Of a stretch of DNA of 64,000 nt, positions 1-64,000 are shown in pieces; position 1 is the first letter of the stretch; every line of letters begins with the position of its first letter. The position numbers and the translations under genes are program-made. This DNA comes from Mobula birostris (lineage: Eukaryota), in contig NC_092382.1 of assembly GCF_030028105.1 (NCBI RefSeq), positions 100,704,699 through 100,768,698 on the forward strand, in the 5' to 3' direction. The notes below the pieces were generated by a model, which worked only from the letters and a program-made list of their open reading frames with translations, had not been told where the DNA came from and did no database searches.

Positions 1-3000
1 CCCTGGTCCTAGACTCCAACACTACAAGAAACTTCCTCTCAATATCCACTGAATGTGTGACCTCTGGTGCTAGAATCCCCCCACTACAGGAAATATCCTC
101 TCCACATCCACTGTATCAAGCACCCTGGTCCTGGACTCCCCCACTACAGGAAACATCCTCTCAACACCACTCTATCTGTGTCCTCTGGTCCTAGACTCCC
201 ACACTAGAGGAAACATACTATTCATATCCACTCTATCTGTGTCCTCTGGTCCTAGACTCCCCCATTAGTGGAAAAATCCTCTCCACATCCACTCTATCTG
301 TGTCCCTGGTCCTGGACTCCCCCTCTGCAGGAAACTTCCCCTCCATATCCACTATATCTGTGTCCTCTGGTCCTAGACTCCCCACACTACAGGAATCATC
401 CTCTCCACATCCACTCTATCTGTGCCCTCTGGTCCTAGACTTCCCCCACTGTAGGAAACATCCTCTCCACATCCACTATATCTGTGTCCTCTGGTCCTAG
501 ACTCTACCACTACAGGAAACATCCTCTCCGTATCCACTCTATCTGTGTCCTCCGGACCTAGACTCCCCCACTACAAGAAACATCCACTCTATCTCTGTCC
601 TCTGGTCCTAGACACCCACACTATATGAAACATCCTCTCCACATCCACTCTATCTATGTCCTCTGGACCCAGTCTCCCGTAATATAGGAAATATCCTCCC
701 CTCATCCACTCTATCTGTGTCCTCTGGTCCTAGTCTCCGCAACTATAGGAATCATCCTCTACATATGCACTCTATCTGTGTCCTCTGGTCCTAGTCTCCC
801 CCACTATAGGAAACGTCCTCTCCATATCCACTCTATCTTTGTCCTCTGGTCCTAGACTCCCCCATTACAGGAAACAGCCTCTCCATATCCACTCTATCTG
901 TGTCCCTGGTCCTAGGTTACCTCACTACAGGAAACATCCTCTCCAAATCCACTCTATCTGTGTCCTCTGGTCCTAGACTCCCCACAGTACAGGAAACTTC
1001 CTCTCCACATCCACTCCATCTGTGTCCTCTGGTCATAGACTCCCCCCACTACAGGAAACATCCTCTCCACATCCATTCAATCTGTGTGCTCTGGTCCCAG
1101 AGACCCCACTATAGGATATATCCTCTCCACATCCACTCTATCTGTCTCCTCTGGTCCTAGACTCTCCCACTACAGGAAACATTTCCACATCCAGTCTATC
1201 TGTGACCTCAGGTCCTAGACTCCCCCCAACTACAGGAAACATCCTCTCCACAGTCACTCTATCTATGTCCTCTGGTCCTAGACTTTCCCCAATATAGGAA
1301 AAATCCTGTCCATATCCACTCTATCTCTGTCCTATGGTCCTAGACTCTCCCACTACAGGAAACATCCTCTCCATATCCACGCTATCTGTGTCCTCTGGTC
1401 CTAGACTCCCCGACTATAGGAAACATCCTCTTCATATCCACTCTGTCTGTGTCCTCTGGTCCTAGTCTCCCACAGTATAGGAATCATCCTCTCCACATCC
1501 ACTCTAGCTGTGCCCTCTGGTCCCAGACTTTCCCCACTGTAGGAAACATCCTCTCCACATCCACTATATCTGTGTCCTCTGGTCCTAGACTCTACCACTA
1601 CAGAAAACATCCTCTCCGTATCCACTCTATCTGTGGTCTCTGGTCCTAGACTCCCCCACAATCGGAAACATCCTCTCCACATCCACTCTATCTGTGACCT
1701 CTGGTCCTAGACTCACCCCACTACAAGAAACATCCTCGCCACATCAACACGGGTCCTAGACTCCACCCACTACAGGAAACATCCTCTCCACATCCACTCT
1801 ATCTGTGTCCTCTGGTCCTTGACTTTCCCCACTATAGGAAAAGTCCTCTCCATATCCAATCTATCTCTGTGCTGTGGTCCTAGACTCTCCCACTACAGGA
1901 AACATCCTCTCCATATCCACTCTATCTGTGTCCTCTGGTCCTAGACTCCCCGACTATTGGAAACATCCCCTTCATATCCACTCTGTCTGTGTCCTCTGGT
2001 CCTAGTCTCCCACACTATAGGAAACGTCCTCTCCATATCCACTCTATCTGTTTCCTCTATTCCTAGACTCCCCCATTACAGGAAACATCCTCTCCACATC
2101 CTCTCTATCTGTGTCCCTGGTCCTAGACTCACCCCACTTCAGGAAACATCCTCTCCACATGCACTCTGTCTGTGTCCTCTGGTCCTAGACTCCCCCAGTA
2201 CAGGAAACATCCTCTGCACATCCATTCTATCTGTGTCCACTGGTCTTAGACTCCCCGACTACAGGAAACATCCCCTCCACATCCACTCTATCTGTGTCCC
2301 TGGTCCTAGACTACCCCACTACTGGTAACATCCTCTCCCTATCCACTCTATCTGTGTCCTCTGGTCCTGGACTCCCCCATTAGTGGAAACATCCTCTCCA
2401 CATCCACTCCATCTGTGCCCTCTGGTCCTAGACTCCCCCACTAGAGGAAACATCCTCTCCATATGCACTCTATTTGTGTCCTCTGGTCCTAGACTCCGCC
2501 ATTGCAGGAAACATCCTCACCACATACACTCTATTTGTGTCCTCTGGTCCTAGACTCCCCAAATACAGGAAACATCCTCTCCATATCCACTCTATCTGTG
2601 TCCTCTAATCCTAGACTCCCCGATTACAGGAAACATCCTCACCAAATCCACTCTGTCTGTGTCCTCTGGTCCTAGACACCCACTCTATCGGAAACATCCT
2701 CTCCACATCCACTCTATCTGTGTCCTCTGGACCCAGTCTCCCCTAATATAGGAAACATCCTCCCCTCATCCACTCTATCTGTGTCCTCTGGTCCTAGTCT
2801 CCGCAACTATAGGAAACATCCTCTACATATGCACTCTATCTGTGTCCTCTGGTCCTAGTCTCCCCCACTATAGGAAACATCCTCTCCATATCCACTCTAT
2901 CTGTGTCCCTGGTCCTAGGCTACCTCACTACAGGAAACATCCTCTCCATTTCCATTCTATCTGTGTCCTCTGGTCCTAGACTCCCCCATTACACGAAACA

Positions 3001-6000
3001 TCCTCTCCACATCCACTCTATCTCTGCCCTCTGGTCCTAGACTCCCCCAATACAGGAAACATCCGCACCACATCAACTCTATCTGTGTCCTCAGTCCTAG
3101 TCTCCCCATTACAGGAAACATCCACTCCATATCCACTCTATTTGTGTCCTCTGGTCCCAGACTCCCCCATTACAGGGAACATCCTCTCCAAATCCACTCT
3201 ATGTGTGTCCTCTAGTCCTAGACTCCCCACAGTACAGGAAACTTCCTCTCCACATCCACACTATCTGTGTGCTCTGGTCCCAGAGACCCCACTATAGGAT
3301 ATATCCTCTGCACATCCACTCTATCTGTCTCCTCTGGTCCTAGACTCTCCCACTACAGGAAACATCTCCACATCCACTCTATCTGTGACCTCAGGTCCTA
3401 GACTCCCCCCACTACAGGAAACATCCTCTCCACATTCAGTCTATCTGTGTCCTCAGATGCTAGACTCCCCCCACTACAGGAAACATCCTCTCCACTGTCA
3501 CTCTATCTATGTCCTCTGGTCCTAGACTTTCCCCACTATAGGAAACATCCTGTCCATTACCACTCTATCTCTGTCCTATGGTCCTAGACTCTCCCACTAC
3601 AGGAAACATCCTCTCCATATCCACGCTATCTGTGTCCTCTGGTCCTAGACTCCCCGACTATAGGAAACATCCTCTTCATATCCACTCTGTCTGTGTCCTC
3701 TGGTCCTAGTCTCCCACAGTATAGGAATCATCCTCTCCACATCCACTCTAGCTGTGCCCTCTGGTCCCAGACTTTCCCCACTGCAGGAAACAACCTCTCC
3801 ACATCCACTATATCTGTGTCCTCTGGTCCTAGACTCTACCACTACAGGAAACATCCTCTCCGTATCCACTCTATCTGTGTTCTCTGGTCCTAGACTCCCC
3901 CACAATAGGAACCATCCTCTCCACATCCACTCTATCTGTGACCTCTGGTCCTAGACTCACCCCACTACAAGAAACATCCTCGCCACATCAACACGGGTCC
4001 TAGACTCCACCCACTACAGGAAACATCCTCTCCACATCCACTCTACCTGTGTCCTCTGGTCCTTGACTTTCCCCACTATAGGAAAAGTCCTCTCCATATC
4101 GACTCTATCTCTGTCCTGTGGTCCTAGACTCTCCCACTACAGGAAACATCCTCTCCACATCCACTCCATCGGTGTCATCTAGTCCAAGACTGCCCCACTA
4201 CAGGAAACATCCTCTACACATCCACTCTATCTGTGTCCTCTGGTCCTAGACTCCCCGACTATTGGAAACATCCTCTTCATATCCACTCTGTCTGTGTCCT
4301 CTGGTCCTAGTCTCCCACACTATAGGAAACGTCCTCTCCATATCCACTCTATCTGTGTCCTCTGTTCCTAGACTCCCCCATTACAGGAAACAACCTCTCC
4401 ACATCCTCTCTATCTGTGTTCCTGGTCTAGACTACCCCACTACAGGAAACATCCTCTCCATATCCACTCTATCTGTGCCCTCTGGTCCTATTCTCCCCCA
4501 CTAGAGGAAACATCCTCTCCATATCTACTCTATCTGTGTCCTCTGGTCCTAGACTCCCCCACTATAGGAAACATCCGCTCCATATCCATTGTATCTGTGT
4601 CCTTTGGTCCTAGACGTCACCATTACAGGAAACATCCTCTCCATATCCACTCTATCTGTGTCCTCTGGTCCCAGTCTCCCCCAATATAGGAAATATCCTC
4701 TCCAAATCACTCTATCTGTGTCCTCTGGTCCTAGTCTCCGCAACTGTAGGAAACATCCTCTCCATATCCACTCTGTCTGTGTCCTCTGATCCTAGTCTTC
4801 CCCACTATATGAAACGTCCTCTCCATATCCACTCTATCTCTGTCCTCTGGTCCAAGACTCCTCCATTACAGGAAACAACCTCTTCACTTCCACTCTATCT
4901 GTGTCCCTGGTCCTAGACTGCCACACTACAGGAAACTTCCTCTCCATACCCACTGAATGTGTGTCCTCTGGTCCTAGATTTTCCCCACTATAGGAAACAT
5001 CCTGTCCATATCCACTCTATCTCTGTCCTATGGTCCAAGACCCTTGCACTACAGGAAACATCCTCTCCACATCCACTCCATCTGTGTCCACTAGTCCAAG
5101 ACCCTCCCACTACAGGAAACATCATCTCCATATCCACTCTATCTTTGTCTTCTGGTCCTAGACTCCCCCACTATAGGAAACATCCTCTTCATATCCACTC
5201 TACCGGTGTCCTCTGGTCCTAGTCTTCCCCACTACAGGAAACATCTTCTCCACATCCACTCTATCTGTGTCCCCTGGTCCTAGACTACCCCCACTACAGG
5301 AAATATCCTCTCCACATCCACTCATTCTGTGCACCCTGGTCCCAGACTGCCCCCAGTACAGGAAACATCTTCTCCACATGTACTCAATCTGTGTCCTCTG
5401 GTCGTAGACTCCCCCCACTTCAGGAAACATCCTCTCCACATTGACTCTCTCCGTGTCCTCTGGTCCTAGACTCCCCCAGTACAGGAAACATCCTCTGCAC
5501 ATCCATTCTATCTGTGTCCACTGGTCCTAGACTCCCCGAATACAGGAAACATCCCCTCCACATCCACTCTATCTGTGTCCCTGGTACTAGACTACACCAC
5601 AACAGGTAACATCCTCTCCCTATCCACTCTGTCTGTGTCCTCTGGCCCTAGACTCCCCCATTACAGGAAACATCCTCTCCATATCCACTCTATCTGTGTC
5701 CTCTGGTCCTAGACTCCCCCATTACAGGAAACATCCTCACCACATCCACTCGATCTGTGTCCTCTGGTCCAAGACTCCCCCACTACAGGAAACATCCTCT
5801 CCACATCCACTCTATCTGTGTCCTCTGGTCCTAGACTCCCCCACGACAGGAAACATCCTCTCCACATCCACTCTACCTGTGTCCTCTGGTCCTAGACTTC
5901 CCCCACTGTATGAGACATCCTCTCCACATCCACTCTATCAGTGTCCTCTGGTCCTAGTCTCCGCAAATATAGGAAACATCCTCTACATATGCACTCTATC

Positions 6001-9000
6001 TGTGTCCTCTGGTCCTAGTCTCCCCCACTATAAGAAACGTCCTCTCCATATCCACTCTATCTGTGTCCTCTGGTCCTAGACTCCCCCACTATAGGAAAAA
6101 TCTTCTCCACATCCACTCTATCTGTGTCCTCTGGTCCTAGACTCCCCAACTACAGGAAACATCCTCTCCACGTCCACTCTATCTGTGTCCTCTGGTCCTA
6201 GACTCCCCCATTACAGGAAACATCCTGTCCACATCCAGCTATCTGTGCCCTCTGGTCCTAGTCTCCCCCACAATAGGAATCGTCCTCGTCATATCCACTC
6301 TATCTGTGTCCTCTGGTCCTAGTCTCCCCCAAAATCGGAAACGTCCTCTCCATATCTACTCTATCTGTGCCCTCTGGTCCTAGACTCCCCCACTAGAGGA
6401 AACATCCTCTCCATATGCACTCTATTTGTGTCCTCTGGTCCTAGACTCCGCCATTGCAGGAAACATCCTCACCACATACACTCTATTTGTGTCCTCTGGT
6501 CCTAGACTCCCCAAATACAGGAAACATCCTCTCCATATCCACTCTATCTGTGTCCTCTAATCCTAGACTCCCCGATTACAGGAAACATCCTCACCAAATC
6601 CACTCTATCTGTGTCCTCTGGTCCTAGACACCCACTCTATCGGAAACATCCTCTCCACATCCACTCTATCTGTGTCCTCTGGACCCAGTCTCCCCTAATA
6701 TAGGAAACATCCTCCCCTCATCCACTCTATCTGTGTCCTCTGGTCCTAGTCTCCGCAACTATAGGAAACATCCTCTTCATATGCACTCTATCTGTGTCCT
6801 CTGGTCCTAGTCTCCCCCACTATAGGAAACGTCCTCTCCATATCCACTCTATCTGTGTCCTCTGGTCCTAGACTCCCCCATTACAGGAAACATCCTCTCC
6901 ATATCCACTCTATCTGTGTCCCTGGTCCTAGGCTACCTCACTACAGGAAACATCCTCTCCATTTCCATTCTATCTGTGTCCTCTGGTCCTAGACTCCCCC
7001 ATTGCACGAAACATCCTCTCCACATCCACTCTATCTCTGCCCTCTGGTCCTAGACTCCCCCAATACAGGAAACATCCGGACCACATCAACTCTATCTGTG
7101 TCCTCAGTCCTAGTCTCCCCATTACAGGAAACATCCACTCCATATCCACTCTATTTGTGTCCTCTGGTCCCAGACTCCCCCATTACAGGGAACATCCTCT
7201 CCAAATCCACTCTATGTGTGTCCTCTAGTCCTAGACTCCCACAGTACAGGAAACTTCCTCTTTTCCACATCCACACTATCTGTGTGCTCTGGTCCCAGAG
7301 ACCCCACTATAGGATATATCCTCTGCACATCCACTCTATCTGTCTCCTCTGGTCCTAGACTCTCCCACTACAGGAAACATCTCCACATCCACTCTATCTG
7401 TGACCTCAGGTCCTAGACTCCCCCCACTACAGGAAACATCCTCTCCACATTCAGTCTATCTGTGTCCTCAGATACTAGACTCCCCCCACTACAGGAAACA
7501 TCCTCTCCACTGTCACTCTATCTATGTCCTCTGGTCCTAGACTTTCCCCACTATAGGAAACATCCTGTCCATTACCACTCTATCTCTGTCCTATGGTCCT
7601 AGACTCTCCCACTACAGGAAACATCCTCTCCATATCCACGCTATCTGTGTCCTCTGGTCCTAGACTCCCCGACTATAGGAAACATCCTCTCCATATCCAC
7701 TCTATCTGTGTCCCTGCTCCTAGGCTACCTCACTACAGGAAACATCCTCTCCATTTCCATTCTATCTGTGTCCTCTGGTCCTAGACTCCCCCCATTACAC
7801 GAAACATCCTCTCCACATCCACTCTATCTCTGCCCTCTGGTCCTAGACTCCCCCAATACAGGAAACATCCGGACCACATCAACTCTATCTGTGTCCTCAG
7901 TCCTAGTCTCCCCATTATAGGAAACATCCACTCCATATCCACTCTATTTGTGTCCTCTGGTCCCAGACTCCCCCATTACAGGGAACATCCTCTCCAAATC
8001 CACTCTATGTGTGTCCTCTAGTCCTAGACTCCCCACAGTACAGGAAACTTCCTCTCCACATCCACACTATCTGTGTGCTCTGGTCCCAGAGACCCCACTA
8101 TAGGATATATCCTCTGCACATCCACTCTATCTGTCTCCTCTGGTCCTAGACTCTCCCACTGCAGGAAACATCTCCACATCCACTCTATCTGTGACCTCAG
8201 GTCCTAGACTCCCCCCACTACAGGAAACATCCTCTCCACATTCAGTCTATCTGTGTCCTCAGATGCTAGACTCCCCCCACTACAGGAAACATCCTCTCCA
8301 CTGTCACTCTATCTATGTCCTCTGGTCCTAGACTTTCCCCACTATAGGAAACATCCTGTCCATTACCACTCTATCTCTGTCCTATGGTCCTAGACTCTCC
8401 CACTACAGGAAACATCCTCTCCATATCCACGCTATCTGTGTCCTCTGGTCCTAGACTCCCCGACTATAGGAAACATCCTCTTCATATCCACTCTGTCTGT
8501 GTCCTCTGGTCCTAGTCTCCCACAGTATAGGAATCATCCTCTCCACATCCACTCTAGCTGTGCCCTCTGGTCCCAGACTTTCCCCACTGCAGGAAACAAC
8601 CTCTCCACATCCACTATATCTGTGTCCTCTGGTCCTAGACTCTACCACTACAGGAAACATCCTCTCCGTATCCACTCTATCTGTGTTCTCTGGTCCTAGA
8701 CTCCCCCACAATAGGAACCATCCTCTCCACATCCACTCTATCTGTGACCTCTGGTCCTAGACTCACCCCACTACAAGAAACATCCTCGCCACATCAACAC
8801 GGGTCCTAGACTCCACCCACTACAGGAAACATCCTCTCCACATCCACTCTACCTGTGTCCTCTGGTCCTTGACTTTCCCCACTATAGGAAAAGTCCTCTC
8901 CATATCGACTCTATCTCTGTCCTGTGGTCCTAGACTCTCCCACTACAGGAAACATCCTCTCCACATCCACTCCATCGGTGTCATCTAGTCCAAGACTGCC

Positions 9001-12000
9001 CCACTACAGGAAACATCCTCTACACATCCACTCTATCTGTGTCCTCTGGTCCTAGACTCCCCGACTATTGGAAACATCCTCTTCATATCCACTCTGTCTG
9101 TGTCCTCTGGTCCTAGTCTCCCACACTATAGGAAACGTCCTCTCCATATCCACTCTATCTGTGTCCTCTGTTGCTAGACTCCCCCATTACAGGAAACAAC
9201 CTCTCCACATCCTCTCTATCTGTGTTCCTGGTCTAGACTACCCCACTACAGGAAACATCCTCTCCATATCCACTCTATCTGTGCCCTCTGGTCCTATTCT
9301 CCCCCACTAGAGGAAACATCCTCTCCATATCTACTCTATCTGTGTCCTCTGGTCCTAGACTCCCCCACTATAGGAAACATCCGCTCCATATCCATTGTAT
9401 CTGTGTCCTTTGGTCCTAGACGTCACCATTACAGGAAACATCCTCTCCATATCCACTCTATCTGTGTCCTCTGGTCCCAGTCTCCCCCAATATAGGAAAT
9501 ATCCTCTCCAAATCACTCTATCTGTGTCCTCTGGTCCTAGTCTCCGCAACTGTAGGAAACATCCTCTCCATATCCACTCTGTCTGTGTCCTCTGATCCTA
9601 GTCTTCCCCACTATATGAAACGTCCTCTCCATATCCACTCTATCTCTGTCCTCTGGTCCAAGACTCCTCCATTACAGGAAACAACCTCTTCACTTCCACT
9701 CTATCTGTGTCCCTGGTCCTAGACTGCCACACTACAGGAAACTTCCTCTCCATACCCACTGAATGTGTGTCCTCTGGTCCTAGATTTTCCCCACTATAGG
9801 AAACATCCTGTCCATATCCACTCTATCTCTGTCCTATGGTCCAAGACCCTTGCACTACAGGAAACATCCTCTCCACATCCACTCCATCTGTGTCCACTAG
9901 TCCAAGACCCTCCCACTACAGGAAACATCATCTCCATATCCACTCTATCTTTGTCTTCTGGTCCTAGACTCCCCCACTATAGGAAACATCCTCTCCATAT
10001 CCACTCTATCTGTGCCCTCTGGTCCTATTCTCCCCCACTAGAGGAAACATCCTCTCCATATCTACTCTATCTGTGTCCTCTGGTCCTAGACTCCCCCACT
10101 ATAGGAAACATCCGCTCCATATCCATTGTATCTGTGTCCTTTGGTCCTAGACGTCACCATTACAGGAAACATCCTCTCCACATCCACTCATTCTGTGCAC
10201 CCTGGTCCCAGACTGCCCCCAGTGCAGGAAACATCTTCTCCACATGTACTCAATCTGTGTCCTCTGGTCGTAGACTCCCCCCACTTCAGGAAACATCCTC
10301 TCCACATTGACTCTCTCCGTGTCCTCTGGTCCTAGACTCCCCCAGTACAGGAAACATCCTCTGCACATCCATTCTATCTGTGTCCACTGGTCCTAGACTC
10401 CCCGAATACAGGAAACATCCCCTCCACATCCACTCTATCTGTGTCCCTGGTACTAGACTACACCACAACAGGTAACATCCTCTCCACATCCACTCTATCT
10501 GTGTCCCTGGGCCTAGACTCCCCCACTACAGGAAACATCCACTCTATCTGTGTCTTCTGGTCCTAGACTTCACCCACTGTAGGAAACATCCTCTCCACAT
10601 CCACTGTATCTGTGTCCTATCTTCCTAGACTCTACCACTACAGGAAACATCCTCTCCACATCCACTATATCTGTGTCCTCTGGTGCTAGAGCCACACACT
10701 ATAGGAAACATCCTCTCCGCATTCACTCTCTCTGTGTCCTCTGGTCCGAGACCCCCCTCCCCCCCCACTACAGGAAACATCCTCTCCACGTTCACTCTAT
10801 CTGTGTCCTCTGGTCCTAGACTCCCCCATTACAGGAAACATCCTGTCCACATCCACTCTATCTGTGCCCTCTGGTCCTAGTCTCCCCAACAATAGGAAAG
10901 GTCCGGGCCATGTCCAGTCTATCTGTGTCCTCTGGTCCTAGTCTCCCCCAGAATCGGAAACGTCCTCTCCATATCCACTCAATCTGTGTCCCTGGTCCTA
11001 GGCTACCCCACTACAGGAAACATACTCTCCATTTCCATTCTATCTGTGTCCTCTGGTCCTAGACTACCCCTTTACAGGAAACATCCTCACCACATCCACT
11101 CTATCTGTGTCCTCTGGTCCAAGACTCCCCCATTACAGGAAACATCCTCTCCAAATACACTCTATCTGTGTCCTCTGGTCATAGACTCCCCCCACTACAG
11201 GAAACATCTTCTCCACGTCCTTTCAATCCGTGTGCTCTGGTCCCAGAGTCCCCCACTATCGGATATATCCTCTCCACATCCACTCTATCTGTCTCCTCTG
11301 GTCCTAGACTCTCCCACTACAGGAAACATCTCCACGTCCACTCTATCTGTGACCTCGTGTCCTAGACTCCCCCCACTACAGGAAACATCCTCTCCACATT
11401 CAGTCTATCTGTGTCCTCAGATCCTAGACTCCCCCCACTACAGGAAACATCCTCTCCACATCCACCCTATTTGTGCCTTTTGGCTTTAGACTCCCCTCAG
11501 TACAGGAAAAATCCTCTCCACAGTCACTCTATGTCTTCTGGTCCTAGACTCCCCCATTACAGGAAACATCCTCTTCATATCCACTCTGTCTGTGTCCTCT
11601 GGTCCTAGTCTCCCACACTATAGGAAACGTCCTCTCCATATCCACTCTATCTGTGTCCTCTGTTCCTGGACTCCCTCATTACAGGAAACATCCTCTCCGC
11701 ATCCTCTCTATCTGTGTCCCTGGTCCTAGACTACCACACTACAGGAAACATCCTCTCCATATCCACTCTATCTGTGCCCTCTGTTCCTAGACTCCCCCAC
11801 TATAGGAAACATCCTCTCCATATCTACTCCATCTGTGTCCTCTGATCCGAGACCACCCTACCCCCCACACTACAGGAAACATCCTCTCCATTTCCACTCT
11901 ATCTGTGTCCTCTGGTCCTAGACTCCCCCACTACATGAAACATCCGCTCCATATCCATTGTATCTGTGTCCTTTGGTCCTAGACGTCCCCATTACAGGAA

Positions 12001-15000
12001 ACATCCTCTCCATATCCACTCTATCTGTGTCCTCTGGTCCCAGTCTCCCCTAATATAGGAAACATACACTCCACATCCACTCTATCTGTGTCCTCTGGTC
12101 CTAGTCTCACCCAATATAGGAAACATCCTCTCCAAATCACTCTATCTGTGTCCTCTGGTCCTAGTCTTCCCCACTATAGGAAACGTCCTCTCCATATCCA
12201 CTCTATCTGTGTCCTCTGGTCCTAGACTACTCCATTACAGGAAACATCCTCTCCACATCCACTCTATCTGAGTCCCTGGTCCTAGACTCCAACACTACAA
12301 GACACTTCCTCTCCATATCCACTGAATGTGTGACCTCTGGTCCTAGACTCCCCCCACTACAGGAAACATCCTGTCCACATCCAGTCTATCTGTGTCCTCT
12401 GGTCCTAGACTCCCCCAATACAGGAAACATCCTCTCCACATCCACCTTATCTGTGTCCTCTGGCCCTAGACACCCCCACTACAGGATACATCCTCTCCAC
12501 ATCCACTCTATCTATGTACTCTGGTCTTAGACTTTCCCCACTACAGGAAACATCCTCTCCACATCCACTCCATCTGTGACCAACTAATCCAAGACCCCAC
12601 CACTACAGGAAACATCCTCTCCATACCCACTCTATCTTTGTCCCCTGGTCCGAGACTCCCCCACTATAGGAAACATCCTCTTCATATCCACCCTACTTGT
12701 GTCCTCTGGTCCTGGTCTTCCCCATTACAGGAAACATCCCCTCCACATCCACTCTATCTGTGTCCCTGGTTCTAAACTACCCCACTACAGGAAACATCCT
12801 CTCCATATCCACTCTATCTGTGTCGTCTGGTCCTAGACTCCCCCATTAGTGGAAAAATCCTCTCCACATCCACTCTATCTGTGTCCCTGGTCCTGGACTC
12901 CCCCACTACAGGAAACTTCCTCTCCACATCCACTCTATCTGTGCCCTCTGGTCCTAGAGTTCCCCCACTGTAGGAAACATCCTCTCCACATCCACTATAT
13001 CTGTGTCCTCTGGTCCTAGACTCTACCACTACAGGAAACATCCTCTCCGTATCCACTCTATCTGTGTCCTCTGGTCCTAGAGTCCCCCAGTACAGGAAAC
13101 ATCCACTCTATCTGTGTCCTCTGGTCCTAGACTTCCCCCACTGTAGGAGACATCCTCTCCACATCCACTCTATCCGTGTCCTCTGGTCCTAGACACCCAC
13201 ACTATAGGAAACATCCTCTCCATATCCACTCTATCTGTGTCCTCTGGTCCTAGTCTCCGCAACTATAGGAAACATCCTCTACATATGCACTCTATCTGTG
13301 TCCTCTGGTACTAGTCTCCCCCACTACAGGAAACGTCCTCTCCATATCCACTCTATCTGTGTCCTCTGGTCCTAGAGTCCCCCACTATAGGAAACATCCT
13401 CTCCATATCCACTCTCTCTGTGTCATCTGGTCCTAGACTCCCCCATTAAAGGAAACATCCTCTCCACATCCACTCTCTCTGTGTCCTCTGGTCCTAGTCT
13501 CCCCCACTATAGGAAACGTCCTCTCCATATCCACTCTATCTGTGTCCTCTGGTCCTAGACTCCCCCATTAAAGGAAACATCCTCTCCACTTCCACTTTAT
13601 CTGTGTCCCTGGTCCAAGACTACCCCACTACAGGAAACATCCACTCCATATCCACTCTATCTGTGTCCTCTGGTCCTAGACTCCCCCATTACAGGAAACA
13701 TCCTCTCCACATCCACTCTATCTCTGCCCTCATGTCCTAGACTCCCCCGCTAGAGGAAACATCCTCTCCATATCCACTCTATCTGTGTCCTCCGGTCCTA
13801 GACTCCCCCATTACAGGAAACATTCTCTCCATATCCACTCGATCTGTTTCCTCTGTTCCTAGACTCCCCCATTACAGGAAACATCCTCTCCACATCCACT
13901 CTATCTGTGTCCCTGGGCCTAGACTCCCCCACTACAGGAAACATCCACTCTATCTGTGTCTTCTGGTCCTAGACTTCACCCACTGTAGGAAACATCCTCT
14001 CCACATCCACTGTATCTGTGTCCTATGTTCCTAGACTCTACCACTACAGGAAACATCCTCTCCACATCCACTATATCTGTGTCCTCTGGTGCTAGAGCCA
14101 CACACTATAGGAAACATCCTCTCCGCATTCACTCTCTCTGTGTCCTCTGGTCCGAGACCCCCCTCCCCCACACTAAGGGAAACATCCTCTCCATATCCAC
14201 TCTATCTGTGTCCTCTGGTCCTAGTCTCCCCCACTATAGGAAACATCCTCTCCATATCCACTCTATCTGTGTCCGCTGATCGCAGTCTCCCCCAATATAG
14301 GAAACTTCCTCTTCATATACACTCTATCTGTGTCCTCCGGTCCTAGACTCCCCCTACTACAGGAAACATCCCCTCCACATCCACTCTATCTGTGTCCTCT
14401 GGTCCTAGACTTCCCACACTGTAGGAAACAGCCTCTCCACTTCCACTGTATCTGTGTCCTCTGGTCCCAGACTCTGCCACGACAGGAAACATCCTTTCCA
14501 TATCCACTCTATCTGTGTCCTCTGGTCCTAGTCTCCCCCACTATAGGAAACATCCTCTCCATATCCACTCTATCTGTGTCCGCTGATCCCAGTCTCCCCC
14601 AATATAGGAAACTTCCTCTTCATATGCACTCTATCTGTGCCCTCTGGTCCTAGACTCCCCCTACTACAGGAAACATCCCCTCCACATCCACTCTATCTGT
14701 GTCCTCTGGTCCTAGACTTCCCACACTGTAGGAAACAGCCTCTCCACTTCCACTGTATCTGTGTCCTCTGGTCCCAGACTCTGCCACGACAGGAAACATC
14801 CTTTCCATATCCACTCTATCTGTATCCTCTGGTCCTAGACTCCCCCAGAATAGGAAACATCCTCTCCACATTCACTCTATCTGTGTCCTCTGGTCCGAGA
14901 GTCTGCCACTATAGGAAACATCCTCTCCTTATCCACTCTATCTGTGTCCTCTGGTCCTAGACTCCTCCATTACAGGAAACATCCTCTCCATATCCACTCT

Positions 15001-18000
15001 ATCTGTGTCCTCTGGTCCTAGACTCCCCCATAACAGGAAACATCCTCTCCACATCCACTCGATCTGTGTCCTCTGGTCCTAGACTCCCCCATTGCAGGAA
15101 ATATCCTCTCCAAATCCACTCTATCTTTGTCCCTGGTCCTAGGCTCCCCCACTACAGGAAACATCCACTCTATCTGTGTCTTCTGGTCCTAGACTTCACC
15201 CACTGTAGGAAACATCCTCTCCACATCCACTGTATCTGTGTCCTATGTTCCTAGACTCTACCACTACAGGAAACATAGTCTCCACATCCACTATATCTGT
15301 GTCCTCTGGTGCTAGAGCCACACACTATAGGAAACATCCTCTCCGCATTCACTCTCTCTGTGTCCTCTGGTCCGAGACCCCCCTCCCTCACACTACCGGA
15401 AACATCCTCTCCATATCCACTCTATCTGTGTCCTCTGGTCCTAGACTCCCCCATTACAGAAAACATCCTCTTCATTTTCACTCCATCTGTGTCCTCTGGT
15501 CCTGGTCTCCCCCACTACACTACAGGAAACATCCTCTCCATATCCACTCTATCTGTGTCCTCTGGTCCTGGACTCCCCCATTACAGGAAACATGCTCTCC
15601 ACATCCACTCTCTCTGTGTCCTCTGGTCCTTGACTCCCCCATTACAGGAAACATCTTCTCCACATCCACTCTATCTGTGTCCTCTGGTCCTAGTCTCCCG
15701 CACTATAGGAAACGTCCTCTCCATATCCACTCTATCTGTGTCCTCTGGTCCTAGACTCCCATTAAAGGAAACATCCTCTCCACATCCACTTTATCTGTGT
15801 CCCTGGTCCTAGACTACCCCACTACAGGAAACATACTCTCCATATCCACTCTATCTGTGTCCTCTGGTCCTAGTCTCCCCCGCTATAGGAAACGTACTCT
15901 CCATATCCACTCTATCTGTATCCTCTTGTCCTAGACTCCCCCCACTACAGGAAACATCCTCTCCACATCCACTCTATCTGTGTCCTCTGGTCCTAGACTC
16001 GCCCACTACAGGACACATCCTCTCCACATCCACTCTATCTGTGTCCTCTGGTCCTAGACTCCCCCACTAGAGGATACATCCTCTCCACATCCACTCTATC
16101 TGTGTCCTCTGGTCCTAGACTCCCCCACTAGAGGATACATCCTCTCCACATCCACTCTATCTGTGTCCTCTGGTCCTAGACTCCCCCCACTTCAGGAAAC
16201 ATCCTCTCCACATGCACTCTATCTGTGTCCTCTGTTCCTAGACTCCCATTAAAGGAAACATCCTCTCCACATCCACTTTATCTGTGTCCCTGGTCCTAGA
16301 CTACCCCACTACAGGAAACATCCTCTCCACATCTACTCTATCTGTGTCCTCTGGACATAGATTACCCCCACTGCAGGAAACATCTCCTCCACATCCAGTC
16401 TATCTGTGTCCTCTGGCTTTAGACTCCCCCCACTACAGGAAACATCCTCTCCACATTTGCTCTATCTGTGTCCTCTGGTCCTACACTTTCCCCACTATAG
16501 GAAACGTCTTTTCCATATCCACTCTATCTTCTGTCCTATGGTCCTAGACTCTCACACTGCAGGATACATCCTCTGCATATCCAGTCTATCTGTATCCTCT
16601 TTTCCTAGACTCCCCCCACTACAGGAAACATCCTCTCCATATCCACTCCATCTGTGTCCTCTGGTCCTAGACTCCCCCATTACAGGAAACATCCTCTGCA
16701 CTTCCACTCTATCTGTGTCCTCTGGTCCTAGACTCCCCACTATCGGAAGCATCCTCTCCATATCCTCTCTATCTCTGTCCTCTTGTCCTAGACTCACCCA
16801 TCACAGGAAACATCCTCTCCACATCCACTCTATCTGTGTCCTCTGGTCCTAGTCTTCCCCACTATAGGAAGCGACCTCTCCATATCCACTCTATCTGTGT
16901 CCTCTGGTCCTAGACTCCCCAAATACTGGAAACATCCTCTCCACATCCACTTTATCTGTGTCCCTGGTCCAAGACTACCCCACTACAGGAAACATCCACT
17001 CCATATCCACTCTATCTGTGTCCTCTGGTCCTAGACTCCCCCATTACAGGAAACATCCTCTCCACATCAACTCTATCTCTGCCCTCATGTCCTAGACTCC
17101 CCCGCTAGAGGAAACATCCTCTCCATATCCACTCTATCTGTGTCCTCCGGTCCTAGACTCCCCCATTACAGGAAACATTGTCTCCATATCCACTCGATCT
17201 GTTTCCTCTGTTCCTAGACTCCCCCATTACAGGAAACATCCTCTCCACATCCACTCTATCTGTGTCCCTGGGCCTAGACTCCCCCACTACAGGAAACATC
17301 CACTCTATCTGTGTCTTCTGGTCCTAGACTTCACCCACTGTAGGAAACATCCTCTCCACATCCACTGTATCTGTGTCCTATGTTCCTAGACTCTACCACT
17401 ACAGGAAACATCCTCTCCACATCCACTCTATCTGTGTCCTCTGGTCCTAGACTCACCCATTACAGGAAACATCCTCTGCACTTCCACTCTATCTGTGTCC
17501 TCTGGTCCTAGACTCCCCACTATCGGAAGCATCCTCTCCATATCCTCTCTATCTGTGTCCTCTGGTCCTAGACTCACCCATCACAGGAAACATCCTCTCC
17601 ACATCCACTCTATCTGTGTCCTCTGGTCCTAGTCTTCCCCACTATAGGAAGCGACCTCTCCATATCCACTCTATCTGTGTCCTCTGGTCCTAGACTCCCC
17701 AAATACTGGAAACTTCCTCTCCACATCCACTTTATCTGTGTCCCTGGTCCAAGACTACCCCACTACAGGAAACATCCACTCCATATCCACTCTATCTGTG
17801 TCCTCTGGTCCTAGACTCCCCCATTACAGGAAACATCCTCTCCACATCCACTCTATCTCTGCCCTCATGTCCTAGACACCCCCGCTAGAGGAAACATCCT
17901 CTCCATATCCACTCTATCTGTGTCCTCCGGTCCTAGACTCCCCCATTACAGGAAACATTGTCTCCATATCCACTCGATCTGTTTCCTCTGTTCCTAGACT

Positions 18001-21000
18001 CCCCCATTACAGGAAACATCCTCTCCACATCCACTCTATCTGTGTCCCTGGGCCTAGACTCCCCCACTACAGGAAACATCCACTCTATCTGTGTCTTCTG
18101 GTCCTAGACTTCACCCACTGTAGGAAACATCCTCTCCACATCCACTGTATCTGTGTCCTATGTTCCTAGACTCTACCACTACAGGAAACATCCTCTCCAC
18201 ATCCACTCTATCTGTGTCCTCTGGTCCTAGACTCACCCATTACAGGAAACATCCTCTGCACTTCCACTCTATCTGGGTCCTCTGGTCCTAGACTCCCCAC
18301 TATCGGAAGCATCCACTCCATATCCTCTCTATCTGTGTCCTCTGGTCCTAGACTCACCCATCACAGGAAACATCCTCTCCACATCCACTCTATCTGTGTC
18401 CTCTGGTCCTAGTCTTCCCCACTATAGGAAGCGACCTCTCCATATCCACTCTATCTGTGTCCTCTGGTCCTAGACTCCCCAAATACTGGAAACTTCCTCT
18501 CCACATCCACTTTATCTGTGTCCCTGGTCCAAGACTACCCCACTACAGGAAACATCCACTCCATATCCACTCTATCTGTGTCCTCTGGTCCTAGACTCCC
18601 CCATTACAGGAAACATTCTCTCCATATCCACTCGATCTGTTTCCTCTGTTCCTAGACTCCCCCATTACAGGAAACATCCTCTCCACATCCACTCTATCTG
18701 TGCCCTCATGTCCTAGACTCCCCCGCTAGAGGAAACATCCTCTCCATATCCACTCTATCTGTGTCCTCCGGTCCTAGACTCCCCCATTACAGGAAACATT
18801 CTCTCCATATCCACTCGATCTGTTTCCTCTGTTCCTAGACTCCCCCATTACAGGAAACATCCTCTCCACATCCACTCTATCTGTGTCCCTGGGCCTAGAC
18901 TCCCCCACTACAGGAAACATCCACTCTATCTGTGTCTTCTGGTCCTAGACTTCACCCACTGTAGGAAACATCCTCTCCACATCCACTGTATCTGTGTCCT
19001 ATCTTCCTAGACTCTACCACTACAGGAAACATCCTCTCCACATCCACTATATCTGTGTCCTCTGGTGCTAGAGCCACACACTATAGGAAACATCCTCTCC
19101 GCATTCACTCTCTCTGTGTCCTCTGGTCCGAGACCCCCCTCCCCCACACTAAAGGAAACATCCTCTCCATATCCACTCTATCTGTGTCCTCTGGTCCTAG
19201 ACTACCCCACTACAGGAAACATCCTCTCCACATCTACTCTATCTGTGTCCTCTGGACATAGATTTCCCCCACTACAGGAAACATCTTCTCCACATCCAGT
19301 CTATCTGTGTCCTCTGGCTTTAGACTCCCCCTACTACAGGAAACATCCTCTCCACATTTGCTCTATCTGTGTCCTCTGGTCCTACACTTTCCCCACTATA
19401 GGAAACGTCTTTTCCATATCCACTCTATCTTCTGTCCTATGGTCCTAGACTCTCACACTGCAGGATACATCCTCTGCATATCCAGTCTATCTGTATCCTC
19501 TTTTCCTAGACTCCCCCCACTACAGGAAACATCCTCTCCATATCCACTCCATCTGTGTCCTCTGGTCCTAGACTCCCCCATTACAGGAAACATCCTCTCC
19601 ACATCCACTCTATCTCTGCCCTCATGTCCTAGACTCCCCCGCTAGAGGAAACATCCTCTCCATATCCACTCTATCTGTGTCCTCCGGTCCTAGACTCCCC
19701 CATTACAGGAAACATTCTCTCCATATCCACTCGATCTGTTTCCTCTGTTCCTAGACTCCCCCATTACAGGAAACATCCTCTCCACATCCACTCTATCTGT
19801 GTCCCTGGGCCTAGACTCCCCCACTACAGGAAACATCCACTCTATCTGTGTCTTCTGGTCCTAGACTTCACCCACTGTAGGAAACATCCTCTCCACATCC
19901 ACTGTATCTGTGTCCTATGTTCCTAGACTCTACCACTACAGGAAACATCCTCTCCACATCCACTATATCTGTGTCCTCTGGTGCTAGAGCCACACACTAT
20001 AGGAAACATCCTCTCCGCATTCACTCTCTCTGTGTCCTCTGGTCCGAGACCCCCCTCCCCCACACTAAGGGAAACATCCTCTCCATATCCACTCTATCTG
20101 TGTCCTCTGGTCCTAGTCTCCCCCACTATAGGAAACATCCTCTCCATATCCACTCTATCTGTGTCCGCTGATCGCAGTATCCCCCAATATAGGAAACTTC
20201 CTCTTCATATACACTCTATCTGTGTCCTCCGGTCCTAGACTCCCCCTACTACAGGAAACATCCCCTCCACATCCACTCTATCTGTGTCCTCTGGTCCTAG
20301 ACTTCCCACACTGTAGGAAACAGCCTCTCCACTTCCACTGTATCTGTGTCCTCTGGTCCCAGACTCTGCCACGACAGGAAACATCCTTTCCATATCCACT
20401 CTATCTGTGTCCTCTGGTCCTAGACTCCCCAAATACTGGAAACTTCCTCTCCACATCCACTTTATCTGTGTCCCTGGTCCAAGACTACCCCACTACAGGA
20501 AACATCCACTCCATATCCACTCTATCTGTGTCCTCTGGTCCTAGACTCCCCCATTACAGGAAACATCCTCTCCACATCCACTCTATCTCTGCCCTCATGT
20601 CCTAGACACCCCCGCTAGAGGAAACATCCTCTCCATATCCACTCTATCTGTGTCCTCCGGTCCTAGACTCCCCCATTACAGGAAACATTGTCTCCATATC
20701 CACTCGATCTGTTTCCTCTGTTCCTAGACTCCCCCATTACAGGAAACATCCTCTCCACATCCACTCTATCTGTGTCCCTGGGCCTAGACTCCCCCACTAC
20801 AGGAAACATCCACTCTATCTGTGTCTTCTGGTCCTAGACTTCACCCACTGTAGGAAACATCCTCTCCACATCCACTGTATCTGTGTCCTATGTTCCTAGA
20901 CTCTACCACTACAGGAAACATCCTCTCCACATCCACTCTATCTGTGTCCTCTGGTCCTAGACTCACCCATTACAGGAAACATCCTCTGCACTTCCACTCT

Positions 21001-24000
21001 ATCTGTGTCCTCTGGTCCTAGACTCCCCACTATCGGAAGCATCCACTCCATATCCTCTCTATCTGTGTCCTCTGGTCCTAGACTCACCCATCACAGGAAA
21101 CATCCTCTCCACATCCACTCTATCTGTGTCCTCTGGTCCTAGTCTTCCCCACTATAGGAAGCGACCTCTCCATATCCACTCTATCTGTGTCCTCTGGTCC
21201 TAGACTCCCCAAATACTGGAAACTTCCTCTCCACATCCACTTTATCTGTGTCCCTGGTCCAAGACTACCCCACTACAGGAAACATCCACTCCATATCCAC
21301 TCTATCTGTGTCCTCTGGTCCTAGACTCCCCCATTACAGGAAACATTCTCTCCATATCCACTCGATCTGTTTCCTCTGTTCCTAGACTCCCCCATTACAG
21401 GAAACATCCTCTCCACATCCACTCTATCTGTGCCCTCATGTCCTAGACTCCCCCGCTAGAGGAAACATCCTCTCCATATCCACTCTATCTGTGTCCTCCG
21501 GTCCTAGACTCCCCCATTACAGGAAACATTCTCTCCATATCCACTCGATCTGTTTCCTCTGTTCCTAGACTCCCCCATTACAGGAAACATCCTCTCCACA
21601 TCCACTCTATCTGTGTCCCTGGGCCTAGACTCCCCCACTACAGGAAACATCCACTCTATCTGTGTCTTCTGGTCCTAGACTTCACCCACTGTAGGAAACA
21701 TCCTCTCCACATCCACTGTATCTGTGTCCTATCTTCCTAGACTCTACCACTACAGGAAACATCCTCTCCACATCCACTATATCTGTGTCCTCTGGTGCTA
21801 GAGCCACACACTATAGGAAACATCCTCTCCGCATTCACTCTCTCTGTGTCCTCTGGTCCGAGACCCCCCTCCCCCACACTAAAGGAAACATCCTCTCCAT
21901 ATCCACTCTATCTGTGTCCTCTGGTCCTAGACTCCCCCCACTTCAGGAAACATCCTCTCCACATGCACTCTATCTGTGTCCTCTGTTCCTAGACTCCCAT
22001 TAAAGGAAACATCCTCTCCACATCCACTTTATCTGTGTCCCTGGTCCTAGACTACCCCACTACAGGAAACATCCTCTCCACATCTACTCTATCTGTGTCC
22101 TCTGGACATAGATTTCCCCCACTACAGGAAACATCTTCTCCACATCCAGTCTATCTGTGTCCTCTGGCTTTAGACTCCCCCTACTACAGGAAACATCCTC
22201 TCCACATTTGCTCTATCTGTGTCCTCTGGTCCTACACTTTCCCCACTATAGGAAACGTCTTTTCCATATCCACTCTATCTTCTGTCCTATGGTCCTAGAC
22301 TCTCACACTGCAGGATACATCCTCTGCATATCCAGTCTATCTGTATCCTCTTTTCCTAGACTCCCCCCACTACAGGAAACATCCTCTCCATATCCACTCC
22401 ATCTGTGTCCTCTGGTCCTAGACTCCCCCATTACAGGAAACATCCTCTCCACATCCACTCTATCTCTGCCCTCATGTCCTAGACTCCCCCGCTAGAGGAA
22501 ACATCCTCTCCATATCCACTCTATCTGTGTCCTCCGGTCCTAGACTCCCCCATTACAGGAAACATTCTCTCCATATCCACTCGATCTGTTTCCTCTGTTC
22601 CTAGACTCCCCCATTACAGGAAACATCCTCTCCACATCCACTCTATCTGTGTCCCTGGGCCTAGACTCCCCCACTACAGGAAACATCCACTCTATCTGTG
22701 TCTTCTGGTCCTAGACTTCACCCACTGTAGGAAACATCCTCTCCACATCCACTGTATCTGTGTCCTATGTTCCTAGACTCTACCACTACAGGAAACATCC
22801 TCTCCACATCCACTATATCTGTGTCCTCTGGTGCTAGAGCCACACACTATAGGAAACATCCTCTCCGCATTCACTCTCTCTGTGTCCTCTGGTCCGAGAC
22901 CCCCCTCCCCCACACTAAGGGAAACATCCTCTCCATATCCACTCTATCTGTGTCCTCTGGTCCTAGTCTCCCCCACTATAGGAAACATCCTCTCCATATC
23001 CACTCTATCTGTGTCCGCTGATCGCAGTATCCCCCAATATAGGAAACTTCCTCTTCATATACACTCTATCTGTGTCCTCCGGTCCTAGACTCCCCCTACT
23101 ACAGGAAACATCCCCTCCACATCCACTCTATCTGTGTCCTCTGGTCCTAGACTTCCCACACTGTAGGAAACAGCCTCTCCACTTCCACTGTATCTGTGTC
23201 CTCTGGTCCCAGACTCTGCCACGACAGGAAACATCCTTTCCATATCCACTCTATCTGTGTCCTCTGGTCCTAGTCTCCCCCACTATAGGAAACATCCTCT
23301 CCATATCCACTCTATCTGTGTCCGCTGATCCCAGTCTCCCCCAATATAGGAAACTTCCTCTTCATATGCACTCTATCTGTGCCCTCTGGTCCTAGACTCC
23401 CCCTACTACAGGAAACATCCCCTCCACATCCACTCTATCTGTGTCCTCTGGTCCTAGACTTCCCACACTGTAGGAAACAGCCTCTCCACTTCCACTGTAT
23501 CTGTGTCCTCTGGTCCCAGACTCTGCCACGACAGGAAACATCCTTTCCATATCCACTCTATCTGTATCCTCTGGTCCTAGACTCCCCCAGAATAGGAAAC
23601 ATCCTCTCCACATTCACTCTATCTGTGTCCTCTGGTCCGAGAGTCTGCCACTATAGGAAACATCCTCTCCTTATCCACTCTATCTGTGTCCTCTGGTCCT
23701 AGACTCCTCCATTACAGGAAACATCCTCTCCATATCCACTCTATCTGTGTCCTCTGGTCCTAGACTCCCCCATAACAGGAAACATCCTCTCCACATCCAC
23801 TCGATCTGTGTCCTCTGGTCCTAGACTCCCCCATTGCAGGAAATATCCTCTCCAAATCCACTCTATCTTTGTCCCTGGTCCTAGGCTCCCCCACTACAGG
23901 AAACATCCACTCTATCTGTGTCTTCTGGTCCTAGACTTCACCCACTGTAGGAAACATCCTCTCCACATCCACTGTATCTGTGCCCTATGTTCCTAGACTC

Positions 24001-27000
24001 TACCACTACAGGAAACATCGTCTCCACATCCACTATATCTGTGTCCTCTGGTGCTAGAGCCACACACTATAGGAAACATCCTCTCCGCATTCACTCTCTC
24101 TGTGTCCTCTGGTCCGAGACCCCCCTCCCTCACACTACCGGAAACATCCTCTCCATATCCACTCTATCTGTGTCCTCTGGTCCTAGACTCCCCCATTACA
24201 GAAAACATCCTCTTCATTTTCACTCCATCTGTGTCCTCTGGTCCTGGTCTCCCCCACTACACTACAGGAAACATCCTCTCCATATCCACTCTATCTGTGT
24301 CCTCTGGTCCTGGACTCCCCCATTACAGGAAACATGCTCTCCACATCCACTCTCTCTGTGTCCTCTGGTCCTTGACTCCCCCATTACAGGAAACATCTTC
24401 TCCACATCCACTCTATCTGTGTCCTCTGGTCCTAGTCTCCCGCACTATAGGAAACGTCCTCTCCATATCCACTCTATCTGTGTCCTCTGGTCCTAGACTC
24501 CCATTAAAGGAAACATCCTCTCCACATCCACTTTATCTGTGTCCCTGGTCCTAGACTACCCCACTACAGGAAACATACTCTCCATATCCACTCTATCTGT
24601 GTCCTCTGGTCCTAGTCTCCCCCGCTATAGGAAACGTACTCTCCATATCCACTCTATCTGTATCCTCTTGTCCTAGACTCCCCCCACTACAGGAAACATC
24701 CTCTCCACATCCACTCTATCTGTGTCCTCTGGTCCTAGACTCGCCCACTACAGGACACATCCTCTCCACATCCACTCTATCTGTGTCCTCTGGTCCTAGA
24801 CTCCCCCACTAGAGGATACATCCTCTCCACATCCACTCTATCTGTGTCCTCTGGTCCTAGACTCCCCCACTAGAGGATACATCCTCTCCACATCCACTCT
24901 ATCTGTGTCCTCTGGTCCTAGACTCCCCCCACTTCAGGAAACATCCTCTCCACATGCACTCTATCTGTGTCCTCTGTTCCTAGACTCCCATTAAAGGAAA
25001 CATCCTCTCCACATCCACTTTATCTGTGTCCCTGGTCCTAGACTACCCCACTACAGGAAACATCCTCTCCACATCTACTCTATCTGTGTCCTCTGGACAT
25101 AGATTACCCCCACTGCAGGAAACATCTTCTCCACATCCAGTCTATCTGTGTCCTCTGGCTTTAGACTCCCCCACTACAGGAAACATCCTCTCCACATTTG
25201 CTCTATCTGTGTCCTCTGGTCCTACACTTTCCCCACTATAGGAAACGTCTTTTCCATATCCACTCTATCTTCTGTCCTATGGTCCTAGACTCTCACACTG
25301 CAGGATACATCCTCTGCATATCCAGTCTATCTGTATCCTCTTTTCCTAGACTCCCCCCACTACAGGAAACATCCTCTCCATATCCACTCCATCTGTGTCC
25401 TCTGGTCCTAGACTCCCCCATTACACGAAACATCCTCTGCACTTCCACTCTATCTGTGTCCTCTGGTCCTAGACTCCCCACTATCGGAAGCATCCTCTCC
25501 ATATCCTCTCTATCTGTGTCCTCTTGTCCTAGACTCACCCATCACAGGAAACATCCTCTCCACATCCACTCTATCTGTGTCCTCTGGTCCTAGTCTTCCC
25601 CACTATAGGAAGCGACCTCTCCATATCCACTCTATCTGTGTCCTCTGGTCCTAGACTCCCCAAATACTGGAAACATCCTCTCCACATCCACTTTATCTGT
25701 GTCCCTGGTCCAAGACTACCCCACTACAGGAAACATCCACTCCTCCATGATCCACTCTATCTGTGTCCTCTGGTCCTAGACTCCCCCATTACAGGAAACA
25801 TCCTCTCCACATCCACTCTATCTCTGCCCTCATGTCCTAGACTCCCCCGCTAGAGGAAACATCCTCTCCATATCCACTCTATCTGTGTCCTCCGGTCCTA
25901 GACTCCCCCATTACAGGAAACATTGCCTCCATATCCACTCGATCTGTTTCCTCTGTTCCTAGACTCCCCATTACAGGAAACATCCTCTCCACATCCACTC
26001 TATCTGTGTCCCTGGGCCTAGACTCCCCCAACTACAGGAAACATCCACTCTATCTGTGTCTTCTGGTCCTAGACTTCACCCACTGTAGGAAACATCCTCT
26101 CCACATCCACTGTATCTGTGTCCTATGTTCCTAGACTCTACCACTACAGGAAACATCCTCTCCACATCCACTCTATCTGTGTCCTCTGGTCCTAGACTCA
26201 CCCATTACAGGAAACATCCTCTGCACTTCCACTCTATCTGTGTCCTCTGGTCCTAGACTCCCCACTATCGGAAGCATCCTCTCCATATCCTCTCTATCTG
26301 TGTCCTCTGGTCCTAGACTCACCCATCACAGGAAACATCCTCTCCACATCCACTCTATCTGTGTCCTCTGGTCCTAGTCTTCCCCACTATAGGAAGCGAC
26401 CTCTCCATATCCACTCTATCTGTGTCCTCTGGTCCTAGACTCCCCAAATACTGGAAACTTCCTCTCCACATCCACTTTATCTGTGTCCTGGTCCAAGACT
26501 ACCCCACTACAGAAACATCCACTCCATATCCACTCTATCTGTGTCCTCTGGTCCTAGACTCCCCCATTACAGGAAACATCCTCTCCACATCCCACTCTAT
26601 CTCTGCCCTCATGTCCTAGACACCCCCGCTAGAGGAAACATCCTCTCCATATCCACTCTATCTGTGTCCTCCGGTCCTAGACTCCCCCATTACAGGAAAC
26701 ATTGTCTCCATATCCACTCGATCTGTTTCCTCTGTTCCTAGACTCCCCCCATTACAGGAAACATCCTCTCCACATCCACTCTATCTGTGTCCCTGGGCCT
26801 AGACTCCCCCACTACAGGAAACATCCACTCTATCTGTGTCTTCTGGTCCTAGACTTCACCCACTGTAGGAAACATCCTCTCCACATCCACTGTATCTGTG
26901 TCCTATGTTCCTAGACTCTACCACTACAGGAAACATCCTCTCCACATCCACTCTATCTGTGTCCTCTGGTCCTAGACTCACCCATTACAGGAAACATCCT

Positions 27001-30000
27001 CTGCACTTCCACTCTATCTGTGTCCTCTGGTCCTAGACTCCCCACTATCGGAAGCATCCACTCCATATCCTCTCTATCTGTGTCCTCTGGTCCTAGACTC
27101 ACCCATCACAGGAAACATCCTCTCCACATCCACTCTATCTGTGTCCTCTGGTCCTAGTCTTCCCCACTATAGGAAGCGACCTCTCAATATCCACTCTATC
27201 TGTGTCCTCTGGTCCTAGACTCCCCAAATACTGGAAACTTCCTCTCCACATCCACTTTATCTGTGTCCCTGGTCCAAGACTACCCCACTACAGGAAACAT
27301 CCACTCCATATCCACTCTATCTGTGTCCTCTGGTCCTAGACTCCCCCATTACAGGAAACATCCTCTCCACATCCACTCTATCTGTGCCCTCATGTCCTAG
27401 ACTCCCCCGCTAGAGGAAACATCCTCTCCATATCCACTCTATCTGTGTCCTCCGGTCCTAGACTCCCCCATTACAGGAAACATTCTCTCCATATCCACTC
27501 GATCTGTTTCCTCTGTTCCTAGACTCCCCCATTACAGGAAACATCCTCTCCACATCCACTCTATCTGTGTCCCTGGGCCTAGACTCCCCCACTACAGGAA
27601 ACATCCACTCTATCTGTGTCTTCTGGTCCTTAGGACTTCACCCACTGTAGGAAACATCCTCTCCACATCCACTGTATCTGTGTCCTATCTTCCTAGACTC
27701 TACCACTACAGGAAACATCCTCTCCACATCCACTATATCTGTGTCCTCTGGTGCTAGAGCCACACACTATAGGAAACATCCTCTCCGCATTCACTCTCTC
27801 TGTGTCCTCTGGTCCGAGACCCCCCTCCCCCACACTAAAGGAAACATCCTCTCCATATCCACTCTATCTGTGTCCTCTGGTCCTAGACTCCCCCCCACTT
27901 CAGGAAACATCCTCTCCACATGCACTCTATCTGTGTCCTCTGTTCCTAGACTCCCATTAAAGGAAACATCCTCTCCACATCCACTTTATCTGTGTCCCTG
28001 GTCCTAGACTACCCCACTACAGGAAACATCCTCTCCACATCTACTCTATCTGTGTCCTCTGGACATAGATTTCCCCCACTACAGGAAACATCTTCTCCAC
28101 ATCCAGTCTATCTGTGTCCTCTGGCTTTAGACTCCCCCCACTACAGGAAACATCCTCTCCACATTTGCTCTATCTGTGTCCTCTGGTCCTACACTTTCCC
28201 CACTATAGGAAACGTCTTTTCCATATCCACTCTATCTTCTGTCCTATGGTCCTAGACTCTCACACTGCAGGATACATCCTCTGCATATCCAGTCTATCTG
28301 TATCCTCTTTCCTAGACTCCCCCCACTACAGGAAACATCCTCTCCATATCCACTCCATCTGTGTCCTCTGGTCCTAGACTCCCCCATTACAGGAAACATC
28401 CTCTCCACATCCACTCTATCTCTGCCCTCATGTCCTAGACTCCCCCGCTAGAGGAAACATCCTCTCCATATCCACTCTATCTGTGTCCTCCGGTCCTAGA
28501 CTCCCCCATTACAGGAAACATTCTCTCCATATCCACTCGATCTGTTTCCTCTGTTCCTAGACCTCCCCCATTACAGGAAACATCCTCTCCACATCCACTC
28601 TATCTGTGTCCCTGGGCCTAGACTCCCTCACTACAGGAAACATCCACTCTATCTGTGTCTTCTGGTCCTAGACTTCACCCACTGTAGGAAACATCCTCTC
28701 CACATCCACTGTATCTGTGTCCTATGTTCCTAGACTCTACCACTACAGGGAAACATCCTCTCCACATCCACTATATCTGTGTCCTCTGGTGCTAGAGCAC
28801 ACACTATAGGAAACATCCTCTCCGCATTCACTCTCTCTGTGTCCTCTGGTCCGAGACCCCCCTCCCCCCACACTAAGGAAACATCCTCTCCATATCCACT
28901 CTATCTGTGTCCTCTGGTCCTAGTCTCCCCACTATAGGAAACATCCTCTCCATATCCACTCTATCTGTGTCCGCTGATCGCAGTATCCCCCAATATAGGA
29001 AACTTCCTCTTCATATACACTCTATGTGTCCTCCGGTCCTAGACTCCCCCTACTACAGGAAACATCCCCTCCACATCCACTCTATCTGTGTCCTCTGGTC
29101 CTAGACTTCCCACACTGTAGGAAACAGCCTCTCCACTTCCACTGTATCTGTGTCCTCTGGTCCCAGACTCTGCCACGACAGGAAACATCCTTTCCATATC
29201 CACTCTATCTGTGTCCTCTGGTCCTAGTCTCCCCCACTATAGGAAACATCCTCTCCATATCCACTCTATCTGTGTCCGCTGATCCCAGTCTCCCCCAATA
29301 TAGGAAACTTCCTCTTCATATGCACTCTATCTGTGCCCTCTGGTCCTAGACTCCCCCTACTACAGGAAACATCCCCTCCACATCCACTCTATCTGTGTCC
29401 TCTGGTCCTAGACTTCCCACACTGTAGGAAACAGCCTCTCCACTTCCACTGTATCTGTGTCCTCTGGTCCCAGACTCTGCCACGACAGGAAACATCCTTT
29501 CCATATCCACTCTATCTGTATCCTCTGGTCCTAGACTCCCCCAGAATAGGAAACATCCTCTCCACATTCACTCTATCTGTGTCCTCTGGTCCGAGAGTCT
29601 GCCACTATAGGAAACATCCTCTCCTTATCCACTCTATCTGTGTCCTCTGGTCCTAGACTCCTCCATTACAGGAAACATCCTCTCCATATCCACTCTATCT
29701 GTGTCCTCTGGTCCTAGACTCCCCCATAACAGGAAACATCCTCTCCACATCCACTCGATCTGTGTCCTCTGGTCCTAGACTCCCCCATTGCAGGAAATAT
29801 CCTCTCCAAATCCACTCTATCTTTGTCCCTGGTCCTAGGCTCCCCCACTACAGGAAACATCCACTCTATCTGTGTCTTCTGGTCCTAGACTTCACCCACT
29901 GTAGGAAACATCCTCTCCACATCCACTGTATCTGTGCCCTATGTTCCTAGACTCTACCACTACAGGAAACATCGTCTCCACATCCACTATATCTGTGTCC

Positions 30001-33000
30001 TCTGGTGCTAGAGCCACACACTATAGGAAACATCCTCTCCGCATTCACTCTCTCTGTGTCCTCTGGTCCGAGACCCCCCTCCCTCACACTACCGGAAACA
30101 TCCTCTCCATATCCACTCTATCTGTGTCCTCTGGTCCTAGACTCACCCATCACAGGAAACATCCTCTCCACATCCACTCTATCTGTGTCCTCTGGTCCTA
30201 GTCTTCCCCACTATAGGAAGCGACCTCTCCATATCCACTCTATCTGTGTCCTCTGGTCCTAGACTCCCCAAATACTGGAAACATCCTCTCCACATCCACT
30301 TTATCTGTGTCCCTGGTCCAAGACTACCCCACTACAGGAAACATCCACTCCATATCCACTCTATCTGTGTCCTCTGGTCCTAGACTCCCCATTACAGGAA
30401 ACATCCTCTCCACATCCACTCTATCTCTGCCCTCATGTCCTAGACTCCCCCGCTAGAGGAAACATCCTCTCCATATCCACTCTATCTGTGTCCTCCGGTC
30501 CTAGACTCCCCCATTACAGGAAACATTGTCTCCATATCCACTCGATCTGTTTCCTCTGTTCCTAGACTCCCCCATTACAGGAAACATCCTCTCCACATCC
30601 ACTCTATCTGTGTCCCTGGGCCTAGACTCCCCCACTACAGGAAACATCCACTCTATCTGTGTCTTCTGGTCCTAGACTTCACCCACTGTAGGAAACATCC
30701 TCTCCACATCCACTCTATCTGTGCCCTCATGTCCTAGACTCCCCGCTAGAGGAAACATCCTCTCCATATCCACTCTATCTGTGTCCTCCGGTCCTAGACT
30801 CCCCCATTACAGGAAACATTCTCTCCATATCCACTCGATCTGTTTCCTCTGTTCCTAGACTCCCCCATTACAGGAAACATCCTCTCCACATCCACTCTAT
30901 CTGTGTCCCTGGGCCTAGACTCCCCCACTACAGGAAACATCCACTCTATCTGTGTCTTCTGGTCCTAGACTTCACCCACTGTAGGAAACATCCTCTCCAC
31001 ATCCACTGTATCTGTGTCCTATCTTCCTAGACTCTACCACTACAGGAAACATCCTCTCCGCATTCACTCTCTCTGTGTCCTCTGGTCCGAGACCCCCCTC
31101 CCCCACACTAAAGGAAACATCCTCTCCATATCCACTCTATCTGTGTCCTCTGGTCCTAGACTCCCCCCACTTCAGGAAACATCCTCTCCACATGCACTCT
31201 ATCTGTGTCCTCTGTTCCTAGACTCCCATTAAAGGAAACATCCTCTCCACATCCACTTTATCTGTGTCCCTGGTCCTAGACTACCCCACTACAGGAAACA
31301 TCCTCTCCACATCTACTCTATCTGTGTCCTCTGGACATAGATTTCCCCCACTACAGGAAACATCTTCTCCACATCCAGTCTATCTGTGTCCTCTGGCTTT
31401 AGACTCCCCCCACTACAGGAAACATCCTCTCCACATTTGCTCTATCTGTGTCCTCTGGTCCTACACTTTCCCCACTATAGGAAACGTCTTTTCCATATCC
31501 ACTCTATCTTCTGTCCTATGGTCCTAGACTCTCACACTGCAGGATACATCCTCTGCATATCCAGTCTATCTGTATCCTCTTTTCCTAGACTCCCCCCACT
31601 ACAGGAAACATCCTCTCCATATCCACTCCATCTGTGTCCTCTGGTCCTAGACTCCCCCATTACAGGAAACATCCTCTCCACATCCACTCTATCTGTGTCC
31701 TCTGGTCCTAGACTCCCCCACGATCGGAAACATCCTCTCCATATCCACTCTCTCTGTGTCCTCTGGTCCTAGACTCACCCATTACAGGAAACATCCTCTG
31801 CACTTCCACTCTATCTGTGTCCTCTGGTCCTAGACTCCTCACTATCGGAAGCATCCTCTCCATATCCTCTCTATCTGTGTCCTCTGGTCCTAGACTCACC
31901 CATCACAGGAAACATCCTCTCCACATCCACTCTATCTGTGTCCTCTGGTCCTAGTCTTCCCCACTATAGGAAGCGACCTCTCCATATCCACTCTATCTGT
32001 GTCCTCTGGTCCTAGACTCCCCAAATACTGGAAACATCCTCTCCACATCCACTTTATCTGTGTCCCTGGTCCAAGACTACCCCACTACAGGAAACATCCA
32101 CTCCATATCCACTCTATCTGTGTCCTCTGGTCCTAGACTCCCCCATTACAGGAAACATCCTCTCCACATCCACTCTATCTCTGCCCTCATGTCCTAGACT
32201 CCCCCGCTAGAGGAAACATCCTCTCCATATCCACTCTATCTGTGTCCTCCGGTCCTAGACTCCCCCACTACAGGAAACATCCACTCTATCTGTGTCTTCT
32301 GGTCCTAGACTTCACCCACTGTAGGAAACATCCTCTCCACATCCACTGTATCTGTGTCCTATGTTCCTAGACTCTACCACTACAGGAAACATCCTCTCCA
32401 CATCCACTCTATCTGTGTCCTCTGGTCCTAGACTCACCCATTACAGGAAACATCCTCTGCACTTCCACTCTATCTGTGTCCTCTGGTCCTAGACTCCCCA
32501 CTATCGGAAGCATCCTCTCCATATCCTCTCTATCTGTGTCCTCTGGTCCTAGACTCACCCATCACAGGAAACATCCTCTCCACATCCACTCTATCTGTGT
32601 CCTCTGGTCCTAGTCTTCCCCACTATAGGAAGCGACCTCTCCATATCCACTCTATCTGTGTCCTCTGGTCCTAGACTCCCCAAATACTGGAAACATCCTC
32701 TCCACATCCACTTTATCTGTGTCCCTGGTCCAAGACTACCCCACTACAGGAAACATCCACTCCATATCCACTCTATCTGTGTCCTCTGGTCCTAGACTCC
32801 CCCATTACAGGAAACATCCTCTCCACATCCACTCTATCTGTGCCCTCATGTCCTAGACTCCCCCGCTAGAGGAAACATCCTCTCCATATCCACTCTATCT
32901 GTGTCCTCCGGTCCTAGACTCCCCCATTACAGGAAACATTCTCTCCATATCCACTCGATCTGTTTCCTCTGTTCCTAGACTCCCCCATTACAGGAAACAT

Positions 33001-36000
33001 CCTCTCCACATCCACTCTATCTGTGTCCCTGGGCCTGGACTCCCCCACTACAGGAAACATCCACTCTATCTGTGTCTTCTGGTCCTAGACTTCACCCACT
33101 GTAGGAAACATCCTCTCCACATCCACTGTATCTGTGTCCTATGTTCCTAGACTCTACCACTACAGGAAACATCGTCTCCACATCCACTATATCTGTGTCC
33201 TCTGGTGCTAGAGCCACACACTATAGGAAACATCCTCTCCGCATTCACTCTCTCTGTGTCCTCTGGTCCGAGACCCCCCTCCCCCACACTGAAGGAAACA
33301 TCCTCTCCATATCCACTCTATCTGTGTCCTCTGGTCCTAGTCTCCCCCACTATAGGAAACATCCTCTCCATATCCACTCTATCTGTGTCCGCTGATCCCA
33401 GTCTCCCCCAATATAGGAAACTTCCTCTTCATATGCACTCTATCTGTGCCCTCTGGTCCTAGACTCCCCCTACTACAGGAAACATCCCCTCCACATCCAC
33501 TCTATCTGTGTCCTCTGGTCCTAGACTTCCCACACTGTAGGAAACAGCCTCTCCACTTCCACTGTATCTGTGTCCTCTGGTCCCAGACTCTGCCACGACA
33601 GGAAACATCCTTTCCATATCCACTCTATCTGTATCCTCTGGTCCTAGACTCCCCCAGAATAGGAAACATCCTCTCCACATTCACTCTATCTGTGTCCTCT
33701 GGTCCGAGAGTCTGCCACTATAGGAAACATCCTCTCCTTATCCACTCTATCTGTGTCCTCTGGTCCTAGACTCCTCCATTACAGGAAACATCCTCTCCAT
33801 ATCCACTCTATCTGTGTCCTCTGGTCCTAGACTCCCCCATAACAGGAAACATCCTCTCCACATCCACTCGATCTGTGTCCTCTGGTCCTAGACTCCCCCA
33901 TTGCAGGAAATATCCTCTCCAAATCCACTCTATCTTTGTCCCTGGTCCTAGGCTCCCCCACTACAGGAAACATCCACTCTATCTGTGTCTTCTGGTCCTA
34001 GACTTCACCCACTGTAGGAAACATCCTCTCCACATCCACTGTATCTGTGTCCTATGTTCCTAGACTCTACCACTACAGGAAACATCGTCTCCACATCCAC
34101 TATATCTGTGTCCTCTGGTGCTAGAGCCACACACTATAGGAAACATCCTCTCCGCATTCACTCTCTCTGTGTCCTCTGGTCCGAGACCCCCCTCCCTCAC
34201 ACTACCGGAAACATCCTCTCCATATCCACTCTATCTGTGTCCCCTGGTCCTAGACTCCCCCATTACAGAAAACATCCTCTTCATTTTCACTCCATCTGTG
34301 TCCTCTGGTCCTGGTCTCCCCCACTACACTACAGGAAACATCCTCTCCATATCCACTCTATCTGTGTCCTCTGGTCCTGGACTCCCCCATGACAGGAAAC
34401 ATGCTCTCCACATCCACTCTCTCTGTGTCCTCTGGTCCTTGACTCCCCCATTACAGGAAACATCTTCTCCACATCCACTCTATCTGTGTCCTCTGGTCCT
34501 AGTCTCCCGCACTATAGGAAACGTCCTCTCCATATCCACTCTATCTGTGTCCTCTGGTCCTAGACTCCTATTAAAGGAAACATCCTCTCCACATCCACTT
34601 TATCTGTGTCCCTGGTCCTAGACTACCCCACTACAGGAAACATCCTCTCCATATCCACTCTATCTGTGTCCTCTGGTCCTAGTCTCCCCCGCTATAGGAA
34701 ACGTACTCTCCACATCCACTCTATCTGTGTCCTCTGGTCCTAGACTCGCCCACTACAGGACACATCCTCTCCACATCCACTCTATCTGTGTCCTCTGGTC
34801 CTAGACTCCCCCACTAGAGGATACATCCTCTCCACATCCACTCTATCTGTGTCCTCTGGTCCTAGACTCCCCCACTAGAGGATACATCCTCTCCACATCC
34901 ACTCTATCTGTGTCCTCTGGTCCTAGACTCCCCCCACTTCAGGAAACATCCTCTCCACATGCACTCTATCTGTGTCCTCTGTTCCTAGACTCCCATTAAA
35001 GGAAACATCCTCTCCACATCCACTTTATCTGTGTCCCTGGTCCTAGACTACCCCACTACAGGAAACATCCTCTCCACATCTACTCTATCTGTGTCCTCTG
35101 GACATAGATTTCCCCCACTACAGGAAACATCTTCTCCACATCCAGTCTATCTGTGTCCTCTGGCTTTAGACTCCCCCCACTACAGGAAACATCCTCTCCA
35201 CATTTGCTCTATCTGTGTCCTCTGGTCCTACACTTTCCCCACTATAGGAAACGTCTTTTCCATATCCACTCTATCTTCTGTCCTATGGTCCTAGACTCTC
35301 ACACTGCAGCATACATCCTCTGCATATCCAGTCTATCTGTATCCTCTTTTCCTAGACTCCCCCCACTACAGGAAACATCCTCTCCACATTCACTCTATCT
35401 GTGTCCTCTTGTCCTAGACTCTACCACTACAGGAAACATCCTCTCCACATCCACTCTATCTGTGTCCTCTGGTTCTGGACCCCCCCACTACAGGAAACAT
35501 CCTCTCCATATCCACTTTAACTGTGTCCTCTGGTCCTAGACTCCCCCCAGTACAGGAAATATCTTCTCCTCACCCACTCTATCTGTGTCTTCTGGTCCTA
35601 GACTCCCCCCACTTCAGGAAACATCCTCTCCACATGCACTCTATCTGTGTCCTCTGGTCCTAGACTCCCCTACTACAGGAAACATGCTCTCCACATCCAC
35701 TCTCTCTGTGTCCTCTGGTCCTTGACTCCCCCATTACAGGAAACATCTTCTCCACATCCACTCTATCTGTGTCCTCTGGTCCTAGTCTCCCGCACTATAG
35801 GAAACGTCCTCTCCATATCCACTCTATCTGTGTCCTCTGGTCCTAGACTCCCATTAAAGGAAACATCCTCTCCACATCCACTTTATCTGTGTCCCTGGTC
35901 CTGGACTACCCCACTACAGGAAACATCCTCTCCATATCCACTCTATCTGTGTCCTCTGGTCATAGACTCCCCCCACTACAGGAAACATCTTCTCCACATC

Positions 36001-36300
36001 CAGTCTATCTGTGTCCTCTGGTCCGAGACTTCCCCCACTACAGGAAACATTCTCTCGACATCCAGTCTATCTGTGTCCTCTGGTCCTAGACTCCCCCCAC
36101 TACAGGAAACATCCTCTCCACATCCACTCTATCTGTGTCCTCTGGTCCTACACTTTCCCCACTATAGGAAACATCTTTTCCATATCCACTCTATCTTCTG
36201 TCCTATGGTCCTAGACTCTCCCACTACAGGAAACATCCTCTCCACATCCACTCTATCTGTGTCCTCTGGTCCTAGACTCCCCTACTATAGGAAATATCCC
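1..36300 (-). repeat. CR1-LINE-derived satellite, 61-bp monomer, about 600 copies, open at the left window edge
   Basis: Plus-strand consensus TGTGTCCTCTGGTCCTAGACTCCCCCACTACAGGAAACATCCTCTCCACATCCACTCTATC repeats head to tail. The minus strand encodes DRVDVERMFPVVGESRTRGH, the CR1 ORF2 C-terminal segment. A single-copy parent inside a CR1 at 48219-48279 matches 53/61. Confidence 0.97.
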
Positions 36301-36889
36301 CTGGAGACTTTTTTTTTTTTTTTGCAAATTGCCCCGGCCTATGCCTCTGGTAGCTCCTTGTATTTGCAGGTCTCCCTCTGAGCAATTGCTCCCCCATCAG
36401 CCCCACCTCGGGTCGCAATGAAATCTCTCTGGCCTCTCACTTTAAATCTGCACCCTCCGGTTCTTGATTCTCCAATCCCGATGGGGTGGGGGTGTGGGTT
36501 GGAGATGGGTGTGTGTGTGTGTGTGGGGGGGGGGAACATTGCGTGTATTCAACGGTTTCACGCTTCCATTAAATATCGGCGAATGCATGCGGTATGCATC
36601 CTGAAATTCTTGCTCGCAACAGACATCCACGAAACACAATTAGAGCCTGAAGGAATGGGTGACAGAAAACGGTCGAAGCCCAAGGTATTCCCGCTATTTG
36701 TACCCCGCCCCCGCCCCCAGAGGCGCTATAAACCTCTGCAAGGCCATCCTTCTTTCTCCGACGCTGCGGTAGGATGAGGCGGCCTCCCCACAACTGCGTA
36801 ATAAGAGGGCATCCTTATCCACCGCCATACGGCTCTGTAATGAATTATCCTGCAGCCGAGGAATTGACGACACCCCCCCCCCCCGTTAG

Positions 36890-37560
36890 ACTGTGTGAAG
36901 TAACTTACGATTTGTTCTTTCTTACTTCACTTCCAATATTTATATATGTAAGGGTTTCTTCTTTTAAGGTTAATAAAATGGCTTCTCTGTGCTGTTAACT
37001 GCTGAGACAGTGGTTCTCTGTCGCAGCATGTTTGGGTTATGATCAGTCATAACAGGACCTGTCTTCGTTTTCTAACCAATCGTGATAGATGTTATTCTTT
37101 CTGTCTGTGTGAAAGCCGTCAGTTTTGCGCGGGCTTCGGGGGAGAAGGCGCGAGGAGGATGAAGAGAGAAGAGGTGGGCTGAGGAGACGGTTGCCGGACC
37201 CGCCGGTCCCGGGCTCGGGGCGGGAGCCCAGGGGTCGATAACGAGCGAAGGAGGATCAGCGAAAGGGAATCCGTGAGCTCCAACGTTTGTGCACTGGACA
37301 TGTTTATGAGATTATTGGCGCCTTTTATTTGTTTTCCTTTTCTTTTGTTTCTCTACTAACCTCATACTTAAATATAAAATCTTAATCGTTTAAACGCACA
37401 TTGTGGACTGAACGTTATTTCGGGGTACTGATGTTACACAGGGGACACAACACGTAGCATCCACCCAAACTTGATTACCCAGTTTGGCGGGGCCAAAGGC
37501 TGCTCTCCCCAGTCGGACCCCAGCTGACCGAGCCTGAGGCTTACCGGGGCGGGGGTACAT
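36890..37560. mobile_element. Unclassified interspersed repeat, possibly a solo LTR
   Basis: Starts near TG, ends near ACA, has an internal AATAAA (36972-36977) and no ORF. Resembles a dispersed elasmobranch repeat from memory only; boundaries approximate. Confidence 0.3.
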
Positions 37561-37620
37561 CCAGGGGTGCACATGTAATGCTACTGCGACTGTAATTTCC
37601 TTCGGGATCAATAAAGTATA
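37560..37620 (+). mobile_element. LINE 3' tail (Rex1/L2-type) running into (TATC)n
   Basis: actgtaatttccttcgggatcaataaagtatatatctatct is a typical fish LINE terminus whose tail grades into the TATC microsatellite. Confidence 0.45.
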
Positions 37621-37826
37621 TATCTATCTATCTGTCAGTCTATCCATCTATCTCTCTATCTGTTTGCCTGTGTATCTATCTTTCTATCTATCTATCAATC
37701 AATCTATCCATCTATCTATCCATCTATATATCTGTCTGTCTCTGTCCATCTATCTGTCTATGTATTTAGCTATCTACCTCTCTCTACCCATCTCTTTCTC
37801 TATCTATCTATCTGCATATCTGTCTA

Positions 37827-38174
37827 CGAGGGCTGATTGATAAGTTCGTGGCCTAAAGTAGGCGGAGTCAATTGTAGAAAACCTAGCACATTCATTTTTT
37901 TTTAAACATAGTCACCTCCTACATCTACGCACTTAGTCCAGCGGTCCTGGAGTACACGGATCCAATCTTTGCAGAAGCCGGCGTCTTGGACCTCCAGAAA
38001 GTGGTCGACAGCAGGGGTGATTGATAGGTTCGTGGCCTAAAGTAGAATGTGATGAAGAGAAACTTCAAACTTTCTGCATGTTCATTCAAAGAGTTGAACT
38101 GCATGTGCATGCAACGAGAGCTGTATAACTCATCCCCTTCTACCTCAGGCCACGAACCTATCAATCACCCCTCG
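37827..38174. mobile_element. Mariner-type non-autonomous element (MITE)
   Basis: TA|CGAGGGCTGATTGATAAGTTCGTGGCCTAAAGTAG ... CTACCTCAGGCCACGAACCTATCAATCACCCCTCG|TA: about 35-bp TIRs and a TA target duplication; no transposase ORF. Confidence 0.85.
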
Positions 38175-38342
38175 TATGTATGTACGTATCTATCTATCTA
38201 TCTAGCTATCTCTTTCGTTCTGTATCTCTCTCTCTGTCTATCTATCTATCTGTTTGTTTTTCCTTCTATCTATCTCTCTGCTTATCTATCTATCTATCTG
38301 TCTATCTATCTCTTTAGCTACCTCTCCCTGTATCGCTGTCTC

Positions 38343-38625
38343 NNNNNNNNNNNNNNNNNNNNNNNNNNNNNNNNNNNNNNNNNNNNNNNNNNNNNNNNNN
38401 NNNNNNNNNNNNNNNNNNNNNNNNNNNNNNNNNNNNNNNNNNNNNNNNNNNNNNNNNNNNNNNNNNNNNNNNNNNNNNNNNNNNNNNNNNNNNNNNNNNN
38501 NNNNNNNNNNNNNNNNNNNNNNNNNNNNNNNNNNNNNNNNNNNNNNNNNNNNNNNNNNNNNNNNNNNNNNNNNNNNNNNNNNNNNNNNNNNNNNNNNNNN
38601 NNNNNNNNNNNNNNNNNNNNNNNNN
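38343..38625. other. Assembly gap (283 N)
   Basis: N run seen directly. Confidence 1.
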
Positions 38626-38833
38626 CTGACCATCTATCTATCTGCTTATTTAGCTATCGATCTATCTATTTAACTATCTCTCTCTCTATCTCTGTCCGTC
38701 TGTCTGTCTATCTATTTATCTATCTATCTGTCTATCTATCTATCTCTCTACTTATCTATCTATCTATCTATCTATCTAACGATCTCCTTGCTAATATATC
38801 TATCTATCTGTCTATTTCTCTCTATCTGTCTAT

Positions 38834-38979
38834 NNNNNNNNNNNNNNNNNNNNNNNNNNNNNNNNNNNNNNNNNNNNNNNNNNNNNNNNNNNNNNNNNNN
38901 NNNNNNNNNNNNNNNNNNNNNNNNNNNNNNNNNNNNNNNNNNNNNNNNNNNNNNNNNNNNNNNNNNNNNNNNNNNNNNN
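38834..38979. other. Assembly gap (146 N)
   Basis: N run seen directly. Confidence 1.
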
Positions 38980-39179
38980 CGCGACTGCGACTCTGCAATT
39001 CCCCCCCGGGATCGATGAAGTGCCTGTCTATCTCGACCTCGTAATCTGTCCCGTTAGGGTCTCGCACCTTCTCGCTTGCCCGCCCTTGCACGTTGTCTAT
39101 AACTGTGACACTTTAATCCGCGTTTTCCCCTCTTTCTACCCCAAGTGCTTTGGGGGTGGGGGGGGGGAAGATTGTATTT

Positions 39180-39470
39180 ATTTATTTATTTATGGTTATT
39201 TGATTTATTGCATGCAAGGGAGTAAAAATCTTTATGTTGCGTATAAGCAACATAAGGGGAAATGTGGCAGGCTGTCCCAGGACTGTGTACACAATTGTTT
39301 TGTATAGATACAGTCAGATATGCAGACAGATTAATGTGCATTGATGGCCTGGTGGAAGAAGCTGTCCCGGAGCCTGAATGCTGCGGCACCGTTTGCCAGA
39401 CGGTAGCAGCGGGAACAGTTTGTGGTTGGGGCGGCCGGAGTCCCCGATGGCCCTCTCCCCACCCCCGGGC
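39180..39470 (-). mobile_element. Rex1/L2-like LINE 3' fragment
   Basis: Minus translation ends ...AAFRLRDSFFHQAI, a degenerate form of the RT C-terminal motif (PSGRRYRS...RLRNSFFPQAI). Confidence 0.55.
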
Positions 39471-40439
39471 CCTTTCGACGCACCTGCCGGCCGTAAAATG
39501 CCCTGCGCTGCGCGGACAGAACGGGAAACGAGAGCGGGCCCGCGGCCGAGGGGCTTGGGTCGTTTTCGCGGGAGGCTGAGGCGAGACCTGCTGGAGGTTT
39601 GATACTAGGGAAGGATAGAGTGGGCAGCCGGCAATTTTCTCCCCCCCGCCACGGGGTGAAAATTTCTAATGCCAGCGGGCAGGTGTTGGATGCGAGAGGG
39701 GTTAAGTTCAAAGGGCAAGTGTCCTTTACACACAGGAGGCGGCGGGTGCCGGGGGTGGTGGTGGAGGAAGAGACGAGAGGGGCGTTTAAGAGGCTCCGAA
39801 CCAGATTACAAGGAAGTGCAGGGAGCGGGGTGACGATTCGGGGTAGGAAAGATGGCCAGTATAGATCTTGCGGGCCGAAGAGCCGCGATGCGCTCGACGA
39901 GAGCCCTCCTGCAGACGAGGGAGACGTCTGCGATCGCCAGTTAGGGGGATCGCAGCGGGAAGGTGCGGCCAAAGGTCGATATCAGAGGCAGGCGCCCAAG
40001 TTCCCGGAGAAACAGCGTCACAGACATCAGAGGCAGAACATTCACCAGAGAGAGAGAAACAAAGAAACATCATTTGCGCAATTACACACAACCCGGGCTG
40101 GGCCGGCCCGTTCAGGGACCGGGCAGCCGCTGTCCCTTGGGTCTTCGGGCTTCCGTACCTCCTGCCCGATTGGATACGGGGGTGGGCGGGGGGGTGAGAC
40201 GGTGCGGACCGGATGGGGGTGGGGGAGGGGGCGACTTTGGTGATGGACTTCCCGAGTCAGCGACTTCCTGTGGACAGGACCGACGGTGGGAAGTGGCGGG
40301 CGGGGGGGGGGGCGGGTTGGCGGGAGGGTGTACGCGGGATGCATCGGGCTGGGTCCGCCCCGCCACATCTCGGCGGCTTCGGACGTTCCCGGACCAAAAA
40401 GCGATACCTCTGGCCCCGGCTGACTAAGATTCGCATCGC

Positions 40440-40610
40440 AGCCGGTCCCCTCTGCCAGCGGATCCCTCTAAACCTTTCCTGTCCATGTCCCTGTCTGATT
40501 GTAGTTAATGTATCCGCCTCCACCACTTCCTCTGCCAGCTCTTTCCACAGACGGACCACCCTCTGGGTGAAAAAGTTGTCCCCCGAGTCCCTCTTAAACC
40601 CTCTTACGTT
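40440..40610 (-). mobile_element. CR1 LINE 3' fragment
   Basis: Minus translation RGFKRDSGDNFFTQRVVRLWKELAEEVVEADT, the CR1 ORF2 C-terminal motif. Confidence 0.75.
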
Positions 40611-40829
40611 CCTGTGCACTCAATTTGCCGAACCGGACCGTGAGACACTTCCAACAACGGGACGGGTGTAAATGTTCGTCACAGGGTGCAGTAACACTCC
40701 GGACCTCCCTGACCTCCTAATGCGCTATTCTGTGTGTCTGTACCCGCGTTAACAGACCTCCCATCAGTGTAAATTGGACCCCCGCCCTTCCCCTTCCTGA
40801 AGCGAACGATCAGCTCGACAATTTTTTCA

Positions 40830-41260
40830 CCCAGATCGAGCGGGCGGGAGGCTGCTGTTGTTGATGCCGCCGAGGGGCCACTCGGCCAGGTGTTCATGGC
40901 CGCCTCCTCACGCTGACTCATCCCTGCCTCCCACCCTCCCCCCCCCCCCCACGTCGTGTTGATCGAGACCGCTCCCCCCTCCCTCCCGCAACCACACAGT
41001 GTGTTTCTGTGGCGCGGCGACCTAGTTTGCGAGCGAGTCGGCGGAAGCGCGCAAGGCGCGATCTCGGCTCCCAGTTTCCGGCCCCGCGCACCTGCTCGGT
41101 GTTCGCGACACACGCTTGTTTTCGCTCTCCGAGGCCAGAATTTCCATCCACGCTGTTCGGCGGATGAAAGAGATAACTGAATATTGAATTGAAAACAAAC
41201 GCAGACACAGACAGACAAGAACACACACACACACACACACACGCACACATAACAGTGACA
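40830..41260. promoter_or_regulatory. Candidate TCR-beta 3' enhancer-like element
   Basis: CpG-rich island with no recognisable repeat, carrying RUNX AACCACA (40990-40996), ETS CGGAAG (41042-41047) and TTTCCGG (41075-41081), E-box CACCTG (41089-41094) and GATA AGATAA (41171-41176), about 12 kb 3' of TRBC. Motif-based only. Confidence 0.25.
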
Positions 41261-41399
41261 ATGGCAAACCGATTTACTAATTTCGACTGTTAAGTTTGGG
41301 ACATTTTTAGCAGTCGATTGCAGATGTAATTTTATTCAGATACTTGATAAGTGTTCCGTTTTGGGAAGACAAACCAGAGTCAGCCTTTCAAAACGAAAG

Positions 41400-44270
41400 C
41401 AGGGACCCTGGGGAGTGTTGTAGAACAGTGGGACCCAGCGGTGCAGGGACACGGTTCCCTGAAAGTGGAGTCAGAGGCAGACAGAGACCCTGGCGAGTGT
41501 TGTAGAACAGAGGGACCCCGGGGGGTGTTGTAGAACAGAGGGGCCCAGCGGTGCAGGGACACGGTTCCCTGAAAGTGGAGTCACAGGTAGACAGGGACCC
41601 TGGGGAGTGTTGTGGAACAGGGGACCGCAGGGTTACAGGGACACGGTTTACTGACAGTGGTCAAAGGTAGACAGGGGCTGTGGGGAGTGTTGTAGAACAG
41701 AGGGACCCAGGGGTACAGGTACACGGTTACCTGAAAGAGTCACGGGTAGACAGGGACCCCGGGGAGAGTTATAGAACAGAGGGACCCAGGGGTACAGGGA
41801 CACGGTTCCCTGAAAGTGGAGTCACAGCTAGACAGGGACCCTGGGGAGTGTTGTGGAACAGAGGACCGCAGGGTTACAGGGACACGGTTTCCTGACAGTG
41901 GTCAAAGGTAGACAGGGCCTGTGGGGAGTGTTGTACAACAGAGGGACCCAGGGGTACAGGTACACGGTTACCTGAAAGAGTCACGGGTAGACAGGGATCC
42001 CGGGGAGAGTTATAGAACAGAGGGACCCAGGGGTACAGGGACACGGTTCCCTGAAAGTGGAGTCACCAGTAGACGGGGACCTGGGGGAGTGTTGTAGAAC
42101 AGAGGGACCCAGGGGTACCGGAACGCGGTTCCCTGACAGTGGTCAAAGGTAGACAGGGCTCCTGGGAAGTGTTGTAGAACAGAGGGATCCAGGGGTGCAG
42201 GGACACGGTCCCCTGAAAGTGGTGTCACAGGTAGACAGGGACTCTGGGGAGTGTTGTAGAACAGAGGGACACAGGGGTACAGGTACACGGTTACTGAAAG
42301 AGTCACGGGTAGACAGGGCCCCGGGGAGTGTTACAGAACAGAGGGACCCAGGGGTACAGGCACACGGTTCCCTGAAAGTGGAGTCACAGGTAGACGGGGA
42401 CCCCGGGGAGTGTTGTAGAACAGGGGGACCCAGGGGTGCAGGGAGACGGTTCTCTGAAAGTGGAGTCACGGGTAGACGGGGACCCTGGAGAGTGTTGTAG
42501 AACAGAGGGACCCAGGGGTGCAGGGACACGGTCCCCTGAAAGTGGTGTCACAGGTAGACGGGGTCCTTGGGGATGCTGTGGAACAGCAGGACCCAGGGGT
42601 ACAGGGACACGGTTTCCTGACAGTGGTCAAAGGTAGACAGGGGCTATGGGGAGTGTTGTAGAACAGAGGGACCCAGGGGTACAGGTACACGGTTACCTGA
42701 AAGAGTCACGGGTAGACAGGGACCCTGGGGAGAGTTACAGAACAGAGGGACCCAGGGGTAGAGGGACACGGGTCCCTGAAAGTGGAGTCACCGGTAGACG
42801 GGGACCCTGGGGAGTGTTGTAGACCAGAGGGACCCAGGGGTACCGGGACGCCGTTCCCTGACAGTAGTCAAAGGTAGACAAAGCCCCTGGGGAGTGTTGT
42901 GGAACAGAGGGACCCAGGGGTGCAGGGACACGGTTCCCTGAAAGTGGAATCACAGGTAGACGGGGACCCCGGGGAGTGTTGTAGAAGAGAGGGACCCAGG
43001 GGTACAGGGACACGGTTCCCTGAAAGTGGTGTCACGGGTAGACGGGGCCCCTGGGGAGTGTTGTAGAACAGAGGGACCCAGGGGTGCAGGGACACGGTTC
43101 CGCGAAAGTGGTGTCACGGGTAGACAGGGACCCTGGGGAGCGCTGTGGAACAGTGGCATATGGGGTTACAGGGACACGGTTTCCTGACAGTGGAGTCACA
43201 GGTAGACGGGAACCTTGGGGAGTGTTGTAGAACAGAGGGAACCAGAGGTATAGGGGCACGGTTCCCTGAAATGTGAGTCACAGGTAGACGGGGACCCCGG
43301 GGATTGTTGTAGAACAGGGGGACCCAGGGGTGCAGGGAGACGGTTCCCTGAATGTGGAGTCACGGGTAAACGGGGACCCTGGGGAGTGTTGTAGAACAGA
43401 GGAACCCACGGGTACGGGGACACGGTTCCCTGAAAGTGATGTCACAGGTAGACTGGGACCCTGGAGAGTGTTGTAGAACAGAGGGACCCAGGGGTGCAGG
43501 GACACGGTCCCCTGAAAGTGGTGTCACAGCTAGACGGGGTCCCTGGGGATGCTGTGGAACAGCGGGACCCTGGGGTACAGGGACACGGTTTCCTGACAGT
43601 GGTCAAAGGTAGATAGGGCCTGTGGGGAGTGTTGTAGAACAGAGGGACCCAGGGGTACAGGTACAAGGTTCCCTGAAAGTGAGTCACAGTAGACTGGGAT
43701 CCCGGAGAGTGTTGTAGAACAGAGAGAGACAGGGGTACAGGGAGACATTTCCCTGAAAGTGAAGTCACAGGTCGACAGGGACCCTGGGGAGTGTGGTGGA
43801 ACAGAGAGTCCCAGGGGTATAGAAACACAGTTACCTGAAAGTGGAGTCACAGGTACACAGGGACCCTGGAGAGTGTTGTAGAACAGAGGGACCCAGGGGT
43901 ACAGGGACACTTTTCCCTGAAAGTGGAGTCACGGGTAGACAGGGTCCTGGGGAGTGTTGTAGGATAGAGGGACCCAGGGGTACGGGGAGACAGTTCCCTG
44001 AAAGTGAAGTCACAGGTCGACAGGGACCCTGGGAAGTGTGGTGAAACAGAGAGTCCCAGGGGTATAGAAACACAGTTCCCTGAAAGTGGAGTCACAGGTA
44101 CACAGGGACCCTGGGAAGTGTTGTAGAACAGAGGGACCCAGGGGTACAGGGACACTTTTCCCTGTAAGTGGAGTCACGGGCATACAGGGACCCTGGGGAG
44201 TGCTGTAGGACAGAGGGACCCAGGGGTACAGGGACACGGTGCCCTGAAAGTGGAGTCACAGGTAGACAGG
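41400..44270 (+). repeat. CR1-derived 82-bp minisatellite, about 35 units, expanded inside a CR1 fragment
   Basis: Unit AGGGACCCTGGGGAGTGTTGTAGAACAGAGGGACCCAGGGGTACAGGGACACGGTTCCCTGAAAGTGGAGTCACAGGTAGAC encodes LGSVVEQRDPGVQVHGSLKVESQVDR of CR1 RT. Parent CR1 flanks persist on both sides (FGKTNQ... before; DRTVKKAFDT after). Confidence 0.93.
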
Positions 44271-44339
44271 ACGGTGAAGAAGGCGTTTGACACGTATGAA
44301 CAGCTGGTGCAGAACACAATTCCTGGTTAGTCAGGCAGT

Positions 44340-44520
44340 CGGGGATCTATTCAATTCGTTGCCGTGGCTATATTTAAGACAAGATTGGTAGATTCTTGAA
44401 TGGATACGAGGAGAACCCAAGAGATGGAAGCTGAGAGAGAAAATGGATCAGCCACGATAACATGGCGGAGCAGGCTCGATGGGATAATTCTGTTCCGATT
44501 TCTTATGGGCTTATGGCTAT
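44340..44520 (+). mobile_element. CR1 3' end/UTR fragment
   Basis: ggctatatttaagacaagattggtagattcttg ... gatcagccacg ... atggcggagcaggctcga; the same tail recurs at other CR1 copies in this window. Confidence 0.65.
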
Positions 44521-45038
44521 GCGACTCCTGACGCCGGGCAGCCAGTCACTGCAGAGTATTGATAATGGGAGGTGAGAGGGGGGAAAACTTTCTTATAAAG
44601 ACACTGCCCCGAGGAGGGCCACTTCTGTCGATAAAATTGCCAAGGAGGACCATGGTCCTGGGAAGACCATGATGGCCCAACCTCATATGACACGGAGCGG
44701 AATGATGATGTCATACGTCACAGCACGTAACGATGACGTCACACGACACGGCGCATAATGTGTTGGAAAGACAGGGCTGAGCTTGGAAGGGCGCAGAGGG
44801 AGATTTACCAGGATCTTTCCGGGATTGGAGAGGTTGATCGGGATCAATATAGAACACAGAACGGAAAGCACATTGCAGGCGTTTTGGATGTGTGGATCTC
44901 GATTTCTAACAGCAGTAGAACGGCTTGTCTTGCTGAAGGAGATAGTGGGGGGTGGAGGGGGTCGTGTTAGACTATGAGGAGAGATAGAGTGGCCTGGGAC
45001 TGTACTCGCTGCAATTCAGATGGATGGAAGGAAATCTT

Positions 45039-45597
45039 ATAGACAATAGACAATAGGTGCAGGAGCAGGCCGTACAGCCCATCGAGCCAGCACCGCCATT
45101 CACTGTGATCATGGCTGAACATCCACAATCAGTACTCCGTTCCTGCCTTATCCCCCATAACCTTTGATTCCACTATCTTTAAGAGCTCTATCCATCACTT
45201 TCTTGAAAGCATCCAGAGACTTGGCCTCCACTGCCTTCTGGGTCAGAGCATTCCATATATCCACCACTCTCTGGGCGGAAAAGTTTTTCCTCAGCTCCGT
45301 TCTAAGTGGCCTACCCCTTATTCTTAAACCGTGGCCTCTGGTTCTGGACTCAGCCATCAGCGGGAACATGCTTCCTGCCTCTAGCGTGTCCAATCCCTTA
45401 ATAATCTTATATGTTTCAGTAAGATCTCCTCTCAGCCTTCTAAATTCCAGTGTATACAAGCCCAGTCGCTCCGATCTTTCAACATATGACAGTCCCGCCA
45501 TCCCGGGAATTAACCCAGTGAACCTACGCTGCACTCCCTCAATAGCAAGAATGTCCTTCCTCAAATTTGGAGACCAAAACTGCACACAGTACTCCTC
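45039..45597 (-). mobile_element. CR1 LINE 3' fragment with tail
   Basis: YCVQFWSPNLRKDILAIEGVQRRFTGLIPGMAGLSYVERSERLGLYTLEFRRLRGDL...SRTRGHGLRIRG...QRVVDIWN, followed by a (ctattgt)n tail. Confidence 0.92.
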
Positions 45598-45615
45598 GTG
45601 GAAACATATTAAATT

Positions 45616-45975
45616 ATGACATGGATAGATGAGATAAAGGCAGAAACGTTGTTTCCACAGGTAGGTGAGACTAGAACTAGGGGACATAGCCTCAAGATTC
45701 GGGCGAGTAGATTGAGGACGGAGATGAGGAAGATCTGCTTTTCCCAGAGGGTGGTGAATCTGTGCAATTCTCTGCCCCATGAAGCAGCGGAGGCTACCTC
45801 AGTAAATATATTTAAGGCAAGGTTGGGTAGATTTTCGCATGGCGGGGGAATTAAGGGTGACGGGGGAAAGGCAGGTAGGTGGAGATGAGTCCATGGTCAG
45901 ATCAGCCGTGACCTTATTGGATGGCGGAGCAGGCTCGACGGGCCGGGTGGCCGACTCCTGTCCCTATTTATGTTT
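45616..45975 (+). mobile_element. CR1 LINE 3' fragment
   Basis: ETLFPQVGETRTRGHSLKIR...FSQRVVNLCNSLP plus the 3' UTR tail. Confidence 0.85.
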
Positions 45976-46354
45976 GTTTGGACTCTCTCAGCAGAGGACA
46001 AGGTCCCATGGAATAAAGAGAAGGATGGTGGTAGGTGTTGGAGTCGTCTTTTCCTCTCCTGATAGTGTTGGACCCCCGTACCCTCGGGGATAAATATTCC
46101 GAGCACTAAGCACACTGATGCCCCATGAGATTTTCTAAATGTAACTGAATTCACCCACTGGGCCTCCTTCCTGCCGAGGAAGAGTTTACCAGCTCAGTAG
46201 CACTGTTGTTCACCCGGAGAGTTAACGCCCATCCCTTCTGAACAAACCGAGTGTTTCGCAGGCATTATGCCCCCGGGGGTAGAGTTTGCAGGCGGTTGGG
46301 AAGTGGGCGAAGTACAGCGATCATGCTGACGGAGAGAGAGTGGGGTGGGGGGCA

Positions 46355-46355
46355 C

Positions 46356-46397
<42 letters not shown>

Positions 46398-46985
46398 TAC
46401 GAAAGTGAGAGAGGTGTGAGGAAAAAGGAGAGATGAGAGTGTGGGGAGAGAGTGAGAGAGAGAGAGGGAGGGAGAGAAAAAGAAGAAAGATGGAGAGAAG
46501 AGAGTGTGAGCGCAGAGGAGAAAGGGAGGGCGAACTGGAGAGGGAGAGCGAAAGAGTGAGAGTAGAGTTGGAGAGAAAGAGGGCAGGACGTGGAGACATA
46601 ATGGTCGTGCGAGAGGGAGAGAGAGAGAGAAGGGGAGAGGAGGGAGGTGTGAGTGAAAAGGAGAGACGAGAGAGTAGGGAAAGAGTGAGAGAGAGAGAGG
46701 TAGAGAGAGAAAAAGGAGAGACGGAGAGAAAGAGTGGGAGTGCGGAGGAGAGAGAGCTAGAGAGGGAGAAGGAAAAGGAGAAAGATGGAGAGAAGAGAGT
46801 GTGAGCGCACAGGAGAAAGAGAGAGCGAACTGGAGAGGGAGAGGGAAAGAGTGAGAGTAGAGTTGGAGAGAAAGAGGGCAAAACGTAGAGATAGAATGGT
46901 AGTGCGAGAGAGAGAGAAAGAGAGAGAGAGAGGGTGTGTGTGAGAGAGTGACAGAGCGAGAGAGAGAGAGAGAGAGAGTGACAGT
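46355..46985 (+). repeat. Purine-rich (GA)n low-complexity tract with an internal duplication of about 130 bp
   Basis: Almost pure A/G on the plus strand; the aaagatggagagaagagagtgtgagcgca block occurs at about 46486 and 46781. Confidence 0.85.
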
Positions 46986-47464
46986 GAACTGAAATCTAGA
47001 GCAAATGCAATCTGCTTGAAGCCCATAGCAGATCGAGCAGGCGTCGTGGGGGGAACGGGGTATCGGAGATGATGGAGAATGTGTGTGTGTGTGTGTGTGT
47101 GTGTGTCTTTCCTGTGAACGGATGCATCTGGGTGTGTGTGGGTGAGCGAGACTCTCGCTGTGCCTTTTGCGGAAACGAGTCGCTGTTCCCACTTCCCTTC
47201 CCCCCACCTCTCTGTGAAAGGCACTTTCTGCATGCGTCTGTGAGAGAGGCTCTTGTTGAAAGCGAATATTTCCTGTTTATGTGTGTGTGTGTGAGGGGGA
47301 GGGGAGAGAGAGAGAGAGACAGAGTGAGATAAGTACCTTCCTCTCCTCTCTCTGTATGTATGTGTGAAAGAGAGACTCCCTCTATGTATCTGTGCGTGCG
47401 TGTGTGTGTGTGTGTGTGTGTGTTTGTGTGTGTTTATCACACTCTCCCTTCACCCTCTCTGAGT

Positions 47465-47945
47465 GAAGCGAGCTGCACTTGGAGTATCATGAGCAATTCT
47501 GGGCCCCTTATCTCAGAAAGGACGTGCTGGCTTTGGAGAGGGCAAAGAGGAGGGTCACGAGAAAGATTCCGGGAACGAAAGGGTTAACGTTTGTCGCGAA
47601 CGTGACAGTTCTGGGCCTGTACTCGCTGGGGTTTGGTAGATTGGAGGTGGAGGGTGGCGGGGTCTTATTGAAAACGACGGAATATTTAATTTTTACTATT
47701 TTTAATATTTATTATTTGTAATCCAGGTAGTGGGAAGCACAGAATCAAATATAGCTGTGATGATTGTACGTTCTAGTATCAATTGTTTGGCAACAATAAA
47801 GTATAAAGTATATTGTGTGGCCTGGACAGAGAGGATATGGAGAGGATATTTCCTATGATGGGAATGTCTAGGTCCAAAGGGCACCGCCTGAGAATAGAGG
47901 GACGTCCCTTTAGAACAGGGATGAGGAGGAATTTCTTTAGGCACC
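47465..47945 (+). mobile_element. CR1 fragments, including a single-copy homologue of the 61-bp satellite unit (47825-47884)
   Basis: YHEQFWAPYLRKDVLALERAKRRVTRKIPG, and gacagagaggatatggagaggatatttcctatgatgggaatgtctaggtccaaagggcac. Confidence 0.8.
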
Positions 47946-49196
47946 AGAACATAAGACCATAAGGCATAGGAACGGAATACGGCCATTTGGCCCATCCAGT
48001 CTGTTCCGCCATTCAGTCATGGCTGACCCTTTTTTCCCCCCTATCTCCTCCTCAACCCCAGTTCCCGGCCTTCGCCCCGTAACTTTTGATGCCACGTCCA
48101 GTCAAGAACCTACCAATCTCTGCTTTAAGCTGCCACAAATTCCACAAGTTCACCACCCCTTGGCGAAAGAAATTTCTCCGCATCTCTGTTTTGAAATGGC
48201 GCCCCTCTGTCCTGAGGCTGTGCCCTCTTGTCCTAGACTCCCCCACCACTGGAAACGTCCTTTCCACATCTACTCTGTCTAGGCCTTTCAACTTTGGAAA
48301 GATTTCAATGAGATCCCCCCCTCATCCTTCTGAATTCCAGCGAGTACAGACCCAGAGCCGTCAAACATTCCTTGTATGATAACCCTTTCATCCCCGGAAT
48401 CATCCTTGTGAACCTCCTCTGGACCCGCTCCAATGCCAGAAGATCTTTTCTAAGATGAGGGGACCAAAACTGTTCACAGCGTCAAGGTGAGGCCTCACCA
48501 GTTCTTTGTAAAGCCTCAGCTTTTGTATTCTGGACCTCATGAAATGAATGCCAACATTGCATTTGCCTTCCTCACCACCGACTCAGCCTGCAAGTTATCC
48601 TTTCGGGTGTTCTGCACAAGGACTCCCAAGTCCCCTTGCATCTCCGATTTTTGGATTTTCTTCTCGTTTAGAAAATAGTCCGCAGATTTATTTCTACTAC
48701 CAAAAATGCATGACCATTTGCCACTTTTTGCCTATTCTCCTAATCTCTAAGTCCTTGTGCATCCTACCGGTTCCCTCAGCACTACCTGCCCCTCCACCAA
48801 TCTTCTTCTCATCCACAAACATGGCAACAAAGGCCTCTTTTCCATCACCTAAATCATTTATATACAGCATCAAAACAAGTGGCCCCAACACCGACCCCTG
48901 CGGAACACCACCAGCGACTGGCATCCAACCAGAGAAGGATCTTTTTATTCCCAGTCGCTGCCACCTACCAGTCAGCCAATGCTCTAACCATGCCAGTAAC
49001 TTTTGCTTCTCGCTTAACTTGGTAAGCAGTCTCATGTGTGGCACCTTGTCAAAGGCCTTCTGAAGGTCCATATATACAGCACCCACTCCATCCCCTTTAT
49101 CTATCCTGCTTGTAATCAACTCAAAGAATTCCAACAGGCTCGTCAGGCACGATTTTCCCTCAAGGAAACAATGCTGACTCTGTGATATCCTGTCTT

Positions 49197-49509
49197 ATAG
49201 GCATCCACTAGGCTCATGAGATCATGGATTTGCGCCTTGGAAGGTTTCCAGGGTGCAGGTCTGGGCAAGGTTGTATGGGAGACCGGCAGTTGCCCATCCG
49301 GAGTTGCAAGTCTCCCCTCTCCACGCCACCGATGTTGTCCAAAGGAAGGGCAATAGGGCCGATTCAGCTTTGTACCGGTGTTGTCGCAGAGCAATGTGTG
49401 GTTAAGTGCCTTGCTCAAGGACATAAACGCGCTGCCTCAGCTGAGAGTCGAACTAGCGACCTTCAGATCACCAGACCAACGCCTGAACCACTTGGCCACG
49501 CGCCAACGC
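49197..49509 (-). mobile_element. tRNA-derived SINE (V-SINE-like core) with an 11-bp target-site duplication
   Basis: Minus strand has A box TGGCCAAGTGG, B box GTTCGACTC and a core tgtccttgagcaaggcacttaacc. TSD TATCCTGTCTT at 49186-49196 and 49510-49520. Confidence 0.88.
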
Positions 49510-50189
49510 TATCCTGTCTTGCGTCACCAAGTACTCCATCACCTCATCCTTAGCAATTGATTCTAGTATCTTCCCAACCACTGACTGATCTATAATTTCC
49601 TTTCTGCTGCCTTCCTCCTTTCTTAAAGAGTGGAGCGACGTTTGTAATTTTCCCGTCCTCTGGCACCATGCCAGAGTCCAACGATTTTTGAAAGATCATT
49701 TCTAGTGCCACCACAATCTCTAACGCTACCTCTTTCAGACCCCGAGGGTGAAGTTGCTCTGGTCCGGGTGACTTATGCTCCTTCAGGTCTTTCAGCTTTT
49801 TGAGCACCTTCTCCCTTGTAACAGTAACTGCACCCACTTCTCTTCCTTCACACACTACAACACCAGGCATACTGCTAGCGTCTTCCACAGTGAAGACTGA
49901 TGCAAAATACACATTTAGTTCTGTCCCCGTTATTATTTCTCCTGCCTCATTTTCTAGCGGTCCTATATCCAGTATCATTTCTCTTTTATTTTTAATATAC
50001 TTGAAAAAACTTTTGCTATCCACTTTGATATTATTTGCTAGCTTGCTTTCATATTTCATCTTTTTCCCTTCTAATAATTTTTTTAGTGGCTCTCTGTAGG
50101 TTTAAAAAGAATTCCCAATCCTCTATCTTCCCACTAACTTTTGCTTTCGAGTATGTCCTCTCTTTCTCTTTTACAATAGCTTTGATTTC

Positions 50190-50657
50190 ATATGGCAGGA
50201 GTTTCATATGATGAAAGACTAGATCGACTAGGCTTGTACTCTCTGGAATTTAGAAGATTGAGGGGGGATCTGATTGAAACGTATAAAGTTCTAAAGGGAT
50301 TGGACAGGCTAGGTGCAAGAAGATTGTTCCCGATGTTGGGGAAGTCCAGAACGAGGGGTCACAGTTTGAGGATAAAGGGGAAGCCTTTTAGGACCGAGAC
50401 GAGGAAAAACTTCTTCACACAGAGAGTGGTGAATCTGTGGAATTCTCTGCCACAGGAAACAGTTGAGGCCAGTTCATTGGCTATATTTAAGAGGGAGTTA
50501 GATATGACCCTTGTGCCTAAGGGGATAAGGGGGTATGGAGAGAAGGCTGGGGCAGGTTTCTGAGTTGGATGATCAGCCATGATCATACTGAATGGCGGTG
50601 CAGGCTGGAAGGGCCGAATGGCCTACTCCTACACCTATTTTCTATGTTTCTATGTCA
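50190..50657 (+). mobile_element. Young CR1 3' fragment inserted into the older CR1
   Basis: Intact frame MAGVSYDERLDRLGLYSLEFRRLRGDLIETYKVLKGLDRL...SRTRGHSLRIKG...QRVVNLWNSLP, with a (tttctatg)n tail. Confidence 0.92.
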
Positions 50658-51074
50658 GTCACGGTTGTACTATTTTATCATTTGAGTATTCCTTCATTTT
50701 TGGAATACTTCTGTCCTATACCTTGCTCATTATTCCCAGAAACGCAAGCCATTCCTGCTCTGCTGACATCCCTGCCAGCAGCTCCTTCCAATTTACTTTG
50801 GCCAACTCCTGTCTCATACCACTGTAATTTACTTTACTCCACTAAAATACTGCTACATTGGACTTTACTTTCTCCCCACCAAATTTCAAGTTGAACACAA
50901 TCATAATGTGATCACTGGCTCGTAAGGATTCTTTCACCTTAAGCTCCCTAGTCGCCTCTGGGTTCCTGACTTAACACGCAACCTAGTGCAAGCTGATCTT
51001 CTAGTAGGCTCAACGGCAAACTGCTCTAAAAAGTCGTCTCTTCGGCATTCAACAAAGTCGCTCTCTTCAGCCAG

Positions 51075-51300
51075 AGGGCGGGCGATTGTGTGGAGTCCTT
51101 TGCAACAGGCGGCTGCGGAGGCCAAATCATTGGGTGCTTTTGAAGCGGAGGTTGATAGGTTCTTGGTTAGCCAGGGGTCAAAGGTCACGGGGAGAAGGGG
51201 GTTGTGGGAGGGACAGTATATCAGCCGCGATAGAATGGCGGAGCAGGCTCGACGGGACGAATGGCCTCGTTCGGCTCCTATGGCGATCGCTGTATGGTGT
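51075..51300 (+). mobile_element. CR1 3' fragment
   Basis: AAEAKSLGAFEAEVDRFL plus the tail gaatggcggagcaggctcgacggg. Confidence 0.7.
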
Positions 51301-51372
51301 GTACGTGCGAGTGTGCCCCACTCTTCAATAAATACCACACGGGAACCGTCTTCGTTCGCAAGAAAATTCCGT

Positions 51373-51378
51373 TTTATT
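51373..51378 (-). terminator. Candidate TRBC polyadenylation signal (AATAAA)
   Basis: First canonical AATAAA found on the minus strand after the stop codon, in an AT-rich stretch. Implies a 3' UTR of about 1.5 kb; no transcript evidence. Confidence 0.3.
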
Positions 51379-52209
51379 TATCGAGTAAATAACATCTTCA
51401 GAATTGTAAAGTCAAGCAACACAGAAAATAAGAAATTGCAGGTGATTTCGAAAAGGTTGCAGTCTTCCCTACCACCCCTCCAGTCCCCAGAACGTGGGAG
51501 TCTAAAGCTCGCGTTAAGCGAGAGGGTAAATATTTACAGGGGCAATGTTTTTTTTTTCCCCACAGAGAGGGCGACGGGGATATGGAGCGAAGAGGTGGTA
51601 GAGGCGGGTCAATTGAAACGCTTAGAAGACATCTCGACAGGTACAGGCCAAACGCGGGCACATAGACTCACAGGGTAGTACAGCACATAAACAGGCTTTT
51701 CGGCCCATCTTGTCCATGCCGACCAGGCAGGCTAGCTCGATCTGCGCACATCCCCCCGCAACATCCCTCCAGTCCACGTCTCCATCCAAGTTCCTCATCA
51801 GCTGGGAGCTCGCTATGTGCTCAGGCGACTCTCCGGGCGAAGAAGTTTCCCTTAACTATTTCCACTTTCACCCTTAACCCATGACCTCGAGCCCAGCTGA
51901 GGGGGAGGAGGCCGTCTTGCATTCAGGCCCATCCTCGTGAGCTGCCTGTTACCTCCCTCTGCCGCCCCTCCTCTTTCCCTTTACCACTGTCCACCCCCTT
52001 TACACCAAGGTCTCCCTTCGCCTCCGACCGACTTCGTTCTTCTTCAACCATTTACCTCTTCCATCATTTGCAGTCCCCCTTAGCCCCGTCCACCCACCTA
52101 CACCCCCCTCACCTGGTCTCACCTATCACCTGCCCGCATCTATCACCACCTTCTTATCCTGGCCTCTGCCCCTTCCCTTCGACTCGACTCAGGCCTAAGA
52201 GGCACTTTC

Positions 52210-52360
52210 ATGACTGTGTGGCCCGCCACTCCTCATACAGACATAGAGCAATGTGTGGTTAAGTGTCTTGCTCAAGGACACAACACGCCGCCTCAGCTGG
52301 GGCTCGAACTGGCGACCTTCAGATCACTAGCCGGACGCCTTAACCACCTGGCCAGGTGCC
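52210..52360 (-). mobile_element. Partial tRNA-derived SINE (same family as 49197-49509)
   Basis: agagcaatgtgtggttaagtgtcttgctcaaggacacaacacgccgcctcagctggggctcgaactggcgaccttcagatcactag matches the other copies. Confidence 0.85.
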
Positions 52361-52832
52361 CACGTCCCTTCCCAGTCCTGGTAAAACAGGGTCTGTCGTC
52401 CGGAAGGCTGCCTGTCCATTCCCCTCTGTGGATGCTGCCCGACCTGCTGACTTCCTCCCGCATTTTTGTGCGCGATCCGTTCACCCTAATCTGTTCCCAC
52501 TCGTGATTTTGAGTATCCCTGTGATATGTTCCCCTCCCCCCCCCACCCCCCATGAGTCTGCGCTCCAGGGTCTGAAGTCCTAACCAGTTCAAATTCAGTC
52601 CCTGTGGGACCAGCTGAGATGAAGACAATATTTCCTAATGGACGGAGACCTTGGTCGGCAGGGATCTGTCGGGCCGAAAGGCCTGTATCAGCGATGCGGG
52701 ACTATACAGTCGCCCTCCCCTCCAGTGGGGGCCGGGACATTTTGAGCTTACAAATATAAGACAGACGTTTACAGTAGAGTCAGGCGTGAAAGACGACCCG
52801 ACGATGCAACGAGGTCAATCTCTCTTTCGACG

Positions 52833-52874
<42 letters not shown>

Positions 52875-52895
52875 GCTCCGATGCCAAGCGTGGTT

Positions 52896-52922
52896 TCAGT
52901 CGAACCTCTTGGCGTGTGAGGT
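52896..52922 (-). CDS. TRBC: TRBC exon 4 (cytoplasmic tail and stop)
   Basis: Pyrimidine tract, then cag|ACC TCA CAC GCC AAG AGG TTC GAC TGA = TSHAKRFD*. Phase 0 matches exon 3; short basic tail like the shark C-beta tail as recalled (TSYSKRFD). Confidence 0.88.
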   Translation of the reverse strand, partial: TSHAKRFD

Positions 52923-53389
52923 CTGGTGTATGGGGGGAGAAAGCACGGAGGGCGTTAGTTCGCGCGTCGAACACGGAACAGGCCCACGATGCCGGCGTCG
53001 AATGAATTGACCTGATTGACTCCTCATCCCTCCGGGGCTGCCCCTGGCCTCAAATGCCTCCTGTAAAGTGGAGGGGGGGGGAAGCACTCACCCCACCGGT
53101 TTCCCTGCCCCTCCTGTTACTATCTGCCCTCCCCACTTCGCCCCGTGCACCGGCTCCCTCTCCTATCAGATCCCAGCCTCGGCAGCCCCTTGTCATCCCC
53201 GCCCGTCATCCCCCCAGATTCCGTGCCTGTTCCCCCCCCCACTCCCTCCCTCACCTGCCTCTCGACCACAGCCTCCTCCCCTGGATCCCCAGCTCTGGCC
53301 CAGGCCCTTCCCAAGCCGCCTGAGTCTGGGCGGAAGGACCCTCTGCACGCCGCTCCCAAAAGGTCGGATCAACCTCGCTCGAGCCTAAC

Positions 53390-53496
53390 CTTGGACTTCA
53401 AAGCGAGCACCGAAACGATGATGGCGTACAGGATACTTTTGCAGATCAGGATGAGGTACGTCAGTCGTCCGGTCCCAATGCTCTGCATCTTTTGCT
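53390..53496 (-). CDS. TRBC: TRBC exon 3 (connecting peptide plus transmembrane)
   Basis: tgtgcag|AG CAA AAG ATG...TCC AAG|gttagg. 107 bp encoding (E)QKMQSIGTGRLTYLILICKSILYAIIVSVLALKSK, with the conserved TM Tyr...Lys...Tyr that mediates CD3 association. Phase 1 to phase 0. Confidence 0.95.
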
Positions 53497-53580
53497 CTGC
53501 ACAGAGATAGCAAGGGAGAAAGCTGTGAATCCGGGGTATTCTCCGCCCCAGGGAACCGGTCGAGCCGATCCGTTTAAATA

Positions 53581-53822
53581 CACCCAGTGGCCACTTTATG
53601 AGGTGCAGCTGTACACCTGTTCGCTCCTGATCAGCCAGTCGCGTGGCAGCAACTCATTGCGTCACCAACACGCAGGCACGGTCAGGAGGTTCAGATAACA
53701 TCAGAGCGGGGAGGATTGATTGCCGGTGCCAGACGGGGTGGTTCGAGTATCTGAGAAATTTCGGATCTCCTGGGATTTTCACGCACAGCGGTTTCTGGAG
53801 CTTACAGAGCACGGTGCAGAGG

Positions 53823-53853
<31 letters not shown>

Positions 53854-54688
53854 AACACCCAGTGTTCGGAGGTACTGTGGGCGGAAACGCCTCGTTGCTG
53901 AGAGTAAGCTGAAGAGAATGGTCAGACATGTTCAAGCTGACGGGAAGGCGACAGTAGGTTGGTCAGACCCCACTTGGGCTACTGTGTTCAGTTCTGGTCA
54001 CCTCACTACAGGAAGGGTGTGGATACTATAGAGAGAGTGCAAAGGAGATTTTCAAGGATGCTGCCCGGATTGGGGAACGTGCCTTATGAGAATAGGTGGA
54101 GTGAACTTGGCCTTTTCCCCTTTGGAGCGACGGAGGATGAGAGGTGACCTGAAAGAGGCGTATCAGATGATGAGAGGCATTGATCGTGTGGATAGCCAGA
54201 GGCATTTTCCCCCTAGGCTAACAAGAAAGGGCACAGTTTTAAGGTGCATGGAAGTAGGTACGGAGGGGATGTCAGGGGTAAGTGTTTCACACAGAGAGTG
54301 GTGAGTGTGTGGAATGGGCTGCCGGCGACGGTGGTGGAGGCGGGCACAATAGGGTCTTTTAAGAGGCTCTTAGATGAGTATATGGAGCTTGGAAAAATAG
54401 AGGGCTGTGCGGTTGGGAAATTCTGGGCAGCTTCTACGGTAGGTTACACGGTCAGCACAATATTGTGGGCCGAAGGGCCTGTAATGTGCTGTGGATTTCG
54501 ATGTCCTATATATCTCAGATATCCTTGCGCTGTGACAGTGGCGTGCAGAGGAGGAATTCTGAACCAACAACGTGTTGGACCTTGAGATGGATGGGCTGTG
54601 GCGGCAGAAGACCAAGAACATAGACCCAGTGGCAACTTTTATCGTACCGGCTGCAGGAGGAGGTACCCGATAAAGCGGCCGGTGAGTG
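53581..54688 (+). mobile_element. Tc1-type non-autonomous DNA transposon in TRBC intron 2, split by a CR1 insertion
   Basis: TA|CACCCAGTGGCCACTTTATGAGG ... CCCGATAAAGCGGCCGGTGAGTG|TA imperfect TIRs of the fish Tc1 type. The internal sequence resumes after the CR1. Confidence 0.8.
53957..54511 (+). mobile_element. CR1 3' fragment nested in the Tc1 element
   Basis: LVRPHLGYCVQFWSPHYRKGVDTIERVQRRFSRMLPGL...RGDLKEAYQMMRGIDRVD...FTQRVVSVWNGLP. Confidence 0.9.
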
Positions 54689-55013
54689 TATTTTAGCAAT
54701 TGATGGATCATCGTCGGAGGTAGCGAGGTGCAAGTTTGCCGATGACACCTCCCCCCCCCCCACCCCCCGTGGCGGGCCGACGAAACGGAATTCAAGAAGG
54801 CCCCCAAGAGAATCGCAAGAACAGAAGGCCATAAGGCACAGGGGGACCATTAGGTCATTCGGCCCATCGAGTTTTCTCCTCCATTCCATCATGGCTGACT
54901 GTTCACCCAGACCACACTTTCCTTTGACGCCCTGACTAACCTACCAACGTGCACTTCAGATGCGCCCAAAGACCTTACTGCTGACAGGACGATGTAAGAA
55001 GAGGGAAACTCAC

Positions 55014-55034
55014 CTTTACTGATTCCGCAGGGAA
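55014..55034 (-). CDS. TRBC: TRBC exon 2 (hinge/connecting peptide with interchain Cys)
   Basis: (TC)n tract, then ttccag|TT CCC TGC GGA ATC AGT AAA G|gtgagt. 21 bp, phase 1-1, encoding (V)PCGISK(E). Matches the CG hinge motif of TCR beta and keeps frame between exons 1 and 3. Confidence 0.92.
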
Positions 55035-55187
55035 CTGGAAGAGAGAGAGAGAGAGAAAGAGAGAAATTGAGATACATTATACACTGGATCCGTGCAGAGG
55101 CACATCTCATCATTCGGCGCGTTTACACGAGGCGTTATCGGGGACACACCCACCAGCCAGCCAGCCGATGGTCTCCTCTCGCTGCTG

Positions 55188-56025
55188 CCATCAGGAAGGA
55201 GATACAGGAGCCTCAGGATTCGCACCACCAGCTTCAGGGACAGTTATCACCCCTCAGCCATCAGGAAGGAGGTACAGGAGCCTCAGGACCCACACCACCA
55301 GGTTCGGGAACGGTTATCACCCCTCAATCATCAGGAAGGAGGTACAGGAGCCTCAGGACCCACACCACCAGGTTCAGGGACAGTTATCACCCCTCAATCA
55401 TCAGGAAGGAGCTACAGGAGCTTCAGGACCCACACCAGCAGGTTCAGGGACAGTTATCATCACTCAATCATCAGGAAGGAGGGACAGGAGCCTCAGGACC
55501 CACACCACCAGGTTCAGGGACAGTTATCACCCCTCAACCATCAGGAAGGAGGGACAGGAGCATCAGGACCCACACCACCAGGTTCAGGAACAGTTATCAC
55601 TCCTCAACCATCAGGAAGGAGGTATAGGAGCCTCAGGACTCACACCACCAGGTTCAGGGACAGTTATCACCCCTCAACCATCAGCAAGGAGGTACAGGAG
55701 CCTCAGGACCCACACCACCAGGTTCAGGAACAGTTATCATCCCTCAACCATCAGGAAGGAGGTACGGGAGCCTCAGGACCCACACCACCAGGTGCAGGGA
55801 CAGTTATCACCCCTCAACCATCAGGAAGGAGGCACAGGACCCACACCACTGGGATCAGGGACAGTTATTACCCCTCAACCATCAGGAAGGAGGTACAGGA
55901 GACTCAGGATTCACACCACCAGGTCCAGGAACATATATCACCCCTCAATCATCAGGAAGAAGGTATAGGAGCCTCAGGACTCACACCACCAGGTTCAGGG
56001 ACAGTTATCACCCCTCAGCCATCGG
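55188..56025 (+). repeat. Rex1/L2-LINE-derived 70-bp minisatellite, about 12 units, in TRBC intron 1
   Basis: Unit CCATCAGGAAGGAGGTACAGGAGCCTCAGGACCCACACCACCAGGTTCAGGGACAGTTATCACCCCTCAA encodes PSGRRYRSLRTHTTRFRDSYHPST; preceded by the parent flank LLSLL. Confidence 0.92.
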
Positions 56026-56129
56026 GTAAAATGGATAAGAGCCCAGATCTCACTCCACCAGGGTTAGGAATGTTTGTTACTTTACAACAATGGGGGATGG
56101 GAGGGCGGTCCTTATTGCTTTGGGGCACC

Positions 56130-56400
56130 GCTCCCTGAAGATGTCTTGGATACCTCGGAGGCTCCTGTCCACGATGGAGGGGCCTTAATTTCACAGCTCT
56201 CTGCGGCTTATCTGGATCCCGTGCACTGACCCCCTTTCCCGCATACCAGGCGATGATGCAGCCAATTAGAATGACTCTGTGGACGTTTGAGGGATTGGCA
56301 CCCCGGAACTTGAAATTGCTCACTCTCACCACGTCTGATCCCTCGCCGGGGATTGGTTTGCCTTCCCTCATCTTACCCTTTCTGCAGTCCCCAGTCAGCT
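56130..56400 (-). mobile_element. Rex1/Babar-like LINE fragment
   Basis: Minus translation VRVSNFKF...ILIGCIIAWYA...ARDPDKPQRAV resembles the Rex1-type RT C-terminal ILTGCITAWYGNC motif. Confidence 0.65.
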
Positions 56401-56949
56401 CTTTGGGCCTGTAATTTATCTGTGTGTGTTTATAACCTGCTGGTCTGGCCGTCTGTCTAGGTATCTAGCCACCTATCTCTGCCAATCACAGGGGTATTGA
56501 GCATCAGAGAAAATATGTTACTGAATATGTACTAGAAGGCGCGAAGAAAAGATTCACCGGGACGTCGCCTGGACTTCGGGGCCCGATGTGCAGGGAGAGA
56601 TTGCCGAGATGAGTACTTTATTTGCGGGAAGGTTAGAGACTGGCAGGGGACCTGGTGGAGGCTTATGATAGGGGCTGAGAGCAAGGAGGTGAACTCTCAC
56701 TAGTTTATTAGTGTTTCTAATGCGCATTGATCCTGAGATGGGACATTTGGGTCGGCGTGGTGACGTTGCGCCGAAGTTATCTGTTTCAATGCCGCGAGCG
56801 CTCTGAAATGCCGCACCGAGATGCATCGTGGGGAGTGTCCTGGCCTGTTGCATCATGGTCTGGTACTGCAGGTCGAGCGGAGGACTCGGCCCGATAGGTC
56901 ACGTGACCACCCCTCCCCACCACCGGTCGTATCTACAGGGTGCGCTGAC

Positions 56950-57295
56950 TAACAATAAGAGGCATCGATCGTGTGGATAGTCAGAGGCTTTTTCCCCAGG
57001 GCTGAAATGTTTGCCACAAGAGGACACAGGTTTAAGGTGGGGCGGGGTGAGTTAGGTACAGAGGAGTAGTCAGGAGTAAGTGTTTTACGCAGAGAGAGGT
57101 GAGTGCGTGGAATGGGCTGCCAGCAACGGTAGTGGAGGCGGATACGGTAGGGTCTTTGAAGAGACTTTTGGATAGGTACATGGGGCTTAGGAAAATAGAG
57201 GGTCATGGGTAAGCCTAGTAATTTCGAAGGTAGGGACATGTTCGGCACAACTTTGTGGGCCGGAGGGCCTGTGTTGTGCTGTAGGTTTTCCGTGT
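56950..57295 (+). mobile_element. CR1 3' fragment
   Basis: aagaggcatcgatcgtgtggatagtcagaggctttttccc...acaagaggacacagg...ggaatgggctgccagc plus tail; near-identical in type to 54170-54500. Confidence 0.85.
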
Positions 57296-57670
57296 TTCAA
57301 GAACGCAGCGTCCACCATCATAGATCCCGCCCCCACCAACCGGGCCGCGCCATTCTTCCCATCGGGTAGGAGGTACGGAGGCCGAAAGAACCCCGCACCG
57401 GCCGGTTCGGGACCAGCGACTTCCTTTCAACCGTCCGGTGCTTGAAGCGACCGGCCCAGCCCCGGATCGCCCCCTCGGCGCAGAAACACTGTCACCACTT
57501 TGCGCTACCACAATGGACTCGTTCCCGTCTCAATTGTGTCTTCGTTTGCGAAATATAGTTATAGTTTATGCCCGGCTTGTGTTTCTCGCCTGGATGTTGC
57601 GTGTCCGTGACGTGCAATTTCCCGTGTCCATGCGCACCCATGGACTTGTGACCAGGACCTGCGCGCTTAC

Positions 57671-58015
57671 CATCTTGGACGTTTATCACGTCGTCGTAAG
57701 TCCCGGGCACGTCCCCTTTCTGGTAGTGATCCACCTGGCACCTGACCGACTTGGATCTCACCCATTCCTGGGCGTCCAGGCGTAGACGGCTGGTGATGCT
57801 GAACGTCCTGTCGCCGTCCGTGCTGAGCGCCTCGCGGTCAGTATGGATGTCGGCATATTTGGCCCGGACCTCCCGCCCTTCCACCCACCACCGGATCTTG
57901 ATGTTGTTGGGGTAGAAGCCGGAGATGACGCACACCACCGTGGCTCTCTTTCGGTCCGCGATCTCCTTGCTGGACGGCCGGAGCAGGACGACGTTGGGGT
58001 TCTTCGTCTTGTGCT
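57671..58015 (-). CDS. TRBC: T-cell receptor beta constant region, exon 1 (Ig C1 domain)
   Basis: Minus-strand translation: (E)HKTKNPNVVLLRPSSKEIADRKRATVVCVISGFYPNNIKIRWWVEGREVRAKYADIHTDREALSTDGDRTFSITSRLRLDAQEWVRSKSVRCQVDHY...NVQD. Both Ig cysteines, the GFYP motif, the conserved W and the SSRL-like motif of C-beta are present. 345 bp, phase 1 to phase 1. Pyrimidine tract plus AAG acceptor (58018-58016) and GTAAGC donor (57670-57665). Close to shark C-beta as recalled (KATVVCLVSDFYPDNIKIHW...). Confidence 0.95.
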
Positions 58016-58321
58016 CTTGAGGCGGAGGGGGGGGGGTGGGTGTTGGGAGAAAAGGAGTGAGGAGGTGTCAATACCACATATGTACACAAACGCACCGTCA
58101 AAGCGGCAAATGGAGTTTAACGTGATCAAGTGTGAAGTGTGACTCTCTTTGGATCCTCGATCAGGTCGACCCCCACCGCCGGTAGCCCGTGCTGGTCCAA
58201 ATCCCGTCGCTGTCACGGCAAAAGCTCACCCACGGGGGGATTCCCAACCTCTGGTTCAAGGGCTCCTGATTTCATGGGAGGGGTCAACAGCATGAGAAAG
58301 GGGTGGTTGGGAAGGGCGAGA

Positions 58322-58690
58322 TCATAAGAACATAAGAAATAGGAGCAGGAGTCGGAAATCCTGTCCCGTCGAGCCTGCTCCGCCATTCAATAAGATCACC
58401 GGCTGATCTGGCCACGGACTCATCTGCACCTACCTGCCTTTTCCCCCATAGCCCTTAACTCCCCGTACTGCGCAAAAATCTATCCAACCTTGCCTTAAAT
58501 ATATTTACTGAGGTAGTCTCCGGTGCTTAGTTGGGGCAGGGAATTCCACAGATTCACCACTCTCTGGGAAAAGCAGTTCCTCCTCATCTCCGTCCTCAAT
58601 CCACTCCCACCCCCCCCCCACGAATCTTGAGGGCTCTGTCCCCCTAGTTCGAGTCTCACCTACCCAGTGAAAACGGCTCTCCTGCCTCTG
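58322..58690 (-). mobile_element. CR1 3' fragment with (cataagaa)n tail
   Basis: cataagaacataagaaataggagcaggagtcgg tail and ggaattccacagattcaccactctctggg (NFFSQRVVNLWNS on the minus strand). Confidence 0.8.
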
Positions 58691-59159
58691 TCTTCGTCCA
58701 ACAAGATCATGGCCGATCTGACCCAGCTCAATAAGATCTCCCCTCTATCTCCTCCTGTTAGTCCCACGTCTGCCCCCTCTCTCTCTCTCCTTGCTGCTCA
58801 AACCTTCCCGTCCTGGTAAACATCCCCGTGAATCTTTACCGCGCTCTCAGCAGCTCAACCCACCCTTCCTCTAACTGGGTGAACAGAATTCCAATTCTAT
58901 CTCAGCGACGCCATGAATGCCCCAACTATTTGCAGCTATTGCCCCGTCCGACGGAGTCCGCCTCCTCTACCGTCCCCACCCCCGCTCTCAGTGGAACCCC
59001 GGACTGGTATCCCCGTGTCTCTCTCTGTCCCTTCGCACAACCCCAGGCACCTGTCAGTCATTGCGCACGTCCCGCCTCAGTCCAACTTCCTGAAATCCGC
59101 GCGCCCCAATTAAATCCTTGCCCGTCCCGAGCTCAGTTGGTCAAGCCCTTGTTGTAATT

Positions 59160-60050
59160 ATGATTTCTGTAAAAAATGTCTAACTTGAAGGTATTGAAGA
59201 AAGTGTGAGTATGAAAGAAAATACTTATCAATTAATTGTTCAAAAGGCATCAATCTACCTTCTTTAAATAAATCCAAAACAGAATTTATTTTTCCAAAGT
59301 AAAAAAATTGGATCACTCAAGGAAGGCTTAAAAAAGTAATTTCAATAAATTAAACTGCAAGGTTTAAATTTTGTAAGATTAAAAAAATTGCAGAACTGGA
59401 GTCAAATTTGTAAAGAATACTTAATCACAGGATATAGGTTGAAATTAGCAACTTTAGCTAATTGTATAGGTAAAGCAGCTCCCAATAACGAGGTCAAATA
59501 AAACTGTTTTATTTTCTCAAAATATTCCTCAAAATATTTATGGTATTTCTGTGTCTGACCAACATGTTATTGCATTTGTGACATTGATAGCTAGGAGGGC
59601 CATTTTGCTGAAGTGGAAGGGTACATCAGCTCCCACTTTGTCACAATGGTTCTCTCAAGTGAGCTGTGTCTTAGTTTGGAGAAAATTAGAAGTCTAACCT
59701 TTGAGCCTTTATTGGATTTTGAGAAAAGGTGGGGCTCATTTGCTCGTTATTATCATTTGAGCTAATTGATAGACTTTTTCCACGATCTAATTGTAAATTT
59801 TTTGGGTATATTTTCTTTTCTTGCTGGCGGTTTGATGTTTATTTTTAGAAGCTTTTTGTATCACGCATGGCTCCGGGGTGTTTTTTTTTTCTCACTTTTT
59901 CTGCTTAGTAAGTTTTTTTTTTCGTTATCACAAACTTTTTTCTCAATCTTTAAGATAATGTCTTTCTGAGACATTGTAAGTAACAACTTCAATGTACTCG
60001 TGTTATTTCTTTTGTATAATATAAGATTTGAAAAGAAAGTAATTATGATT
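59160..60050 (+). mobile_element. L1-clade LINE ORF2 C-terminal and 3' UTR remnant
   Basis: AT-rich. Plus frame from 59521 reads NIPQNIYGISVSDQHVIAFVTLIARRAILLKWKGTSAPTLSQWFSQV, then frameshifted CLSLEKIRS...FEKRWGSF, typical of fish L1 ORF2 ends. Left boundary uncertain. Confidence 0.7.
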
Positions 60051-60194
60051 TCATGAAATGTTCCGTCCACTTTCTCCTTACATCCCAAGCACCACCGCCG
60101 CCCCCCCCCGTCCAAGTCCCGGCAACATTTCCCGGGAATCATTTCCGCACCCCCTCAAGCTTAATCCCACCCTACCTACAGCTTCCCACCCTAC

Positions 60195-60480
60195 CTACAG
60201 ATATAGGAGCAGAGTTAGAACATTTGGCCCAATCATGGTTGATCCGGTTTTTTCCCCCTCCTCCTCAGCGCCACTCCCCGGCTTTCTCTCCGTAACCTTT
60301 GACGCCGTGTCCAATCAAGAACCTATCAAGTTCTGCCTTACGTACACCGGGCCTCCACAGCCGCCTGTGGTTATACATTCCACAGATTCACCACCCCTCT
60401 GGCGAAAGCAATTTCTCCGCATCTCCGTTTTAAATGGTCGCCCCTCCGTCTTGAGTCTATGCCCCCTTTTCAGTTTCTGC
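60195..60480 (-). mobile_element. CR1 3' fragment
   Basis: Minus KRGHRLKTEGRPFKTEMRRNCFRQR plus tail. Confidence 0.75.
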
Positions 60481-60984
60481 CCCCTGCCAGTTTCACCTTC
60501 TAGGGTGCCCTGCGCTGGGACTCCCGAGTCCCCTTCCCACTTTGGGACGGCCGGAACGGAACTGAACGCAGTTCTCCGGATGCGGCAAACCAGAGTTTCA
60601 GAATGGTACAACTCGGCTTCGGGACCCTTGGACTCAAGACCTGGACTAATCAGGGCAAGCCAGTTTCAGGGAGCTATAGACACGGAACGCAATATCCGAC
60701 CGTTGGCTGCGTATTTTCCCCCGACATTTGATTCCCCGCCTCCTCAAAATGCACCATCTCACAATGACCCGGACGCAACTCCATGTGCCATTTCTCTAAC
60801 GGCGTCTTTTTGACAGTCCTCCTTGTTAACCACACCTCCGTCAGCCAAAACGTGGAAAAGTACAGCTCAGGAACAGGATCCTCAGTAATTAACAGGCCCA
60901 ACTAAACCAAATCCTTGCTGCCAGCTCAATGTCTACCCGCCACCACCGCCATTCCCTGCACACCCAGGTCCCTGTCTAAAGGGA

Positions 60985-61324
60985 ATAGGGATCCTTTAGT
61001 CTCGTGAGACCATGGATTTGCGCCTTATAAGGTTTCCAGGGAGCAGGCCTGGGCAAGGTTGTACGGAAGGCCGGCAGTTGCCCATGCTGCAAGTCTCCCC
61101 TCTCCACGCCACTGATGTTGTCCAAGGGAAGGGCACTAGGACCCAGATGTTGTCCAAGGGAAGGGCACTAGGACCCATGCAGCTTGGCACCGGTGCCGTC
61201 GCAGAGCAACGTGTGTGGTTAAGTGCCTTGCTCAAGGACACAAACACGCCGCCTCAGCCGAGGCTCGAACCGGCGACCTTCAGATCACTAGACCAACGCC
61301 TTAACCACTTGGCCACTCGCCAAC
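60985..61324 (-). mobile_element. tRNA-derived SINE with an internal 32-bp tandem duplication
   Basis: Same family as 49197-49509; GATGTTGTCCAAGGGAAGGGCACTAGGACCCA occurs twice (61114-61177). Confidence 0.88.
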
Positions 61325-61539
61325 ACTGGCTAACAGTAAACTATCAAGTAAAGCAAAATTGTTCCATGTTTACATATGATGCTCCAAAACAACCCAATTT
61401 TGCCCCGCCGCTCGTTACAACTCATGCCCTCTAATCCAGGGAACGTCCCGGTGAACCACAAATCCGATTACCCCCCCCCCGCCCCACACACACACACACA
61501 AAACCATCCTGTAACAGGGTGGTTAGAACTGAATCGAGT

Positions 61540-61880
61540 ACTCCGGATGTTCCCGCTGATGGGTGAGTCCAGAACCAGAGGCCACAGTTTAAGAATAAGC
61601 GGTAGGCCATTTAGAACGGAGTTGAGGAAAAACTTTTTCACCCAGAGAGTGGTGGATATGTGGAATGCTCCGCCCCAGAAGGCAGTGGAGGCCAAGTCTC
61701 TGGATGCTTTCAAGAAAGAGATGGGTAGAGCTCTCAAAGATAGCGCAATCAAAGGGATTTGGGGATAAGGCAGGAACTGGATACTGATTGTGGATGATCA
61801 GCCATGATCACAGTGAATGGCGGTGCTGGCTCGAAGGGCTGATTGGCCTACTCCTGCACCTATTGGTTATTGTCTATTGA
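61540..61880 (+). mobile_element. CR1 3' fragment
   Basis: RMFPLMGESRTRGHSLRISGRPFRTELRKNFFTQRVVDMWNAPPQKAVEAKSLDAFKKEM plus tail. Confidence 0.9.
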
Positions 61881-62119
61881 TGGGGCCTGAGCAGAGTTTT
61901 AGACAGCCGCAACATGCCCTCCCGCCATCTCCTGCACATCCGCGCCTCCGTCCAAGAGCCTCCTAAACGCCTCTATCGCATCTGTCTCCGCCGCCACTCC
62001 TGGAAGCACATTGCAGGCAGCCCAGCAGTCTCCGGGTAAAAATAATGCTCGCCCCTCTCACCTTAAGCGCACGCCCTCCCCACGACGGAGTACTTTTACA
62101 CGCGAAGCGTTGACGCCGG

Positions 62120-63290
62120 AGACAGGGACCGCCACCACCCCAACTCATGCTCTCTTCGCGCTGCTGCTACCGGACCAAAACGGTGCGGGAGCCTCAGGAC
62201 CCACACCACCAGGTTCAGGGACAGTTATTACAGCTCGACCATCAGGAAGGAGGTACAGGAGGCTCAGGACCCACGCCACCAGGTTCAGGGACAGTTATCA
62301 TCCCTCAACCAATAGGAAGGAGGTACAGGAGCCTCAGGACCCACACCACCAGGTTCAGGGACAGTTATCACTCCTCAACCATCAGGAAGGAGGTACAGGA
62401 GCCTCAGGACCCACACAACCAGGTTCAGGAACCAGTTATCGCCCCTCAACCATCAGGAAGGAGGCACAGGAGCCCCAGGACCCACACCACCAGGTTCAGG
62501 GACAGTTATCACCCCTCAACCATCAGGAAGGAGGGACAGGAGCTTCAGGACCCACACAACCAGGTTCAGAAACAGTTATTAACCCACAACCATCAGGAAG
62601 GAGGTACAGGAGCCTCAGGACCCACACCACCAGGTTCAGGGACAGTTATCACCCCTCAACCATCAGGAAGGAGGGACAGGAGCTTCAGGACCCACAACAC
62701 CAGGTTCAGGAACAGTTATCACCCCTCAACCATCAGGAAGGAGGTACAGGAGCCTCAGGACCCACACCACCAGGTTCAGGGACAGTTATCACCCCTCAAC
62801 CAGCAGGAAGGAGGGACAGGAGCTTCAAGACCCACACAACCAGGTTCAGAAACAGTTATCACCCCTCAACCATCAGGAAGGAGGTACAGGAGCCTCAGGA
62901 CTCACACCACCAGTGTCAGGGAAAGTTATTAACTCTCAACCATCAGGCTCTTGAAACAGAGGGGATAACCTCTCTCAACTTCACTTGCCCCATACCCGAT
63001 CTCTTCCCACAAGCTCCCGTCTCACTTTCGAGGACTCCTCATCTTATGCTTCGATATTTGTTGATTACTTTTTACTTGTTATTATTATTTCTTTATTTTC
63101 GTATTTGCAAACTGGTTGAACGCCCAAGTTGGCGCGCTCTTTATGGTTCTGTTATGGTTATTGCTCTGTTAATTATTTATCATTATAGTATCCAGGGTGC
63201 CCGCAAGAAAATGAATTTCGGGATTGTGTGTGTGTATGTACACTATGATAATAAATTTACTTTGAACTTTGAACTTTGGAACTGGCCATT
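62120..63290 (+). mobile_element. Rex1/L2-like LINE 3' end hosting a 70-bp array
   Basis: Parent flank THALFALLL before the array; IRLLKQRG* after it, then 3' UTR and an aataaatttactttgaactttgaacttt tail. Confidence 0.8.
62170..62947 (+). repeat. Second 70-bp LINE-derived minisatellite, about 11 units, upstream of TRBC exon 1 (J-C intron side)
   Basis: Same unit and orientation as 55188-56025. Confidence 0.92.
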
Positions 63291-63294
63291 TCCA

Positions 63295-64000
63295 CACTGC
63301 TATACAACCATATAACAATTACATCACGGATACAGACCATCTCGGTCCTTCTAGTCCATGCCGAATTCTCACCCTATCCTAGTCCCACCGACCTGCACTC
63401 AGTCCCCATAACCCTCCATTCCTTTCCTGTCCCTATATCTATCCAATTTAATTTTAAACGACAACATCGAACCTGCCTCAACCACTTCTCGTTCCACACA
63501 GCTACCACTCTCTGAGTAAAGAAGTTCCCCCTCATGTTACCCCTAAACTTCTGCCCTTTAACTCTCAACCCATATCCTCTTGTTTGAACGTTCTCTACTC
63601 TCAGTGGAAAAAGTCTAACAACATCAACTCTATCAATCCCCCTCATAATTTTAAACACCTCTATCAAGTCCCCCCTCAACCTTCTACATTCCAAAGAATA
63701 AAGACCCAACTTGTTCAACCTTTCTCTGCAACTTAGGAGATGAAACACAGGCAACATTTTAGTAAACCGCCTCTGTACTCTCTCAATTTTATTGTCATCT
63801 TTCCTATAATTCGGTGACCAGAACTGTACATAATACTCCAGATTTGGCCTTAACATTGCCTTGTATAATTTCAACATTACATCCCAACTACTATACTCAG
63901 TGCTCTGATTAATAAAGGCCAGCATACCAAATGCTTTCTTCACCACCCTATCCACATGAGATTCCACCTTCAGGGAACTATGCAACATTATTCCTAGATC
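63295..64000 (-). mobile_element. CR1 LINE RT C-terminal fragment, continuing beyond the window
   Basis: HSSLKVESHVDRVVKKAFGMLAFINQSTEYSSWDVMLKLYKAMLRPNLEYYVQFWSPNYRKD...RGDLIEVFKIMRGIDRVD...FFTQRVVAVWN. Confidence 0.95.

What the first reader, a model, noticed from the sequence alone, without database searches (positions are those of the whole stretch)
1..36300. Satellite of more than 36 kb built from a 61-bp piece of CR1 reverse-transcriptase coding sequence, about 16.6 kb 3' of TRBC
Seen: about 600 head-to-tail monomers whose minus strand reads DRVDVERMFPVVGESRTRGH. Single-copy parents sit inside CR1 remnants in the same window (48219-48279, 53/61 identical; 47825-47884). Established: TE-derived satellites exist. 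Inference: this may be an undescribed CR1-derived satellite family, and its size suggests a subtelomeric or heterochromatic block next to an antigen-receptor locus.
Basis: partly seen in the sequence, partly recalled or inferred. Interest (0 to 1): 0.7.

Follow-up and report, generated by a model that had tools for sequence, protein, structure and literature searches.

The report
LINE-tail-derived 61-bp satellite beside TRBC
A real block of at least 36 kb of non-coding DNA in a manta-type ray is built from about 600 copies of a 61-base piece of a jumping gene (a CR1/L2-type LINE) and lies about 17 kb past the T-cell receptor beta constant gene; this is a clear example of an already well-known way in which satellite DNA arises.

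Summary
Window 1-36299 is one uninterrupted, single-orientation array of 598 monomers of 61 bp. It runs off the window start, so 36.3 kb is a minimum. The minus strand of the consensus reads DRVDVERMFPVVGESRTRGH.

This peptide is a conserved piece of the C-terminal tail of the ORF2 protein of a CR1/L2-type LINE. It lies downstream of the reverse-transcriptase domain, not inside it. The closest copy in the window (48218-48278) matches 53/61. It belongs to the parent family but is not shown to be the parent.

Monomers are old: any two are 84% alike. However, 436 of 598 have an identical twin, because blocks of 0.8-5.2 kb were recently duplicated at 97-99.6% identity. The array holds 277 distinct monomers, so it cannot be an inflated short minisatellite.

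It has no ORF, no Rfam match, no notable fold and no telomere repeats, and its CpG o/e is 0.15.

Satellites derived from LINE ORF2 are already known, for example the chicken CR1/HinfI repeat and L1-derived PROsat. This scan had already noted a 61-bp CR1-derived array of more than 55 kb about 60-115 kb beyond this window, probably the same family.

Verdict: a real new member of a known kind, of modest interest.

The parts
1..36299 (-). Satellite array of 598 monomers of 61 bp, cut off by the window start. LINE-sense reading is on the minus strand.
13623..18862 (.). Largest recent internal duplication. This 5.2-kb block is 99.0% identical to 22365-27606 (lag 8742 bp, 144 monomers).
22365..27606 (.). 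Twin of block 13623-18862.
21235..24259 (.). 3.0-kb block, 98.5% identical to 27189-30213.
2770..5320 (.). 2.6-kb block, 98.7% identical to 7575-10125. It is the only large recent duplication in the distal 13 kb.
36297..36336 (.). Right edge of the array. The last monomer is cut mid-unit and is followed by a short non-repeat stretch and a T-run (an A-run in LINE sense). There is no continuation into a LINE.
48218..48278 (-). Closest single-copy relative of the monomer in the window, 53/61 to the consensus. It lies inside a LINE tail.
48052..48520 (-). ORF2 C-terminal tail of that LINE copy (GLDRVDVERTFPVVGESRTRGHSLR...), with one frameshift near 48317.
48697..49134 (-). Reverse-transcriptase domain (PF00078, E 1.3e-9) of the same LINE copy, upstream of the tail and in the same orientation.
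47825..47884 (+). Second, more distant relative of the monomer (78%), in an older LINE tail on the opposite strand (47473-47953).
57669..58013 (-). TRBC Ig (C1-set) exon, with ...VVCVISGFYPNNIKIRWWVEGREV...
53392..53464 (-). TRBC transmembrane exon core (LTYLILICKSILYAIIVSVLALKSK, followed by a gt donor).

Best explanation
This is a non-coding satellite DNA array. A 61-bp internal piece of the ORF2 C-terminal tail of a CR1/L2-type LINE was duplicated in tandem, presumably by slippage or unequal exchange (inferred). The piece lies about 330-390 bp from the element's 3' end. The tandem copies then expanded into an array, and the monomers drifted apart to about 84% pairwise identity. More recently, unequal crossing-over or segmental duplication of multi-monomer blocks of 0.8-5.2 kb added roughly half of the present length, mostly in the 13-35 kb part nearest TRBC. 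Because 61 is not a multiple of three, the reading frame is lost at every junction, so nothing is encoded. Strong CpG depletion fits long-standing germline methylation. The most likely 'function' is none: it is a neutral or selfish repeat block that happens to lie inside the extended TCR-beta region. Shown here: the array, its LINE homology, its block structure and its position relative to TRBC. Inferred: the order of events, the mechanism of amplification and the chromatin state.
For: Array. LINE homology at DNA level is 53/61. At protein level the monomer peptide matches 17/20 in ORF2 tails from other chondrichthyans, several of which carry PF00078 and one of which NCBI names a jockey-type RT. 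In the window, an RT domain lies upstream of the same tail in the same orientation. LINE copies end without poly(A) in a short 7-nt direct repeat (...CCTATTGTCTATTGTCTAT), as CR1/L2-type elements do. The tail motif is found from chimaera to rays, so the direction is LINE to satellite. Two-phase history: adjacent monomers are 84% identical, the same as any random pair, yet 436/598 monomers have an identical twin at lags of 144, 13, 79 and 98 monomers. Blocks up to 5.2 kb match at 97-99.6%. 26.9 kb has a twin block and 19.6 kb are later copies. Non-coding: the minus strand has stops in every phase, and no homologue was found for a 181-aa plus-strand ORF. There is no Rfam match, the fold z-scores are +1.1 and +1.2, and CpG o/e is 0.15 against 0.58 in the flank. 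Real complexity: 277 distinct monomers and 11748 distinct 31-mers.
Against: No read-level check of the assembly was possible. Neither array edge shows the parent element: the right edge does not continue into a LINE and the left edge is outside the window, so the birthplace is unknown. CR1 versus L2 or Rex1 was not resolved by a tree. Lack of function is an assumption; nothing here tests chromatin, transcription or any effect on TRB rearrangement.
Confidence: 0.85

Rival explanations
1. Assembly inflation: the true locus holds a much shorter array, and the assembler duplicated near-identical blocks.
For: 74% of the array (26.9 kb) has a twin block at least 97% identical elsewhere in the array. 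No read depth could be obtained. All holding runs are low-coverage Logan contigs.
Against: The twin blocks differ by 0.4-2.5%, not 0%. That is more than the error I would expect from long-read consensus, an expectation from general knowledge. After all later copies are removed, about 16.7 kb of distinct sequence and 277 distinct monomers remain. At most this rival would shrink the array; it would not abolish it.
Confidence: 0.08
2. A boundary or architectural element of the TCR-beta locus: arrays of the 61-bp family on both sides of the D-J-C cluster form heterochromatin or insulator blocks that shape V(D)J recombination.
For: The array lies about 17 kb 3' of TRBC. Earlier scan notes, which I did not check, report a 61-bp CR1-derived array of more than 55 kb on the other side of the J-C region and V arrays on both sides.
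Against: There is no evidence of conservation, protein-binding motifs or transcription. The monomers evolve like neutral satellite sequence, with divergence flat along the array. L2/CR1/Rex LINEs make up 12.5-22% of batoid genomes (preprint 10.64898/2026.10.27.761883), so LINE-derived repeats near any locus are expected.
Confidence: 0.05
3. Repeated retrotransposition: the array is a pile-up of severely 5'-truncated LINE copies inserted head to tail.
For: CR1-type LINEs are usually 5'-truncated, and many fragments lie nearby.
Against: Each retrotransposed copy must carry the element's 3' end. The monomer is an internal piece about 330-390 bp upstream of that end and never includes the terminal ...CCTATTGTCTATTGTCTAT motif. 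The unit length is fixed at 61 bp.
Confidence: 0.01

Closest known systems
Chicken HinfI (SCR1) tandem repeat containing CR1 sequence (Li & Leung 2006, as summarised in PMC9659126)
   Same: It is a tandem repeat whose unit carries part of CR1 ORF2, so a CR1-type LINE is the source of a satellite.
   Different: The chicken unit embeds the 3' UTR plus partial ORF2 within a larger unit. Here the unit is only a 61-bp internal coding piece with no 3' UTR, and the host is a ray.
L1 ORF2-derived satellites: PROsat of Phodopus roborovskii and Pvc20 of Phoca (PMC9659126)
   Same: The satellite monomers derive from the ORF2 coding sequence of a LINE.
   Different: They come from a different LINE clade (L1) and from mammals, with different unit sizes.
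The >55-kb 61-bp CR1-derived array noted earlier in this scan (s1-145131, s1-145809), 60-115 kb beyond this window
   Same: Same genome, same scaffold, same unit length and same stated LINE origin. It is probably the same satellite family.
   Different: That array is reported to run seamlessly into a CR1-type element, whereas this one does not do so at its visible edge. I could not read that sequence, so I did not test whether the two are the same family.
Higher-order-repeat satellites such as primate alpha satellite
   Same: Adjacent monomers are diverged, but multi-monomer blocks are nearly identical.
   Different: There is no fixed higher-order period. The lags are irregular (13, 79, 98 and 144 monomers), so these are nested segmental duplications and not a regular HOR.

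Membership tests
Satellite DNA | Long array of head-to-tail monomers in a single orientation | tested here: met
   598 monomers over at least 36.3 kb with constant GC skew
Satellite DNA | Present in the real genome at this size, with read support | tested here: inconclusive
Internal evidence, 277 distinct monomers and a non-redundant core of about 16.7 kb, sets a lower bound.
Satellite DNA | Multiple arrays or high genomic abundance, with heterochromatic location | not testable with these tools
   The only hints are an earlier scan note of a second array and the share of words held by low-coverage runs of coded organisms A-G (0.19-0.43). Those shares fit the multi-copy satellite words.
TE-derived satellite | Monomer homologous to an internal segment of a dispersed transposable element | tested here: met
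   53/61 nt to the LINE tail at 48218-48278, and 17/20 aa to ORF2 tails in the database
TE-derived satellite | The TE is older and more widespread than the array, which gives the direction of derivation | tested here: met
   The tail motif occurs in Mobula, Leucoraja, Pristis, Hypanus, Chiloscyllium and Callorhinchus proteins. At least 15 dispersed copies lie in the window flank.
TE-derived satellite | Array adjoins the parent element at its birthplace | tested here: not met
   The right edge does not continue into LINE sequence, and the left edge is outside the window. This feature is not required for membership.
CR1-clade LINE (the parent element) | Reverse-transcriptase domain in the same ORF2, upstream of the tail | tested here: met
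   PF00078 at 48697-49134(-), and PF00078 in longer database hits
CR1-clade LINE (the parent element) | 3' end without poly(A), ending in a short direct-repeat motif | tested here: met
   Four copies lose similarity right after ...CCTATTGTCTATTGTCTAT (alignment A1). L2 elements share this feature.
CR1-clade LINE (the parent element) | RT phylogeny places it in CR1 rather than L2 or Rex1 | not tested
   No reference LINE library was available. NCBI names one relative 'jockey' RT. My recollection of the chicken CR1 tail motif (RTRGH...NFFT.RVV..WN.LP) is only a lead.
Regular higher-order-repeat satellite | A fixed multi-monomer period along the array | tested here: not met
   Block lags are irregular and no single dominant period appears.
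Subtelomeric satellite | Telomere repeats or a chromosome end nearby | tested here: inconclusive
   The window has no (TTAGGG)3+. Earlier notes imply at least 2.5 Mb of scaffold on one side and at least 0.25 Mb on the other (unchecked).

The most novel reading that the evidence does not exclude
Arrays of the 61-bp LINE-derived satellite bracket the TCR-beta D-J-C recombination centre and are kept there as chromatin boundaries or spacers that influence which V segments can reach it. They would be a satellite co-opted into antigen-receptor locus architecture in cartilaginous fish.
Probability: 0.04. Interest if true: 0.65.

Novelty: new member of a known kind. Interest (0 to 1): 0.27.

Why it matters
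This is a tidy, datable example of a protein-coding piece of a LINE turning into a large satellite in a cartilaginous fish, a group whose satellites are almost undescribed. For annotators it explains why translated searches light up about 600 times here with a LINE ORF2 motif. Its place inside a multi-megabase TCR-beta region matters practically, because arrays like this break assemblies and synteny maps of antigen-receptor loci. It would matter biologically only if the arrays turn out to be conserved around the D-J-C cluster.

Tried and rejected

2. Fetching the satellite from other assemblies:
- A search with a 181-aa plus-strand satellite ORF found nothing.
- A junction-probe scan of JGI metagenome contigs found nothing, which is uninformative.

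3. Finding annotated ray TRBC proteins with the Ig exon found nothing in the allowed length range.

4. Naming the tail: Pfam has no family for it, and the ESM Atlas gave only unnamed chordate clusters.

5. A full-text search for the tail peptide words found nothing relevant.

6. Rfam found no match on the array or the flank. Folding of dimers found no structure.

7. A parent LINE at the right edge is rejected. The only LINE-like piece there (36420-36479, minus strand) belongs to another subfamily (HRFKVRG type) and covers the wrong part of the tail.

8. Tandem retrotransposition is rejected, because the monomer is internal to the element.

9. I looked for a divergence gradient towards the array edge and found none.

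Full report
**Observation**

Tandem Repeats Finder reports a single array at 3-36299 with period 61, 597.6 copies, 82% matches and score 47046. A wrap-around alignment of 1-36296 to the rotated consensus cuts it into 598 monomers. Their lengths are 61 bp (337), 62 (126), 60 (58), 49 (19) and 68 (13). Mean identity to the consensus is 90% and is flat from one end to the other, 0.89-0.92 per 30 monomers.

GC content is about 0.50 and GC skew stays between -0.47 and -0.51 throughout, so the orientation never flips. The array starts before base 1, so 36.3 kb is a minimum. A 27-base probe across the monomer junction occurs 127 times, against none in 100 shuffles. The minus strand of the consensus reads DRVDVERMFPVVGESRTRGH. 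Because 61 = 3 x 20 + 1, the frame shifts at every junction and stops follow.

**What the monomer comes from**

The 27.7-kb flank contains at least 15 fragments of one protein tail (...LRGDLIETYKI.KGLDR.D..R.FP..GESRTRGHSLRIRG..FRTE.RKNFFTQRVV..WN.LP...), found by tblastn.

- At 48052-48520(-) this tail lies downstream of a Pfam RVT_1 domain at 48697-49134(-) and in the same orientation (E 1.3e-9).
- The 61-bp stretch 48218-48278 of that copy matches the monomer consensus 53/61. A second copy at 47884-47825 matches 78%, and others match 72-79% over 40-43 bp.
- A database search with a 204-aa tail from the window (63377-63988, minus strand) found 137 relatives. They include proteins of Mobula hypostoma (87% identity), Leucoraja erinacea, Pristis pectinata (named by NCBI 'RNA-directed DNA polymerase from mobile element jockey'), Hypanus sabinus, Chiloscyllium punctatum and Callorhinchus milii. 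Several carry PF00078.
- In these proteins the monomer peptide is matched at up to 17 of 20 positions.
- Four LINE copies in the window lose similarity to each other right after ...CCTATTGTCTATTGTCTAT, a short direct repeat without poly(A). This is the CR1/L2 type of 3' end.

The source is therefore the ORF2 C-terminal tail of a CR1/L2-type LINE, about 330-390 bp from the element's 3' end and some 400 bp downstream of the RT domain. Calling it 'CR1' rather than L2 or Rex1 rests on my memory of the chicken CR1 tail and was not tested with a tree. The motif is spread across chondrichthyans and the array is local, so the direction is LINE to satellite.

**Anatomy of the array**

Adjacent monomers are 84% identical, exactly the same as any random pair of monomers. 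There is therefore no local homogenisation at the monomer level. Yet 436 of 598 monomers have an identical twin elsewhere, at preferred lags of 144, 13, 79 and 98 monomers. A stringent self-comparison shows why:

| Block | Twin | Size | Identity |
|---|---|---|---|
| 13623-18862 | 22365-27606 | 5.2 kb | 99.0% |
| 21235-24259 | 27189-30213 | 3.0 kb | 98.5% |
| 2770-5320 | 7575-10125 | 2.6 kb | 98.7% |
| 17659-19254 | 20389-21985 | 1.6 kb | 99.6% |

Many smaller block pairs also exist. In all, 26.9 kb has a twin block of at least 500 bp at 97% or more, and 19.6 kb are later copies of an earlier block. That leaves about 16.7 kb of non-redundant satellite with 277 distinct monomer sequences.

The lags are irregular, so this is nested segmental duplication and not a regular higher-order repeat. 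The 49-51-bp variant lacks the stretch between two ACATCC words, as slippage would produce. CpG o/e is 0.15 in the array against 0.58 in the flank. The LINE copy has ACGTCC where the monomer has ACATCC.

**History and mechanism**

The most economical history has four steps:

1. A tandem duplication of the 61-bp segment in a fairly intact LINE copy. The consensus still reads an open 20-residue peptide, and it keeps the M of ERMFP that other tails have but copy 48218 has lost.
2. Early amplification into an array.
3. Long drift, to about 16% pairwise difference.
4. Recent unequal exchanges of 0.8-5.2-kb blocks, concentrated in 13.4-35.5 kb.

These steps are inferred from the pattern and not observed. 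Nothing suggests a product. The plus-strand ORFs (up to 244 aa) have no homologues. Rfam finds nothing. Dimers fold worse than shuffles, with z-scores of +1.1 and +1.2.

**Edges**

The right edge at 36299 cuts a monomer mid-unit. It is followed by a few unrelated bases and a T-run, then unique sequence that does not align to any LINE copy. About 120 bp further on lies a 20-residue LINE-tail fragment of another subfamily, at 36420-36479 on the minus strand. It scores 12/20 against database tails, while 200 shuffles reached at most 9. It covers the wrong part of the tail to be the parent. The left edge is outside the window, so the birthplace is unknown. The nearby copies are relatives, not demonstrated parents.

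**Context**

The C1-set exon at 57669-58013(-) carries the WWV.G.EV motif. From my own knowledge that motif is typical of TCR beta. PDB matches include both Ig and TCR-beta constant domains. A transmembrane exon (LTYLILICKSILYAIIVSVLALKSK|gt) ends near 53392. The exons were examined one by one, and I did not make or search a joined model. The array thus begins about 17 kb 3' of the last coding exon I could place.

Earlier notes of this scan, which I did not check, add the following:
- A TRB J cluster lies 2.2 kb beyond the window end (s1-145725).
- A 61-bp CR1-derived array of more than 55 kb lies 60-115 kb beyond it (s1-145131, s1-145809).
- TRB V arrays lie 0.6-2.5 Mb before and 250 kb beyond the window.

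If these notes are right, the array is inside the extended TRB region and far from a scaffold end. The window itself has no telomere repeats. The scan has therefore probably seen this satellite family before, on neighbouring DNA.

**Reads and other species**

The look-up of sequencing runs on 32300-38300 listed only low-coverage runs kept as Logan contigs, from coded organisms A to I. Shares were 0.43 (A), 0.25 (B) and about 0.20 (C-G). These shares equal the fraction of query words that are multi-copy satellite words: 0.42 for words seen at least 5 times and 0.25 for words seen at least 10 times. The runs may therefore hold the satellite in several related species, but this is an inference.

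**Comparison and novelty**

Satellites derived from transposable elements are well documented. They include a chicken tandem repeat that embeds the CR1 3' UTR and part of ORF2, and L1 ORF2-derived satellites in a hamster and a seal (review PMC9659126). L2/CR1/Rex LINEs make up 12.5-22% of batoid genomes (preprint 10.64898/2026.10.27.761883), so raw material is plentiful. I found no paper describing this satellite or any batoid satellite catalogue in the held library, and I had no Repbase or Dfam.

**Verdict**

This is a real, well-resolved new member of a known kind and of modest interest. The only route to higher interest is a role for the arrays in TRB locus architecture, for which there is currently no evidence.

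Noticed in passing
window 41511-44270: GC-rich 82-bp minisatellite with 34 copies at 82% identity and a three-unit higher order of about 241 bp. It lies between the satellite and TRBC.
   Followed up: no
window 55188-56023 and 62188-62947: Two 70-bp minisatellites, with 12 and 11 copies at 88-89% identity. They are open on the plus strand for 348 and 434 aa and lie either side of the TRBC Ig exon. Only the repeat and about 60 bp before it align between the two, so they look like internal repeats of a dispersed element.
   Followed up: partly
window 36420-36479 (-): Short LINE-tail fragment of another subfamily (GESRTGGCRFKVRGQRDF), in the same orientation as the array and about 120 bp from its edge. 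It scores 12/20 against database tails, with shuffles reaching at most 9.
   Followed up: yes
window 47473-50059: A LINE copy on the minus strand (RT domain plus tail, 3' end near 47965) appears to be inserted into an older opposite-strand LINE tail at 47473-47953.
   Followed up: partly
window 39300-41250: GC-rich (0.58) stretch with relatively high CpG (o/e about 0.72), with long ORFs on both strands but no Pfam match. It could be a CpG island or an unrecognised element downstream of TRBC.
   Followed up: partly
window 37617-38979: (TATC)n microsatellites around two runs of N at 38343-38625 and 38834-38979.
   Followed up: no
window 46356-46978: Long imperfect (AG)n tract of about 620 bp next to LINE fragments.
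   Followed up: no
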